From: Malacoraja senta
Lineage: Eukaryota
Length of the DNA: 64,000 nucleotides
Direction of reading: 5' to 3'
Assembly: GCA_038087875.1 (NCBI GenBank)
Contig: CM075990.1
Coordinates: 16,122,001 to 16,186,000, forward strand
Below, in pieces: positions 1 to 64,000 of this stretch. Each line of letters opens with the position of its first letter. Position 1 is the stretch's first letter. The notes under the pieces were generated by a model. That model was not told the DNA's origin, made no database searches, and worked only from the letters and a program-made list of their open reading frames with translations. A program made the position numbers and the translations under genes.

Positions 1-3000
1 GAAATGTCACTCATTCCTTCTATCCAGAGATGCTGCCTGTCCCGCTGAGTTACCCCAGCATTTTGTGTCTAATATCTTCAAAGAAACACTTCACTTCATT
101 TTACAGCACCCAAGTGTCGAAGGAGCTCTCTCTGTCTCATTACATCCCAAAAAGGCTGCAATTTTTCTGGCTGCTAAACTTGGGAAGACCATCCAGTTGT
201 GGTGTGGACACCAACTGAATTGCTGACCATCTTGAACACCTGCTCACAGATGCAGAGCAAACGGGACATGCTCAGCAGGCCAGGCAGCATCTGGGTGGAA
301 GCAGAAGTCAGATGAGATTCAGACCCTTCCTTGGAACCCGAGTTATCATTCCAATTGCTCAAGCGCAGAGCCGTTGGCCATCCCCAGCACTCTTTTGTTT
401 TCTGTCGTCAGCTAAATCAGGTTTTCAAGGAGCACACATTGCTCTCATTTGTCAACTGTGAAAATAAATATGAAATAGTTGATTATTTATTTAAATCCTA
501 AAACCAACTATTGTCTTGAGAGTGATTCGGGTTTAGTTTCGTTTTTTGCGTCATATACATCAGGGTGCTGTGAAACCCCTCGTTCACATGAAGCTCGCAG
601 AGTAAACAGTGTACATAGAGTAACAATAAATACAATAGCCAGTGCAAAACAGCAGAATGGTGCAAGACTGACTTTGGTGCCTTCCCTCACAGTGGGAAAC
701 TTTTGATCCTGCTGTGTGGGGATGTTTTATGTTTAAATCTATGGTGTGTTGTGTTCTTTATTTCAATGTATGGCTGTATGGTAATCACATTTCACTGTGC
801 CAACTGGCACATGTGACAAATAAATATATCTTGTATCTTGTTGATTGTAGTGCAGATAAGATAGAATGAATGCATGTAGTTACTTTAGTATTGGGCCTTT
901 GGGAAATAAAGGACATATTTCCCTTGATTGCGAGATTGATAACTAAAGACATGCATGTAAGTTAACTAGAAGATGGATTATTGGAAGTGCAAAATAAAGA
1001 GAAGAGTGTTGAGGAATTGGAACTAAAAGCAGAATATTGGAAGAAGTCAGCGGATCAAGTTACACATGTCGAGGCAAAAGGACCAAGTCAACATTTCAGG
1101 CTGAGACCCTGTGAGGTTTAGGTTTATTATTGTCACGTGTACCAACGAACAATGAAAAGCTTTGTTGTGCATGCTGTGCAATCAGATCATATAATTGTTA
1201 ATGTAAATATGATCAAGTCAAACTCCAGGACAATAGGTGGATCAAAGGGGAAGGTACAGAGTGCAGAATATAACTCTAAGCATTGTAGCACATCGATCCA
1301 ATGTCCGCTAATGGGGTAGAGGGGAAACGATGCAACAGTTTTGTGGCCACATTCAGATTTAGTTTTTAGGCAAGCTTTAATAACAACAATTAAAGACAAC
1401 ACATTTCAACTTTGAAAGGAGGCACGGCAATCTTGGTTATAATCTATAGACACCTTTTAACTGTTTTTTGATCTTAGATGTAGCTCAGGTGCTTTGAATG
1501 AAACATAGGCGTGGGAATCAATTGACTCTCCTCTGCCATTCAGTAAAGTTATTGTTGGTCTGATTTTGATGCCAATTCCATTTTCCAACCTTTCCCTCAT
1601 AATGCTGACCCCCCCCCCCCCCCTGTAGTCCAAACATCTGTAAATTTCAACCTCGAAGATATTCAATGAGTCAGCTTCCACTGCTCTCTGAGGTAGAGAA
1701 TTCTAAAATTTACAACGAGTGAATAATTTTCTCCTCATCTCATTCTTAAATTTAGTTTAGTTTAGAGATACAGCATGGAAACAGGCCCTTTGGCCCGAGT
1801 CCGCGCACATTAACACTACCCTACACACACTAGGGACAATTTAACATTTCTACCAAGCCAATTAACCTCCAAACCTGTGCGTCTTTGGAGAGTGAGAGGA
1901 AACTGAAGATAGATGGATAAATGGATGATCCTTCCCATAGTTCCATGTGCAAAGGCCACTGCTGATAGATGCTTAGCTTTGAGCTACCAGATATATTCTG
2001 AGTCTTGATGCAGGGTTCCGGCTCAAAACATTGACAAAACATCTTTGGCTTCCACAGATGCTGCTTGACCTGTTGAGTTCTTCCAGTGTTCTTTTATTTT
2101 ATTCCAAATTCCTAGCATCTGCAGTCTCTTGTTCCAACCCTTGCCACCCCAACCCAGTGCCAGTATGTATAGCAAGATTTTACTGAATTGTATGCAACAA
2201 AAAATAATTTTGCTGTACCTAGATACATGTGACTCAACTTTGAACTGTTGAGTCTATCCTACTGATGATAATGTTAGTGCCACACGGCACAACAGAGGTT
2301 GTCCTTGGAAACCAGTCACATTAATCTTTGCAAAGTTAAATGCTGAGATCAGCTGCCTAATCCTTTCAACATTTCTTCTTGGCTTGGCGCGTAGAGCAAA
2401 TGAATGAATTGTATTTTAGTGGGAAAGTGATGATAACTGTGCAACAGACCCTATTGGCTGGGATTGGAGAAAAATTACGGCATAGGGACAAATGCAGTGG
2501 AATGATTCCTTGAAAACAAAATCTTGAAAATTAGATGAGGGACTAGAGTAAAGCTTTGTGCCTTTATTGCAAATTGAAGTATTGCCTTGCCTGGCACACA
2601 GGGTGAATTCATTTAATAATGTTGCTCCTACAAGTTAAACAATCACCATTTCAATCATGATATCTTTCAACCTGTGCAGATGATTTTTTTATGGATTGTT
2701 TCAGATATTTTTCTTTCTGAAATTGTTCTCAACCTTGCAGAGGGCAGCTGACTGAGCTGAGACGTGGGTTCAAATTTGTGATCTAATCTGTACGGCTCGC
2801 TGGGTGAAGTCAATCAGCACTGACAAGTCCACATTACAGTGCTTCCAGGAAGATGAACAAACCAATCAAGGGACTAATCTTGCTGGCCGCAGGAACCGTT
2901 GGTGTTCAGACACTGGAACGGAGGTTGAGGATGTGCACACGCACCCCAGGACTTGCTGAGTAGCGGACGACACACTCTCTGTCGCTGCATTCAGCTACCG

Positions 3001-3587
3001 ATCTCCACATGCAGAGCTCATTGTTGCTGAGATACCCCAGCTTCATCTCAGTCCGACCTGGCGCAGGGATCGGAAACCCCATTGATTTTTTTTATTTCAG
3101 GATTCTTTGGCTGCTGATGGGAAGGAAGATGGGAAATTAATTTCTTTAAAAAAAAATCATTTTGTTCTGCTTTAATATTTTAATTGATTCCAGTATCTTT
3201 GATATGTTTCAATTCAATTATTAAAATGTTATGTTTTAAACTTTATTTCACATTTAATAGTTTTTGAATGTCCCTTATTCTACCATGGCACACTGTGTGA
3301 TTTAATTTGCTGCTGTTTTTCATAAATATAAAACAAGCACAATCTCTGATATTCAACCTGAGCGCTTGTACTCAGTTTCAGATTTATTTTTCTTTTGACA
3401 ATTTTCCGAAGGTCTAAGTCAATCTGTCGGGTCAAGACTGCATCAGACCGCAGAATATCATGTCAATGTTCTGAGTCGAGACCCTGCATCAGGCCTCAGA
3501 AGATCTGAAGAAGGGTCTCAACCCGAAACATCACCCATTCCTTCTCTCCAGACATGCTGCCTGTCCCGTTGAGTTACTCCAGCATAT

Positions 3588-3690
3588 CTTGTGAGTAGGA
3601 AGGAACTGCAGATGCTGGTTAAAATCGACGATAGACAACAAGTCTATCGTCGATTTTAACCAGCATCTGCAGTTCCTTCCTACTCACAAG
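3588..3690. repeat. Perfect inverted repeat, 49-bp arms with 5-nt loop, made of Penelope-derived repeat tail
   Basis: 3588-3636 is the exact reverse complement of 3642-3690; loop aacaa. Confidence 0.95.
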
Positions 3691-4323
3691 TTATCCGGCA
3701 GCTCAAAGCTAAGCATCTATTATGCACTGTGGACCATTAGCAGCAGCAGAGACTGCAGCAAGTAAGAATTTCGTTGTTCTATCTGGGACTTGAGATGAAT
3801 GTCACCACAATCTGTAATCTGTGAGCATATGTCTCAATCTCCCATTACTACTACACCAGTGCAGAATGGCATGCTGAAAGCAGCAACAGGCAATGATGTG
3901 TCAATCTAGAGAAGCTAGGCTTTCACAACTTGGGAGAGAGATATTCTTCTTGCTCCTTCGAGCACCAACTGTGAACATCAGTGATGTTCAGGCCTTCAGC
4001 TTTGCCATCTGTCAGAGTCTGAGGAGCTGAAGCTGCAGACATGTAGAGGACCTGGGCACTAGGTGACTGCTTTACTACTCCATCTTATTAGAATCACCTG
4101 GTAGAAGTACAAAGTCCCTTTGCAAGTGGATCTTCCATTTCTGCAGGTGTATGGTCGAGAGCATATTGACTTTGTGAACAATGCTCTGTCCATCACGGGC
4201 ACTGACATGGGGTCTGTAGGAGGCACTGTCTCAAAGAGGCTGCCAACATAATGAAGGACCCACTCCACCCTGGCCACGCTCTCATTGCACTCTTGCCAGC
4301 GGGAAGAAACAGGGATGTAATGC

Positions 4324-4772
4324 TGGGGCCACATTTGGAATATTGTGGGCACCATATCTGAGGAAGGATGTGCTGGCTCTGGAGAGGGTTCTGAGGAGGT
4401 TTACATGAATGATCCCTGGAATGTGTAGATTAGCATATGATGAGCGTTTGATGGCACTGGGCCTGTACTCGCTGGAGTTTAGAAGAATGAAGGGAGATCT
4501 CATTGTAACATACAGAATATAGACAGTCTTGGATAGAGTAGATGTGGAGAGGATGTTTCCACTAGTGGGAGAGGCTAGTACTAGAGGCCATACCCTCAGA
4601 ATTAAAGGACGTTCTTTTATGAAGGATTCTTGATTAATAAGGGTGTCACAGGTTATGAGGAGAAGGCAGGAGAATGGGGTTAGGATGGAGAGATAAATCA
4701 GCCATGATTGAATGATGGAATAGACTTGATGGACTGAATGGCCTAATTCTGCTCTCATCACTTATGATCTTA
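4324..4772 (+). mobile_element. CR1-type LINE 3' fragment
   Basis: ccacatttggaatattgtg...aggaaggatgtgctggctctggagagg...ctggagtttagaagaatga; CR1 ORF2 C-terminus and 3' tail gcctaattctgctc. Confidence 0.85.
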
Positions 4773-6337
4773 TGAAGAAGATACAGGAGCCTGAAAACTG
4801 CGACCTCCAGGTTCAGGATCAGTTTCTTCCCAACAACCATCAGGCTATTAAACACTATGCACTCCAACTAAACTATGAACTGCCTTGGTTGCATTAGGAA
4901 CATCGGGCTATATTTTCTTTTGCCCAATACAGGCACCTTGCATTATAAGCATGTTTGATTTATGCACTTTTGAAATAACGCGCTTTCTCCTTTACTACCA
5001 ACGCTTGATTTACACACTTGGAATTTTTAAATAACGCACGCAAATTTACTGCTGTGGTCATAGTTGTGTGTATGGTTAGGATTTGTGTTGAGTTTAGTTT
5101 AGGCATAACTGAATTACCCGCAGCTTTGCAAGCATGTAAAACACAAGGTGATTTTTTTTAATTTATTGAACTATTTTAAAATGTATTTATTATCTTTTCT
5201 ATTGAGTGCTGTGTTTACCAACCTGTTGTGCTACTTTCAAATCAAGACAATAAAACACTCTTGACTATTGTCCACCCCCGATTATTCATTTATTTATTTA
5301 TTTAATGGCAGATTTATTTAACGACACTAATTTTAATTTTCCAGTTGCCATGCAGGATTCGAACTTGTGTTTCTAGATCAATATTGGGGAATTCTGTCCG
5401 ACTGTTCAGTAGCAACCACCGTGGAACAGTACCTGCCTTGCTTGAAGATTTAACTAATATAGTTTTGTGCTTTGAAATCTATTCTGGAAGCAATTGGTTT
5501 AATGTGCATTCTGCTTTACTTTCTTAATCTGCCAGGGCTCCTAATCATAGAGTAAAAGATATCAAGTTCACTTAATTCACTTGCAGTGTTGGCAGGTCAC
5601 TGAGTGGGCCGTCGAAGGGCAGGGACTGAAGAAGGGTCTCCACCTGAAACGTCACCCATTCCTTCTCTCCAGAGATGCCGCCTGTCCTGCTGAGTTACTC
5701 CAACATTTTGTGTCTATGTTTGCTGATCTAAACTGACAGGTGAATCCACAGTCTTTCACCCCACATTGGGGAATCAAGAACCACCAGACATAGGTTTAAG
5801 TTGAGAAGGGAGAGATTTAATTGGTACCTGAGGTATGTCAAAAGAGAAAGAACGCAGTTTCTACAACGACTCCATTTCTTAAATTCACATGAAGTGTTTC
5901 TCCCGACTGGCTTTTGACACATTTCAGAACTGCTTACTGGGCTTATGCAGGGAAAGGACAGTAAAGGAATGGAATGTACAAGAATACTTAGGAATTTTGA
6001 CCGGCTTCAAAGAAAACACACACATTGGAAATATGCTTAAATATACACACAAAAAAGAGATGGAGATCAAGAAACTGGGTGTAGGGAAAATAGTATGAAA
6101 AGGTAAGGGTTGGAAAAGATTGTTTAAAAAAAAAAGAGATTTGGCATTTTATGTATAACAACAGTGAACATAAAAATGTGATGTCAGTCACAGCTGGAAC
6201 ATTCTGTGCTGTACTAGCCAGTGATGACTCGTCTTGTAAAACACTAGAGACCGTAGATGCTGGAATCTTGAACTAAAAGCAAAACTTCTGGAGGAACTTG
6301 GCGGAACAAGCAGCATCTATGGGCTCAGTCTGAAGAA

Positions 6338-6636
6338 GGGTGGCACGGTGGCGTAGCAGTAGAACTGCTGCCTTACAATGCCAGAAACCCGGGTTCAATC
6401 CTGCTGTCTTACGGAGTTTGTACGTTCTCCCCGTGACCTGCATGGGTTTTCTCTGGGATCTCAGGTTTACTCCCACACTACAAAGATGTACAGGTTTGTA
6501 GGTTACTTAGCTTTGGTACAAATTTAAATTGTCCCTAGTGTTTGTAGGATAGTGTTAGTGCGCGGGGATCGCTAGTCACCACGGACTCGGTGAGCCAAAG
6601 AGCCTATTTCCGCGCTGTATCTCTAAACTAAACTAA
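6338..6636 (+). mobile_element. tRNA-derived V-SINE (HE1-like)
   Basis: Head ggcacggtggcgtagcagtaga (A box) and gggttcaatcc (B box), V-domain ggagtttgtacgttctccccgtg, tail ctctaaactaaactaaa. Confidence 0.85.
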
Positions 6637-7091
6637 AAAGAGGGTCCTGACCCAAAATGTTGTCTATCTATTTCCCCCCACAGATGCTGGTTCCGCTGAT
6701 TTCCTCCAGCATTGTGTTTTTTACTGGTCATCTAAATCCTGCTCCATCGCATTGTGCTATCACTGTGCTTCTTGCTGGGTGCCTTCTTTTCACTCCATCT
6801 CTCAGATTGGGTTCCCAACATCCCTTATTTAACAAAAAAAAAATTATGAAGACTGTATGGGAACAATGTGGGCACTCTTTTTCCCATTAAAATTTTCCCG
6901 ATTTATGCACCAGACCCACAAAGAGTCCTGCTCTGGGAATGCAATAGTAGCTTGGATTGTCCATACGAAGGAATCCTGAGGGTTTTTTACTGTATCACGC
7001 TGCTATTATTTACCATATTCCCTCCAGTTCCAACAAGTATACTTCTCCCTCCTCGTTCTTAGTTTAAACGCACACTATTCTACCCCATCAC

Positions 7092-8099
7092 TAGCAATGT
7101 TACAACATTTTTAGATTTTAAAAATCAAGTCTGCAATTTATCCCATCAGATAAAGCATAAAAATAAGTTTAATTTGACACCTAATTCACTTTCATATCTT
7201 CAGTATTAAGAAAGTTATGGCCATTTTCATACTCGGTAATTAGCATCTTGTTCCTTGTTGCTTTTCCATTGACTTAACACAAAAGCTGTGATCGAGGACA
7301 GTCAAAAGCCCATAACTTTCTTAAAAGATTGAAGCATTCTGAAACAAATATGAAACAATCTTACTTGGATGACCTGAAATTAAAGCATATAATTAGTTAG
7401 TTACCTAATTGTAACTAATTACAAAATTCAATTACTAGATCTAAACATCTATCCATTTCATAAGAAAAGGTTAACATTTTTGAATAGCCTAAGTGTCCAA
7501 ATAACATTCACACAAGAATTCACAATATAACATGATTTTTAAATCTCATTGTCATGATTTTATAGGCCAAATGGAAGGAATTTAGTGTTTAATTCCCGTA
7601 AATTAATGGCCATTTTAATCATCTTGCGAGTGAGATTTTGTGGAACGCGCTGGTTTGGAAAGTTGCGGTTGCAGTGAATTTAAACCCCATATCGGCAGGA
7701 AAAATACTGCCGGTTCGTATATTTACATAATCACATTTTCGCAACATGAAATTTTGATTAAAGGCATCCTAAGAAGCACGTTTATATGTAAAAATAAACG
7801 GTGTACCTTGCTTTGTCCCCTACGTGAGATCCGTCCCGTTGTCGGCGATGAGGGCTTTAGAAGACGATTTTATTTTTACTCCTGCTATTAAATTATCCAG
7901 CACTAATTTTAATAAACTTAATAAAACGGCAGTCGCAGCGATTTTTTCCCAGCAACTAAACAGCCTGACAAAGATCGATTTGAACAGGCTGGAGAAAAAA
8001 GGCATTTTAAACCCGCCCCCTCTCAAAGGCGCCAAAGTCGCGCACACGGCCAGTGGCAGAACTGCAGCGCCGCTGAAGGTAAGTTTTGTAACATACCTA
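7092..8099. mobile_element. About 1-kb non-autonomous DNA transposon (superfamily uncertain, hAT-like TAG ends)
   Basis: Imperfect 16-bp TIRs tagcaatgttacaaca / ttttgtaacataccta; flanks ccatcac / ccttcac resemble a TSD; no transposase ORF. Confidence 0.6.
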
Positions 8100-10544
8100 C
8101 CTTCACTCCAAGTTCACCAAGGCAAATTCCTTGTATGTGAATACTTGGCCAATAAACGTATTCATTCATTCATTCAAATTCAAGGTGAACTCTTCCACAA
8201 GCCAGCACAGTCACACAGTTGGTTGAGCTGTTTCCTCAGTGAACCAAAGATCCAGGTTCTCTGGCCACGGGTGCTGTCGGTGTGGAGTTTGCATATCTCG
8301 ATGTGAATGTATGGGTTTCCTCCAGGTGCTGCAGTTTAATCCCATATCATAAAGGCATGTGGGTTTGTAGATTAATTGACCTCTGTAAATTGCCCTAACG
8401 TGTAGAGTAGATGCCAAAGTTGGATAATATAGAACTTGTGTGAACAGGTGTTTGATGGTCGATATGGACTGTGACCTAAAGGGCCCGTTTCCATTGCTGT
8501 GTCTTTCAATCGATCAAAAGCTCTCACTCTTCCTCCTCAACTCCCCCAATTCATGGTCTATCTTGCCTTCCCCTTCAATGCACCCTACTATTTGTATTTA
8601 ACCGAGTTCACTTTTTTAAACGGGCACCAATTTTCCTTCAATTTGATCATTATTTTCCTCACTCCTCACAAATTTTAAACGCGCTCCATTTACTATTTTC
8701 CAGCAGTGACGTTACTTATTTTGCAAGTATCAGCAAGTCTTTTTGTCAGGTAGTCAATTCTGTCTATTCTCCCTTCTACGAGCACAGCATGGCTTGCTCA
8801 GCACCGAGGAGAAAAATACTTTCCTAGTTCTGTTCTATTTTTAATATAGGCTGATGCACTTAGTTGTGAGAGAAAGAAAGGTTTGCAATTGGATTACATA
8901 GAAAATCGAGGAGGAGTTGATTCTAATTTCCTGACATCCATTCATCTTTCTATGTTCTGTCGGCATCTCAAATTCCCATAGATTTCATTAATTGTACATT
9001 ATTTTTTTTTCGTTTCATAAACCACTTATGTATTTTGAGATTGTATTATTTACCACTGCTTGGCCCCAGCTACTTCCATATTTTCCATTTTCCACTGTGC
9101 CTTGCACTTGAACGTTCGGCAAAGGACTCCAGGGATAGTTTCTCCAAAATATTTCAAAAATGTTCTATAGTTTTAAAATATTTTTTAAAAACTCACTATT
9201 CAACTGCAAGGTGGATTAGTGTGGTGCAGTGTGTAACGATCACATCCCTCACAACATTGAGCGCTCTAGTCCTTCTCCAGAGACTTCAGTTGACTTTGGA
9301 AGTGCTGTAGTGTCAGAAGGGCTGTCTTTTGGCTTAGCAGGCACACCAAATATTTTAAAAATATTAAAATATATATTTTTTGAATCCCATGGCAGTATTT
9401 AAAAAAAAAAGACAATAGAAGTTGCTTCTGGCCATTATTTATTCTGTACTAAACAGATATGGCAGCTAACAATGTGGTTTACAGGTGCAGTCAGATACGC
9501 TGCAGCATGCTGACTTGCACGTACCTGTATCCTCTTTTCCAGAGGCTACAACGGCTGGAAAATAAATGCTGTCCTTGCCAGTGACATTCACGTCCCATTA
9601 AAGATTAAACTTCAAAACATCATCTTTCCCGGACTCTTCGTTTAAGTGATAATTTAAGTGTTGGTTAAAAGGGGTGGTGTCACTTAAGTTGTCACTCATT
9701 TGCTCCCTGCTGATGGTGTTTAGCAGGTAAAATGTGATTGCAATTCACAAGTACAGCAGATACGTAGCATTTTAAATTGCATTATTTGATCGTGGGTGAG
9801 CCACAGAAACAGCAGCAGCAGCAACAGCAGCCTCCTCCAATTCATACAGTTAAGATTACACACGTCAGATGAGGCTGCAACTGGACTCAATATGCCCTCA
9901 AACCATATCTGAATTAATTTAAGAGAGAAATCGCCCACAGAAACAAACGTTCGAGGCAAAGTTGCTGTTCAATCCATTAAAGCCCATGCCTTCAGTGAGC
10001 TTCAAGTGACTTTCGCATTTTTACCTCTTTCCTCTGTCCATTATTCTGAACATTTTTAACTGATTAAAAAAATATTGTGATATTCTGAATTTATTCTTCA
10101 TTAAATGCGTTCCCCTCCTCCCCCCCCATCCCATTTTGTAACTCTTTCTTCAAAACAGTATTCCAGGTTCACCTTCATCATTTTGTGTCCTCCTTTCAGG
10201 ATCTTTCTCTTCTCCCGACCAAGCCTCATCTTACTGTGCAGCTCATTTCTCCCGTACTTGTTGCCACAATGTTCTTCCTTTCCATTTCCTTTCCTTTGCT
10301 TATATTTTTAGGGGACTATTGACTGGAACCGAACGGAATGCTCCAGATATGTTTGGGATTTAGCACAAACTAGCGCTGTGCTTCAAAGGGTTAATTATCC
10401 TGTCATTTGGTGTTCCTGGAATTTATTGCCTGTTCTGTGAAATACTGTACATATCACAGTGGAACAAAAAATTAATGTCTAGGCAGGTAACTACTGTTCT
10501 CTCCAACTGTTAACTGTTCGTGATGCTGGATCTTCCTGAAGTTA

Positions 10545-10597
10545 TATGTGTGTGTGTGTTTATATATATATATATACACACACCACACACACACACA

Positions 10598-10669
<72 letters not shown>

Positions 10670-10797
10670 TGTATATATTATATATTATATATATATTATA
10701 TATATATATTATATATATGTGTGTGTGTGTATATGTATGTGTGTGTGTATATGTATGTGTATATATATATATATATGTATGTATATATGTATGTGTG

Positions 10798-10836
<39 letters not shown>

Positions 10837-10840
10837 ATAT
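10545..10840. repeat. Compound (TG)/(TA)/(CA) microsatellite
   Basis: Alternating dinucleotide tracts. Confidence 0.97.
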
Positions 10841-10847
10841 AAAGATC

Positions 10848-11358
10848 ATGCTTGTCTGGTATGGTCACACAACCTCACAGGATAAGATTCGGCTGGAGAG
10901 AATAGTGCGCCGAGCTTCTAAGATCATCGGTTGCAGCACACTTCCCTCAGTGACATCACTTTACTCAAGACTCACCAGAAAGGCCAAAAAAATCATAGCA
11001 GACCACTTTCACCCGGCACATCACCTCTTTAATCTCCTCCCATCAGGAAGGAGATATAGAAGCATTAAAAGTAAAACATCTCGCTTCAGAGACAGCACCT
11101 ACCTCCAAGCCATCAGATATTTGAATTTGCACTAATCACTTTGCATTTTCTTTTGCACTTGCACCTACGTTTAACATGACGCTGCTGGGTACTGTCCTTC
11201 CTGTATATATTGTCCTTCGTACGATATTGTCTGTATTATTTATTATTTATTGTGGTGTATGTGGTGGATGTATTGTACTGAATTGTATCTGTCTGAGAGC
11301 GAACCAAGACACATTCCTATCAACTTGTTGACATGGCAATAAACTTCTTGAATGAATC
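10848..11358 (+). mobile_element. Rex1/Babar-type LINE 3' fragment
   Basis: VWYG...RLERIVRRASKIIG..LPS...HPAHHLFNLLPSGRRYRSIKSKTSRFRDSTYLQAIRYLN plus tail ending caataaac. Confidence 0.85.
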
Positions 11359-11860
11359 AACGTGACGACGAGGTCGCGTAATTTGCGTACCAAGGACACG
11401 TAAGTGGGACAGGGCCATAACTTCTCCAAGCTTCTTCTACACTGCATCTGAATATCTCACAGCTTGGACATTCTGATGTGTTTCTGTGATGAATCGGGCC
11501 AAGGAGCTGTCTTTTTCAAACTTGCAGTTCCACACAATTCAAAGCATAAACTAATGAACAAGTCACGGTGTCAGAAATAAAAGCGCAAGGAATGGCAGAT
11601 GCTGGAATCTTGAGCAAAACACAAAGTGCTGGAGGAACTCAGTGAGTCAGGCAGAAGGAATGGACAGACAATGTTTTGGGCCAGGATCCTTCTTCAGACT
11701 GAGTAAATTACCTATGCTTTGATGGGCTAGATCACTCAGGTTTATGGTTCATATATCAATGTAGGACACCATGTTGGACACCCTGAACACTTTTGGCTAA
11801 TGTATGACTTTGTCCTGCTGTTGGACACGAGATTCACAAGTGGAGGCTAATGGACAAGTC

Positions 11861-12294
11861 ACTTGGGCAGCTTACAACCCAGCGGTATGTGTTTTGATTT
11901 CTCTCACTTCAAGTTATCCTGACATCCCCACTCTCTCCATCCCTCCCCCACCCTAGTCTCCCTACTAATTTCACTGTCGTCCTGCTGAGTTTCACTGTTT
12001 ACATCACTCGTTCTCACCTTCCCCACTGCCAACAAGGGACTATTGTGGGCCCCACCTTTCCTTGATCATCATTGCTGGCTTTGATTTATATCTTTTGCGT
12101 ATCTTTCATTCATTTGTTCTATGTACCTTTTCATCTCTCATGTTTCCCTCTACCCTGACTCAGTCTGTAGAAGGGTCTCGACCCGAAACGTCACCTATTC
12201 CTTTTCTCCAGAGATGCTGCCTGTCCCGCTGAGTTACTCCAGACCTATGTGTCTATCATCGGTGTAAACCAGCATCTGCAGTTCCTTCCTACAC
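11861..12294 (+). mobile_element. Penelope-like element 3' fragment (endonuclease C-terminus plus pseudo-LTR with hammerhead motif)
   Basis: Starts with LGSLQPSGMCFDFSHFK (PLE GIY-YIG C-terminal L.T..P.G.N-type motif), then a pyrimidine-rich 3' region and ctgtagaagggtctcgacccgaaacgtc. Confidence 0.75.
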
Positions 12295-12679
12295 AAGGCA
12301 TATAGTTTTGTTCTGCAGCATGTTTGTGAGAATGTTCAACCTGTATCCTGTAGTTAATTCCACACATCTGAGAATTAACGTAAAAACATTCATCAACACC
12401 TTTACATCAACTTGCACACGAGAATCCTGACTAATGCCTGAACCAGCTGTTAATGAATTAGATGGTGTGATGTAATGCCACGGCTGCACAATGCGAGGTA
12501 TAACAACTGTGGAGCAAAACATTTAAAACCCACATTATATGTGCAATAAGTGCAGGATATTGATGTAACAGCAGTAAGGGTGGTCACGGTGGAGCAGCGG
12601 TAGAGTTGCTGCCTTACAGCGAATGCAGCGACGGAGACCCAGGTTCGATCCCGACTACCGGTGCTGTCTGTACAGAGTT

Positions 12680-14402
12680 CAAGTCAAGAGTCAAGATAGT
12701 TTATGACATGTGTCCCAGATAGGACAATAAAAGTCTTGCTTGCTGCAGCACAACAGAACATTGTACGCATTAATACAGATCAGATATGATCAGTGTGACC
12801 ATATACCATAGAATATATATATACACACATAAATAAACAGATAAAGTGCAATAGGCTGTTATAGTTCAGAGTTTGTTTGAAGTTGTGTTTAATAGAAACA
12901 TAGAAAATAGGTGCAGGAGTAGGTCATTCGGCCCTTCGAGCCTGCACCGCCATTCAATATGATCATGGCTGATCATCCAACTCAGTATCCCGTACCTGCC
13001 TTCTCTCCATACCCCCTGATCTCTTTAGCCACAAGGGCCACATCTAACTCCCTCTTAAATATAGCCAATGAACTGGCCTCAACTACCCTCTGTGGCAGAG
13101 AATTCCACAGATTCACCGCTCTCTGTGTGAAAAATGATTTTCTCATCTCGGTCCTAAAAGACTTCCCCCTTATCCTTAAACTGTGACCCCCCTTGTTCTG
13201 GACTTCCCCAACATCGGGAACAATCTTCCTGCATCTAGCCTGTCCAACCCCTTAACATTTTTGTAAGTTTCTATAACATCCCCCCAACATCCCCCCTCAA
13301 TATTCTAAATTCTAGCGAGTCTGATGGCTGTGGGGAAGAAGCTGTTCCTGAACCTGGATGTTGACGATTTCGGGCTCCTGTACCTACCTGATGGCAGCGG
13401 AGAGATGAGTTGTGGCCAGGATGGTGTGGGTCCTTGATGATGCTGGCAGCCTTTTTGAGGCAGCGCCTGCGATAGATCCTCTCGATGGTAGGGAGGTCAG
13501 AGCCGATGATGGACTGGGCAGTTTTACAACTTTTTGCAGCCTTTTCCACTCCTGGACGCTCAGGTTGCCAAACCAAGCCACGATGCAACCGGTCAGCATG
13601 CTCTCTACTGTGCACCTGTAGAAGTTCGAGAGAGTCCTCCTTGACATACTGACTCTCCGTAATCTTCTCAGGAAGTAGAGGCGCTGATGTGCTTTCTTTA
13701 TGATTGCATCAGTGTTCTGGGACCAGGAGAGATCTTCGGAAATATGCACGCCCAGGAATTTGAAGCTATTGACCCTTTCCACCATCGACCCATTGATATA
13801 AACAGGACTGTGGGTCCCCATCCTACCCCTTCCGAAGTCCACAATCAGTTCCTTGGTTTTGCTGGAGTTGAGGGCCAGGTTATTGTGCTGGCACCATTTG
13901 GTCAATCGGTTGATCTCACTTCTACACTCTGACTCGTCCCCATCAGTGATACGTCCCACAACAGTGGTGTCGTCGACGAACTTGATGATGGAGTTCGCAC
14001 TATGTCCGGCTACGCAGTCATGAGTATAGAGTGAGTACAGCAGGGGGCTGAGCACGCAGCCTTGAGGTGCTCCCGTGCTGATTGGGGGGGGGGGGGGGGG
14101 GGGCAGAGGAACAACTCCAGGACTGTTTGGAGTCGGAAGACTGGGTAATGTTTAGGGACTCGGCGGTCGGGGGCACGAGGTCGGGGACTCCCCTCCGTTC
14201 GGGGATTCCCTTACCGTCGCTATCTTCGTTAGTTCGCAGTAGCGCTAATGCATTTAAATGCATTCGCAGCTCGCTAATTACAACGTTGATTTCTGCAGAT
14301 TCTTTGATGCAGGTGAGTTCAGAAATACTATATTTGAAGATATTCTGTTGTGCCGCTGGCAAAATGACGCCGCAGGTAGGCGCCATCTTGGAAAGCTTGG
14401 AA
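12680..14402 (-). mobile_element. Rex1/Babar-type LINE, internally deleted and rearranged, interrupted by CR1
   Basis: RT motifs LSPLLYSLYTHDC..IIKFVDDTTVVG..WCQHNNLALNSSKTKELIVDF (ORF 13384-14055); 3' tail at 12680; 5'-like end aagatggcgcc near 14389. Confidence 0.85.
12894..13320 (-). mobile_element. CR1-type LINE 3' fragment nested in the Rex1-like LINE
   Basis: Near identical to 32903-33498 and 57101-57654; tail ctattttctatgttt. Confidence 0.9.
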
Positions 14403-15553
14403 AGTTTGTACGTTCTCCCCGTGACCTGCGTGGGTTTTCTCCGAGACCTTGGGTTTCCTCCCACACTCCAAAGACGTACAGGTTTGTTGGTTAATTGGCT
14501 TGGTAAATGTAAAAATTGTCTCTAGTGTGTGTAGGATAGTGTTAATGTGTGGGGATCGCTGGTCGGCGTGGACCCAGTGGGCCGAAGGGCCTTTTCCCAC
14601 GCTGAATCTCTAAACTATATATTTTTTAAAGACATGGGTGACTAAGCGCTGGATTTACAGCACAACTAATTCAAGGGCCATATGGGATTATCACGTTGGG
14701 TCATCCAGCCTCGTGGTTAAACAGCATATCTAACGTTATCTAATATTTATGTATAGGAAGGAACGGCAGATGCTGGTTTAAATCGAAGATAGACACAAAT
14801 AGACACTTCTATAGAAGATAGACACATCTCTGGAGAGAAGGATTGGGTGACGTTTCGGGTCGAGACATCTGAAGAAGGGTCTTGACCCTAAACGTCACCC
14901 ATTCCTTCTCTCCAGAGATGCTGCCTGTCCTGCTGAGTGAGTCCAGCATTTTGTGTCTACCTTTATCAAATATATAGTTCCAGTTAAATATTTTGGTATT
15001 GTCAGCAAAACATTTCAAGCATCACATGATGGTGAGCTTTAACATCATCTGTTTCTCGCTGACGTTGCAAATATTTCCATCTGTTACAAGATTCAGTTCC
15101 CGAACACAGTCTGTGGCCTGCTGGAGTGTAGACAGTGGCAGATTAGGCTGGTGCTTTTACCCTTCTTACATTATAGGCCCACAAAGTTATACAGCGTAGG
15201 AACCGGGCCTTCAGCCCAACCTTTCCATGCCGATCTACGCTCATTGCACCTGCTTGTGTATGACCTGTCCAAACCTTTCCTATCCTTGTACCTGTCCAAA
15301 TGGTTTATAGATGTTGTAGTTCTACCTGCTTCTATCACCTCCCCAGGCAAGGCTTTCCTTCAGATCCTCTTCACTTGTCTACATGTTACCAAAGGGCTAT
15401 CATTCACTGTTGTTGAGAAGCAGTACAGGCTGGATTGTTTTCTTTGCAGTAATGGTGGCTGGGGGTGGGGGGGGGACGACACAATTATGAGAGGCATAGA
15501 GAGGGTAAAAAGTAAGAAACACTTCACCATGGCAAAGATGTTAAGTCCATAGG

Positions 15554-15820
15554 GCCAGACACTCGGGTTCAATTCTGACCCCGGGCGCTGTCTGTGTGGA
15601 GTTTGCATGTTCTCACTGTGACTGCGTGGGTTTCCTCCGGGTGCTTTGGTTTCCTCCCACATCACATAGACTTGCGGGATTTGTAGGTTAACTGGCCGAT
15701 GTCCCTCGTGTGTAGGGAGTCAGATGTGAAAGCCGGATAACGTAGAACTAGTGTGACTGATGATCGGTATGAACTCGGTGGGCCGAAGGGCCTGTTTCCA
15801 CGCTGTATCTCTAAACTAAA
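15554..15820 (+). mobile_element. V-SINE copy
   Basis: gggttcaattctgac...ggagtttgcatgttctc...ggtgggccgaagggcctgtttcc...ctctaaactaaac. Confidence 0.8.
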
Positions 15821-18800
15821 CCACAGGCCGTGGACATGAAGTGAGGAGTTAGAGATTTAGTAATGGGAAGATAGATGAGTGGGGGGGGGGGGGTGGATTG
15901 AAGCAAGGTGGATTGTTCTGGTATTGATTTAGTATAGACTTGACAGGCCAAATGTCAACGGCCAATGGTGTTTTATGTCACGCGCAAACGCACAGTGAAA
16001 TACTTTTCTTTTGCATACAGTCCTGTAAAGTATTGCCATATCTGATCACAGTCTCTGATTCTCTTTGTTTAAGGGAGAACTGCAGACGCTGGTTAAATTG
16101 AAGATAGACACAAAATGCTGGAGTAACTCAGCGAGTGAGGCAGCATCTATGGAGAGAAAGAATTGGCGTCATTTTGGGTCTCAACCAATTCCTTCTCTCC
16201 AAAGATGCTGCCTCACCCACTGAGTTGCTCCAGCATTTTGTGTCTACCTCTGATTCGCTTTCCCTGCTGATATAATTATTTGATTCTATAAATGTGATCA
16301 TTGCAGGCGTTTGATTTGAGGTACTGTATCTCAGGAAATGAAGTGCTACTGCCTCTCTTGCTAATTCTGCTAAAGGAACATCAATCACTCTCTTGAACCC
16401 ACCACTGTATTCACGTTCTGTTGTCATGTGCTCAGCTGGGAAGGAATACCAAGCTGGGTAGATGGAAGGCTTGCATTTAACAGAGGGGAACGTGATTTCC
16501 AGTAAAACGTTGCTTTAATAATGACCTGCCCCACTTGTACATTTATGTACATCATCAGTAATAGCGTTCGCTGACCAGGAGATTTATTTTCTTCGATCGA
16601 TCTGCAAAGCACAGTAGGGCAGTCTAGTGTGTATGAAGGAACTGCAGATGCTGGTTTAACCCAAAGGTAAACACAAAATGCTAGAGTAACTCAGCAGGAC
16701 AGGCAGCAGCTCTGGAGAGAATGAATGGGTGGCATTTTGGGTCGAGTCCCTTCTTCAGACAGTAGTAGTCTATAGGGCAGCTGGTGTCACATCAGACAAT
16801 AAGATTCAGAGACAAATCTGAATAGTACATTTTTCTGGAGATTATATTTTTGCATTTTTAATATTGCAATAACACTTTAATAACCTGTGGTCCAACTATT
16901 GGGAAATCTTGATAACTCGGTATCTGGCTCCCAGGGTAATGTTTGCCCCAGTCCCTTCTGGCTTACTAGAGCTCCAACTCCTGCACTCCCATTCAACTCA
17001 CCAGGGCCCTTTCTCATGCCACCTTTCAATTCGCTGTGGCCCTGGTTCTTCCACTCTCTCCAGATTTACCAGGTTCACCAGATACCCTGTAATATGTAAA
17101 AGTGTTGCTATCCAAGAGTCCAGCAATGTCCCAAATGTGTTGGATTATGGAACTTTTACTGTAATGTCTAACCGTGAGGGTACCAGCGGATTATTCCCAA
17201 GGTATTAGTTAGAGCTCAGTGGTTGCATGAACATCTTTGAACGAGAAAGATGCATAATCAGTTGAAGCAAGGAACTCCAGATGCGAGTTTACCAAGGAAT
17301 GTTGGAGTAACTAACATTTGGTCAGGCAGCATTGCTGGTGAACACATATAGGTGATGTTTCGGGTTGCGTTCCTTATTCAGCCAGATTGTGGGGGGAAAA
17401 ATAAATCTAGAAGAGAGGAGCGGCAGGGCAAAGCATGGCAGGTCATTGGCAAGGGGAGTTTTTGATTGCAGATGGTTGGACAATGGCCAGAGATGAACAC
17501 ACACAAGGTGCAAGTTGCATAATCATCTTTGAACCACTCCAGACATTTAGGTTAGCACTAGTTGTGGTACTGAGGGAGTGCATACTGTCTTTGAGATACA
17601 ATGGTAAAGTAGACAATCTCTCAGATAGATGTAAAGGTTGGTGTGTTATTTTGAAATGCCATGGCCGGTTATCCTCCAATCAATATCTCTGAAACATTTT
17701 ATCTGCTCGCTCTTGTTTGTGGAAACTTGCTAAGTGTTAATTGTCTGCTGGCAATTCTAGCGAACATAAAGGCACCACGGTCCTAGATGTTTCACAAAAT
17801 TGACACATTCCTGCAAAATGTTTGTTGAGCAAAATTTCATAAATCGAAAAGGCTGGGTGAAATGCATAATGGACAATTTGGTACCATGGATCACAGCGAC
17901 CGATGTACCTTTATTAAGATACAAAAACAGCTTGGTAAATCAAAGATGGGAATCCCAAAGGGCCAATATGTCACGGTGACATTTTATATATCGAGGAATA
18001 ACTGTATGTAGAGTACAAATCATCCTTTACAAAGTAGGAGTGGGTAATAGTATAAATTAATTGAAGTCTTTTAGAAGAATCTGTCCATGCAAGATTTAGG
18101 TTCAAGATTTGAATTGTGAATGTGTTAACTCCCGTCCAAGGTTAGGTTTAACTTGAATGCAGAGCATGTCAATGAACATACATGTTTGGAACAGGAGTGG
18201 ACCATTCGGACCCTCAAGTCTGCTTCACCATTTAATATCATGGCAGACTTGCTTGTAACCTCACCTCTGTGCTTTTGTCCCCTCGTGGTAACCGTTCACT
18301 CATTTGTTTAGGAAGAATCTACCCTCCCCTTCAAAATATTCAAGGAGCCCCTCCTGCCCTTTGAGAAAGGCAATTGCAAAAAATCTCAGAAAACAAATCA
18401 CCTTATCTCCCACTTAAATGGGTGGCCGCTTATTTTTAAATAGTAACTCCTGATTACGCATGTTCCCAAAGGAGGAAACATCCTCTCCATATCCCCCAGC
18501 GAAAGACATAAAATGCTGGAGTAATGCAGGGGTTCAGGCAGCATCTCTTGGAGAACATGTATAGGTGACGTTTTGGGTCAGGACCCTTCAGACTAATTAC
18601 AGGGGGGGGGGGGGGAAGAATCCTGGAAAAGAGGGTAGGACAGAGCATGGCTGGTAATAGGTGAAATCTCCATGCCCCCCCCCCCCCTCCTGCCACCCTC
18701 CAACCTCAAGAGAGTTTGGAGAATTATATGGTTATATTTGATCGTCAAAGGTTCTTACTTACCTGCACTCCAGTGGATACAAACCTATTTTTACTTCCAT

Positions 18801-18833
18801 GTGGTAAATGACTATTTATCTATAATGGAACAT

Positions 18834-19540
18834 GGACACAGTCCCGTTTATATCAACGGGTCGATGGTTGAAAGGGTCAAGAGCTTCAAATTCCTGGGGG
18901 TGCACATCTCTGAAGATCTTTCCTGGTCCGAGAACACTGATGCCATTATTAAGAAAGCACATCAGCGCCTCTACTTCCTGAGAAGATTACGGAGAGTCGG
19001 TTTGTCAAGGAGGACTCTCTCTAACTTCTACAGGTGCACAGTAGAGAGCATGCTGACCGGTTGCATCGTGGCTTGGTTCGGCAACTTGAGCACCCTAGAG
19101 AGGAAAAGACTACAAAAAGTAGTAAACACTGCCCAGTCCATCATCGGCTCTGACCTCCCTTCCATCGAGGGGATCTATCACAGTCGCTGCCTCAAAAAGG
19201 CTGGCAGTATCATCAAGGACCCACACCATCCTGGCCACACACTCATCTCCCCGCTACCTTCAGGTAGAATGTACAGGAGCCTGAAGACTGCAACGACCAG
19301 GTTCAGGAATAGCTCCTTCCCCACAGCCATCAGGCTATTAAACCTGGCTCGGACAAAACACTGAACTTTATTAGCCAATTAACTGTTATTTGCACTTTAT
19401 CAGTATATTGATTCATGTGTGTATATATTTATAGAATGCCTTGTAGTCAATGCCTACTATGTTCTGTTGTGCTGAAGCAAAGCAAGAATTTCATTGTCCT
19501 ATCAGGGACACATGACAATAAACTCACTTGACTTGACTTG
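18834..19540 (+). mobile_element. Rex1/Babar-type LINE 3' fragment
   Basis: HSPVYINGSMVERVKSFKFLGVHISEDLSW...AHQRLYFLRRLRR...PTAIRLLN; tail gacaataaa + (acttg)n; close relative of 13321-14082. Confidence 0.9.
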
Positions 19541-22500
19541 ACACAAAACGCTGGAGGAACTCAGCTGGACAGGCAGCATCTCTGAATAGAAGGAAGAAGA
19601 GTGTCGACCCGAAACGTGACCAATTCCTGCTATCCAGAGATGCTGCCTGTCTCGCTGAGTTACTCCAGCATTTTGTGTCTACTATTAATTTACCACATGG
19701 AAGTATGTCTATCTTCAGTGTAAATCAGCATCTGTAGTTCCTTCCTACACATGACTATTTATCTATAATGGGATTGAATTGTTTATCCTCTCTGAAATAC
19801 ATTTTTATAGGCAACAGCACACCATTTACTTACTGGTTAAAAAATGATTCCCTCTATATAAACGGCTGCAGGAATTTTGATTTTATGCCAATAGTAAGTA
19901 CATTAGAATTTGATTTTCTTTTTAAAGTAATGCAACACAAGGCCAACAGAGCGGCTTAATACTCAAGGCTGGCTCTCTCCAGCTGGGTTGAAAACTAGGC
20001 TGAATTTGCTTGCAAGGTGAGAAGGACACAATGTCTTTTTTACTCCCATGAGGATAGTTTCACCTGGAAATCCAGCTGGAAGCTGATGAGACTTTGAAAG
20101 CACATTTTTTTAAAGATCGCTTCATCATTCTGTTTTGCACACTCGGCAAAACTGCTCCACTAAATTGGGGCTGGCGTAGGGAGAGTGATTGTTTCAGTAC
20201 GTGAAGCACTGCAATGTCAGGAGAGTTTGGCGTCACACCGAGATGCAGACATATTTTGTGACAGGAGGATGCTGAGTAGAGATTAACACTGAAAGTCAAC
20301 ATCAACGCACAATTCTGCTCACCCCATTTCAGGAAGGGACTGTGTGCTCAATGGAAAGCACTGTGCACTGCAAATGGCTCGACTGCAATCGTGTATTGTC
20401 TTTCTGCTGACTGGATAGCACGCAACAAAAGCTTTTCACTGTACCTCGGTACACGTGACAATAAACTAAACTGATATAAACTGAAGCCCTAAGCTATCCT
20501 GCAGTGTTTCCTGTTATGCAATAGCAGCTACATAGCGTGTAATGCTTTTCCTTGTGACTTGCTTTCATCATTTAAGCTCCCATAGGCAAACCTAACCCAG
20601 GCAAGTATTTGGGAATTCAATGATATCGCTGTCCTCTCCCCTCATCAGTGACTTGGTTGGACAGTGTCTCTTGAACTGGTTCATGACACCACTCAACCCA
20701 GGCATTGCTGCTCACTCAGGACCCTTCTTCACACTGATTCAGACTTGATCGCTCTGAGGAAGGATCCCCACAAAAAGCTTTGTCTGTCCATTTCCTCCAC
20801 AGATGCTGCCTGACCCGCCGAGTTACTCCAGCACTTTGTGAATTGCTCAAGATTCTATCATCTGCATTTCCTTGTATTTCTTGCTCCAAGTGCTCTGAGA
20901 TGTATTTCAGACAACCATATTTAATTAAATGATACCAGTTGGGGTAGCATAGCGATAAAGCTGGTGCAGCAGCTACAGAGACCCCTGCTTGATCCTGACC
21001 CCCCCCCCCCCCAGTGCATTCTGCATGGAGTTTGCATGCTCTCCCTGTGACTGCATGGATTCCCTCCATTTGCACCGTTTTCCTTCCACATCCCAAAGAC
21101 ATGTGGGTTGGCTGCTGTAGGTTGCCCCAAATGTACAGGTGAGTGGGAGAGTCTGGGGGGGGGGGGGTGGATGGAAGATGGGGGGAATAACACTGGTTTA
21201 GTGTAGCAAAGGGAATGGCTGGGTATTTGATTGAAACAAGGACTTTTCTGGGTGACATGACTAACATAAGCACTCATTTGATAGCATTGACAGCTGCTGA
21301 AAGCAGACTGAATGAAGTACCTGTTTCCATTATAATCGATCACATTTTTCATCCGCAGTTTAAAAGCATCATTAAAATCAAATTACGCCTTTGCTAAAGC
21401 ACTCAATATTATCTTTGTGCAATGTAGACAATAGATTAGATTCTACATTTCTTGTCTTCTTCTCAGTTGTTTGTCAATTTCTCTGCTGAGACAGAAGAGC
21501 CAGTGCATTTTGTAGCAGTCACGGTAAAACGCAACACTCAGCCAGAATCTGACTACGGTTGACGGCAATGCTACACTTCAAATTGACCTCTGTACTTTTG
21601 TGTGTAATGCCTGAATTAAAATTGTATGTCAAGGGAGCAGGTCATTTGGCCTTTTGTACTAGCATTGTGTTGGCATTATAATAGTTATCCAGTTCATTCA
21701 ATAATCTGGAAAATATGTTCCTTCTGAGAATGTATTGAATTTTTTTTTAAAGTTCACATTGAATTTGGTTTAACCAATTATCCTAACAGCACATTACCTA
21801 TTCCATCGTAGTACCTTATTTGCAAATAGTGATTATATTAAACCAAAGCAAGGCCAGCAGCATAATCAAGGACGTCTCACCCCAGTCACTCCCTCTTCTC
21901 CCATCAGGCAAGAGGTACAGAAGTGTGAAAAGTGGCAGAGATCAGCCATTTGTATGTTCACCCCATGACCTGCATAGGTTTTCTCCGAGATCTTCAGTTT
22001 CCTTAAAAGACATACAGGTTTGTAGGTTAATTAGCTTGGTATAAATGTAAATTGGCCCTCGTGTGTGTAGGATTGTGTTAGTGTGCAGGGATCGCTGGTC
22101 GGCTCAAACTTGGTGGGCCGAAGGGCCTGTTTCTGTACTGTATAACTAATCTAAACATTCCCTCCGTTCTCTCCACCCCTCCTCTTACTTATTTTCTCGC
22201 ATTTCCTAGTTCTGTTGCAATACTAACTCTGCTGCTCTCTCCACAAGTGTTGCTTGATTAGCTGAATATTTCTAGCATTTTTTTACTGCAGGTGATTTCT
22301 TTGCCAAGGTTTGACCTGATGGCATCAAGTTTTATGGGTTAGAAGTCAATGCTGAGACTCCCAGCCCCACTCCTTCTTGACTGTTTACCTTTGTAATGTC
22401 CACAATAACTGGCATTAAACAGGTTTTCCTTATTCACTATATGGAAAATCATTTTGAACGCTGTTTAATCTGCTTTTAGAAGAATACCTCAGTTTCTCGA

Positions 22501-24118
22501 GCCTCCCTACAAACAAAGAATTTAATCCCTGCAACTATTGCAGTAGAACTCTCTTCTGCATCTTCTAGAAGATCTTGACATTCTTCCTTATGTAGATGCC
22601 TTGATTTGGCTCAATGCCCAGCCTTGGCCTGACCAACACTTTAAATTAGCTTCTTTTATGTTTTTGGGTAAAAGGTTAAAATACATCTCATACACCCCAG
22701 ATGAAGGGTCTCGACCGAAAACGTTATCTGCCCATTTCCCTCCACAGAGGGAAACTTAGTTGGTGCCAGATAGGTGGTGACTCTTTGCATACTTTGTGTA
22801 TTCATAAGTTCATAAGAGATAGGTGCGAATTGGCCATTTGGCCCATCATCTACTCCGCCATTTGATCACGTAAACGGACCTTCCATAAACTTGGCTACTG
22901 TCTGATTCACCTCTACTCCTTTGTGGACATTGGAGTTTGTATTGTGCTCAAAAACAAAGAATTTCACTGAATTTCACAAGAGTATCATTGAATCATCATT
23001 GTCTGACCTGCTGAGCTCCTCCAGTGGTTCCACATCTTTCTGTTCCAGATTCCAGAATCTGCAGTCTCTTGTGCTTTCAAAATACATCACTTCATATTTA
23101 CCCGCATTGTATTTAATGTGTCATTGTCTTGCCCATTTCATCAATTTATCCATGTATGCTGAATTGGCACATGTTATTAGTTGCCTGCTACCTGAATTGT
23201 GCCCAACCTGACAGTATCAAATAATACGAAATATTGTCCACAATATTTGTCCACAATAATATTGTCCACAAACAACACAAATACGGTTGTGAAACAGTAA
23301 TATAATTCCTTAGACCCCGTATTCCAGAAAGCTGCTCTTCTTGAAAGTAGTACAGGAATCTTTTAGCATGATTCCTTTGGTTCTGGCCTTGACTGTTCTG
23401 GGGGAAGCCACGATTTTGTTAAGTTGAGCAATTTGAGTCATTCGCAAATCCAACAATGAAACATCGCAAAGTTTAAACTGATGAAAAGGTGCAATTAAAT
23501 TGAAGAAATTGAGGAACAAGATTAGAGCTGTGTTCTTGTGATGAATAAATCTCTAGTTTCTATTACATTTCTTCTGAACTAGCTTTTCCATCTTGCCGAC
23601 TTCTCATTTCTTGCACATCATGCAAAAGTATCCACAAAGATAAATGCAGCCAATTAGGACATGCGCTCCATTTCAGGATTCCAGGAATATACTGTATCTT
23701 ATCTGTCTGTATTGGCTGCTAAAATGTATGTGCAGCAGACCAGTGTATTTGAAAAGTCATTCAGTAAGTTTCAACTTAAAAGCAGTCTCTCAGCACATAT
23801 ATAGCAAATTGTGAGCAAGTGGATATTTTATGGGGGAAAAGCTCAAAACTATTTGTAATAGCAGTGTTCCACCTCTGTCGACCTTGTAAAGTTTCTCTCA
23901 TGAACATTTGCCATTTGGTCTCCAAATGGAGAGAGCAGCCCCATTGACTCTTCTTTAGTCAGAGGGTAGTTGATCTGTGGAACTCGTTGCCACAGAAGGC
24001 TGTGGAAGCCAAGTTAGTGGAAATCTTTAAGGCAGAGGGACATATTCTTGATTAGAACGGGTGTCGAGGGTTATGGGGAGAAGGCAGGAAAATGGGATTA
24101 GGAGGCAGAGATCAGCCA

Positions 24119-24343
24119 TTTGGACGTTCTCCCCGTGACCCGCGTGGGTTTTCTCCGAGATCTTCGGTTTCCTCCCACGCTCCAAAGACGTACAGGTTTG
24201 TAGGTTAATTAGCTTGGTATAAATGTAAATTGTCCCTACTGTGTGCAGGATTGTGTTAGTGTGCGGGGATCTCTGGTCGGTGCAGACTCAGTGGGCCGAA
24301 GGGCCTGTTTCCAAGCTGTATCTCTAAACTAAACTAAACTAAG
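24119..24343 (+). mobile_element. V-SINE body joined to CR1 3' fragment (23953-24118)
   Basis: V-domain and (taaac)n tail; the same CR1/SINE junction ggcagagatcagccatttg recurs near 21934-21955. Confidence 0.8.
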
Positions 24344-24699
24344 GTGATATTCAGTCAGGATGGCCTTGTTTGGGAATCTTGGGATCTGGCCTCCATGCAA
24401 TCTCATGCCAGTACAGCAGAGAAATCTCCAATTCATATAAAGCCCAGAAATGCTGCAAATACTCAACCAGTAACATGGAGAGAGCAGCAGTCATCTGGGA
24501 AAAGTGAGAAAGCAAACATGTTTAAGCCTGCAGATGGAGGATGAGGAGAACAAAGGGGATGTCTGTGATAGGATGGAGATCGAGTGAGTGCAGGTGGCAT
24601 TAGCTACTGCCCTGGAGAAGGTGGTGAGAGTTTGGTCATCATAACTGACCTATGTAGAGGACGCGCAAATCGAGGGGGAATGGATTTCCACCACAATCT

Positions 24700-25560
24700 G
24701 CGGCATTGTTACGATGCATTCTCGGTCCCCTTCTATACACTCACGAATGTACCACCGCATCCAACTTTAATTCCACCTACAGATTTTCAGACAACATCAC
24801 TGTGGTGGGCCAAGTCCCGAATAATGAATGACGAGACAGAGTACAGGAAGTAGATAGAGAACTGGTGACAACTAGAGAACTGGAGAACTGGTGACATTAG
24901 TGACATGGTGTCAGGACAGTAACCTCTCCCTAAATGGCAGCAAGATGAAGGAGCTGCTTATTGACTTCAGAAAGCATGGTGGAGTACCTGTTCCAATCAG
25001 CATCAATGATGTGGAAGTGGAAATGGGTGAGAACTTCAAGTTTCTTGGAGTTAATATTACCCATGATCTGTCATGGACCAACCACAGTGATGTGACTGCA
25101 AAGAAGACACTCCAACGCCTCTACTTTCCGAGAAGACTGAGGAAATTTGGCATGTCTCCAGAAACTCTAACCAACTTCTACACATGCACCATAGAAAGCA
25201 TATTGTCAGGTTGCATCATAGCTTGATTTGGGAACAGTTCTGCCCAAGACCTCAAGAAATTGCAGTGAGTTCTAGATGTAACCCAGTCCATCACACAGAC
25301 CAGACTTTCCACCATTGACTCTATCTACACTTCACGCTGCTTCAGAGAAGCAGCCAACATAATGAAAGACTTGTCCCACTCTGGTCATTCCTTCTTCATC
25401 CAGCTCCCATCTGGCAGAAGGTTTGAAAGCTGGAAAGCGCACACCACCAGACTCAGGAACAGCTTCTTCCCCTCTGTCATCAGGCTTCAGAATGGTCCTT
25501 CCATAAGCTAGACTACTGTCTGCGTCACCTCTACTCCCTTGTGGACATTGGAGTTTGTTT
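24700..25560 (+). mobile_element. Degenerate Rex1/Babar-type LINE fragment
   Basis: LVTWCQDSNLSLNGSKMKELLIDFRK...FKFLGVNITHDLSW...QRLYF.RRLRKFG with stop codons and frameshifts. Confidence 0.85.
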
Positions 25561-28396
25561 CTGGAATATTACACTAAACGGCTGAGATGATCCATCACTT
25601 TTTTTGAGATTCCACGCCACTTTCTTCAGCCAGTTTGATTGACCTCACATGCACTTACTTGTTTTTATTCGGTGATGGATGGAACAGACAAGTAGATGGA
25701 GTTAGGAATCGGCTCAGCTGTGAACCCATTAAATGTCAGAACAGGCCAGAGGGATACACTGCCTCCTCAAATCTTCCTATGAGACTCCTGTGCTATCTTA
25801 AGCGTCATTCATCAGTGTAAGTGGATTAATGTCTTATAATGTCAAACGAAGGATTATCAAATTAAGGATTTAAGGATTGCAGAAAGGATTTCCCTGTTAA
25901 TATTGCAGTAGTAATTTTGAGACAATTCTTCTTGAGTGGACATGCATTCCACTGGGATCTTAATGAGAATTATGTTGGGTGGATTAACAAACGGAGTAGG
26001 TGTGTATCAAGCAATTCCGACCAGTGTTGAGGCAGTGGACACACTGGCTGTGATCTGACAGTGGGTGATCAGTGGTCGGCATGGACCACTGATCTGATCT
26101 GACTGGACAGCCTGCAAAAACACCACTTTTCACTGTACACGTGACAATAATAAAGATAAAACCCAAACCCTTGAAGTGGGTTGTGAATTCCCTATCCCAG
26201 ATTTGATAATCTAAGTTGTATCTGCATGTAGCAATTAATAATGTAGGATTGTGTCTTTAAACAAGCTAAAGTACATTTTGGCACGCTATCAACTGCCTGT
26301 TCTCCAGACCGCATTCAAGGCACGGGTCCAGAATCGCATTGTAGAATAATCAGCAGAAGATTGATCGGGCACAGCAGCTGAAAGACTCATCTCCCAACTG
26401 ACAGACGGTTTGGGGGGAAATACACGGCTGGGTTTAGATTCGAAGGCAGAAATAAACGTCATTTTTGTTCAGGCGAGGGGAAAATCCGGTGAATGGAAAT
26501 GGCCAAATCTGTAGAGAAATGAAAGAGATTACTACATAACACCGTCTGAACCATAGTTGGACAAGTTTTTAAAACTGCTGAGAGCTAACTCCACAATATG
26601 GTCCCACTAAGTTTTCTGTGTAGCTGCAACACTCTGAAGAAGGGTCCCCACCTGAAAAGTCACCTATCCATTTTCTCCAGAGATGCTGCCTGACCCGCTG
26701 AGTTACTCCAGCATTTTGTGTCTATTTTTGGTATGAACCAGCATCTGCAGTTCATTTTTATTACATTATTCTCCATACACTGTTTCCTTTCTCTTTACAC
26801 TACCTGTTGCATTTGGGTATTGTTTTGATTGTCATCACATATGGATGTTTTTACCTGGATAACACGCAAAACAATATTTTTCACTGTAGAGAAGGAATGG
26901 GTGATGTTTCGGGTCAAAACACTGATGCAGAAGTTGACTGGGTGAAAGTAAATGGGCGTCTAGCAAGTGGGAGGCTTTATAAAGGGCAGTAGCAAGAGTT
27001 CAACAATAATGCTGCATTGGCACAATTGGCATCTTGATTGGCACAATGTTGGCAACAGGTAACGATTATGAAAAGAAAAGGGATATATTATTGTAGCCAT
27101 GATGTTATGGGTTTATTTGTATTTCAGCATTGAAAGGCGATGTCAGTTCTATGCATTGATGTGCAGCAACATCGTGAAATTTGCCAGGAGATCCAGTGCT
27201 TTTAAGAATAGTCAAGAAAAGTTGAAACTCTTAGAGTCAGAGTCGTACAACGTGGAAGCAAGCCCTTCGGCCCAATCTGCCCACACCAACCTACATGCCC
27301 CATCTGCACTAGACACACCTACCTGCATTTGGCTTATATCCCTCGAAACCTTTCCCATCCATATACCTGCCCAAATGTGTAGGAAGGAACTGCAGATGTT
27401 GGTTTACATTGAAGAAAGACACAAAATGTTGGAGTAACTCAGCGGGACAAGCAGCATCTCTGGAGAAAAAGAATAGATGGCATTTCGGGTTGAAACCTTT
27501 CTTCAGACTGAGAGTCAGTGGGAAACTAGAAGTATAACAAGGTACAAAGAACAAATGAATGAAAGGTATATCAGAGTCGGCTCTTGAGGTATATTTGCAG
27601 ATTTCAACGGTAATTATATTAATTTTGAGCCATTTTACCTTCCCTGCACCTCCATTTGTCATTTCAATAAAAGCAAAATCTGCCATGCATAAATCGGACA
27701 CTGACTTAAAATTACATTTTAAATTAAGCTAATTTAACAATTATTCCATGATATATTTAAGAATGAGAATGATTAGATGTGATTACAGCTGAAAATGTGT
27801 CACAAGAGAAAAGCATTGAATTTGGAGTCTGAATAACTTGATTTTAAAATACCAAAATATATGGATCTGCACAGATTATCTTGGACTTCCCTTTAGTCCA
27901 ACGTCTGCCTCATGCACAGGCTTTCATTGTAGACTCTCCAATCATTACTTTGGACAAAGATTAATTCACAATCAGAGATTGACAGATTCTTGATTAGTAC
28001 GAGTGTCAGGGGTTATGGGGAGAAAGCAGTAGAATGGGGTTGAAAGATAGATCAACCATGATTGAATGGCGGAGTAGACTTGATGGGCCGAATGGCCTAA
28101 TTCTGCTCATATATGAACAATCTTTAAAATTATACCTGTTAATGCCAAAAATAACATGGAAAATGCTGGAAATACATAGCAGGTTAGGCAGCTTTTGTGG
28201 AGAGAGAAAAACAGTTAATGTTTCAGGTCAGGATTGGATGCCTGTCAATGCCAAACTGATTTGTCTTAATTTTAGAGGCTTTCTCATTCGAATCTCTTCG
28301 TTGACCTGACGTTCAGTTGAGCTTTGCAGTTGAACCTTGCAGTATTTATTAAAACAAGCCCAATGACAATGAGGAGTTGATGCTCACCAAATACAT

Positions 28397-28602
28397 ATAC
28401 AAAAAGCTGGAGTAACTCAGCGGGTCAGACAGCATCTCTAGAGAAAAGGAATAGGTGATGTTTCAGGTCGAGTCTGAAGAAGGATCTCAACCCGAAACGT
28501 CACCTATTCCTTTTATCCAGAGATGCTGTCTGACCAGCTGAGTTACTCCAGCTTTTTGTGTCTATCTTCAATTTAAACCAGCATCAGCAGTTCCTTCCAA
28601 CA
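28397..28602. mobile_element. Fold-back (inverted pair) Penelope-derived short repeat; similar pairs near 14751-14960, 16075-16250, 19541-19750, 35195-35402, 42500-42640, 55760-55920
   Basis: aaaagctggagtaactcagc...ggtgatgtttc followed by its reverse complement gaaacgtcacc...gctgagttactccagctttt. Confidence 0.8.
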
Positions 28603-29248
28603 CCTATTGTTTATAGTTTGGTGCAGGAATTGCAATCAAATTGTGAAGCACAGTAATCTGGAGCTTTTCAACAAAGATGGTGTCATACAGCACGGAAACA
28701 GGCCCTACAGCCTACCATGGCCATGGCAACCATCAAGCATCTGGCAATATTCATCCTACTTAACAGCACTCAGTCCAAGCAAAAAAGGTTGGCAAGAAAT
28801 TTGATGGCGGAGTTGGTAGGGTCATTAGTAGGGAGCTGTGTGCATCAGTGGGTCTTCAAGGATTGGGCCTGGGTGCAGGGTAGGTCAGGGAAAGACACAG
28901 ATTTAATGTATTAGCTAAAAAAATATGAGGAGATGTGAGAAACAAAAAGTTCTTGCATTGAGGTGTTCGTTCTTAACTAAATGTTATGCTGGTGTCAGTA
29001 ATACTGAGCATGATTTGTGATGGGACGTGTCAGAACGGTACATGGACGCCTTTGAAAATGTAAAATCAAAGAAAGTCACAAAATGCTGGAGAAATATAGC
29101 GGGACAGGCAGCATCTCCTGAGTTTTACAAAGGTTAATAGAAATAACATTATATTTCATTGTACTTTGGATGACTGGGATTGAACCAATACTCATGAATT
29201 AATGGCTTGTTGAAAGATATAAAATTTTCAGATAATTGAGCATTGAAT

Positions 29249-29526
29249 TAGTTTAGTTTAGAGATACAGGGTGGAAACAGGCCCTTCGGCCCACTGAGTC
29301 CACACTGACCAGCGTCACCCGTACACTAGTTCCACGAGGGATAATTTACAGGAACCAATTAACCTACAAATCTGCATGTCTTTGGAATGTGGGAGGAAAC
29401 TGGAGCAGCCGGGAAACCCCATGCTATCACACGGGGAACGAACAAACTCTGTACAGGCATCACCTGCATTCAGGATCAAACCCGGGTCTAAGGCAGCAAC
29501 TCTACTGCTGCACCACTCTGCCGCCA
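29249..29526 (-). mobile_element. V-SINE copy
   Basis: Reverse complement of SINE head, V-domain and (taaac)n tail. Confidence 0.8.
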
Positions 29527-30885
29527 CGAATGTTTCACTGAATTTGATTCCTCCAGGAAAACCCAAGGTATTTACTTTCCTTACCAACATTATTGCTGCA
29601 CTGGCAGAATGCTGAACTGTACACCTCATACTGAATGGACAGAGTGGCCTGCAGTTTAATTCACCAGCATGACAATATTGTTTCTTTCTTCTCTGGTTCC
29701 CTTGATGACAAACCCCTCTTGCTGGTTATCGCTCCGAAAATGAAGGAAATCTCTGACACCTTCTTCAGACTTGATTCTGTAATAATACTCTAAAACCATT
29801 AAAACACTGATTATGGTCACTTACATAATGCAATGTTTAATTATGTTTTAATTACCTATCTTCACCAACTAAGGAAAAATGAAAGGACCTATTTTTTATT
29901 TTAAAGTACGTTATTTTCTAAAGATTTGAATGCATTGCTCATATGTAGGAAAACGTTTGTTTTACGATGAATCAGATTTGTCCTTTTATCCTTCACGGGA
30001 CAGCTTTGATCTTTGTACAATTAGAGCACGATGTTCTGGTCATATCTCTACCTCATTGTAACACAATAGCTGTGATCAGCAACTGAGCTGAGATCAGCAA
30101 CTGGAGCTCAGACTAGACAGGACAAGGCGAGCTGGGAAATCTTAGGCTGCAGATTACGTTGATTCAGTTCATCGGTACTCCCTTGATTAATGGTATTCTT
30201 GTATCTCCTTAAGTATATAAGCCTGCAAAATACTGCAGTCAAAACAAATTGAGTGGTGCAGTTTGGAAATCAACATGCCAGCTATTTGTAGTTTAGATGG
30301 ACAACTTGCCAATTAGTAGGATTAGGCCACTCGGCCCGTCAAGCCTGTTCTGCCATTCAATGAGACCACGACTGATCTAATAGTACCATATTCCCACCTA
30401 TGTCTGGTAACCTTCTGTCTCTTTGCTTATAAAGGATTTATCTGCCCATGTCATGGTCATAGAGCACCTGAAACATGATCCTCCATCCAACACGACCCAT
30501 GCCGACCAAAATCCCCCATCTATGCTAGTCCCATTGGCCGTGTTTGGCCCATATCCCTCTAAACATTCCTTTCGCATCCACATCTTAAAAAATATTCAAA
30601 GATTAGGCTTTATTCACTCTTTGAGGAAAATAGTTCATGGCCCTCTCAAAGAAAAAGATATTCCCCTCTGTCTCTGTCTCCAATACTTTAAAGCAATGAA
30701 CCTTAAGTTTAGACTCTCCCAAAAGTGGAAACGTCCTCTTCAACCAATCAGGATCATATGTATTTCAAGTAAGTGACTCCAATGCTTCTGAACTCCAGCA
30801 GATGCAAGCCTAGCATGTGTGTTAATGCTGTGTGTGAAGTATAACAATCTAGTATTAATGACTGTCTCTTCCCCTTTCTCAATAG

Positions 30886-31017
30886 GAGCAAGTCGTTCCT
30901 GTTTTCTGCAGTGTACGCTGCTTTGATCTTTGCTGGGCAGTATTACATGAGAGAGAGAAGTAAGTTTGAGCTGCGAAAACCATTAGTGTTGTGGTCTCTG
31001 AGCCTCGCTTTATTCAG
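30886..31017 (+). CDS. elovl6l: ELOVL6-like fatty acid elongase, internal coding exon (first one found in window)
   Basis: Flanked by cccctttctcaatAG and GTgagt; 132 nt; translates (W)[43 protein letters not shown](S), matching the ELOVL6 segment [30 protein letters not shown]; phase joins the next exon. Paralogue name is tentative. Confidence 0.93.
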
Positions 31018-31242
31018 GTGAGTGACCAATGTTTACGTGGCAGTTTCCAATCGCTTGTTCACCTGCCCCTGGAGTGTGATGTGTGAACGTTTGAAATCTT
31101 TTTCCACGGAACTTCCAACCTCGGAAATTCAGAGGGAAATGAGGATGTTGAGGCAAGATCAAACATGAAATTAGAGAGTGAGACCGGGAGTTCATTTATT
31201 TGCCGTTTTATTGGCTCCCTAATTGTGCTTTCATGTAATAGT

Positions 31243-31740
31243 AACTTTATTGTCAATTCAAATAATGCAACAAGTAGTTACACAGAGGATTGACATTGCG
31301 TTTCCCCATACTCCAATGTGCAAGTAATATTTATAACACAGACAGACAATATACCAATAAAGATAGACAATGGACATATACATTATATAAAATATTCATT
31401 AATAAAAGGTGCAATATAGAAAAGTGCAAATAGCATACTGCAGACATTGAGTTCAAGTTAATTTGACAGTCAGTTGCTCTTTGTTTGTGTAATGTTCATG
31501 GAATTTTCTTGAGTGTGTTGAGTAGTCTGATGGCCTGAGGGAAAAAGCTGTTTTTGAATCTTGTGGTTTTGCTCCGCATGCTGCGGTAGCGCTTGCCGGA
31601 TGGTAGGAGGGTGAACAGTTTGTGTGCTGGGTGGGTGGTGTCTTTGATGATGTTGGTTGCTCTCTTGCGACAGCGAGATGGGTATAAGTCTTGGATTGCT
31701 GGTTGGGGTGATCTAGTGATCTTCTCCGCTTTAAAAACTC
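31243..31740 (-). mobile_element. Rex1/Babar-type LINE 3' fragment
   Basis: IQDLYPSRCRKRATNIIKDTTHPAHKLFTLLPSGKRYRSMRSKTTRFKNSFFPQAIRLLN plus gacaataaa tail. Confidence 0.85.
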
Positions 31741-31931
31741 TGAAAGATTCAACTTCATTAACACTGGTTGATATTCTCACTGCTGTCAGTGCTTAGACTA
31801 GCAGCTGCAAACATTTCAGCCAGCACTTAACGGTACAAGCACACAATATCACCGACATTCTTCTTTGACACTTCCACATGGACGCACCACCTTATTGTTG
31901 GGGTTAGAACAGAGAGTCGTTTATTTATTAT

Positions 31932-32227
31932 AGTTTAGTTTAGAGATACAGCGTGGAAACAGGCCCATCGTCCCATCAAGTCTGCACCCCGCACATTAAC
32001 ACTACCCTATACACACTAGGGACGATTTACCATTTATCCAAGCCAATTAACCTACAAACCTGAATGTCTTTGGAGTGTGGGAGGAAACCAGAGCTCCTGG
32101 GGAAAATCCACGCCAGTCATGGGGAGAACATACAAACTCTGTACAGACAGCACCCGTAGTCAGGATCGAACCCGGGTCTCTGGCAGTGTAAGGCAGCAAC
32201 TCTATCGCTGCGCCACCATGCCGCCCT
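31932..32227 (-). mobile_element. V-SINE, near full length
   Basis: Reverse complement of gggcggcatggtggcgcagcgatagagttgc...gggttcgatcc...ctctaaactaaact. Confidence 0.85.
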
Positions 32228-32902
32228 TTAATGGATGAATAATGAATCTGTTTCTGTTGGGCCTGATATAATGAGCAAGTATATAATGCCGAGGCTCTAT
32301 AAAGCACTGGTGAGGCCACATTTGGAAAATTGTGAGCAGTTTTGGATCCCGCATCTGAGAAAGGATGTGCTGGCATTGGAGAGGCTCCAGAGGCGGTTTA
32401 TGAGAATGATCCCGGGGATGAGTGGGTTAATGTATGAGGAGCGTTTAATGGCTCAGGGCCTGTACTTGCTGGAGTTTAGAAGGATGAGGGAGAGATCTCA
32501 CTGAAAACTGCAGAATAAAAGGAGTGGACGTGGAAAGTAATGGGAGAGTCTAGACACTTTTGAGTTTTCTGTGTTACTCCTGTGAGTGAACAGTGCTTGT
32601 CATTATTCCGGCCACCTCAGTTAAAAATGGTGCTGGAGACAAAATGTAGACATTGCACTATTGTTGACATCTCCTGGGTGACCTGGAGGATGGAGAAACA
32701 ACATCGACATTATGGAGTGGGAGTAATGCACCAAGAGGTTTGTGTGGAATTGGCCAACTCCAACTTCCCAAGACTGGAGATGTCAACATTGCACAAATAA
32801 GTATCTATCCTAACTCTGCTTGGGAAAAGTCCCATGGTACTGAAGTTGGGACTCAACTCTTGAGCAGAGTGTGCAGAGATCACCTAAGAGTTTTGCTGAG
32901 AT

Positions 32903-33498
32903 ACATAGATACATAGAAAATAGGTGCAGGAGTAGGCCATTCGGCCCTTCGAGCCTGCACCGCCATTCAATATGATCATGGCTGATCATCCAACTCAGTA
33001 TCCCGTACCTGCCTTCTCTCCATACCCCCTGATCCCTTTAGCCACAAGGGCCACATCTAACTCCCTCTTAAATATAGCCAATGAACTGGCCTCAACTACC
33101 CTCTGTGGCAGAGAGTTCCAGAGATTCACCACTCTCTGTGTGAAAAAGTTTTTTCTCATCTCGGTCTTAAAGGATTTCCCCCTTATCCTTAAGCTTTGAC
33201 CCCTTGTCCTGGACTTCCCCAACATCGGGAACAATCTTCCTGCATCTAGCCTGTCCAACCCTATAAGAATTCTGTAAGTTTCTATAAGATCCCCTCTCAA
33301 TCTCCTAAATTCTAGCGAGTATAAGCCGAGTCTATCCAGTCTTTCTTCATATGAAAGTCCTGACATCCCAGGAATCAGTCTGGTGAACCTTCTCTGCACT
33401 CCCTCTATGGCTATAATGTCCTTCCTCAGATTTGGAGACCAAAACTGTACGCAATACTCCAGGTGTGGTCTCACCAAGACCCTGTACAACTGCAGTAG
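32903..33498 (-). mobile_element. CR1-type LINE 3' fragment with open ORF2 C-terminus
   Basis: LVRPHLEYCVQFWSPNLRKDIIAIEGVQRRFTRLIPGMSGLSYEERLDRLGLYSLEFRRLRGDLIETY...FFTQRVVNLWNSLPQ. Confidence 0.92.
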
Positions 33499-34232
33499 AG
33501 ATGCGATTGCATTCCATGAAACCAGTCAATTCTAATAACTTCTGCTATGGAACTAGAAATTTTCAGGATGAGAGATATTCTATGTGCAGTCCAGTAACTG
33601 TTGAAAAGGTTGTTACTTGTAATAAATATGCTATAAAGAATAAAGGAACTCAAACATTTCTCAAGGAAATTATGGATATGGTGTTAAACACAAATCTTGG
33701 AGAGAAAAATTATCTGTAACACATTGGCATACAGCATTGGAGAGCCAATGTTTCATTAAATCTCCTATGTAATAACTTAATAGTTTATCAAATCTTGCAG
33801 GAAAATAACACTCTCTTGGGTCTCAGGTAACGTGTGAATATGAAGTTAACAATTCAGTCTGACATTTGAACTGGCATTAAGTAATTGGTGTGTAGGCATT
33901 CTCAAGTGATTGTTCCTGCCTCACAATGGATGATAATCACAAACTAATTATACGCTGGACTAGTTTCACATTCCACTTCATTTGGCTGCCTTTATAAATA
34001 TTGCACAAACACATGCAGTTCGCTCTACACTAGCTCTTGATCATCTTCAAGGAATTACCATAGCTGGATTGTCACATGGAATTGATATGATAAAAAATAG
34101 ACAATTTCACCAAAAATAAACTTTTCAATGAAGCAAATGAAAGCACCTGGGAGTGTACTACAGGGAGAGCAGTGGAATAAGATTCAGTGTCAGCACTCAA
34201 ATGAGAATTGGATAAACACTTGAGAGACATTG

Positions 34233-34522
34233 ATGCAGCGGTAGAGTTGCTGCTTTACAGTGCCAGAGACCCAGGTTCGATCCTGACTACAGGTGCTTGT
34301 CTGTAGTTTGTACGTTCTCCCCGCGACCTGCGTGGGTTTTCTGATGGGAGCTCTGGTTTCCTCCCATATTCCAAAGATTTACAGAATTGTAGACTAATTG
34401 GTGTGGTATCATTGTAAATTGGCACCAGTGTGTGTAGGATAGTGTTAGTGTGCGGGGATCGCTGGTCGGCGTAGACTTGGTGGGGCGAAGGGCCTGTTTC
34501 TGTGCTGTATCTCTAAACTAAA
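34233..34522 (+). mobile_element. V-SINE copy
   Basis: gcagcggtagagttgctg...caggttcgatcc...ctctaaactaaact. Confidence 0.8.
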
Positions 34523-36171
34523 CTCGGCAGGGCTGTGTAGAGAAAATGGGGACGTGTGACTAGCTGGGATGCTCTTGTATAGAGCCAGTACGGATTCAAG
34601 GGGTCAAATGGCCTCCCTCTGTGCTGTACCGATTCTGTTTTCTCATGAAGACTGCATGCTTCAGTTGCAATGGATGAGAAACAAGTTACAGAACGTGTTA
34701 CATTTGCAAGAGGTTGCATCTATGTCAGCACTGGAGAGATTCGGCAAATGCTGGCCTGTTATAAAAATAAGCCAAAGATTAACATTTTCAACAGCAAGCA
34801 GCATCATGTAAACAGGAGAGGGCAGAAATGGGATTTGTTGGTTAAGGATTGGCCTTTCCCTTGTCCTGTAGGATATGAGCAACCGAGCGTGATTTTATTG
34901 TCAGCAATGTTGTTGTTTTACTATTACCAATATTAGCATTTTCTCTCTGGCCAATTCCCAATGTAATGTGAATCCCTGTTCAAACACCAGACCTTGTAAA
35001 ATCTCATTACAGTTTGACAGAATGAATTTGTGAGATTAACCTTTCACAACCTAAAGCTGACAATAGCAAATGTTGGCTCCAAGCATCTACAACACATTCA
35101 GACACTGCAAAACAGAACACTTTCAATTGATGGAACTTGGGGTAAATTATCCTCCAACATCCAGTTTTATGTCAAAAAGAAACATGTAATATGGTAGACA
35201 CAAAATGCTGGAGTATCTCAGCAGGACAGGCAGCATCGCTGGATAGAAGGATTGGGTGACGTTTCGGGTCGAGACCCTTATTCCCAACTCAAAGCATCAC
35301 CCATTCCTTCTATCCAGAGATGCTGCCTGTCCCCGCTGAGTTACTCCAGCTTTTTGTGTCTATCTTCGGTTGAAACCAGCATCTACAGTTCCATCCTACA
35401 CAGGTAATACAGATCCTAATGATTGGAAGAGCGTTCTTGATTAGTACGGTTGTCAAAGGTTATGGGGAAAAGGCAGGAGAATGTGGTTGAGAGGGTAAGA
35501 TAGAACAGCCACGATCAAAGGCCAGTGCAGACTCGATGGACCGAATGGCCTAATTCTGCTTCAATGTCTTATGAACATAATTAAATTGTAGTTGGATCTG
35601 GATGGATGGAGCATTTGTGATTTGTTTTCTCTGCGTGTTAATGCAGCTGTTCCACAAAGGTTTTTAGGTTAAGATGCTGCGATCCTAAATATAGTATAGA
35701 AATCCCAGTAGCAAGCCATCTGACACTTTTGTTCCTGTAGCCACGCGGAAAGCAACAGAATATTACTCTGTCCTGATGTAATACAGGGTGACAATGTCTA
35801 GAATGATAAACACATAGTGAAAAACACACTTTGATTTATAAGTGCCAGCTAGAGTCACAGAGTCGAACAGCATCGAAGCAGGTCTTTCAGAACCATGTAT
35901 CCATGCCCACCATCAAGCTCACCTGAAACTTGTATGTCATAGCCTCAGAATTAAAGGACTTCCTTGAGGAAAGAGAGGAGGAGGGATTTATTTAGTCAGA
36001 GGGTGATGAGTCTGTGGAATTCATTGCCACAGAAGACTGTGGAGGCCAAGTCAACGGATGTTTTTAAGGCAGAGCTGGATAAATTCTTGATTGAGGTTAA
36101 GAGGAAAAGATGGATCAGCCATGAGTGAATGGCAGAGTAGATTTGAATGTAATTCTGCTCCTATCATTTAT

Positions 36172-36319
36172 CTTCTTCTACTTCGTCTTCTTTCGTGTGG
36201 CGTGCACATCCTAAAGTTGTTGGACAACATGTTCTATTTGATCTTCCGTTTGTGCACGTCGAGCTGATTGCATTAGTCGAAACAGGGCGGACCAAGTGAA
36301 GGTTGCAATCTTCCACCCC
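36172..36319 (-). mobile_element. 148-bp non-autonomous non-LTR retroposon with (GAA)n-like tail and ribozyme-like 5' end
   Basis: Exact 14-bp target-site duplication ctcctatcatttat at 36158-36171 and 36320-36333; minus-strand 3' end ...CACGCCACACGAAAGAAGACGAAGTAGAAGAAG; inserted in the tail of a CR1 fragment. Confidence 0.85.
36266..36319 (-). ncRNA. Minimal HDV-like (CPEB3-type) self-cleaving ribozyme fold
   Basis: GGGGUGG-AA-GAUUGCA-ACC-UUCACUU-GGU-CCGCCCU-G-UUUCGA-C-UAA-UGCAAUC: P1 7 bp with G1.U wobble, P2 7 bp, P3 3 bp, 7-nt L3, vestigial P4, C-N-A-A junction J4/2. Confidence 0.8.
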
Positions 36320-36908
36320 CTCCTATCATTTATGAATTTACACTAATCCCACACCAATCCCATTTTTATTTTTCCCCACATTCCTGTCAGATTCCCCTAT
36401 ATTTTATTGCTCGCCTGCATACCAGGGGCACACAAGAGGATATTCGGCACGTCTCGAATAACTCTTACCAATCTCTACAGATGCAACACAGAAAGCATCC
36501 TGTCCGGATGCATCATAATTTGGCATGACCGCTCCTTTGCCCAGGACCTCTAAAATTGCGTGGGTTTTCTCTGGGTGCTCCAGTTTCCTCCCACACTCCA
36601 AAGACGTACAGGTTTGTAGGCTAATTGGTTAGGTAAAATTGTAAATTGGCCCTAGTGTGTAGGAAAGTGTTAGTGTGCTGGGGTATCGCTGGTCGGCGCG
36701 GACTCGGTGGGCCGAAGAGCCTGTTTCTGCACTCTATCCCTAAACTAAACATAACTAAATTGCAGCCCCGTCTATCATGCAAAGCAATTTCTACCCCCTT
36801 CCCCCTCCCCATCCATTTACACTTCACTCTGCCTTGGGAAAGTAGCCAACATAATCAAGGACCGTTCACACCACGGTCATTCTTTAAGTTAGTTCAGTTT
36901 TATTTATT

Positions 36909-37325
36909 ACTAGACCAATTGGGTCCCGTCCCCTCAACGCGCGGTTGCGGGGGGAGGGCGCGGCCTGCGGCGTCACACACACACTAACCAAACCCCTCAC
37001 TCACACACACTAACCACCCCCATTATTATTCATTCACTCCTTTTACCCCATCCCCTGCCCTATCCACTCACGTATAGCCCCCAACTCGAAGGCGCGGCTA
37101 TAGAGGGAGGGGGGGGGGTAGAGAGAGAGGGATACAGAGGCACAGAGAGGGATACAGGCACAGAGAGGGACACAGAGGCACAGAGAGGAAGGGGGGCGAG
37201 AGGGAGCGTGAGGGGGGCAGAGAGGGAGGGGGGTGGGGGTCAGAGAGGGAGGGGGTAGAGTTTGAGGGGTGGGGGGGCGCGTTGTCACAGGGGAGGGCTG
37301 GATCACGAATGCAATAATCCCTCGC
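36909..37325 (-). mobile_element. Probable non-autonomous Helitron-like fragment with GA-rich interior
   Basis: Minus strand ends CTAG|T with a nearby GC-rich hairpin (cccctcaac-gcgcg-gttgcgggg); no TIR or TSD seen. Confidence 0.4.
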
Positions 37326-37505
37326 TCCCGACTGCAAAACCTCTTTTCATACCTCTTCAACGTGAATTTTGTATCTGCTTTCACCACAACCCGTGGCAGT
37401 GTGCTTTCAAGAGGACATTGTGGACATCGTCTTGGTAATCTCTTCCCAGGACAGAGCTTGGGTGAGATTGTCTCTTTTGGGCATCAGATAACATACAAGT
37501 GAACG

Positions 37506-38238
37506 ATATGGCCCAGTGGGGGTGAAACATGATTTTTGTCTCTTCCTTCGGGGGAATGCGACTTTTCTTGTCGTATCCCCCTTCTCTGCCTCCGTCTGCG
37601 CTGAGGCCAAAATGGCGGAGCTGCCGGCCTCCAACTCCAACTGCGACCGACCGACCTCGAGGCTCCGGAGGCAGAGCCAGGACTTACCAGCGCGGGGCTG
37701 GCCGGCTTCGGGGCTGCGGTGGCGTTCCGGCGGTGGCGACCGAGGACGCTGGTGGCGACCTGAGTCCGGAGGCTCGGCCGCGGGCCCGGTGGACGACATC
37801 GTCGGGAGCTCGCAGGTCACAGGTGGGTGACCTGTTTTTCTGGGGCTCCCGCAACTACAGCTGCGTCCGCTGGACTGGAGGGCGGCAGCTTCGGCAGCTT
37901 CGGCCACCCCGGGCCGCGGAGTTTGAACCGGCCCGTCGCGGACGGAGCACGGATTCAGCCGCGGGACTGACTTACTTACCATCACCCGGCGGGGTCACAA
38001 CGTCAGAAGCCTGGATCGCCTCAGCGCAGAGGGAGAACAAAGTGGGAAGAGACAGAGACTTTAAGACTTTTGCCTCCATCACAGTGAGGAGGTGCCTGGT
38101 GAACTCACTGTGGTGGATGTTAATTTGTGTTTATTGTGTGTTTTGTTATTTATTATTATATGTATGACTGCAGGCAACGAAATTTCGTTCAGACCGAAAG
38201 GTCTGAAAGACAATAAAGGAATCTAAGTCTAAGTCTAA
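37506..38238 (+). mobile_element. GC/CpG-rich non-autonomous retroelement with LINE-type 3' tail; shorter relatives at about 670-840 and 62861-63025
   Basis: Shared motif ttgcct(t)cc(a/c)tcacagtg; 3' hairpin ttcagacc-gaaa-ggtctgaa, gacaataaa and (tctaag)n tail. Confidence 0.7.
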
Positions 38239-38956
38239 TGTGCAGGGATCGATGGTCGGTGCAGACTCGGTGGGCTGAAGGGCCTGTTTCCGCGCTGTAT
38301 CTCTAAACTAAACTAAACTAAATCAAGTCTGAAACAAAAAACAAGTCTGAAGAAGGGTCTCGACCTGAAACGTTGCCTATTTCCTTCGCTCCACCGATGC
38401 TGCCTCACCCGCTGAGTTTCTCCAACATTTTTGTCTACCTTTGATTTTCCAGCATCTGCAGTTCCTTCTTAAACAAATAAACTAAATCAGCATCAGTTTG
38501 TTTTTGCATTCCATCTTGGTTGCGATTTTCAGTTTATGTGTCTTTGTCACATTTGATAAAAAACTCATTGCAAAACCTGCAGATATAAAGTGCAACAAAA
38601 TCCCTGTTTCAGAACAAATTAATGCTCGTGCTTTAACAAGTTAAATAAGGCACTTCATCAGGCCAGGACAGACATTTGCAAATATATTTAGCTCCCTCTG
38701 TTTATAATTCCTCTTGAGTGACTGCTTGAAGCCCTTTTGGATAATGACTCCTTTCACAGGCAACGTATCCACAAATGCAGACCAGAGACGGCAATCAACC
38801 AAGACCCTCGAGCTATCGTTTATATGGATTGTGCAAATTCATTCATGTTGAAGCTTGCATCTGGGCTGACCGTAGTGTTAGGTCAAGAGAATTATTCACA
38901 GCTTGATGTTCCACATACGTCATGAGGAAGTGGATTGATCCCAACAAGGCAGGTCA

Positions 38957-39250
38957 GGGGCGACACAGTGGCGCAGCGGTAGAGCTACTGCCTTACAGCA
39001 CCAGAGACCCGAGTTCGATTCTGACTACGGGCGCTGTCTGTGCGGAGTTTGTACGTTCTCCCTGTGATCACGTGGGTTTGATCTGGGTGCACCAGTTTCC
39101 TCACACATTTCAAAGACATGCAGGTTTGTGGGTTAATTGGTTTCTTTACATTGTCCCGAGAGGTTAGGATAGAACTAGTGTACGGGGTGATCGCTGGACA
39201 GTGCGGTCTTGGTGGGCCAAAGGGCCTGGTTCTACATTCAATCACTAAAC
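38957..39250 (+). mobile_element. V-SINE, near full length
   Basis: gggcgacacagtggcgcagcggtagagc...gagttcgattc...V-domain... Confidence 0.85.
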
Positions 39251-39767
39251 CAAACATGGCAAGTCACATCGAAGCATCGGGGAATACTGGAAGTGGCAGA
39301 GGCTCATAGCAGGCACGTTCAGAGCAATAAAGAAGAATGTTTCTTAATATTATGGCTGCAACCTTGTGAGAGGAGGTGTTTGCTTGTGCGAGGTCCATGA
39401 GATTCGTGAAACGCAGAGTTTGTGGAGTTAAGGCTGCCCCTTGCTTTGTGTAAACGAGCACTGTGTATAACTCAACACAGTAACTAATGCAGAAGAAGGT
39501 TACAGTTTGATCTGTGTACCGTCAGTGAAGTGAAGCTAATTATTGGATTTACCTTTACCTTGCAAATGTGCATCCAACTGTCGGGATTATACTTGAGTAT
39601 GAGATCTGGCAAGTCTATTCTAAGGCAAAACACAGGCACAAATATTTCAGTGAATATTGTACCGGCCCTGGCCGTCAGTCTGACCAGTGTTGGAAACTTA
39701 ATGTTACTTCACACAAACTTGCGGAAGTCTTTGTTCAACCTTTGCTTCTCTCTCGGCTGCCGGGGGC

Positions 39768-40662
39768 GCACACGCACACGCACACGCACAAATACATACA
39801 CACACACAAATACATGCACACACACAAATACACGCACACGCACAAATACATGCACACACACAAATACACGCACACGCACAAATACATACACACACACAAA
39901 TACACGCACACGCACAAATACATACACACACACAAATACATGCACACACACAAATACACGCACACGCACAAATACACACACACACACAAATACATACACA
40001 CACACAAATACATACACACACACAAATACACGCACACGCACAAATACATGCACACACACAAATACATACACACACACAAATACATACACACACACAAATA
40101 CATACACACACACAAATACATACACACGCACAAATACATACACACACACAAATACATGCACACACACAAATACACGCACACGCACAAATACACACACACA
40201 CACAAATACATACACACACACAAATACATACACACACACACACACAAATACACACGCACGCACACACAAATACATACACACGCACAAATACATACACGCA
40301 CACAAATACACGCACACGCACAAATACATACACACACACAAATACATGCACACACACAAATACATACACACACACAAATACATACACACACACAAATACA
40401 TACACACACACAAATACAGACGCACACGCACACAAATACATACACACACACACACACACACAAATACACACGCACGCACACACAAATACATACACACACA
40501 CAAATACACATACATACACATACAGACACACACGTACAAACACACACACACACACATACACACACACACACACACACACGAATACACACGCACGCACACA
40601 CACAAATACACATACATACACATACAGACACACACGTACAAACACACACACACACACACACA
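39768..40662. repeat. About 0.9-kb CA-derived minisatellite, 18-bp unit caaatacayrcacacrca
   Basis: Period of 18 nt is visible as (HKYIHT)n in translation; decays into (CA)n. Confidence 0.97.
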
Positions 40663-42190
40663 CTCACATGACCTGCTATCATCCATTGTTGACTGTATTC
40701 ATGTAGCGTTTTCTTTGACTGGACAGCACCCACAGGCACACACATGAACACACAGATGACTGACCTGCTATCATTCATTCTTGATTGTATTCATGTATAG
40801 TCTTTTCTTTGACTGGATAGCACATAAACTTTTGACAGTATACTTGGTGCTTCCAGAATAGAATGGTACACGTGGCACTGTACATGTGATAATAATAAAC
40901 TAAACACACACACACACACACTCACACTCACTCACTCTCACACAGAGGGACTTTACGTTGTTTCAGCTGTGTCAAGCGATGACCAAACTATCTGTTATAT
41001 TAGATTCTTTGAAGCTTTCACCAGTGAGTTTTCCATTAAGTGAAATACAATATTCCCTGAGGCCACCAAACAAAAATAAAACATTGTCCTGGGAGAACAC
41101 AATATCATTTAGTGAAGTTATTAAAGGTATGAATGTTCTCCAAGTAACCAGGTAATCGTGTTGGCTACCTGTTCTTTAGTAGTTGTTCTATAGAGAATGT
41201 GGATGCTTCTTTTCCCAGTTAAATACTGGAATAGTGAACCAGTTATCTTTGTTTCTCATAACAAGTGTCATCAGTCTGAAATTGCCTGAGGTCAATTTTG
41301 AGGCAAAATGAAGGATTAGGTCATAACGCGATTGCATCACTAAGACCACTGATTCTCATCTCTCTCTTGTTTTGATTGAAAGATACAGCATGGAAACAGG
41401 CCCTTTGGCCCACTGTGTCCATGCTGACCATCGACCACCCGTTCACACCAGTTCTATGTTATCCTATTTTTTCATTCGCTCGCAACACACTAAGGCAATT
41501 TTACAGAACCCAATTAACCCACAAACCTGCACAGATCTATCAGATCTCCCCTTAGATGCTTAAAAAAAATCCATGTTTGTTCAACTTCTCCCTGTAGCTA
41601 ATACTCTCTAAAGCAAGCAGCATTCTGGTAAAGCTTTTCTGCGCCCTCTCCAAAGCCTCCACATCCGACCTGTAGTGACGTGACACATTACTCCGAATGC
41701 AGCCGAACAAAGGTTCGACAAAGCTGCAGCATGAGATGAAATCCACTGAGCAAGTAAAGGGAACAATTAATATGTACATAGCTTTATGGACAATAAACTG
41801 ATACAATGTTGGACGTCTCATTGAATAGATCAATTTTTAATTAAAAACACTCCGCCAGACATATAATCCTGAAACGTATCTACCACACCTCAACTCAAAG
41901 AATGGAATTTGGATCTGCTGTTTCTTTATTGAACTCAGTTATAATCCAGCATTTCCACTGTGTATCTTCTGATAATCTTGCATCAGTAGAAAGGTACAGA
42001 TGGCTGTGAAGTTCAGATGGTGCATTGGGAAAGAGATGATATTAAATGTCAAAAAAGGTTAAACATATTAGTAGCACACAAATTTATCCCATAAGTGTAT
42101 CATCTATACCCAATTATAGATTAACTGGGGAATGGACTATATTGAAATACAGTGGCAATGATGGTGAGAATGTTTTTTTCTTCCCCACAG

Positions 42191-42342
42191 TATACTTGGT
42201 GCTTTCAGAACAGGATGGTACATGTGGCACGTCCTTTACACCAGTGGCTTCAAGCAATCTGTGTGCGACCAAAGCTTCTACAATGGACCTGTCAGCAAAT
42301 TCTGGGCATATGCATTTGTCTTGAGCAAAGCACCAGAACTAG
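42191..42342 (+). CDS. elovl6l: ELOVL6-like elongase, internal coding exon
   Basis: Flanked by ttcttccccacAG and GTgaga; 152 nt; [50 protein letters not shown](G); contains the start of the ELO KxxExxDT motif. Confidence 0.95.
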
Positions 42343-42996
42343 GTGAGATAAAGAACGTCACAAGACTCTTTCATTTGCAACACGTTTATTCCAATTTTGA
42401 ACATTTGAAGTTGTGTCCTGTCAGAATTGTCCTCCCATTCTGTGCAGCTCAAACCTCCCTCTTGGCATGCAAGAATGAACAAATTACACTTGATTAGATA
42501 CCGAAGATAGACACAAAAAGCTGGAGTAACTCAGCGGGTCAGACAGCATCTCTGGAGAAAAGGAATATGTGATGCTGAGTTGCTTTAGCTTTTTGTGTCT
42601 ACCTTCGGTTGAAACCAGCATCTGCAATTCCTTCCAACATACTTGATTAGATACCTCTGGGCTTAGGTTGTAGTCAAAGATTATACCTCTCTTCTGACCT
42701 CTCTAAGCAAGCTTGGTCTTTTTTAAAATAAAAATAACCTCCCTCAACAGTACAGCCTGTTTTCAATCTGCAGTCTGAGGGATAAGGTCCATTGGGATAA
42801 ATCCTGGGATAATCCCATCTTCCCTCCCCCAATTTTGCTGTTCTGTAAGGAACTGAATTTGGTATTGGATTACTTATTTTAAAGGTGAGAACAGCCTTGA
42901 ATTTACAGTGTTGCACCATTTTCCTTTGCAATTAATGCAAAAGCATTAGCCTGAGATTTTTGATAAAAAGCTGCCAAAGACTATTATTAAGCCAAC

Positions 42997-43761
42997 TAAG
43001 GAAACACTTTTTCACACAGAGTGTTGTGAATCTGTGGAATTCTCTGCCTCAGAAGGCAGTGGAGGCCAATTCTCTGGAGGCTTTCAAGAGAGAGTTAGAT
43101 AGATCTCTTAAAGATAGAGGAGTGATGGGATATGGGGAGAAGGCAGGAACGGGGTACTGATTGTGGATGATCGGCCATGATCACAGTGAATGGCAGTGCT
43201 GGCTCGAAGGGCCGAATGGCCTACTCCTGCACCTATTGTCTATTAAAGTACGATAAATTGGACTGGGTGCATTAAAGCATGGAGTACACAAGCCAGGCTG
43301 TGAGCAAAATGAACATTCTGCTTCTGTCCTCACCCGCTGAGATTCTCCAACATTTATGTCTACCTTCTGCTTCTGTCTGCTGAGTTTAGATGAGGGGGGA
43401 CCTTACCGAAAGAGTGAATGTGGAGAGGATGTTTCCACTAGTGGGAGAGTCTAGGACCAGAGGGCATAGCCTCAGAATAAAAGGGATGTACCTTTAGAAA
43501 GGAGATGAGAAGGAATGTCTTTAGTCAGAGGGTGGTGAATCTGTGGAATTCATTGCCACAGATGGCAGTGGAGGCCAAGTCAATGGATATGTTTAAGGAA
43601 GAGATTGACAGATTCTTGATTACTAAGGGTGTCAGGGGTTATGGGGCGTAGGCAGGAGAATGGGGTTGAGAGGGAAAGATAGATCAGCCATGATTGAATT
43701 ACGGAGTAGACTTGATGGGCCGAATGGCTGAATTCTGCTCCTCGAACTTATGACCTTATGA
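42997..43761 (+). mobile_element. Two CR1-type LINE 3' fragments in the last elongase intron
   Basis: FFTQSVVNLWNSLPQKAVEA...; second copy gagtttag...RVVNLWNSLPQ, tail ends about 35 nt before the acceptor. Confidence 0.85.
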
Positions 43762-43795
43762 GATTTGCTGAAATGTCTGATGCCTTCTATTGCAG

Positions 43796-44208
43796 GTGAC
43801 ACAATATTCATTGTGCTACGGAAGCAGAAGCTGATATTCCTGCACTGGTATCACCACATTACGGTGTTGCTCTACTCCTGGTACTCCTACAAAGATATGG
43901 TGGCAGGAGGTGGCTGGTTCATGACTATGAATTACGGTGTCCACGCCTTCATGTACTCGTACTACACGCTCCGCGCGGCTGGCTTCCATGTGCCACGCCG
44001 GTTTGCCATGCTTATCACCCTCACCCAGATCATGCAGATGGTAATGGTCAACGTGCTGATTTACATGTGGATGGAAGAGGGCCTGTGCCCTACTTTCTTT
44101 GAAAATATCATCTTGTCCTCCATTATGTATTTTAGCTACTTCCTCCTCTTTTGCTGCTTCTTCTACGAAACTTACTTGAGTAGAAAGAAGCGTTTAAAGG
44201 CCGAATAA
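43796..44208 (+). CDS. elovl6l: ELOVL6-like elongase, last coding exon
   Basis: Acceptor ccttctattgc[58 protein letters not shown]...KKRLKAE*. Shows the HxxHH box, NxxxHxxMYxYY and TxxQxxQ motifs and a basic ER-retrieval-like tail; TAA at 44206-44208. Confidence 0.97.
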
Positions 44209-45960
44209 GCTCAAGACCGGGAATGGAATCAATGGAATAGTGTCAGGCATGGATGCTGTTAAGATTTTCGTCCAAACGGTTTAAGGTGACTTGACACCAG
44301 CTGTGGATTGACGTAGATTTTGATAGGATCACACTCTTCCATGATCATGTTCCACACTGCTCTCTCCATTAGATGGTGTTGGCTGGCACCATGTGCTCCT
44401 GGATACCACGGATGGTATCCCACAATGTTTGAGACCAGAACCCTGTCCTTTCCTTGTTTTCGAATAAGCCATGTGATGTTGAACCAGAATAGAGAGCGGT
44501 AAAGTGGAGGTGAATGGGACCATGCCCGTAGTGCATGCCAAAGAGCTCAGCCATGGTTGTGGAGTGTTGGGTTGGAGGTTCTGTAAGAAGTCGTGGTTGT
44601 TTGACCTGTCTGAGCTTCCCCCTGCGTTATACTGCAGTAAGAACACAAGGACAAAGGACAGAGGCTATTGGAAGTATATCACATGTAATACTAATTCAAC
44701 ACAAAGTTACTTTTGAGCCTTTTACTGGGTTTGATTCACGGCAGTCCAGCTCGTACAAAACTTGCTGAACAGTGCGTGGAGCAGGCTTCGAGGGTTACAA
44801 CACCTCACATTCTCCCTAGACGTAGAGACGCCATTAGTGTTTGGATTTAACACTAGTGTTTGTCCTATTGACTGCACATATCTTCAGGAGGTAACAAAGT
44901 TAGTACTTGGTAAGTTGATCATTTTACCAGAATCTAGATGACCTAGCCATGGAGGTATTTATTCTATTTATACAAGCAAAAGGTACAAGGTAGTTCTTCC
45001 TTTGTCATGTACACTGTTGCCACTAATGACTAGGTTTTTAACATAATATTTCAAGGAACCAAATCCCATTATATACAGCTGCACCTTGATTATTAAATAG
45101 TAAGCTTTTTAAATTAACAGTGATGGCAGTGGGATAGAAAGTAGTTAAATAGATGTTTTTATTTTAATAGCTAGACTTTATTGAATTTTAATGAAATTGC
45201 TGCTAGCAGTGATTGTTAGCAGTATTAGAACAGAAATGCTTAGCACATTCCTTCGTCCAGCTTTTTTCTGGAGAAAGTTAACCAAATTGAAATAAATGAA
45301 CAAAGTTCCATCAAAACTGTAGGATGGAAAATTATTTGAAAGCACGGAGTCAGCAGATATATCATATATCACCAACAATAATTTGTAAACTTCAGTATGG
45401 CACAGTCAACATGTATATTAAAAAACATTAAATTGTCATCTTCCAGTGTAAACAAAATCCTTTGGTTTGCCAACGCCATTCTTAATATATTTTAATGTTA
45501 ATCACAACACACTGTTCTCTTATTATGAGGGTCAATTATTTTATAGTTATTGAACTTGGTGTCTCAGTTTAGTTTTGGTAATACATTTTTGTGCTTCTTC
45601 GACAAGTTTGTTAAATGTGTACTTTGTTCTAAATCATTACCTGTGCAATGCCGAACTCCTGGTTTGTTGAAGGTTCGTTTAGATTGGGGAATCATCAGAA
45701 AAGACAACAAAAGATTGTTATTCCTATTGGGATATTCTGTGGCTCATGAAGGATGAGATGCATGGATCTTACCATGTCCTCTAGTGCCCTAACACCCTGC
45801 TCAGTACCGGGGTGCTGAAGGGGAGCTCGGCTTTACTGGGTGGTGTAGAAGCTAGCTCTGTCAAGCGAGAACCAGCGACCGAGAGGAAAAAACAGTGGTG
45901 GAGCAACTTAGTGTTTCAGACAGCATTTGAGGAAGAGACAACATTTCGGGTTGCATCAGT

Positions 45961-45988
45961 CTGAAGAAGGGTTCCAACCCGAAACGTC
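45961..45988 (+). ncRNA. Minimal hammerhead ribozyme core (representative Penelope-associated copy)
   Basis: CUGAAGA-A-GGGUU-CC-AACCC-GAAAC-GUC: both conserved boxes, stem II, and a GUC triplet; stem I support is weak. Confidence 0.6.
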
Positions 45989-48900
45989 ATCTGTCCATAT
46001 CCCTCACCGATGATTCCTGACCCGTTGAGTTCCTCCAGCACTTTGTTTTTGGCTCAAGATTCCAGCTTCTGCGGTCTCTCGTGTCTCGATTGCCACAGAT
46101 GGCTGTGTTGGCCAGGTCAGTGGATACTTTTAAGGCAGAGATTGATAGATTCTTGGTTAGTACGGGACTCGGGGGTCACGGGGAGAAGGCAGGAGAATGG
46201 GGTTTGGAGGGAGAGATATATCAGCCATGATTGAATGGCTGAGTAGATTTGATGGGCCGAATGGCCTAATTCTGCTCCTATCACTGATGAACTTATGATT
46301 GCCGCTCTCAACTGAGACTGGGAGATGATAGTACGTCTCCCAACTCAGGCATTGTTGTCCATTGCACAAAATGCAGTTTGAATTCAGCTTCACACTCTCA
46401 AGATTTCCACCAGACCAGGTTCAAGCAGAGATGTAACTACAGCACTTTAACAAAAGAGCTTTTATTAAAAACCAACAAGAGTGGGGGGGGGGGGGGGGGG
46501 GGGGGGGAAGCACACACAATCCTACTGGAATTTACTGCAAACCTGTCCTTTGTACTCTATAAGCCTGAAACAGTTGCAGACTTTACAGGTTATTAATAGG
46601 AATGCTAATAGTTGGATAGTGTTGGGCCCTTTCCCCAACTCCCTACCCCCTTCAACACAAGCACTAACTCTCTGGGCCTTTTAGTAATCCTGCTGTTACT
46701 TCAGTTGTGCCACTATGAGTTCAGAAAAGACCTCTTGTCTAACTTTGTGAGTAGTTAGTTAGTTAGTTTGAATAGCTTTCCATCACCTTTTGAGTCTACG
46801 AATAGTGAAATGTGGGAGTTTTAATTGCTATGAATTACTTTCATTGAGAAAGGATTGATTAGTTGTTTGAAGTAATGAGCAAGGGAACAATGACTGGATG
46901 TAGTTAAAATTGTGTAACTGTTTGTGTGTCTGGGACTGTGTGAATAAAGGAATTTACATTCTCAGACAACAGTGAGGGAATGAAGAATATAAAAAAATAG
47001 AATGTGCGTAGAATAATTTTTCAATGTAAATAAAGGCGATAAATATTTGCACCTGGAATCCTAAAAATTGTCTATGGTTCACTGTAATCACCTGAGCTTT
47101 AGATCATTTTTAGTAGCTGCTGATGCACTGAATAATTACAGGAAGGTTGAAGAGATTCAATTAAACCCAAGAATAAAAACATGAAATGTCAGAAATGTTC
47201 AGTAAAACAGGCAACATCTGTTGAGCAAGCATAATTCAATGCTCTGGTTCAGTGATGCTTAGAAAACAGTTCTGGTGCAAGACAGAATCATTTACCTTGT
47301 TTCTCTTTCCACAGATACCGCCTGATCTGATGAGTGTTTCTGTCATTTTCTGTTCCTGTTTTAAATTCCCAGCAAGTACAGTTTTTTGCTCTGACGCATA
47401 CATATGTGCATTTAATATTTGACGGTATTTTAGGTTCCTTCCTGGGGTAGTATTTCTTTATGTTCAAGTGGAAAAAAAGCTTTAAAAACGTGTTTATTTT
47501 TACATTAAAAAAAAAAAGAAAACTGAAAAAAAAGCTTTGATACTGAGCTGCCAGATTTTATTTTGTTTTTAGCAGGGCAGTTGGAGCGTTTAACCTGAAC
47601 GGTTTTAATGTTCTCCCATCTCATTATGTCCTATCATGTGTCCATTGCTAAGCCCTTTTGTTTTAAGAAGAAAGGCATTAGTTTCATTATTCTTTCTGCT
47701 CTGAAGATGTGGATTTCTGTTTCCTCAGCTCCAATTATTGTCTTGGGACCTGAGCAGTAACAGGAAGATGGGAAAGCAGAACTTGTCGTCTAATTCCACC
47801 GAGACTACAGGTGTACTTTGTCCAAGGCAGGTGGTTTGCAGTGCAGTTAATTTGTTCCTTCATGGGATGTTGTCGGGATGTGGTAAGGTCAGCATTTTTA
47901 TTATCCACTGAAGATAGACACAAGAAGCTGGAGTAACTCAGTGGGTTAGGCAGCGCATATTATCCACCTGCTCGATCACTCATCTGACTGCTTCTTTCGG
48001 CCCCTCACATTGAGTCTACCACATTGATGGGTTGATTGGGTCAGTATCGTTTGTGCTAAAGTGACTGAGTAAGTAGGCACATTCTCTTAAATAATTGTAC
48101 AGTAACAACATAGCATATCAGGTCATATGTACAGGTAGAGAGGGGGTGGAAAGAAAGTTCTCTAGAGTATTTGAATGGAAACATGGCGATCCATGTATAA
48201 GCCAACCTGGACAAGGACAACAGTTTTTCCTCACTTAAGTAGATTAATGAACCAGATGAGGTTTTTATGGTAATATGGGAGATTCAATATCACTGTTACT
48301 GCCACCAACTTCATCTTTAATAAGGTATTTTAATTATCCTTATTCCATGGCTGATGTTGTAGGATTTGAACGTGTGTCTACAAGCCAGTTGTCCAATCCT
48401 CCCCAGTAACTTTTGTGTCACCATAAGCAGGAGGTGTATGTAGATACTGCTAAAGGGAGGAGGATATTTTAATCCAACACATTGTTTCAAGTTAAATCCC
48501 CAAGACGTTAAACCAGTGAAGAAGGCACGTTCAGACAAAGCACATTCAAAATGGTTCACATCAAGAATAACTTGTCTGTCAGGTAGTGGAGACTGAAAGT
48601 CTTTCAGGATATCATGAGCAAAAGAATTTAGTGTCATTTTAGTTTAAAATCTTTTTAATGCAAGGATAGAGTGGATAAATATAATAATTTCGACAGGCAG
48701 TATATATTGAAGTGTTTGATTCAATGTGTTTTATAAACTGCACAGACTTGGAAATTAATTCACTTACTGGATTCAGAAGTTGAATAGTAATGCAACCAGA
48801 AAGCAGGTTTACAATTATATTTTTTCTGTAGCCTCATTAGGAGCCGTCACAATAACAATTAAAAGTTAAAACATCAGGTATTTTAATTGTATCGTTGTAT

Positions 48901-49994
48901 AAGATCAACTTAATTTTATATATCTTTATCATTTTAAGGGAGGATTATTATTTGAAATGCTTTCTGGAAATTCAGTAACTATTGGATATGAATGCATTAA
49001 ATACCAATTTACTAATATTTGCACATGACAGTTTTGAGGTCAGTAATCTGAGATTACATTTAATGGCAGCAAAGATTAATGTTACAATAGGTTTAGAAGA
49101 TAGCGAGTTAGATAAAATGTACATGGAGATAGCAGTTGTTTCAGTCAGTAGAGTTAGTGCTAAAGTGACGACATAAATAGGTACAATCTAGTAAATAATT
49201 GTACAGTAACAACACAGCATATCAGCTCATATGTACAGGTGGAGAGAAGGACAGAAAGGATGCTCTCGTGTGTATTTGAATGGAGACACGAGGGTGCTGG
49301 GTTCTGACTCCAGTGAAGAGTGTCCTGGATCTTGCTTGGGCCTGTTGACTCCACTGCTGAGACTATTAGTCATCATGTCATACAGCATGGAAACAGACCC
49401 TTCGGCCTAACTGTGTAGGAAAGAACTGCAGATGCTGGTTGAAGAAGGGACTCGACCCGAAACGTCACCCATTCCTTCTCCCCAGAGATGCTGCCTGTCC
49501 CGCTGAGTTACTCCAGCATTTTGTGTCTATCTTCAGCCCAATTCACCCATGCCGACCAAGATGTCTCACCTGAGCTAGTTCCATTTGGCCCAGATCCATC
49601 TAAACCTTTCCTATCCATGCACCTGCCCAGGCGTCTATCATAGTACCTGCGTCAAAAACCTCCTCTGAGTGAGGCTGTGTAGTTAGTTATACCTACTTTA
49701 TTTCCAGCAGTCACGTTTAGACAGCATGGACTGGATGAGAGGTGTTGCTTAGATGTGGAACTTCTATGAAACTACAAAGCCAGGTCAGGGATAAATGCTC
49801 CTGATGGAACAGTTAATAAAGCCAGTTAAACACCAAACTGACATTGTGCAAAATCTAGTGTCCTCATTCTCCCCCCCAGATTCAGTGAGATGTGACCTAG
49901 TTTGTCATGGTGATTGTGTTGTGTGTGTGATCTCCTGGTCCCTGCTCCCCCAGAGTGCATGCTGATCTACAAAAGCTTGAACATATGACATTAC

Positions 49995-50392
49995 TGGGCC
50001 TCTACTCGCTGGAGTTTAGAAGGTTGAGGGGGGACTACATTGAAACTTACTGAATAGTGAACGGCCTGGATAGAGTGGATGTGGAGAGGATGTTTCCGCT
50101 AGTGGGAGAGTCTAGGACCAGAGGTCATAGCCTCAGAATTAAAGGATGTTCATTTATGAAGGAGATGAGGAGGAATTTCTTTAGTCCGAGGGTGGAGAAT
50201 CTGTGGAGGCCAATAGATATTTTTAAGGCATAGATCGATAGATTCTTGATTAATACGGGTGTCAGAGGTTATGGGGAGAAGACAGGAGCATAGGGTTAGG
50301 AGGGAGAGATAGATCAGCTATGATTGAATGGCAGAATAGACTTGATGGGCCGAATGGCCTAATTCTGGTCCTATCACTGATGAATTTATGAA
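49995..50392 (+). mobile_element. CR1-type LINE 3' fragment
   Basis: ctgggcctctactcgctggagtttagaagg...gggccgaatggcctaattctg. Confidence 0.85.
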
Positions 50393-51939
50393 ACGTGATC
50401 AGGTTCCATAGTTGCTGGTTTGGGTGGGAGGTTGGAATAAGGATGTGTAGCCACATCACTCAGTTCACACACAGTAATGCACTCCAGTCAGGCTACAAGT
50501 GGGGGGGGGGACACTCGGTCATTGGGGGGGGCCATTTTGATCCATTACTGCAGAAAGTGTCGAGAGTAAAATCTGGTCATGACTAATGCAAGGGGTTCAC
50601 TGCATCTCAAACGCCATTAACCCTTCTCAGATGCACTGAATAACCCCAGCACTTCCCAGGTCCCCAGTAACAGGGTTGTCCACATGTATGAGGCCTGGAC
50701 TTCCTGAAGCTGGGAGGCACAGCAAGGGTTGGAACGACATTGGGTTGGTGATTGGTGCCGCTTTCTGAAGTAAGATTAGCCTCAGAGCTGCTAGCTGGCC
50801 CATATTTTCAATGTGAATGAACATGGAACAGAAAAAGAGGCATTGCCACAGATCGAACTGAGGGTTGCAATGAAATGCAATTGCTACAAGCACTAGACAG
50901 CCAATATCTCTGAAAATGAGAAGCTATCACCTCATGCCAAATCACACATTTTGTTTACTTCTATGAAATATATATATAGGGCAGAAATTCACCAGGTTGC
51001 TAGCATCATATATGCAGGTTAGAAATGCCTATGTATTAGATTCTGCTTCCAAAAAATTGGTGCATTAAAATAGGTGTTTCTCATGTTGGAAGCAGAGTGT
51101 CACTCACAGACACAGCCACATCTCTATCCCAATCACTTCATTGCTGATTGCATTTATAAGTGATTATAATAATGCTTCTTGTATGTTACTTCACTGACTG
51201 TGGGGTTTTAGCCAATTCTGAATTTATACTTGAGTTTGTTACCCTTGGAATATGAAAGCCATAAATTGATCCAGCTTTATTGAGTGTTTATTAGTTGAGT
51301 AGATTCATTGCCACCAAGGCAAGAATTGTTTATTCATATTTCAGGATCTGGCATTGTTGTCAAGAGCAGCAACTCTTGTCCAGTGCTCAGTGACCATGAA
51401 TGCAGTGGCTTGCTTGCCCATTCCAGAGGGCATTTAGTAGGCAATACCCTGGTGTTAACATTACAGGCCTGACCAGGCAGATTCCTTCCCTTGAGGGACA
51501 TGCAGTTCTGTGGTCATCAGTACTAATGGCGAGTGCTTTAAATTCCAGTTTAGTCGCAGCTGCCAGAGAGGGAGTTACTCGGGTTTTTGTGATGTTAGTC
51601 CAGCCGTGAGTATTACAGGTCAGGGACCTTCACTGCGGCTGCAAAACATTAAATAGAGGTTTTTAATTGGGTTGGAGAAAGAAGACAAGGAGAAGATGTT
51701 TCCCTTTGCAGATTAGATCAGAACTAGGGATGAGAGGTCGAAAATGTACAACTTAATCAGGGAGAAATCATTTGACTCCAAAGAGTATTCAAACCATGAA
51801 GCTTACCAGCACAAGGAGTGGTATTTTAAGAAGGAAGATAAATTTGTGATGGAGCAAGAAATATGCTGGTGTTGTGTGAAGTGAGCCAAATGCACATATG
51901 GACAGGCGGCAGCACAGATCAGGTATACTCTGCTTCTAA

Positions 51940-52507
51940 AGGCTCTGTCTTACGTGTTTGCGGTCATCGGCGGTGAAGCGCGGCTTCGCCTGTAGAGTGG
52001 ACCGCACGGCAACAGCGAGAGCGCCGAGCCTATGCCACGGGAGCGCCGCACGGATGCTGCGCGGGGGCCGAGTGATTCAAATACGGCTGGTCCCACGTGC
52101 TTGCGGTAAGTAACAAAAGGGCGGGCCGACTGCGATGACGTCGGCCCGCCGCACGTGACTCACTAGCGGCGGCTGTGGCGGCGGCCGTCCTGATCGCGGC
52201 GCTGTAGCGGTGGCTGTGCCGCACACTGCCTCACTGGCGGAGGCTGTGACGGTGCAAGTTCGACGCACGGCGCTCGAGCCACACTGGCGGCGGCTGTGGC
52301 GGCGGCCGTGCCGCACTTGTGCATCACTGGTGGAGGCTGTGCGGTAGGAAAATATTTTTCAACAGTGTAGGTTTTATTTTAGCACCGTGCGGTGTTGGGA
52401 ACAACGCCGCACGGCCCCGGAATTGTGCGTTCTCACGAGTGCGCGGTCTATGGCGGCAGATTCTTCCCGTTTCGCCGCCAATGACCGCAGACTCGTGAGA
52501 CAGGCCT
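51940..52507. mobile_element. CpG-rich PIF/Harbinger-like MITE
   Basis: About 40-bp imperfect TIRs aggctctgtcttacgtgtttgcggtcatcggcgg / ccgccaatgaccgcagactcgtgagacaggcct; TAA and TTA flanks. Confidence 0.75.
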
Positions 52508-55433
52508 TTAAGCTGTAGATACTATTGAATTGGATACTTTATTGTCACATGTGACAAGTCAGTGATTCTTTGCTTGCACACCCAAGGTATGCCAATAGCT
52601 GCCACATAAGGGCGCTGAGAAAGTTACAAAGTATCTCAGGCCGTGTCCTCCTTTGTTCTTTCTCCCCTTCTTGCGCTGGAATACCATATAGTGCATTGTT
52701 ATCGCATGTGAACAAACGAAGGGAGAGGAAATGGCAGCTTAACGTCTGGACAAAATATTGATCCAGCATAACACTTTAAGAAGCAGTGAAAAAGCCAAAC
52801 CCAGAGCTAACCCTTGTATAAATGCACAGATCTAAATGTATTTCCCTCACATGTAATGTTTGCAGTGGGTGCATATATCTCACATGACCAGGGAGAGGAT
52901 GAGAATTTTATACAAACAGATTATTGTGGAATGGAAAGGAGATTTTAAAACTTATGCAGGAGAGAAATAAAGGCATCTTTCCCCAAATCACCTACAACGT
53001 ATTTGGTTGTTTATTTTCCAAATTTGCAAAGGGAAAAAACAGCACAATTTTTCACAGTAGAAATTGGTGACAATTCAAATCGATAGTAGCAGTTCATAAA
53101 GTGAGGGGTTTTCTCAATTAAAGTATCGTTGGTGCTTTCTTCCTCCTGATTTACTAACCCCCAGCGATGTTGAAGCATCACAGCACTATCTTGGCCAACA
53201 ACTAAATGAAAAATGATGGGTTTGTGATTCCTGAGCTCTGTTTGCTTTCAATAAGCTTTCAGGGTCACTTTGAACAGGGATCTGTCTGGTCGTAAAACAG
53301 TTAGGATTAGAAAACGCCAAACCCAGAGCTAACCCTTGTATAAATGCACAGTTAGGATTAGAGCAAAATGAACGAATACATTGAAATAGGAACGCGCTCA
53401 AGTTAAAACATGACCCGACCACAAGCAGACCAGCCCAAACCTGCGAGCTGGACGTTCTTCCCTAGCGAACCAATTTGACCAGTGTTGTAAATATAACAAT
53501 GTCAGACATGCTATAGATCTGTTTGTGGAGTAACGCCGAATGTTAATCAAGAACAGGGACAGTAATGCAGAGGAGATTGCCCAGACCTGGATGAAGTAGT
53601 GAGCAAGCAGGTCCATCACAGTCAGAGCAAAGCGTTTCATTAGAACATTCACCCAACCAGGATACAATAGAGTCGGGTCCCGACTGGCTTGGGCTGGGTG
53701 ACTAGCTCCTGATCGAGGAAGACTTGGTTTCCCATGTTGTTATGAACCGGTTTATGTCTCCCCTTGTCTTGCTCCATGCTTCACCTTACGTGGGTGCAGT
53801 GGTAGAACAGTCCTACTGGCTTTCTTTCTGCATCAGTTTCAATGTCTCGTCGCTCTTAAACGTGGATTTAATTGTTGAGTAAGGTTGTTTTCATCTTTAG
53901 CCTAAATGTCGGTCTATTCCAAATGTGACCCAAGTTTACAGTGAATCAATAGAAATTCTTAGTCGTCATGCACAACGTTCGCCAAAATGGGGAAGAAATT
54001 TGTCATTGGTTGTAAATTTGTGTCTGTGAGGGTGTCAGCTACCAGTTGCACTCACTTCTAGCTCATTCTGCTCCATGCATTTTGTATCCATTGCACAGTA
54101 TTCCAAAGAAGGATTTCTCCTCTCTACACAAGAGCCAAATGGTTACAAATACTCTGGCAAACAGCAATGAATTCTGTTAATGCTCCTTGTCACTTGATGA
54201 GATGTTTCTAAACGTGTTTATTCTGTTTCATCTGTATCTTGCTCACCTGTCTCACTTGGACATGGTTAGCCCACACAAGGGAATAAAGAACCTCAAAAGA
54301 AAGAGCCAGTGTGGACAAAGGTATCTGGACATTCACGACAAAATGTACGTCTAGACTTAAATCCCAACCCAATCCAACCAGGGATTTACACTCTACCACT
54401 TTATTTCTTACACTATCCAAGAGTTTTAAATGTATACCAAAGTCACTCCTGAAAGAAGGCTCCACATCCGTCAGTGTTTTGTTCAAACATTCGCTGTGAC
54501 TGTAATTCCATTCCATCCTTGCATCACTCACTGCACTAAGGCTCCAGTATTAGCCACCCGAGTAGCAGGAGTTGAGGGGAAAAAAATCACAGCATTGCCC
54601 ACCAGTGGTCACTTGCCACTACCTTGTATGTGCCAAAATATGATGGAAATGTAGCATCAACCCGCTCTTATCTAATCCACAGCTACCATCCTTCCTCGGC
54701 TAACCTCTTTCAGACATTGCTGAAATTCAAGAGTTTAGATCTGACCTTCAAGTATTCAATGGGTCCATCTTCCAATGCAGCTGTTCCTCGTGACATCACG
54801 ACTCTCTTCATAAGCAGCTGTCCACCATAAGGAAATCCTGACGTCCGTCAGAGTTTCTTAAAGTGCCCACACCACAAACTACAAGGCCGCTGAGCTTGGG
54901 GCCCTTGCTTGCTTATTGAAACCATTTCCACCCCACGTCCAGTGCAGTGCCTTAATAACTGGGGAGTAGAAACTGACACCAATAGATGGGAACTGTTCAG
55001 ACATAAAACATGCCTCACCCTTCCCCACTTGGCAGTCCATGGAGCCATACGAAGTGATTGTCTACACAATCGTTTCTTTGAGAACTGCCTTTCCTAGTGT
55101 CAGAAACCGTCTGGAAACAAGCTGATCCAACAGGTATTGTTTCATGGTGCCATCTCATTCCAAAAAGACAGTGTCGTTTTTATTTTCCTTAAGTCTGCTT
55201 TTCAACGCAGTGTTCAAATGTATTATAAATGTACCAATCTTCTGTACATACACATTCTCTATGCATTTGTGTTTAAAAAATGCCTAATTCATTGTCAATG
55301 TAATCATTAAAAATTTAAACAATTTCTTGAGTGTGCTTTATTTCAGAAAAGAAAATGCTCCAGATATTCTTGTTTTCCTCATGTGTCGTAAATGTTAACA
55401 AATACTTAGCAGCGGAATCAAAAAATTACAGCA

Positions 55434-55657
55434 AGCTTACACCCCAGCGGTATGAACATTGACTTCACCAATTCCTTGCTTTCTCCGTCTTTCCCCTCCC
55501 CTTCCCAGCTCTCCCACAGCCCACTGTCTCCGCCTCTTCCTTTCTTCTTCCCACCCCCACAACAGTCTGAAGAAGGGTCTCGACCCGAAACATCATCTAT
55601 TCCTTTGCTCCATAGATGCTGCCTCACCCGCTGAGTTTCTCCAGCATTTTTATCTAC
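55434..55657 (+). mobile_element. Penelope-like element 3' fragment with hammerhead motif
   Basis: SLHPSGMNIDFTN, then a pyrimidine tract and ctgaagaagggtctcgacccgaaacatc at 55567. Confidence 0.75.
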
Positions 55658-57100
55658 AGCAAGCTGATAGTTCAGCCCACTCCGTCCATGCTGGTCAACA
55701 TTACATATTGGGTTAATGTTAGTTCCCAGTATTACGTTCAAGAGCCAAGAATGTTAGGGAGGAACTACAGATGCTGGTTGAAACCGAAGAAACACACAAC
55801 ATACTGGAGTATCTCAGCGGGACAGGCAGCATCTCTGGAGGGAAGGAATGGGTGACATTTCACGTTGAGACCCTCTTCAGACAGCTCATGCAGTCTTACT
55901 CCAGCATTTTGTGTCTATCTTTGCCAAGAATGTTTAGTTGCCCGACAACGGAACAATTGAATTCTTACCTGCAGCAGCATAAAAGGCCTGTAAATACAAT
56001 ACCCATAGTAATATATAACAAGCAGAAATACAATCAATTAATAGATTCAGCCTTAAGTTCTAAGTATTAGGTTCAGCATGGTAACTCAGTGTTTGAGTTG
56101 TACAGCAAGGAAACAGGCCCTTCAGCCCACCTTGCACTTGCTGACCAACAACACGATTCCAACCTGCTGTGTTAGGCCCATATCCCTCTAAACCTTTCCT
56201 ATCCATGTATCTGTCCAAATGTCTTTTAAATGCTGTTATTGTCCCTCCTCAACAACCTCCTCCTCTGACTGATTGTTCCATATATCCCCTTCCGTCTGTG
56301 AAAAAGTGGTCCCTCAAGTTCCTATTAAATCTTTCCCTTCTCATCTTGAACCTATGTCCTCTGATTATTGATTCCCCTGCTCTGGTTAAAACTCTGTGCA
56401 TTTACCATATCTATCTCCCCTCACGATTTTCTACACCTCTGTTAGATCGCCCCTCATCCTCCTGCGCTCTAAGGAATAAAGTCCTAAATGCCCCCAACCT
56501 CTCCCTGTAGCTCAGGCCCTCAAGTCCTGGCAACAGGATTATGTTCTCAGCATAGCACCTGCAGCTTATGATTCTACAGCAGCTCATGTAGCTAGTTTTG
56601 AAATGCCTGTCTTGTGCCCTGCTTTTTCACACTTTTACTGACAGCAGCAAACATTTTAAAAATGTGCTGCTTGCAAGAACAACAACAGCAAAGTCAGCAT
56701 TCATGGTGTTATATAATTCAAAACATGATGTAAAGTGTCCGATCAAGGACATTTGATCAGAATCAGATGCACGTTCGTACACACCTTCTATCATCAGTGA
56801 TGCTTACCATCAAGGACTTCTCAGGCCACTCCAAGTACATTCACTAGAGTGGTTTGCCCCTGGTCAAGCACATACACAGCTGCCAGATCAGACCTAAACT
56901 CGGGACCTCAGAATTATGAGGCAATCTCTTTGAAACACATGATTCCAGGAGGATGTGCACCCTCACAGGCTGCTTGGTGTGTAGGAAGTAAATGCAGATG
57001 CTGGTTTATACCGGGAAATGGACACAAAATGCTGGAGTAACTCAGCGGGTCAGGCAGCATCTGTGGAGAAAAGGAATAGGTGGCTTTGTGGGTCAGTCTG

Positions 57101-57654
57101 AAACATAGAAACATAGAAAATAGGTGCAGGAGTAGGCCATTCGGCCCTTCGAGCCTGCACCGCCATTCGATATGATCATGGCTGATCATCCAACTCCGTA
57201 TCCTGTACCTGCCTTCTCTCCATACCCCCTGATCCCTTTAGCCACAAGGGCCACATCTAACTCCCTCTTAAATATAGCCAATGAACTGGCCTCAACTACC
57301 TTCTGTGGCAGAGAATTCCAGAGGTTCACCACTCTCTGTGTGAAAAATATTTTCCTCATCTCGGTCCTAAAAGATTTCCCCCTTATCCTTAAACTGTGAC
57401 CCCTTGTTCTGGACTTCCCCAACATCGGGAACAATCTTCCTGCATCTAGCCTGTCCACCCCCTTAAGAATTTTGTACGTTTCTATAAGATCCCCCCTCAA
57501 TCTTCTAAATTCTAGCGAGTACAAACCGAGTCTATCCAGTCTTTCTTCATATGAAAGTCCTGACATCCCAAGAATCAGTCTGGTGAACCTTCTTTGTACT
57601 CACTCTATGGCAAGAATTTCTTTCCTCAGATTAGGAGACCAAAACTGTACGCAA
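57101..57654 (-). mobile_element. CR1-type LINE 3' fragment inserted into a Penelope-derived repeat
   Basis: MSGLSYEERLDRLGLYSLEFRRLRGDLIETYKI...; flanks rejoin as cagtctg|aagggttccaacccgaaacatc. Confidence 0.9.
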
Positions 57655-58336
57655 GGGTTCCAACCCGAAACATCACCCATTCCTTCTCTCCAGAGATGCT
57701 GCCTGTCCTGCTGAGTTACTCCAGCATTTTGTGTCTATCTTCAGTGTACACCAGCATCTGCAGTTCCTTCCTACATTGTAATTGCATTTAAATTATGATC
57801 ACTGTGGCCCTCTACTGGTAAATCTGAAAATGACCCTGATTGAGATGGGCTTTAAGGCTTTGAAATGTCCTTGCAGTTTTTTTTATATACATGCTAACTT
57901 TAGGCATTTTCTATTAGAAGCTGGAATTTGTAGATAACTTTGTAGTTTCTGCTGGTCTAAAGGAATACCGTCTTAAAATAGTCTCCCTTTGGCACCAGTA
58001 CAATGAAAGGTTGATGCCCCTATTTGCAAGGCAGCCCTGTACAATACATCCATTTAACAATAGGATCCACTCATATATGTCTGACATTTCTGACCTATAA
58101 TGCAATAAATAATTTACAGAATGGGATAAGAGCAGGAGAATGGACCCAAAGAGACTGCTCCACAAGGAGCCAACACAGACTCAATGGGCTGAATGGCCTG
58201 TGCTCTGCTGAAGCAACATTATGACATAAAGTAACCCACTCACATCCCACATCATATTTTAAATGGAATATTTTTTTTTTAATTCAGTAAACATCTTGCT
58301 GAATAACTAAATGGCATAGAGTCCTTCAAAGATTCA

Positions 58337-58442
58337 TTTATTGATATTTTGAAAAGTTAATTTGACACAATATTCACAGACAACATGTTGGTTGGTTTCA
58401 AAACATATAAAGCCACTGATTTGTGATGGTTTTTGTTTTATT
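58337..58442 (-). terminator. Candidate AIFM2 polyadenylation signals (AATAAA at 58442-58437 and 58342-58337)
   Basis: Two tttatt hexamers on + strand, about 130 and 230 nt past the AIFM2 stop codon. Confidence 0.5.
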
Positions 58443-58568
58443 TTATGACACAATGTTATAAACCTATTGCAATTACTTCTTTTACCAGTTCAGGTTGAAA
58501 GCCCCTCACTGAAGTCACTGAATAAGGCTCCTCTCTGTCAAAGGGAAAGATGGGCAGGAACTTGGGCT

Positions 58569-58723
58569 TCAGGGAGGTGCTGTCTGACCCATTTCTTTCC
58601 AGCTTTTCCAGACCAGCAGATCTTTACTTTTGGCCTGCACAACCACAAATTTTCCAACGTGGTATCCATAAAGCTGACCAATTCCATTATCCCGGCCCAT
58701 TGACAGCAGCATCGTGAGGGAAC
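58569..58723 (-). CDS. AIFM2: AIFM2/FSP1 last coding exon
   Basis: Acceptor tcttctgccccAG; (G)SLTMLLSMGRDNGIGQLYGYHVGKFVVVQAKSKDLLVWKSWKEMGQTAPP*; TGA at 58571-58569; all six exon phases are compatible. Confidence 0.95.
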
Positions 58724-58791
58724 CTGGGGCAGAAGATATACCAAAGAGGTGAAGGGTTTCCTAAGCAATGCAATAACCAACCTCAGTCTTA

Positions 58792-59102
58792 AGGGCCTGT
58801 CCCACTTACGCAACCTTTACAGGCGACTGCCGGCACCTGTCATAGGTCGCCGAAATTCTCAATATGTTGAAAATTCAGTGGCGACCAGAAAGACGCTACG
58901 ACTCTTTGGAGACCGCTCACGACCATAGGTGACCTCTCATGACCGTACAGGCGACCCCTGGCGGCATGTCGCGGGTGACCTCGGCTGTATGGTCGTGAGA
59001 GGTCTCCTATGGTCGTGAGAGGTCTCCAAAGAGTCATAGCGCCTTTCTGGTCGCCGGGTGCTGGCAGTCGCCTGTAAAAGTCGCGTAAGTGGGACAGGCC
59101 CT
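58792..59102. mobile_element. 311-bp PIF/Harbinger-like MITE in the last AIFM2 intron
   Basis: About 46-bp TIRs agggcctgtcccacttacgc...; exact TTA target duplication at 58789-58791 and 59103-59105; internal inverted repeats. Confidence 0.88.
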
Positions 59103-59750
59103 TTAGTCTCACTCCTAGAAGCAGGGCTGATCAGAAGGACTTCAGTAAATAGGTCAACAATGAAAACAACAAGATATAAGAAGAGCCAGTCTGAAGAGTT
59201 GTGCAGGAATAACAACTTAGACAGTTTTGCTACAACATCTTCTAAAGAGACCGAGATGGAAATTTTGGGGCTGAAGGCTGCATCAAACGCTATTCTTTGG
59301 AGCTGTGCTAATATATGCGTCACTGTGCTGCCCTTCTGTGCCATATCTTTAACACTAACCAGCGCGGGAGTTACAGGTAGAATGGAGAGTGTCAACAGTT
59401 GTTGAACTGAAGATTTTGATGTTGAACTAATGCGTTAATCTGGCCAAACCCACTCCAAGCTTACAGACTCTCCAATTCTATAACAACTTGCATTCAATCC
59501 CATAAAGATAGGCAAAAGCAAAAATGTTGGGTCCCCCCCTGTAAATCATACCCACTTTCAGTGCTGCCTGTGCTGTTGTAAGCACCTGTCAGGATGGCAA
59601 GGAAAGATTAGGCAAGTCCTTTATAAGGGACACAATGCTCTCAATAAAGCAGACCAGGGCATCTTCAGTTTGCTGGACCTACATGGTATCATAACCCCTT
59701 TTTCCTGCTAAGATTCAAAAGATTTGGCTAAAAATATCTGCAGGGCTTAC

Positions 59751-59951
59751 CTGGTTTGTACATTTTCAGAGACTTTTTACTCAGACTCCTGACAATGTTC
59801 TCCACAGCCACAGCCGCATGTAGTCCCGCATGATAAGCCATTTTAGGCTCTTTGATATCTGCACAGTCACCAATTGCATAAACATTTTCCATCCCACTGA
59901 TCTGCAAGTGCTCATTGACCAGCAGTGCCCCATTCTCTGCAAGCCGATCGT
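59751..59951 (-). CDS. AIFM2: AIFM2/FSP1 exon with FAD-binding GD motif
   Basis: AG/GT flanked, 201 nt; [66 protein letters not shown](G). Confidence 0.96.
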
Positions 59952-60979
59952 CTGTGGGAAGAAAGGTAATCAAAAAACATATTCCAGTCACTAACCTTGT
60001 TTATTTTGGGGACAAGAGTCCAGGTCAAACATGCATTCGATGCAATGGGGGCAAAACAAATCTATAGCTCAGTGCCAGGATCAAAACGCAAAATGGAAAG
60101 AAAGGGAGAGGACGGTTGTTTCTGACACATGAGCATCATTCAGCAAAGTGATAGGAGCAGAATTAAGCCATTCAACCCATCAAGTCTACTCCGTCATTCA
60201 ATCTTGGCTGGTCTATCTCTCCCACCTAACCACATTCTCCTGCCTTCTCCCCATCCGATACATGTGGTGGGGAGAATCCTCGATTCAAACTCACTGCATG
60301 TGGCTGCATTTGGAGGATAGTGTTCAGTTTTGGCCACCCTGCTATGGGAAAGATGCCATTAAGCTGGAAAGAGTGCGGGGAAGATTTAAGAGGATGTTTC
60401 CAGGGCTCGGGAGCCCGAGCTATAGGGAGGGGCTGGGCAGGCTGTGGTTGGGGGGGGGGGGGGGGGGAGAAGGGGCAAGGTAGGCAATCGGTGGAAGCAG
60501 GTGAAGAGGGATGAGCAAGTGGAGCCAGGTTGGAAAGAGCTTACGGCTTCTGCAGTCTGCGATTGTTTCATATTCATGGACTTCAGGTGACTACTCACAT
60601 TTCTCAGAGTTTACCCACTTATCAAACAAGCAAATGATTTATTTTGATTTTTGCTCACACCACAACTTGTTCATATGTTCATTGGAATATTCGTACAAAA
60701 TTAGCAAACAAGGGTTGAAAAATGAACAATTCTTGATTTTCACAAATTGCCTGCGATCTTTGAAAATACAGTTGGACGGATTTATCAATTGGAAGAGTTT
60801 AGCTGTGGGCCAAATGCAGGCAAACGGGACCCGCTCAGTATGGCAACATGGTCAGCATGCACAAGGTGGGCCGAAGGGCCTGTTTTCATGCTGCACAGTT
60901 CTACGACTCTAACCAGAATGAATGGAAGCTTTTAGTACAAGGATTGGATTCTACTTTTGCAGAGTTTTTGCCAACAACA

Positions 60980-61289
60980 GGGCAGCACGGTGGCAGAGGG
61001 GTCGAGTCGCTGTCTCGTAGCACCAGAGACCAGGGTTCGATCCTGACCACAGGTGCTGTCTGCATGGAATTTGTACGTTCTCCCCATGACCTGCGTGGGT
61101 TTTATCCTGGATCTCGTATCCCCCCCCCCACACTCCAAAGACGTACAGGTTTGTAGGTTAATTGGCTTCGGGTAAAAATTGTAAATGGTCTCCTGTGTGT
61201 GCGGGATACTGTTGGTGTGCGGGGATCGCTGGTCGGCACGGACTCGGTGGGCTGAAGGGCCTGTTTCCGCGCTGAATCTCTAAACTAAA
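60980..61289 (+). mobile_element. V-SINE, near full length, in an AIFM2 intron
   Basis: gggcagcacggtggcagag...gggttcgatcc...V-domain...ctctaaactaaa. Confidence 0.85.
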
Positions 61290-61310
61290 GAAGGAGAGAA
61301 TTAAACTTAC

Positions 61311-61463
61311 GGAACGCCCTGGAGTAGGCGGAAGAGTTGACCTTTATCCCAGTACAACAGATGACCAAGTCTGCAGTGATTTCCAGACCTTTGTCCGTCA
61401 GTATCCTCATGTCAGGCTGCGTTTCATTCAGGATGAGGTCGCGCAGATTAGTGACTTTCTGCC
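61311..61463 (-). CDS. AIFM2: AIFM2/FSP1 internal exon
   Basis: AG/GT flanked, 153 nt; QKVTNLRDLILNETQPDMRILTDKGLEITADLVICCTGIKVNSSAYSRAF. Confidence 0.95.
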
Positions 61464-62197
61464 CTATTGGGAAAAAAACACAAAGGATTCACTTGTTTCT
61501 CGATGCAAAGATGCAGTCAAATACACACTATGGGGATAAGTCCTGCTGCCTGTGTGGAGTTTGCACGTACTCCCCATGCTCCAGTTTACTACCACATCCC
61601 AAGGACATGCTGGTGGGTAGTTTAGTGTTGGTCACTGTATAATGCCCCTTGTACAAGGGTGAATGCTACAATCGGGGGGGGGGGGGGGAGAATAAAACGT
61701 GGGTTTAATGCAGGATTAGTGTAAATGGGTGGTCTATGGTTGGTACCGACTCAATGGATGAAGGGCCTGTTTCAGTGCTGTATTACTATGACTATAACTC
61801 AATCACAAGGATGTTGCCAGAATTTTATACACTTACACGAGGGAACATGTCAGGGGGCGGTGTCGGGGGGAGGGTGGGGGGCAGATTGTGCCCCTCCCAC
61901 CGCCAAGTATAAGTGGTAACTAATAACATTAAAAATAGGCACTACTGGAATCTGGACTGACTCCACGATGGTGGAGCTGCTGCCTCGCGGCACCCGAGAT
62001 GCAGGTTCAATCCCGACCCTAGGTGCTACCGGTGTGGAGTTTTCACGTTCACATGAGGTCCAACCCCCCCCGTCCCGTGCCGTGCCGGCCGCTCCCCCGC
62101 CAAGTAAATTCAATCGCTATTTTCAAATAAGCTGAGATAATAAGGGTTTGCCATCCCCCACCCCCGCATAATCTGGCCAAGTCGTTAGCCAATGTAC

Positions 62198-62306
62198 CTA
62201 ACTGAAGCTGAACTCCTTTCCCCAGTAGGATCTCTTTCAACCCTTGCCTTACACTCGGCAAGAGCTGGTCATCAGCCAGAGGAATCTTGGAATGAACCAA
62301 GGTCAC
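62198..62306 (-). CDS. AIFM2: AIFM2/FSP1 internal exon
   Basis: AG/GT flanked, 109 nt; VTLVHSKIPLADDQLLPSVRQGLKEILLGKGVQLQL(G). Confidence 0.95.
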
Positions 62307-63136
62307 CTGGAAATAAATTAAGAAGAAAAAAAAAAAGTTCTGGTTGTGAAAGAACAGAAAACACGAGAAGAATAGGAGCAGGAGCATGGTCTCACATGCC
62401 TGTCCCACCTTTCAATATGATCATGGCTGGTCAAAGCTGGCCCCAACTCATCTTCTCCACCCGTTCCCCACAATTCCTCAATCCTTCAAAGATTGTATTT
62501 GAACCTCTGACGTTGTGAGGCAGCTGCATTACCAGATGTGCCACTGCGTTGCCCATCTGTGCCACTGCGCTGCCCATCTGTGCCACTGTGCTGCCCATCT
62601 GTGCCACTGCGCCCCTCCAGTCTTATGTTAACATTGACCACCATCTACTCTGAAGAAGGCTGCCAACCCAAAACTTCACCTATCCATGTTCTCCAGAGAT
62701 GCTGCCTGACCCACTGAGTCACTCCAGCACTCTGTGTCCTTTTGGGTAAACAAGCATCTGCCGTTCCTCGTTTCTACATCTAAACCGTCGCCCACATCTC
62801 TATTCCAGATTTCTCCCCCATAATACAATCTGTCTGAAGAGGAGTCCCAACAATGGGGACTGGACTTTGTGCCTTCCCTCACAGTGGGGACCATTGTGGG
62901 GGGATGTTTTTATGTTAAATTCCTTTATAATGTTATGTTGTATTCTTATTAATGTGCTGCAATGGCAACTCGAATTTCACTACAACAATTGGTGTATGTG
63001 ACAATATATGAACCTTTGAACTGAAATATCACCCCATCTATGTTCTCCAGAGATGCTGCCAAACCCGCTGAGTTACTCCAGCACTATGTGTTTGTCCATT
63101 GTAAACACATATCTGCAGTTCCATGTGTCTACTCAC

Positions 63137-63229
63137 CTCTTTGGCAGGATAATCGGTTTTGACTTCTGCTGCCATTTCCACCCCCGCCGATCCACCTCCA
63201 ACCACAACGATTCTTGGAGCTGCCCGTAT
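63137..63229 (-). CDS. AIFM2: AIFM2/FSP1 exon with NAD(P)H-binding GxGxxG motif
   Basis: AG/GT flanked, 93 nt; [31 protein letters not shown]. Confidence 0.96.
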
Positions 63230-63236
63230 CTGCAGA

Positions 63237-63700
63237 GAGGAAGGATGGCGCAAAGCTGAAAAGAGCGCAGCGAAGATTTACGAGGATGTTGCCAGGACCC
63301 GAGGGCCTGAGCAACAGGGAAAAGTTAGGCAGTTTGGGACTTTATTCCTTGGAAGCCGAGGGGTGATGTTATAGAGATGTATAACATCATGAGAATAGAT
63401 GGGGTGAATGTAGGAGAATCAAAAACAAGAGGACATATGTTTTAATATAATTTATATACATTTCATATAAAGCTGAGGGGCAACTTTTTCATGCAGAGGA
63501 TGGTGGGTGTATGGAACGAGCTGCCAGAGGAGATAGTTAAAGCAGATACTATCACAGCATGTAAAAGGCATTTGGACAGGTACATGGATAACAAAGGTAC
63601 AGAGGGTATGGGCCAAACATGGGCAAATGAGACTAGCTCAGATGGGGCATCTTTGTCAGCATGGACAGGTTGGGCTGAAGGGCCCATGTTCTATGATACT
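63237..63700 (+). mobile_element. Degenerate CR1-type LINE fragment abutting an AIFM2 splice acceptor
   Basis: aggaaggatggcgcaaagctgaaaagagcgcagcgaagatttacgaggatgttgccagga corresponds to CR1 [16 protein letters not shown]; later MVGVWNELPEEIV. Confidence 0.8.
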
Positions 63701-63810
63701 ATAACATACACAAAGTTTCTTTAAAATATGTTACAGATTAGAGCAGCAAAATTAAAGGTAATGATTTTCACTTAAACAAATTCTCTTCCAAAACTGCCAT
63801 GTAGCATCAC

Positions 63811-63930
63811 CTTTTCTACGAGATCTTCGTACATCTGGATGGCATTCTCCATTGTGACTGGTTTACCAAATTTCCCAGGGAATGGGCCGGAGCTACCAGT
63901 TCCCAGGATGAGGTGTGAAAAATGTACGAC
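63811..63930 (-). CDS. AIFM2: AIFM2/FSP1 (ferroptosis suppressor protein 1) internal exon; upstream exons lie beyond the window end
   Basis: AG/GT flanked, 120 nt; [40 protein letters not shown] matches AIFM2 FSHLILATGSTGPFPGKF. Confidence 0.95.
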
Positions 63931-64000
63931 CTACAATACAGGAGAGACAATTAGCCTCACGGCCTCCCACGTGGTTTCCATGCTGTATCTTTCAATCAAA

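What the first reader, a model, noticed from the sequence alone, without database searches (positions are those of the whole stretch)
3505..62680. Window is peppered with minimal hammerhead-ribozyme cores carried by Penelope-like repeats
Seen: the motif CTGAAGA-A-GGGTC-TC-GACCC-GAAAC-GTC or variants at about 3505, 5626, 12165, 14869, 26634, 28474, 38347, 45961, 49440, 55567 and 62650 (+), with antisense copies near 11670, 16731, 27479 and 35258. It has both hammerhead boxes (CUGANGA, GAAA), a stem II, an extra A after A9, a palindromic ACGU in place of stem III and an NUH triplet. At 11861 and 55434 it lies downstream of a Penelope endonuclease C-terminal remnant. Established: Penelope-like elements carry minimal hammerheads in their pseudo-LTRs that can cleave as dimers. 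Inference: a high-copy non-autonomous, retrozyme-like family; several + copies are sense to the elongase pre-mRNA. Caveat: many copies have core mutations and stem I is poorly supported.
Basis: partly seen in the sequence, partly recalled or inferred. Interest (0 to 1): 0.7.

Follow-up and report, generated by a model that had tools for sequence, protein, structure and literature searches.

The report
Skate Penelope repeats with hammerhead motifs
The scattered motifs are real minimal hammerhead-ribozyme sequences at the head of a very common short leftover of a Penelope-like jumping gene in a skate genome, a known kind of element that is mostly decayed and probably inert here.

Summary
Confirmed. 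All 15 listed sites belong to one ~135-nt repeat: 53 fragments at 41 sites, 7.5% of this skate window, none in shuffles. It starts with a minimal type-I hammerhead. It is the pseudo-LTR end of a Neptune-type Penelope-like element (PLE): two copies follow a GIY-YIG endonuclease C-terminus; 3' ends fall in two clusters about 35 nt apart; 10 of 10 head-to-head pairs carry the tail on one arm only; target duplications are enriched. It is not a tandem retrozyme. Only 3 of 27 hammerheads are intact, core CpGs decay like non-core ones, stem I is 2 bp (0 hits with the published descriptor), there is no strand bias in the elongase gene, and one RNA-seq run shows no pile-up of ends. Best mechanism (inferred): the element's RT starts internally at one of two sites and copies uncleaved RNA back to a fixed 5' end at an initiator-like TCAGT, so short units outnumber longer ones 50-100-fold. 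The kind is published (2014); this scan noted it in three shark windows. Less familiar: the 2-bp stem I, the fixed 5' end and the two-site priming pattern.

The parts
1..74 (+). unit fragment, columns 23-93, cut by the window edge
269..332 (-). old diverged fragment, motif destroyed
1015..1110 (-). old diverged fragment lacking the 5' box
2006..2136 (+). old full-length unit of the variant with C in place of A9
3417..3494 (-). two short remnants of the C9 variant hammerhead (C3 at 3492 and 3446)
3504..3684 (.). unit (columns 2-83, C3 at 3505; ACGU palindrome broken by CpG decay) followed by an inverted and a direct copy of the tail
5625..5725 (+). short-form unit, core intact (C3 at 5626), first stem I pair missing
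6244..6726 (.). head-to-head pair: minus arm 6244-6322 with tail; plus arm (C3 at 6330, resuming at 6637) split by a ~300-bp insertion of another repeat
11585..11702 (-). full-length unit of a second subfamily, G12 mutated (C3 at 11697)
11860..11916 (+). C-terminal remnant of a GIY-YIG endonuclease of a Neptune-type PLE
11917..12161 (+). pyrimidine-rich 3' UTR / upstream part of the pseudo-LTR
   Evidence: (family coverage from about 11858)
12162..12295 (+). full-length unit with tail; private A6>U change in the core (4,739 of 5,087 reads carry A)
14751..14965 (.). head-to-head pair, tail on the minus arm; plus arm has G12>U
16067..16255 (.). head-to-head pair, tail on the minus arm; plus arm starts at column 31 at a 4-nt microhomology
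16629..16760 (-). full-length unit, core mutated, 8-nt flanking repeat
17263..17445 (-). unit of a third subfamily with upstream pyrimidine tract, G8 mutated
18494..18655 (-). short-form unit with upstream pyrimidine tract, 2-nt deletion in the 5' box
19537..19750 (.). head-to-head pair, tail on the plus arm
20753..20875 (+). full-length unit of the second subfamily, core mutated
22236..22294 (+). old internal fragment
22699..22748 (+). 5' fragment with damaged hammerhead
23000..23071 (+). old 3' fragment with tail
26633..26760 (+). full-length unit, boxes intact, palindrome broken
26881..26930 (-). rearranged 5' fragment
27377..27570 (-). full-length unit with about 60 nt of the same UTR as the 12165 copy; U16.1 mutated
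28160..28233 (-). old fragment, 9-nt flanking repeat
28376..28602 (.). head-to-head pair, tail on the plus arm (C3 at 28474, one stem II mismatch); predicted long hairpin
29064..29117 (-). 5'-truncated short-form fragment
35191..35401 (.). head-to-head pair, tail on the plus arm
38344..38475 (+). full-length unit, core intact (C3 at 38347, GUU triplet), 2-bp stem I, 11-nt target duplication; sense in elongase intron
42471..42639 (.). head-to-head pair, both arms 5'-truncated, tail on the plus arm
43328..43367 (+). internal fragment, 13-nt flanking repeat
45887..46081 (.). head-to-head pair; plus arm has an intact core (C3 at 45961) and the tail; predicted to be paired with the inverted arm
47173..47226 (-). 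old fragment
47305..47389 (+). old fragment with tail
47904..47954 (-). 5'-truncated short-form fragment, 10-nt target duplication
49412..49536 (.). non-overlapping inverted pair: tail only (columns 102-133) on the minus arm, columns 4-98 on the plus arm; twin-priming geometry
55431..55655 (+). one insertion: endonuclease remnant (55431-55472), UTR and short-form unit (C3 at 55567), bracketed by a target duplication
55754..55939 (.). head-to-head pair, tail on the minus arm (C3 at 55880, extra A missing)
56979..57095 (-). 5'-truncated unit with tail
57653..57775 (+). unit lacking the first 8 columns, with tail
62649..62774 (+). full-length unit of the third subfamily, G12 mutated; antisense in an intron of the minus-strand gene
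63017..63126 (+). 5'-truncated unit of the third subfamily

Best explanation
The repeats are short insertions made by a Neptune-type Penelope-like retrotransposon (PLE), each a copy of the end of its pseudo-LTR: minimal hammerhead, about 65 nt of body and an optional ~35-nt tail. Shown: link to a GIY-YIG C-terminus, two 3' ends, tail on one arm of inverted pairs, target duplications, neutral decay of the core. Inferred mechanism: the RT-endonuclease nicks DNA and primes reverse transcription inside its RNA at one of two sites (about column 97 or column 133). It copies uncleaved RNA towards the 5' end. On the upstream pseudo-LTR this run ends after 100-135 nt at the RNA's start, an initiator-like TCAGT 3 nt before C3, which gives the abundant short unit. 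On the downstream pseudo-LTR it runs into UTR and ORF and is truncated, which gives the rare endonuclease-remnant copies. Priming of both DNA strands, one at each site, gives head-to-head pairs with one tail. The hammerhead is kept by selection on master elements, where it would cleave weakly as a dimer and with protein help. Dispersed copies are passengers and are probably inert.
For: Endonuclease link; related ray proteins carry RYIDD, a CX4CxxC linker finger and two cysteines between GIY and YIG, which is Neptune/Nematis architecture (passages); one remnant sits inside a target duplication with its hammerhead. 3' ends: 14 of 34 at columns 91-103 and 16 of 34 at 129-133; 5' ends: 13 of 34 at columns -1 to 5, 1 of 34 at the cleavage site. 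10 of 10 two-armed inverted sites have the tail on one arm, p = 0.002 against 50:50; this structure is described for PLEs. Flanking repeats of 7 nt or more at 10 of 40 sites against 4.8% of 1,560 mismatched pairs. In public runs the unit is covered 24-176 times deeper than the upstream part, ends sharply at 12295, and has random letters before 12162-12163. Core CpG decay 41 of 135 against 37 of 149 outside, p = 0.35; non-CpG core 93% against 78% in the adjacent spacer across subfamilies. Internal RT starts at two sites bounding the tail, extension of both strands, protein-assisted cleavage and no need for cleavage were shown for the anole element PAc (PMC11167929).
Against: No autonomous element could be read (no genome held), so the position of the unit relative to the transcription start and ORF start is not shown. 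PAc is of the Poseidon clade, not Neptune. The initiator reading rests on a 7-nt match, and the RNA run shows no pile-up of starts there. Most inverted arms overlap in sequence, which needs two RNA templates or template re-use; self-priming on an antisense template is a published alternative (passages). Stem II has no compensatory change in 23 copies, stem I is 2 bp, and folding predicts the core sequestered, with stem II under 1%. The Pfam GIY-YIG scores of the related proteins (18.7-21.3 bits) are below the cut-off of 22.6.
Confidence: 0.68

Rival explanations
1. The ~135-nt unit is a true SINE-like non-autonomous family: short copies are themselves transcribed from an internal promoter starting at the TCAGT and are mobilised in trans by the PLE protein.
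For: Fixed 5' and 3' ends and 24-176-fold excess over the upstream part; at least three subfamilies in the window; pseudo-LTR sequences suffice in cis for mobilisation in rotifer PLEs, whose pseudo-LTR has an initiator-like motif (passages); D. virilis Penelope has an internal promoter (passages).
Against: Subfamilies A and D each also occur with upstream UTR, and two copies with the endonuclease end, as expected if all derive from autonomous RNA; RNA reads lie equally on both strands with no start pile-up (a poly(A) library would miss a short non-adenylated RNA).
Confidence: 0.17
2. The motif is a hammerhead by descent but no longer works as one in this lineage; it is conserved for another job, such as promoter or RT binding.
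For: Stem I of 2 bp (U-A or U-G plus G-C or G-U) fails the published 3-bp minimum; no compensatory change in stem II; an older variant with C at the invariant A9 spread to at least two independent sites; hammerhead mutants of PAc insert normally in vitro.
Against: All other features of the published consensus are kept in the majority sequence of the subfamilies; 2-bp helix I occurs in published PLE hammerheads of Culex, Drosophila and Oikopleura; subfamily B can extend stem I to 4 bp over a 1-nt bulge (read).
Confidence: 0.09
3. A non-LTR retrozyme: tandem units that self-cleave, circularise and re-insert.
For: Contigs of related skates show joints from the unit's 3' end back to its 5' end (up to 46 contigs per joint, spacing not known); one chondrichthyan genome was reported to hold retrozymes, and these derive from pseudo-LTRs.
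Against: No tandem array of the unit among 15 rows of Tandem Repeats Finder; copies are not permuted at the cleavage site; retrozymes are described with canonical type-I hammerheads in tandem repeats (passages); no RNA ends at the GUC.
Confidence: 0.04
4. Some copies were co-opted to cut or regulate the elongase pre-mRNA.
For: Two intact cores (5626, 38347) lie sense in its introns.
Against: No strand bias (12 to 11), neutral core decay, 3 intact of 27 as expected from decay alone, 32.7 kb between the two, stem II predicted at 1% or less in context.
Confidence: 0.02

Closest known systems
Minimal hammerheads (min-HHR) in pseudo-LTRs of metazoan PLEs (Cervera and De la Pena 2014, PMC4209133)
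   Same: CUGANGA plus one extra base, G10.1-C11.1 stem II, GAAA, palindromic positions 15.2/16.2, NUH, no stem III; downstream of a PLE endonuclease; mostly dispersed single motifs from truncated elements; pairs on opposite strands.
   Different: Stem I of 2 bp with a U-A or wobble first pair, below the paper's descriptor; no cartilaginous fish among its 56 listed motifs; density of about one site per 1.6 kb in this window; motif sits at the very 5' edge of a sharply bounded unit.
Neptune/Nematis-type EN+ PLEs (architecture as summarised in Craig et al., bioRxiv 2021.04.23.441226)
   Same: C-terminal GIY-YIG with CCHH cysteines and linker zinc finger in the related ray proteins; 5' truncation, inverted pseudo-LTR, 30-40-nt tail on one end, target duplications.
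   Different: Only 14-18 codons of the ORF survive in the window; clade not tested by an RT tree.
PAc (Poseidon element of the green anole; Frangieh et al. 2024, PMC11167929)
   Same: Hammerhead about 100 nt upstream of two 3' ends that bound a tail; copies made from uncleaved RNA; no RNA-seq ends at the cleavage site.
   Different: Different clade; in PAc the ORF starts at stem II, here the ORF start is unknown and the main subfamily has a stop codon within the unit; no biochemistry here.
Non-LTR retrozymes of animals (PMC7229834; bioRxiv 10.64898/2026.07.22.740005)
   Same: Short, non-coding, hammerhead-bearing, PLE-related, high copy.
   Different: Those are tandem 150-450-nt repeats with mostly canonical type-I ribozymes that yield circular RNA; these are dispersed or inverted, minimal, and not permuted at the cleavage site.

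Membership tests
PLE min-HHR | CUGANGA box with one extra base before stem II | tested here: met
   majority sequence; consensus in the paper's supplement
PLE min-HHR | stem II of 3-7 bp opened by G10.1-C11.1 | tested here: met
   4 bp, 86% of cells paired in 23 copies, but no change on both sides
PLE min-HHR | GAAA, palindromic 15.2/16.2, NUH triplet, no stem III | tested here: met
PLE min-HHR | stem I of at least 3 bp (published descriptor) | tested here: not met
   0 hits at 3 bp, 3 hits at 2 bp; the same paper lists 2-bp helix I variants found by hand, so this places it among those variants, not in the descriptor class
PLE min-HHR | lies in a pseudo-LTR downstream of a PLE ORF | tested here: met
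   two copies follow a GIY-YIG C-terminus and UTR
PLE min-HHR | self-cleavage as a dimer | not testable with these tools
   needs an assay; one RNA-seq run shows no end pile-up
EN+ Penelope-like elements | RT plus C-terminal GIY-YIG endonuclease in the parent element | tested here: inconclusive
   only the last 14-18 codons are in the window; they match ray proteins with RYIDD and GIY-YIG features; Pfam GIY-YIG scores below cut-off
EN+ Penelope-like elements | inverted 5'-truncated pseudo-LTR with a 30-40-nt tail on one end | tested here: met
   10 of 10 two-armed sites
EN+ Penelope-like elements | variable target-site duplications | tested here: met
   10 of 40 sites with 7-13 nt repeats against 4.8% in the control; some are not adjacent to the ends
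EN+ Penelope-like elements | full-length ORF between two pseudo-LTRs | not testable with these tools
   no genome held; pattern scans of viral, metagenome and prokaryote collections empty
Neptune clade | CX2-5CxxC zinc finger between RT and endonuclease | tested here: met
   present in P0126, P0132, P0133, the proteins matched through the remnant; shared with Nematis; no RT tree was built
Non-LTR retrozymes | head-to-tail tandem units each with a hammerhead | tested here: not met
   none in the window; rare go-back joints in contigs of relatives, spacing unknown
Non-LTR retrozymes | canonical type-I ribozyme with 6-bp stem I and loop-loop contact | tested here: not met
   no Rfam hammerhead match
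Non-LTR retrozymes | circular monomer RNA | not testable with these tools
   only a poly(A) library was available

The most novel reading that the evidence does not exclude
Skates carry, in hundreds of thousands of copies, a sharply bounded ~135-nt PLE-mobilised short retroposon that runs from an initiator 3 nt before the hammerhead to the RT start site. Its hammerhead class (2-bp stem I) is missed by the published descriptor. Its inverted pairs are a genomic record of twin priming in which each DNA strand uses a different one of the two RT start sites. If the units are transcribed on their own, this is a SINE class driven by Penelope-like elements, with a minimal RNA template for a Neptune RT.
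Probability: 0.3. Interest if true: 0.58.

Novelty: new member of a known kind. Interest (0 to 1): 0.3.

Why it matters
As a class it is known, so it changes little. It adds cartilaginous fishes, and a descriptor-invisible 2-bp stem I form, to the list of PLE hammerheads. Extrapolating 3 intact cores in 64 kb gives about 47 per Mb (95% interval 10-137; one window only), well above the 4,000-9,000 per genome reported for coelacanth and Xenopus. The many simple insertions are a cheap test bed for the unsolved PLE integration mechanism: fixed 5' end, two 3' ends, one tail per inverted pair. They also argue that ribozyme cleavage does not make the RNA that gets inserted. A 135-nt RNA would be a minimal template for testing a Neptune RT. 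For skate genome annotation, the family covers several percent of DNA, and the parent ORF's end has been annotated into a host gene model.

Tried and rejected
No whole genome is held, so no genome-wide count. Exact-pattern scans found nothing in viral contigs, metagenomes or prokaryote genomes. Rfam: no hammerhead family at E up to 10. Pfam does not recognise the 23-aa and 29-aa remnants; the protein atlas gave only hits under 0.8; PDB gave nothing for P0126. Idea that the PLE ORF begins inside the unit: a 62-aa reading of the 45961 copy found no relative among 15 candidates, which is weak evidence. 3 of the 5 hits of the remnant profile (P0122-P0124) are repetitive proteins matched by summed short stretches and were dropped. 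Idea that the pyrimidine tract plus CAG before the motif is a splice acceptor that defines the 5' end, as the D. virilis intron does: disfavoured because many copies keep the A and G that splicing would remove and loose ends share no upstream exon (agreement 0.33-0.35), but not excluded for the autonomous RNA. Two alternative hairpins (GAUGCUG with either of two CAGCAU motifs, each about 20 nt before a 3' end): 89% paired, but no compensatory change and no better than shuffles; the third helix was set on the wrong columns and is void. Fold z-scores of the majority sequence are -0.45 and -0.07. One row (6331) of the letter counts was off by one, so those counts are not used. No RNA holder on record was listed for the elongase exon; the one raw RNA run is of another organism of the same study. 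Lunse et al. 2017 could not be read.

Full report
Context. The window is from a skate: its elongase exon is 96% identical to the Amblyraja radiata ELOVL6-like protein. Plus-strand exons lie at 30881-31015, 42189-42347 and 43795-44208. The first coding exon was not found in the window, so 1-30880 is probably intron (inference). A pyridine-nucleotide oxidoreductase gene runs on the minus strand from beyond 63200 to about 58560 (the name AIFM2 is recalled, not from a call). No whole genome is held.

Observation. All 15 listed sites are copies of one repeat. A profile from 8 copies found 51 fragments, and none in 5 reversed or shuffled windows. A refined profile found 53 fragments at 41 sites, covering 4,785 bp or 7.5% of the window. 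The unit has 133 columns, with C3 of the ribozyme at column 3. Its 5' end reads as a minimal type-I hammerhead: CUGAAGA, an extra A, a 4-bp stem II with a 4-nt loop, GAAA, palindromic ACGU and a GUC or GUU triplet. This fits the consensus in the supplement of Cervera and De la Pena 2014. I coded their descriptor: 6 hits with stem I free (0.03 per shuffle, 30 shuffles), 3 with 2 bp or more, and 0 with their minimum of 3 bp. Rfam has no hammerhead among its 35 matches.

State of the ribozymes. 27 of the 53 fragments reach the motif region. 3 of 27 keep both boxes, 4 of 4 stem II pairs, the palindrome and NUH: 5626, 38347 and 45961, all on the plus strand; 5626 lacks the first stem I pair. CpG transitions hit core positions (41 of 135) as often as loop II and downstream CpGs (37 of 149; p = 0.35), so the copies decay neutrally after insertion. 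Outside CpGs the invariant core is 93% conserved (236 of 253), against 78% for the adjacent spacer (p = 5e-9) and 87% for columns 50-86 (p = 0.004). Because at least three subfamilies are mixed, this points to selection on master elements; alignment-edge bias may add to it. Stem II shows no change on both sides in 23 copies. Stem I is 2 contiguous pairs in every copy examined that keeps its 5' end. Folding predicts the core paired elsewhere, with stem II at 1% or less, both in the majority sequence and in the intact copies in context. Nearest-neighbour models ignore the catalytic core's own contacts, so this is only suggestive.

Origin. A profile of the two peptide remnants, searched against 1.84 billion proteins, returned 5 hits. 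3 are repetitive chance matches; 2 end in the same motif. One is an unnamed 200-aa GIY-YIG-like fragment, the other a skate receptor model with an exonised endonuclease end. The 11860 remnant is 14 of 18 identical to the latter. The fragment led to 3 longer proteins among 89 candidates, from two rays and an unnamed source. They show RYIDD or RVT_1, a CX4CxxC linker finger, two cysteines between GIY and YIG, and weak Pfam GIY-YIG matches below cut-off. That is Neptune/Nematis architecture (passages of bioRxiv 2021.04.23.441226). tblastn with these 5 proteins finds only the two remnants in the window.

Anatomy. For 34 fragments of the main subfamily, 3' ends fall at columns 91-103 (14) or 129-133 (16), with 4 elsewhere. 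5' ends fall at columns -1 to 5 in 13 of 34 (11 of 29 after removing three UTR-bearing copies, one cut by the window edge and one rearranged). Only 1 begins at column 31, the first base after the cleavage site, and there a 4-nt microhomology explains the junction. 10 sites have both strands. One is a tail palindrome; the other 9 are head-to-head pairs, and a tenth pair is split by a later insertion. In 10 of 10 the tail is on exactly one arm (p = 0.002). Inverted pseudo-LTRs with a 30-40-nt tail on one end are the described PLE signature. Flanking repeats of 7-13 nt occur at 10 of 40 sites against 4.8% of 1,560 control pairings, though not all are adjacent to the ends. The 55431 insertion has remnant, UTR and unit inside one duplication. 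Tandem Repeats Finder reports no array of the unit among 15 rows.

Public reads. I laid 4 of the 19 listed runs on 11781-12380 at 82% likeness. In two contig sets from related genomes 265,511 and 230,635 records matched. In the one raw poly(A) RNA run (another organism of the same study; 6% read) 19,614 of 7,335,232 reads matched. The unit is covered 24 to 176 times deeper than the UTR or endonuclease part, depending on the bins compared. It ends sharply at 12295 before AT-rich letters. Loose ends before 12162 and 12163 have no common sequence (agreement 0.33-0.35), while those before 12160 are pyrimidine tracts of sister subfamilies. At 12168, 4,739 of 5,087 reads carry the A that this copy lost, so the family core is intact. 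RNA reads lie equally on both strands, and no place was found where many molecules begin or end. This fits read-through of embedded copies. It does not exclude a short, non-adenylated or tissue-specific RNA. Contigs show both inverted and go-back joints.

Mechanism. For the anole element PAc, RT starts inside the RNA at two sites that bound the tail, both DNA strands are cut and extended, the hammerhead needs the protein, cleavage is dispensable for insertion, and RNA-seq shows no ends at the cut site (PMC11167929). The geometry here matches: two 3' ends about 100 and 133 nt from the hammerhead. I infer that the short unit is the run-off cDNA from these sites to the RNA's 5' end. That end maps to the A of TCAGT, an initiator-like motif (consensus recalled; a similar motif was noted in a rotifer pseudo-LTR). 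Copies primed on the downstream pseudo-LTR extend into UTR and ORF. One strand primed at each site gives head-to-head pairs with one tail; 49412-49536 has the non-overlapping geometry of twin priming on one RNA, while overlapping arms need two RNAs. Self-priming on an antisense template is the published alternative. These steps are inference; the PLE origin and the decay are shown.

Host gene. Single-strand sites inside the elongase span are 12 sense and 11 antisense. Copies at 45961, 49440 and 55567 lie beyond the stop codon, and 62650 is antisense in the other gene. A regulatory role is unlikely.

Comparison and novelty. The 2014 paper already reports minimal hammerheads in PLE pseudo-LTRs, mostly as dispersed single motifs from truncated elements, with weak dimer-only cleavage and 2-bp helix I variants. 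No cartilaginous fish is in its supplement file 2; file 1 could not be searched. Literature searches found no description of this skate family. A 2026 preprint found retrozymes in one chondrichthyan genome, and its closed supplements may bear on this. Repbase and Dfam could not be searched. Three earlier notes of this scan report the same kind of motif in shark DNA. What I read: PMC4209133, parts 1-2 of 4 and all of supplement 2; PMC11167929, parts 1-2 of 4; bioRxiv 2026.07.22.740005, parts 1-3 of 5; passages only of bioRxiv 2021.04.23.441226, PMC3846280, PMC2377424, PMC7229834, PMC6765202 and PMC8969392; Lunse et al. 2017 only as cited in PMC6765202.

Verdict. A real, abundant, mostly dead hammerhead-bearing PLE remnant: a new member of a known kind, interest 0.30. 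The fixed 5' end, the one-tail rule and the descriptor-invisible stem I are the parts worth following up.

Noticed in passing
window 2006-2136 (+), 3417-3494 (-): An older variant has C at the invariant A9 position (box CUGAUGC followed by A) at two independent sites; either a dead ribozyme that still spread or an undescribed core variant.
   Followed up: partly
P0125 (XP_078266213.1), residues about 445-499: A skate neuromedin-U receptor 1 gene model ends in the C-terminal part of this PLE's endonuclease: exonisation or an annotation artefact.
   Followed up: no
window 6341-6636 and at least ten other places (14403, 21934, 24119, 29250, 31932, 34235, 36558, 38959, 60979): A second ~300-bp repeat family (looks like a tRNA-derived SINE; label recalled); one copy inserted into stem II of a hammerhead, so it postdates that insertion.
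   Followed up: partly
window 13384-14151 (-), 18639-19364 (+), 24876-25226 (+), 12892-13320, 32900-33525, 57100-57654: LINE reverse-transcriptase fragments (Pfam RVT_1 and ALKBH8_N) and young, 92-94% identical LINE 3' ends.
   Followed up: no
window about 44050 (+): The last elongase exon lacks three codons relative to the Amblyraja and Heterodontus proteins, in a transmembrane stretch; real or assembly error not checked.
   Followed up: no
columns 3-13 with 37-49 of the unit (for example 14869-14915): The spacer after the cleavage site is partly complementary to the 5' box in the main subfamily and is predicted to pair with it; a possible built-in off switch, without covariation support.
   Followed up: partly
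columns 51-57, 78-84 and 108-114 of the unit: One motif can pair with either of two repeats that each lie about 20 nt before one of the two 3' ends; possible RT-start hairpins, no compensatory changes.
   Followed up: yes
window 10539-10840 and 39776-40658: Long AC/AT microsatellite and 18-nt minisatellite tracts; they cause most of the Rfam microRNA matches.
   Followed up: no
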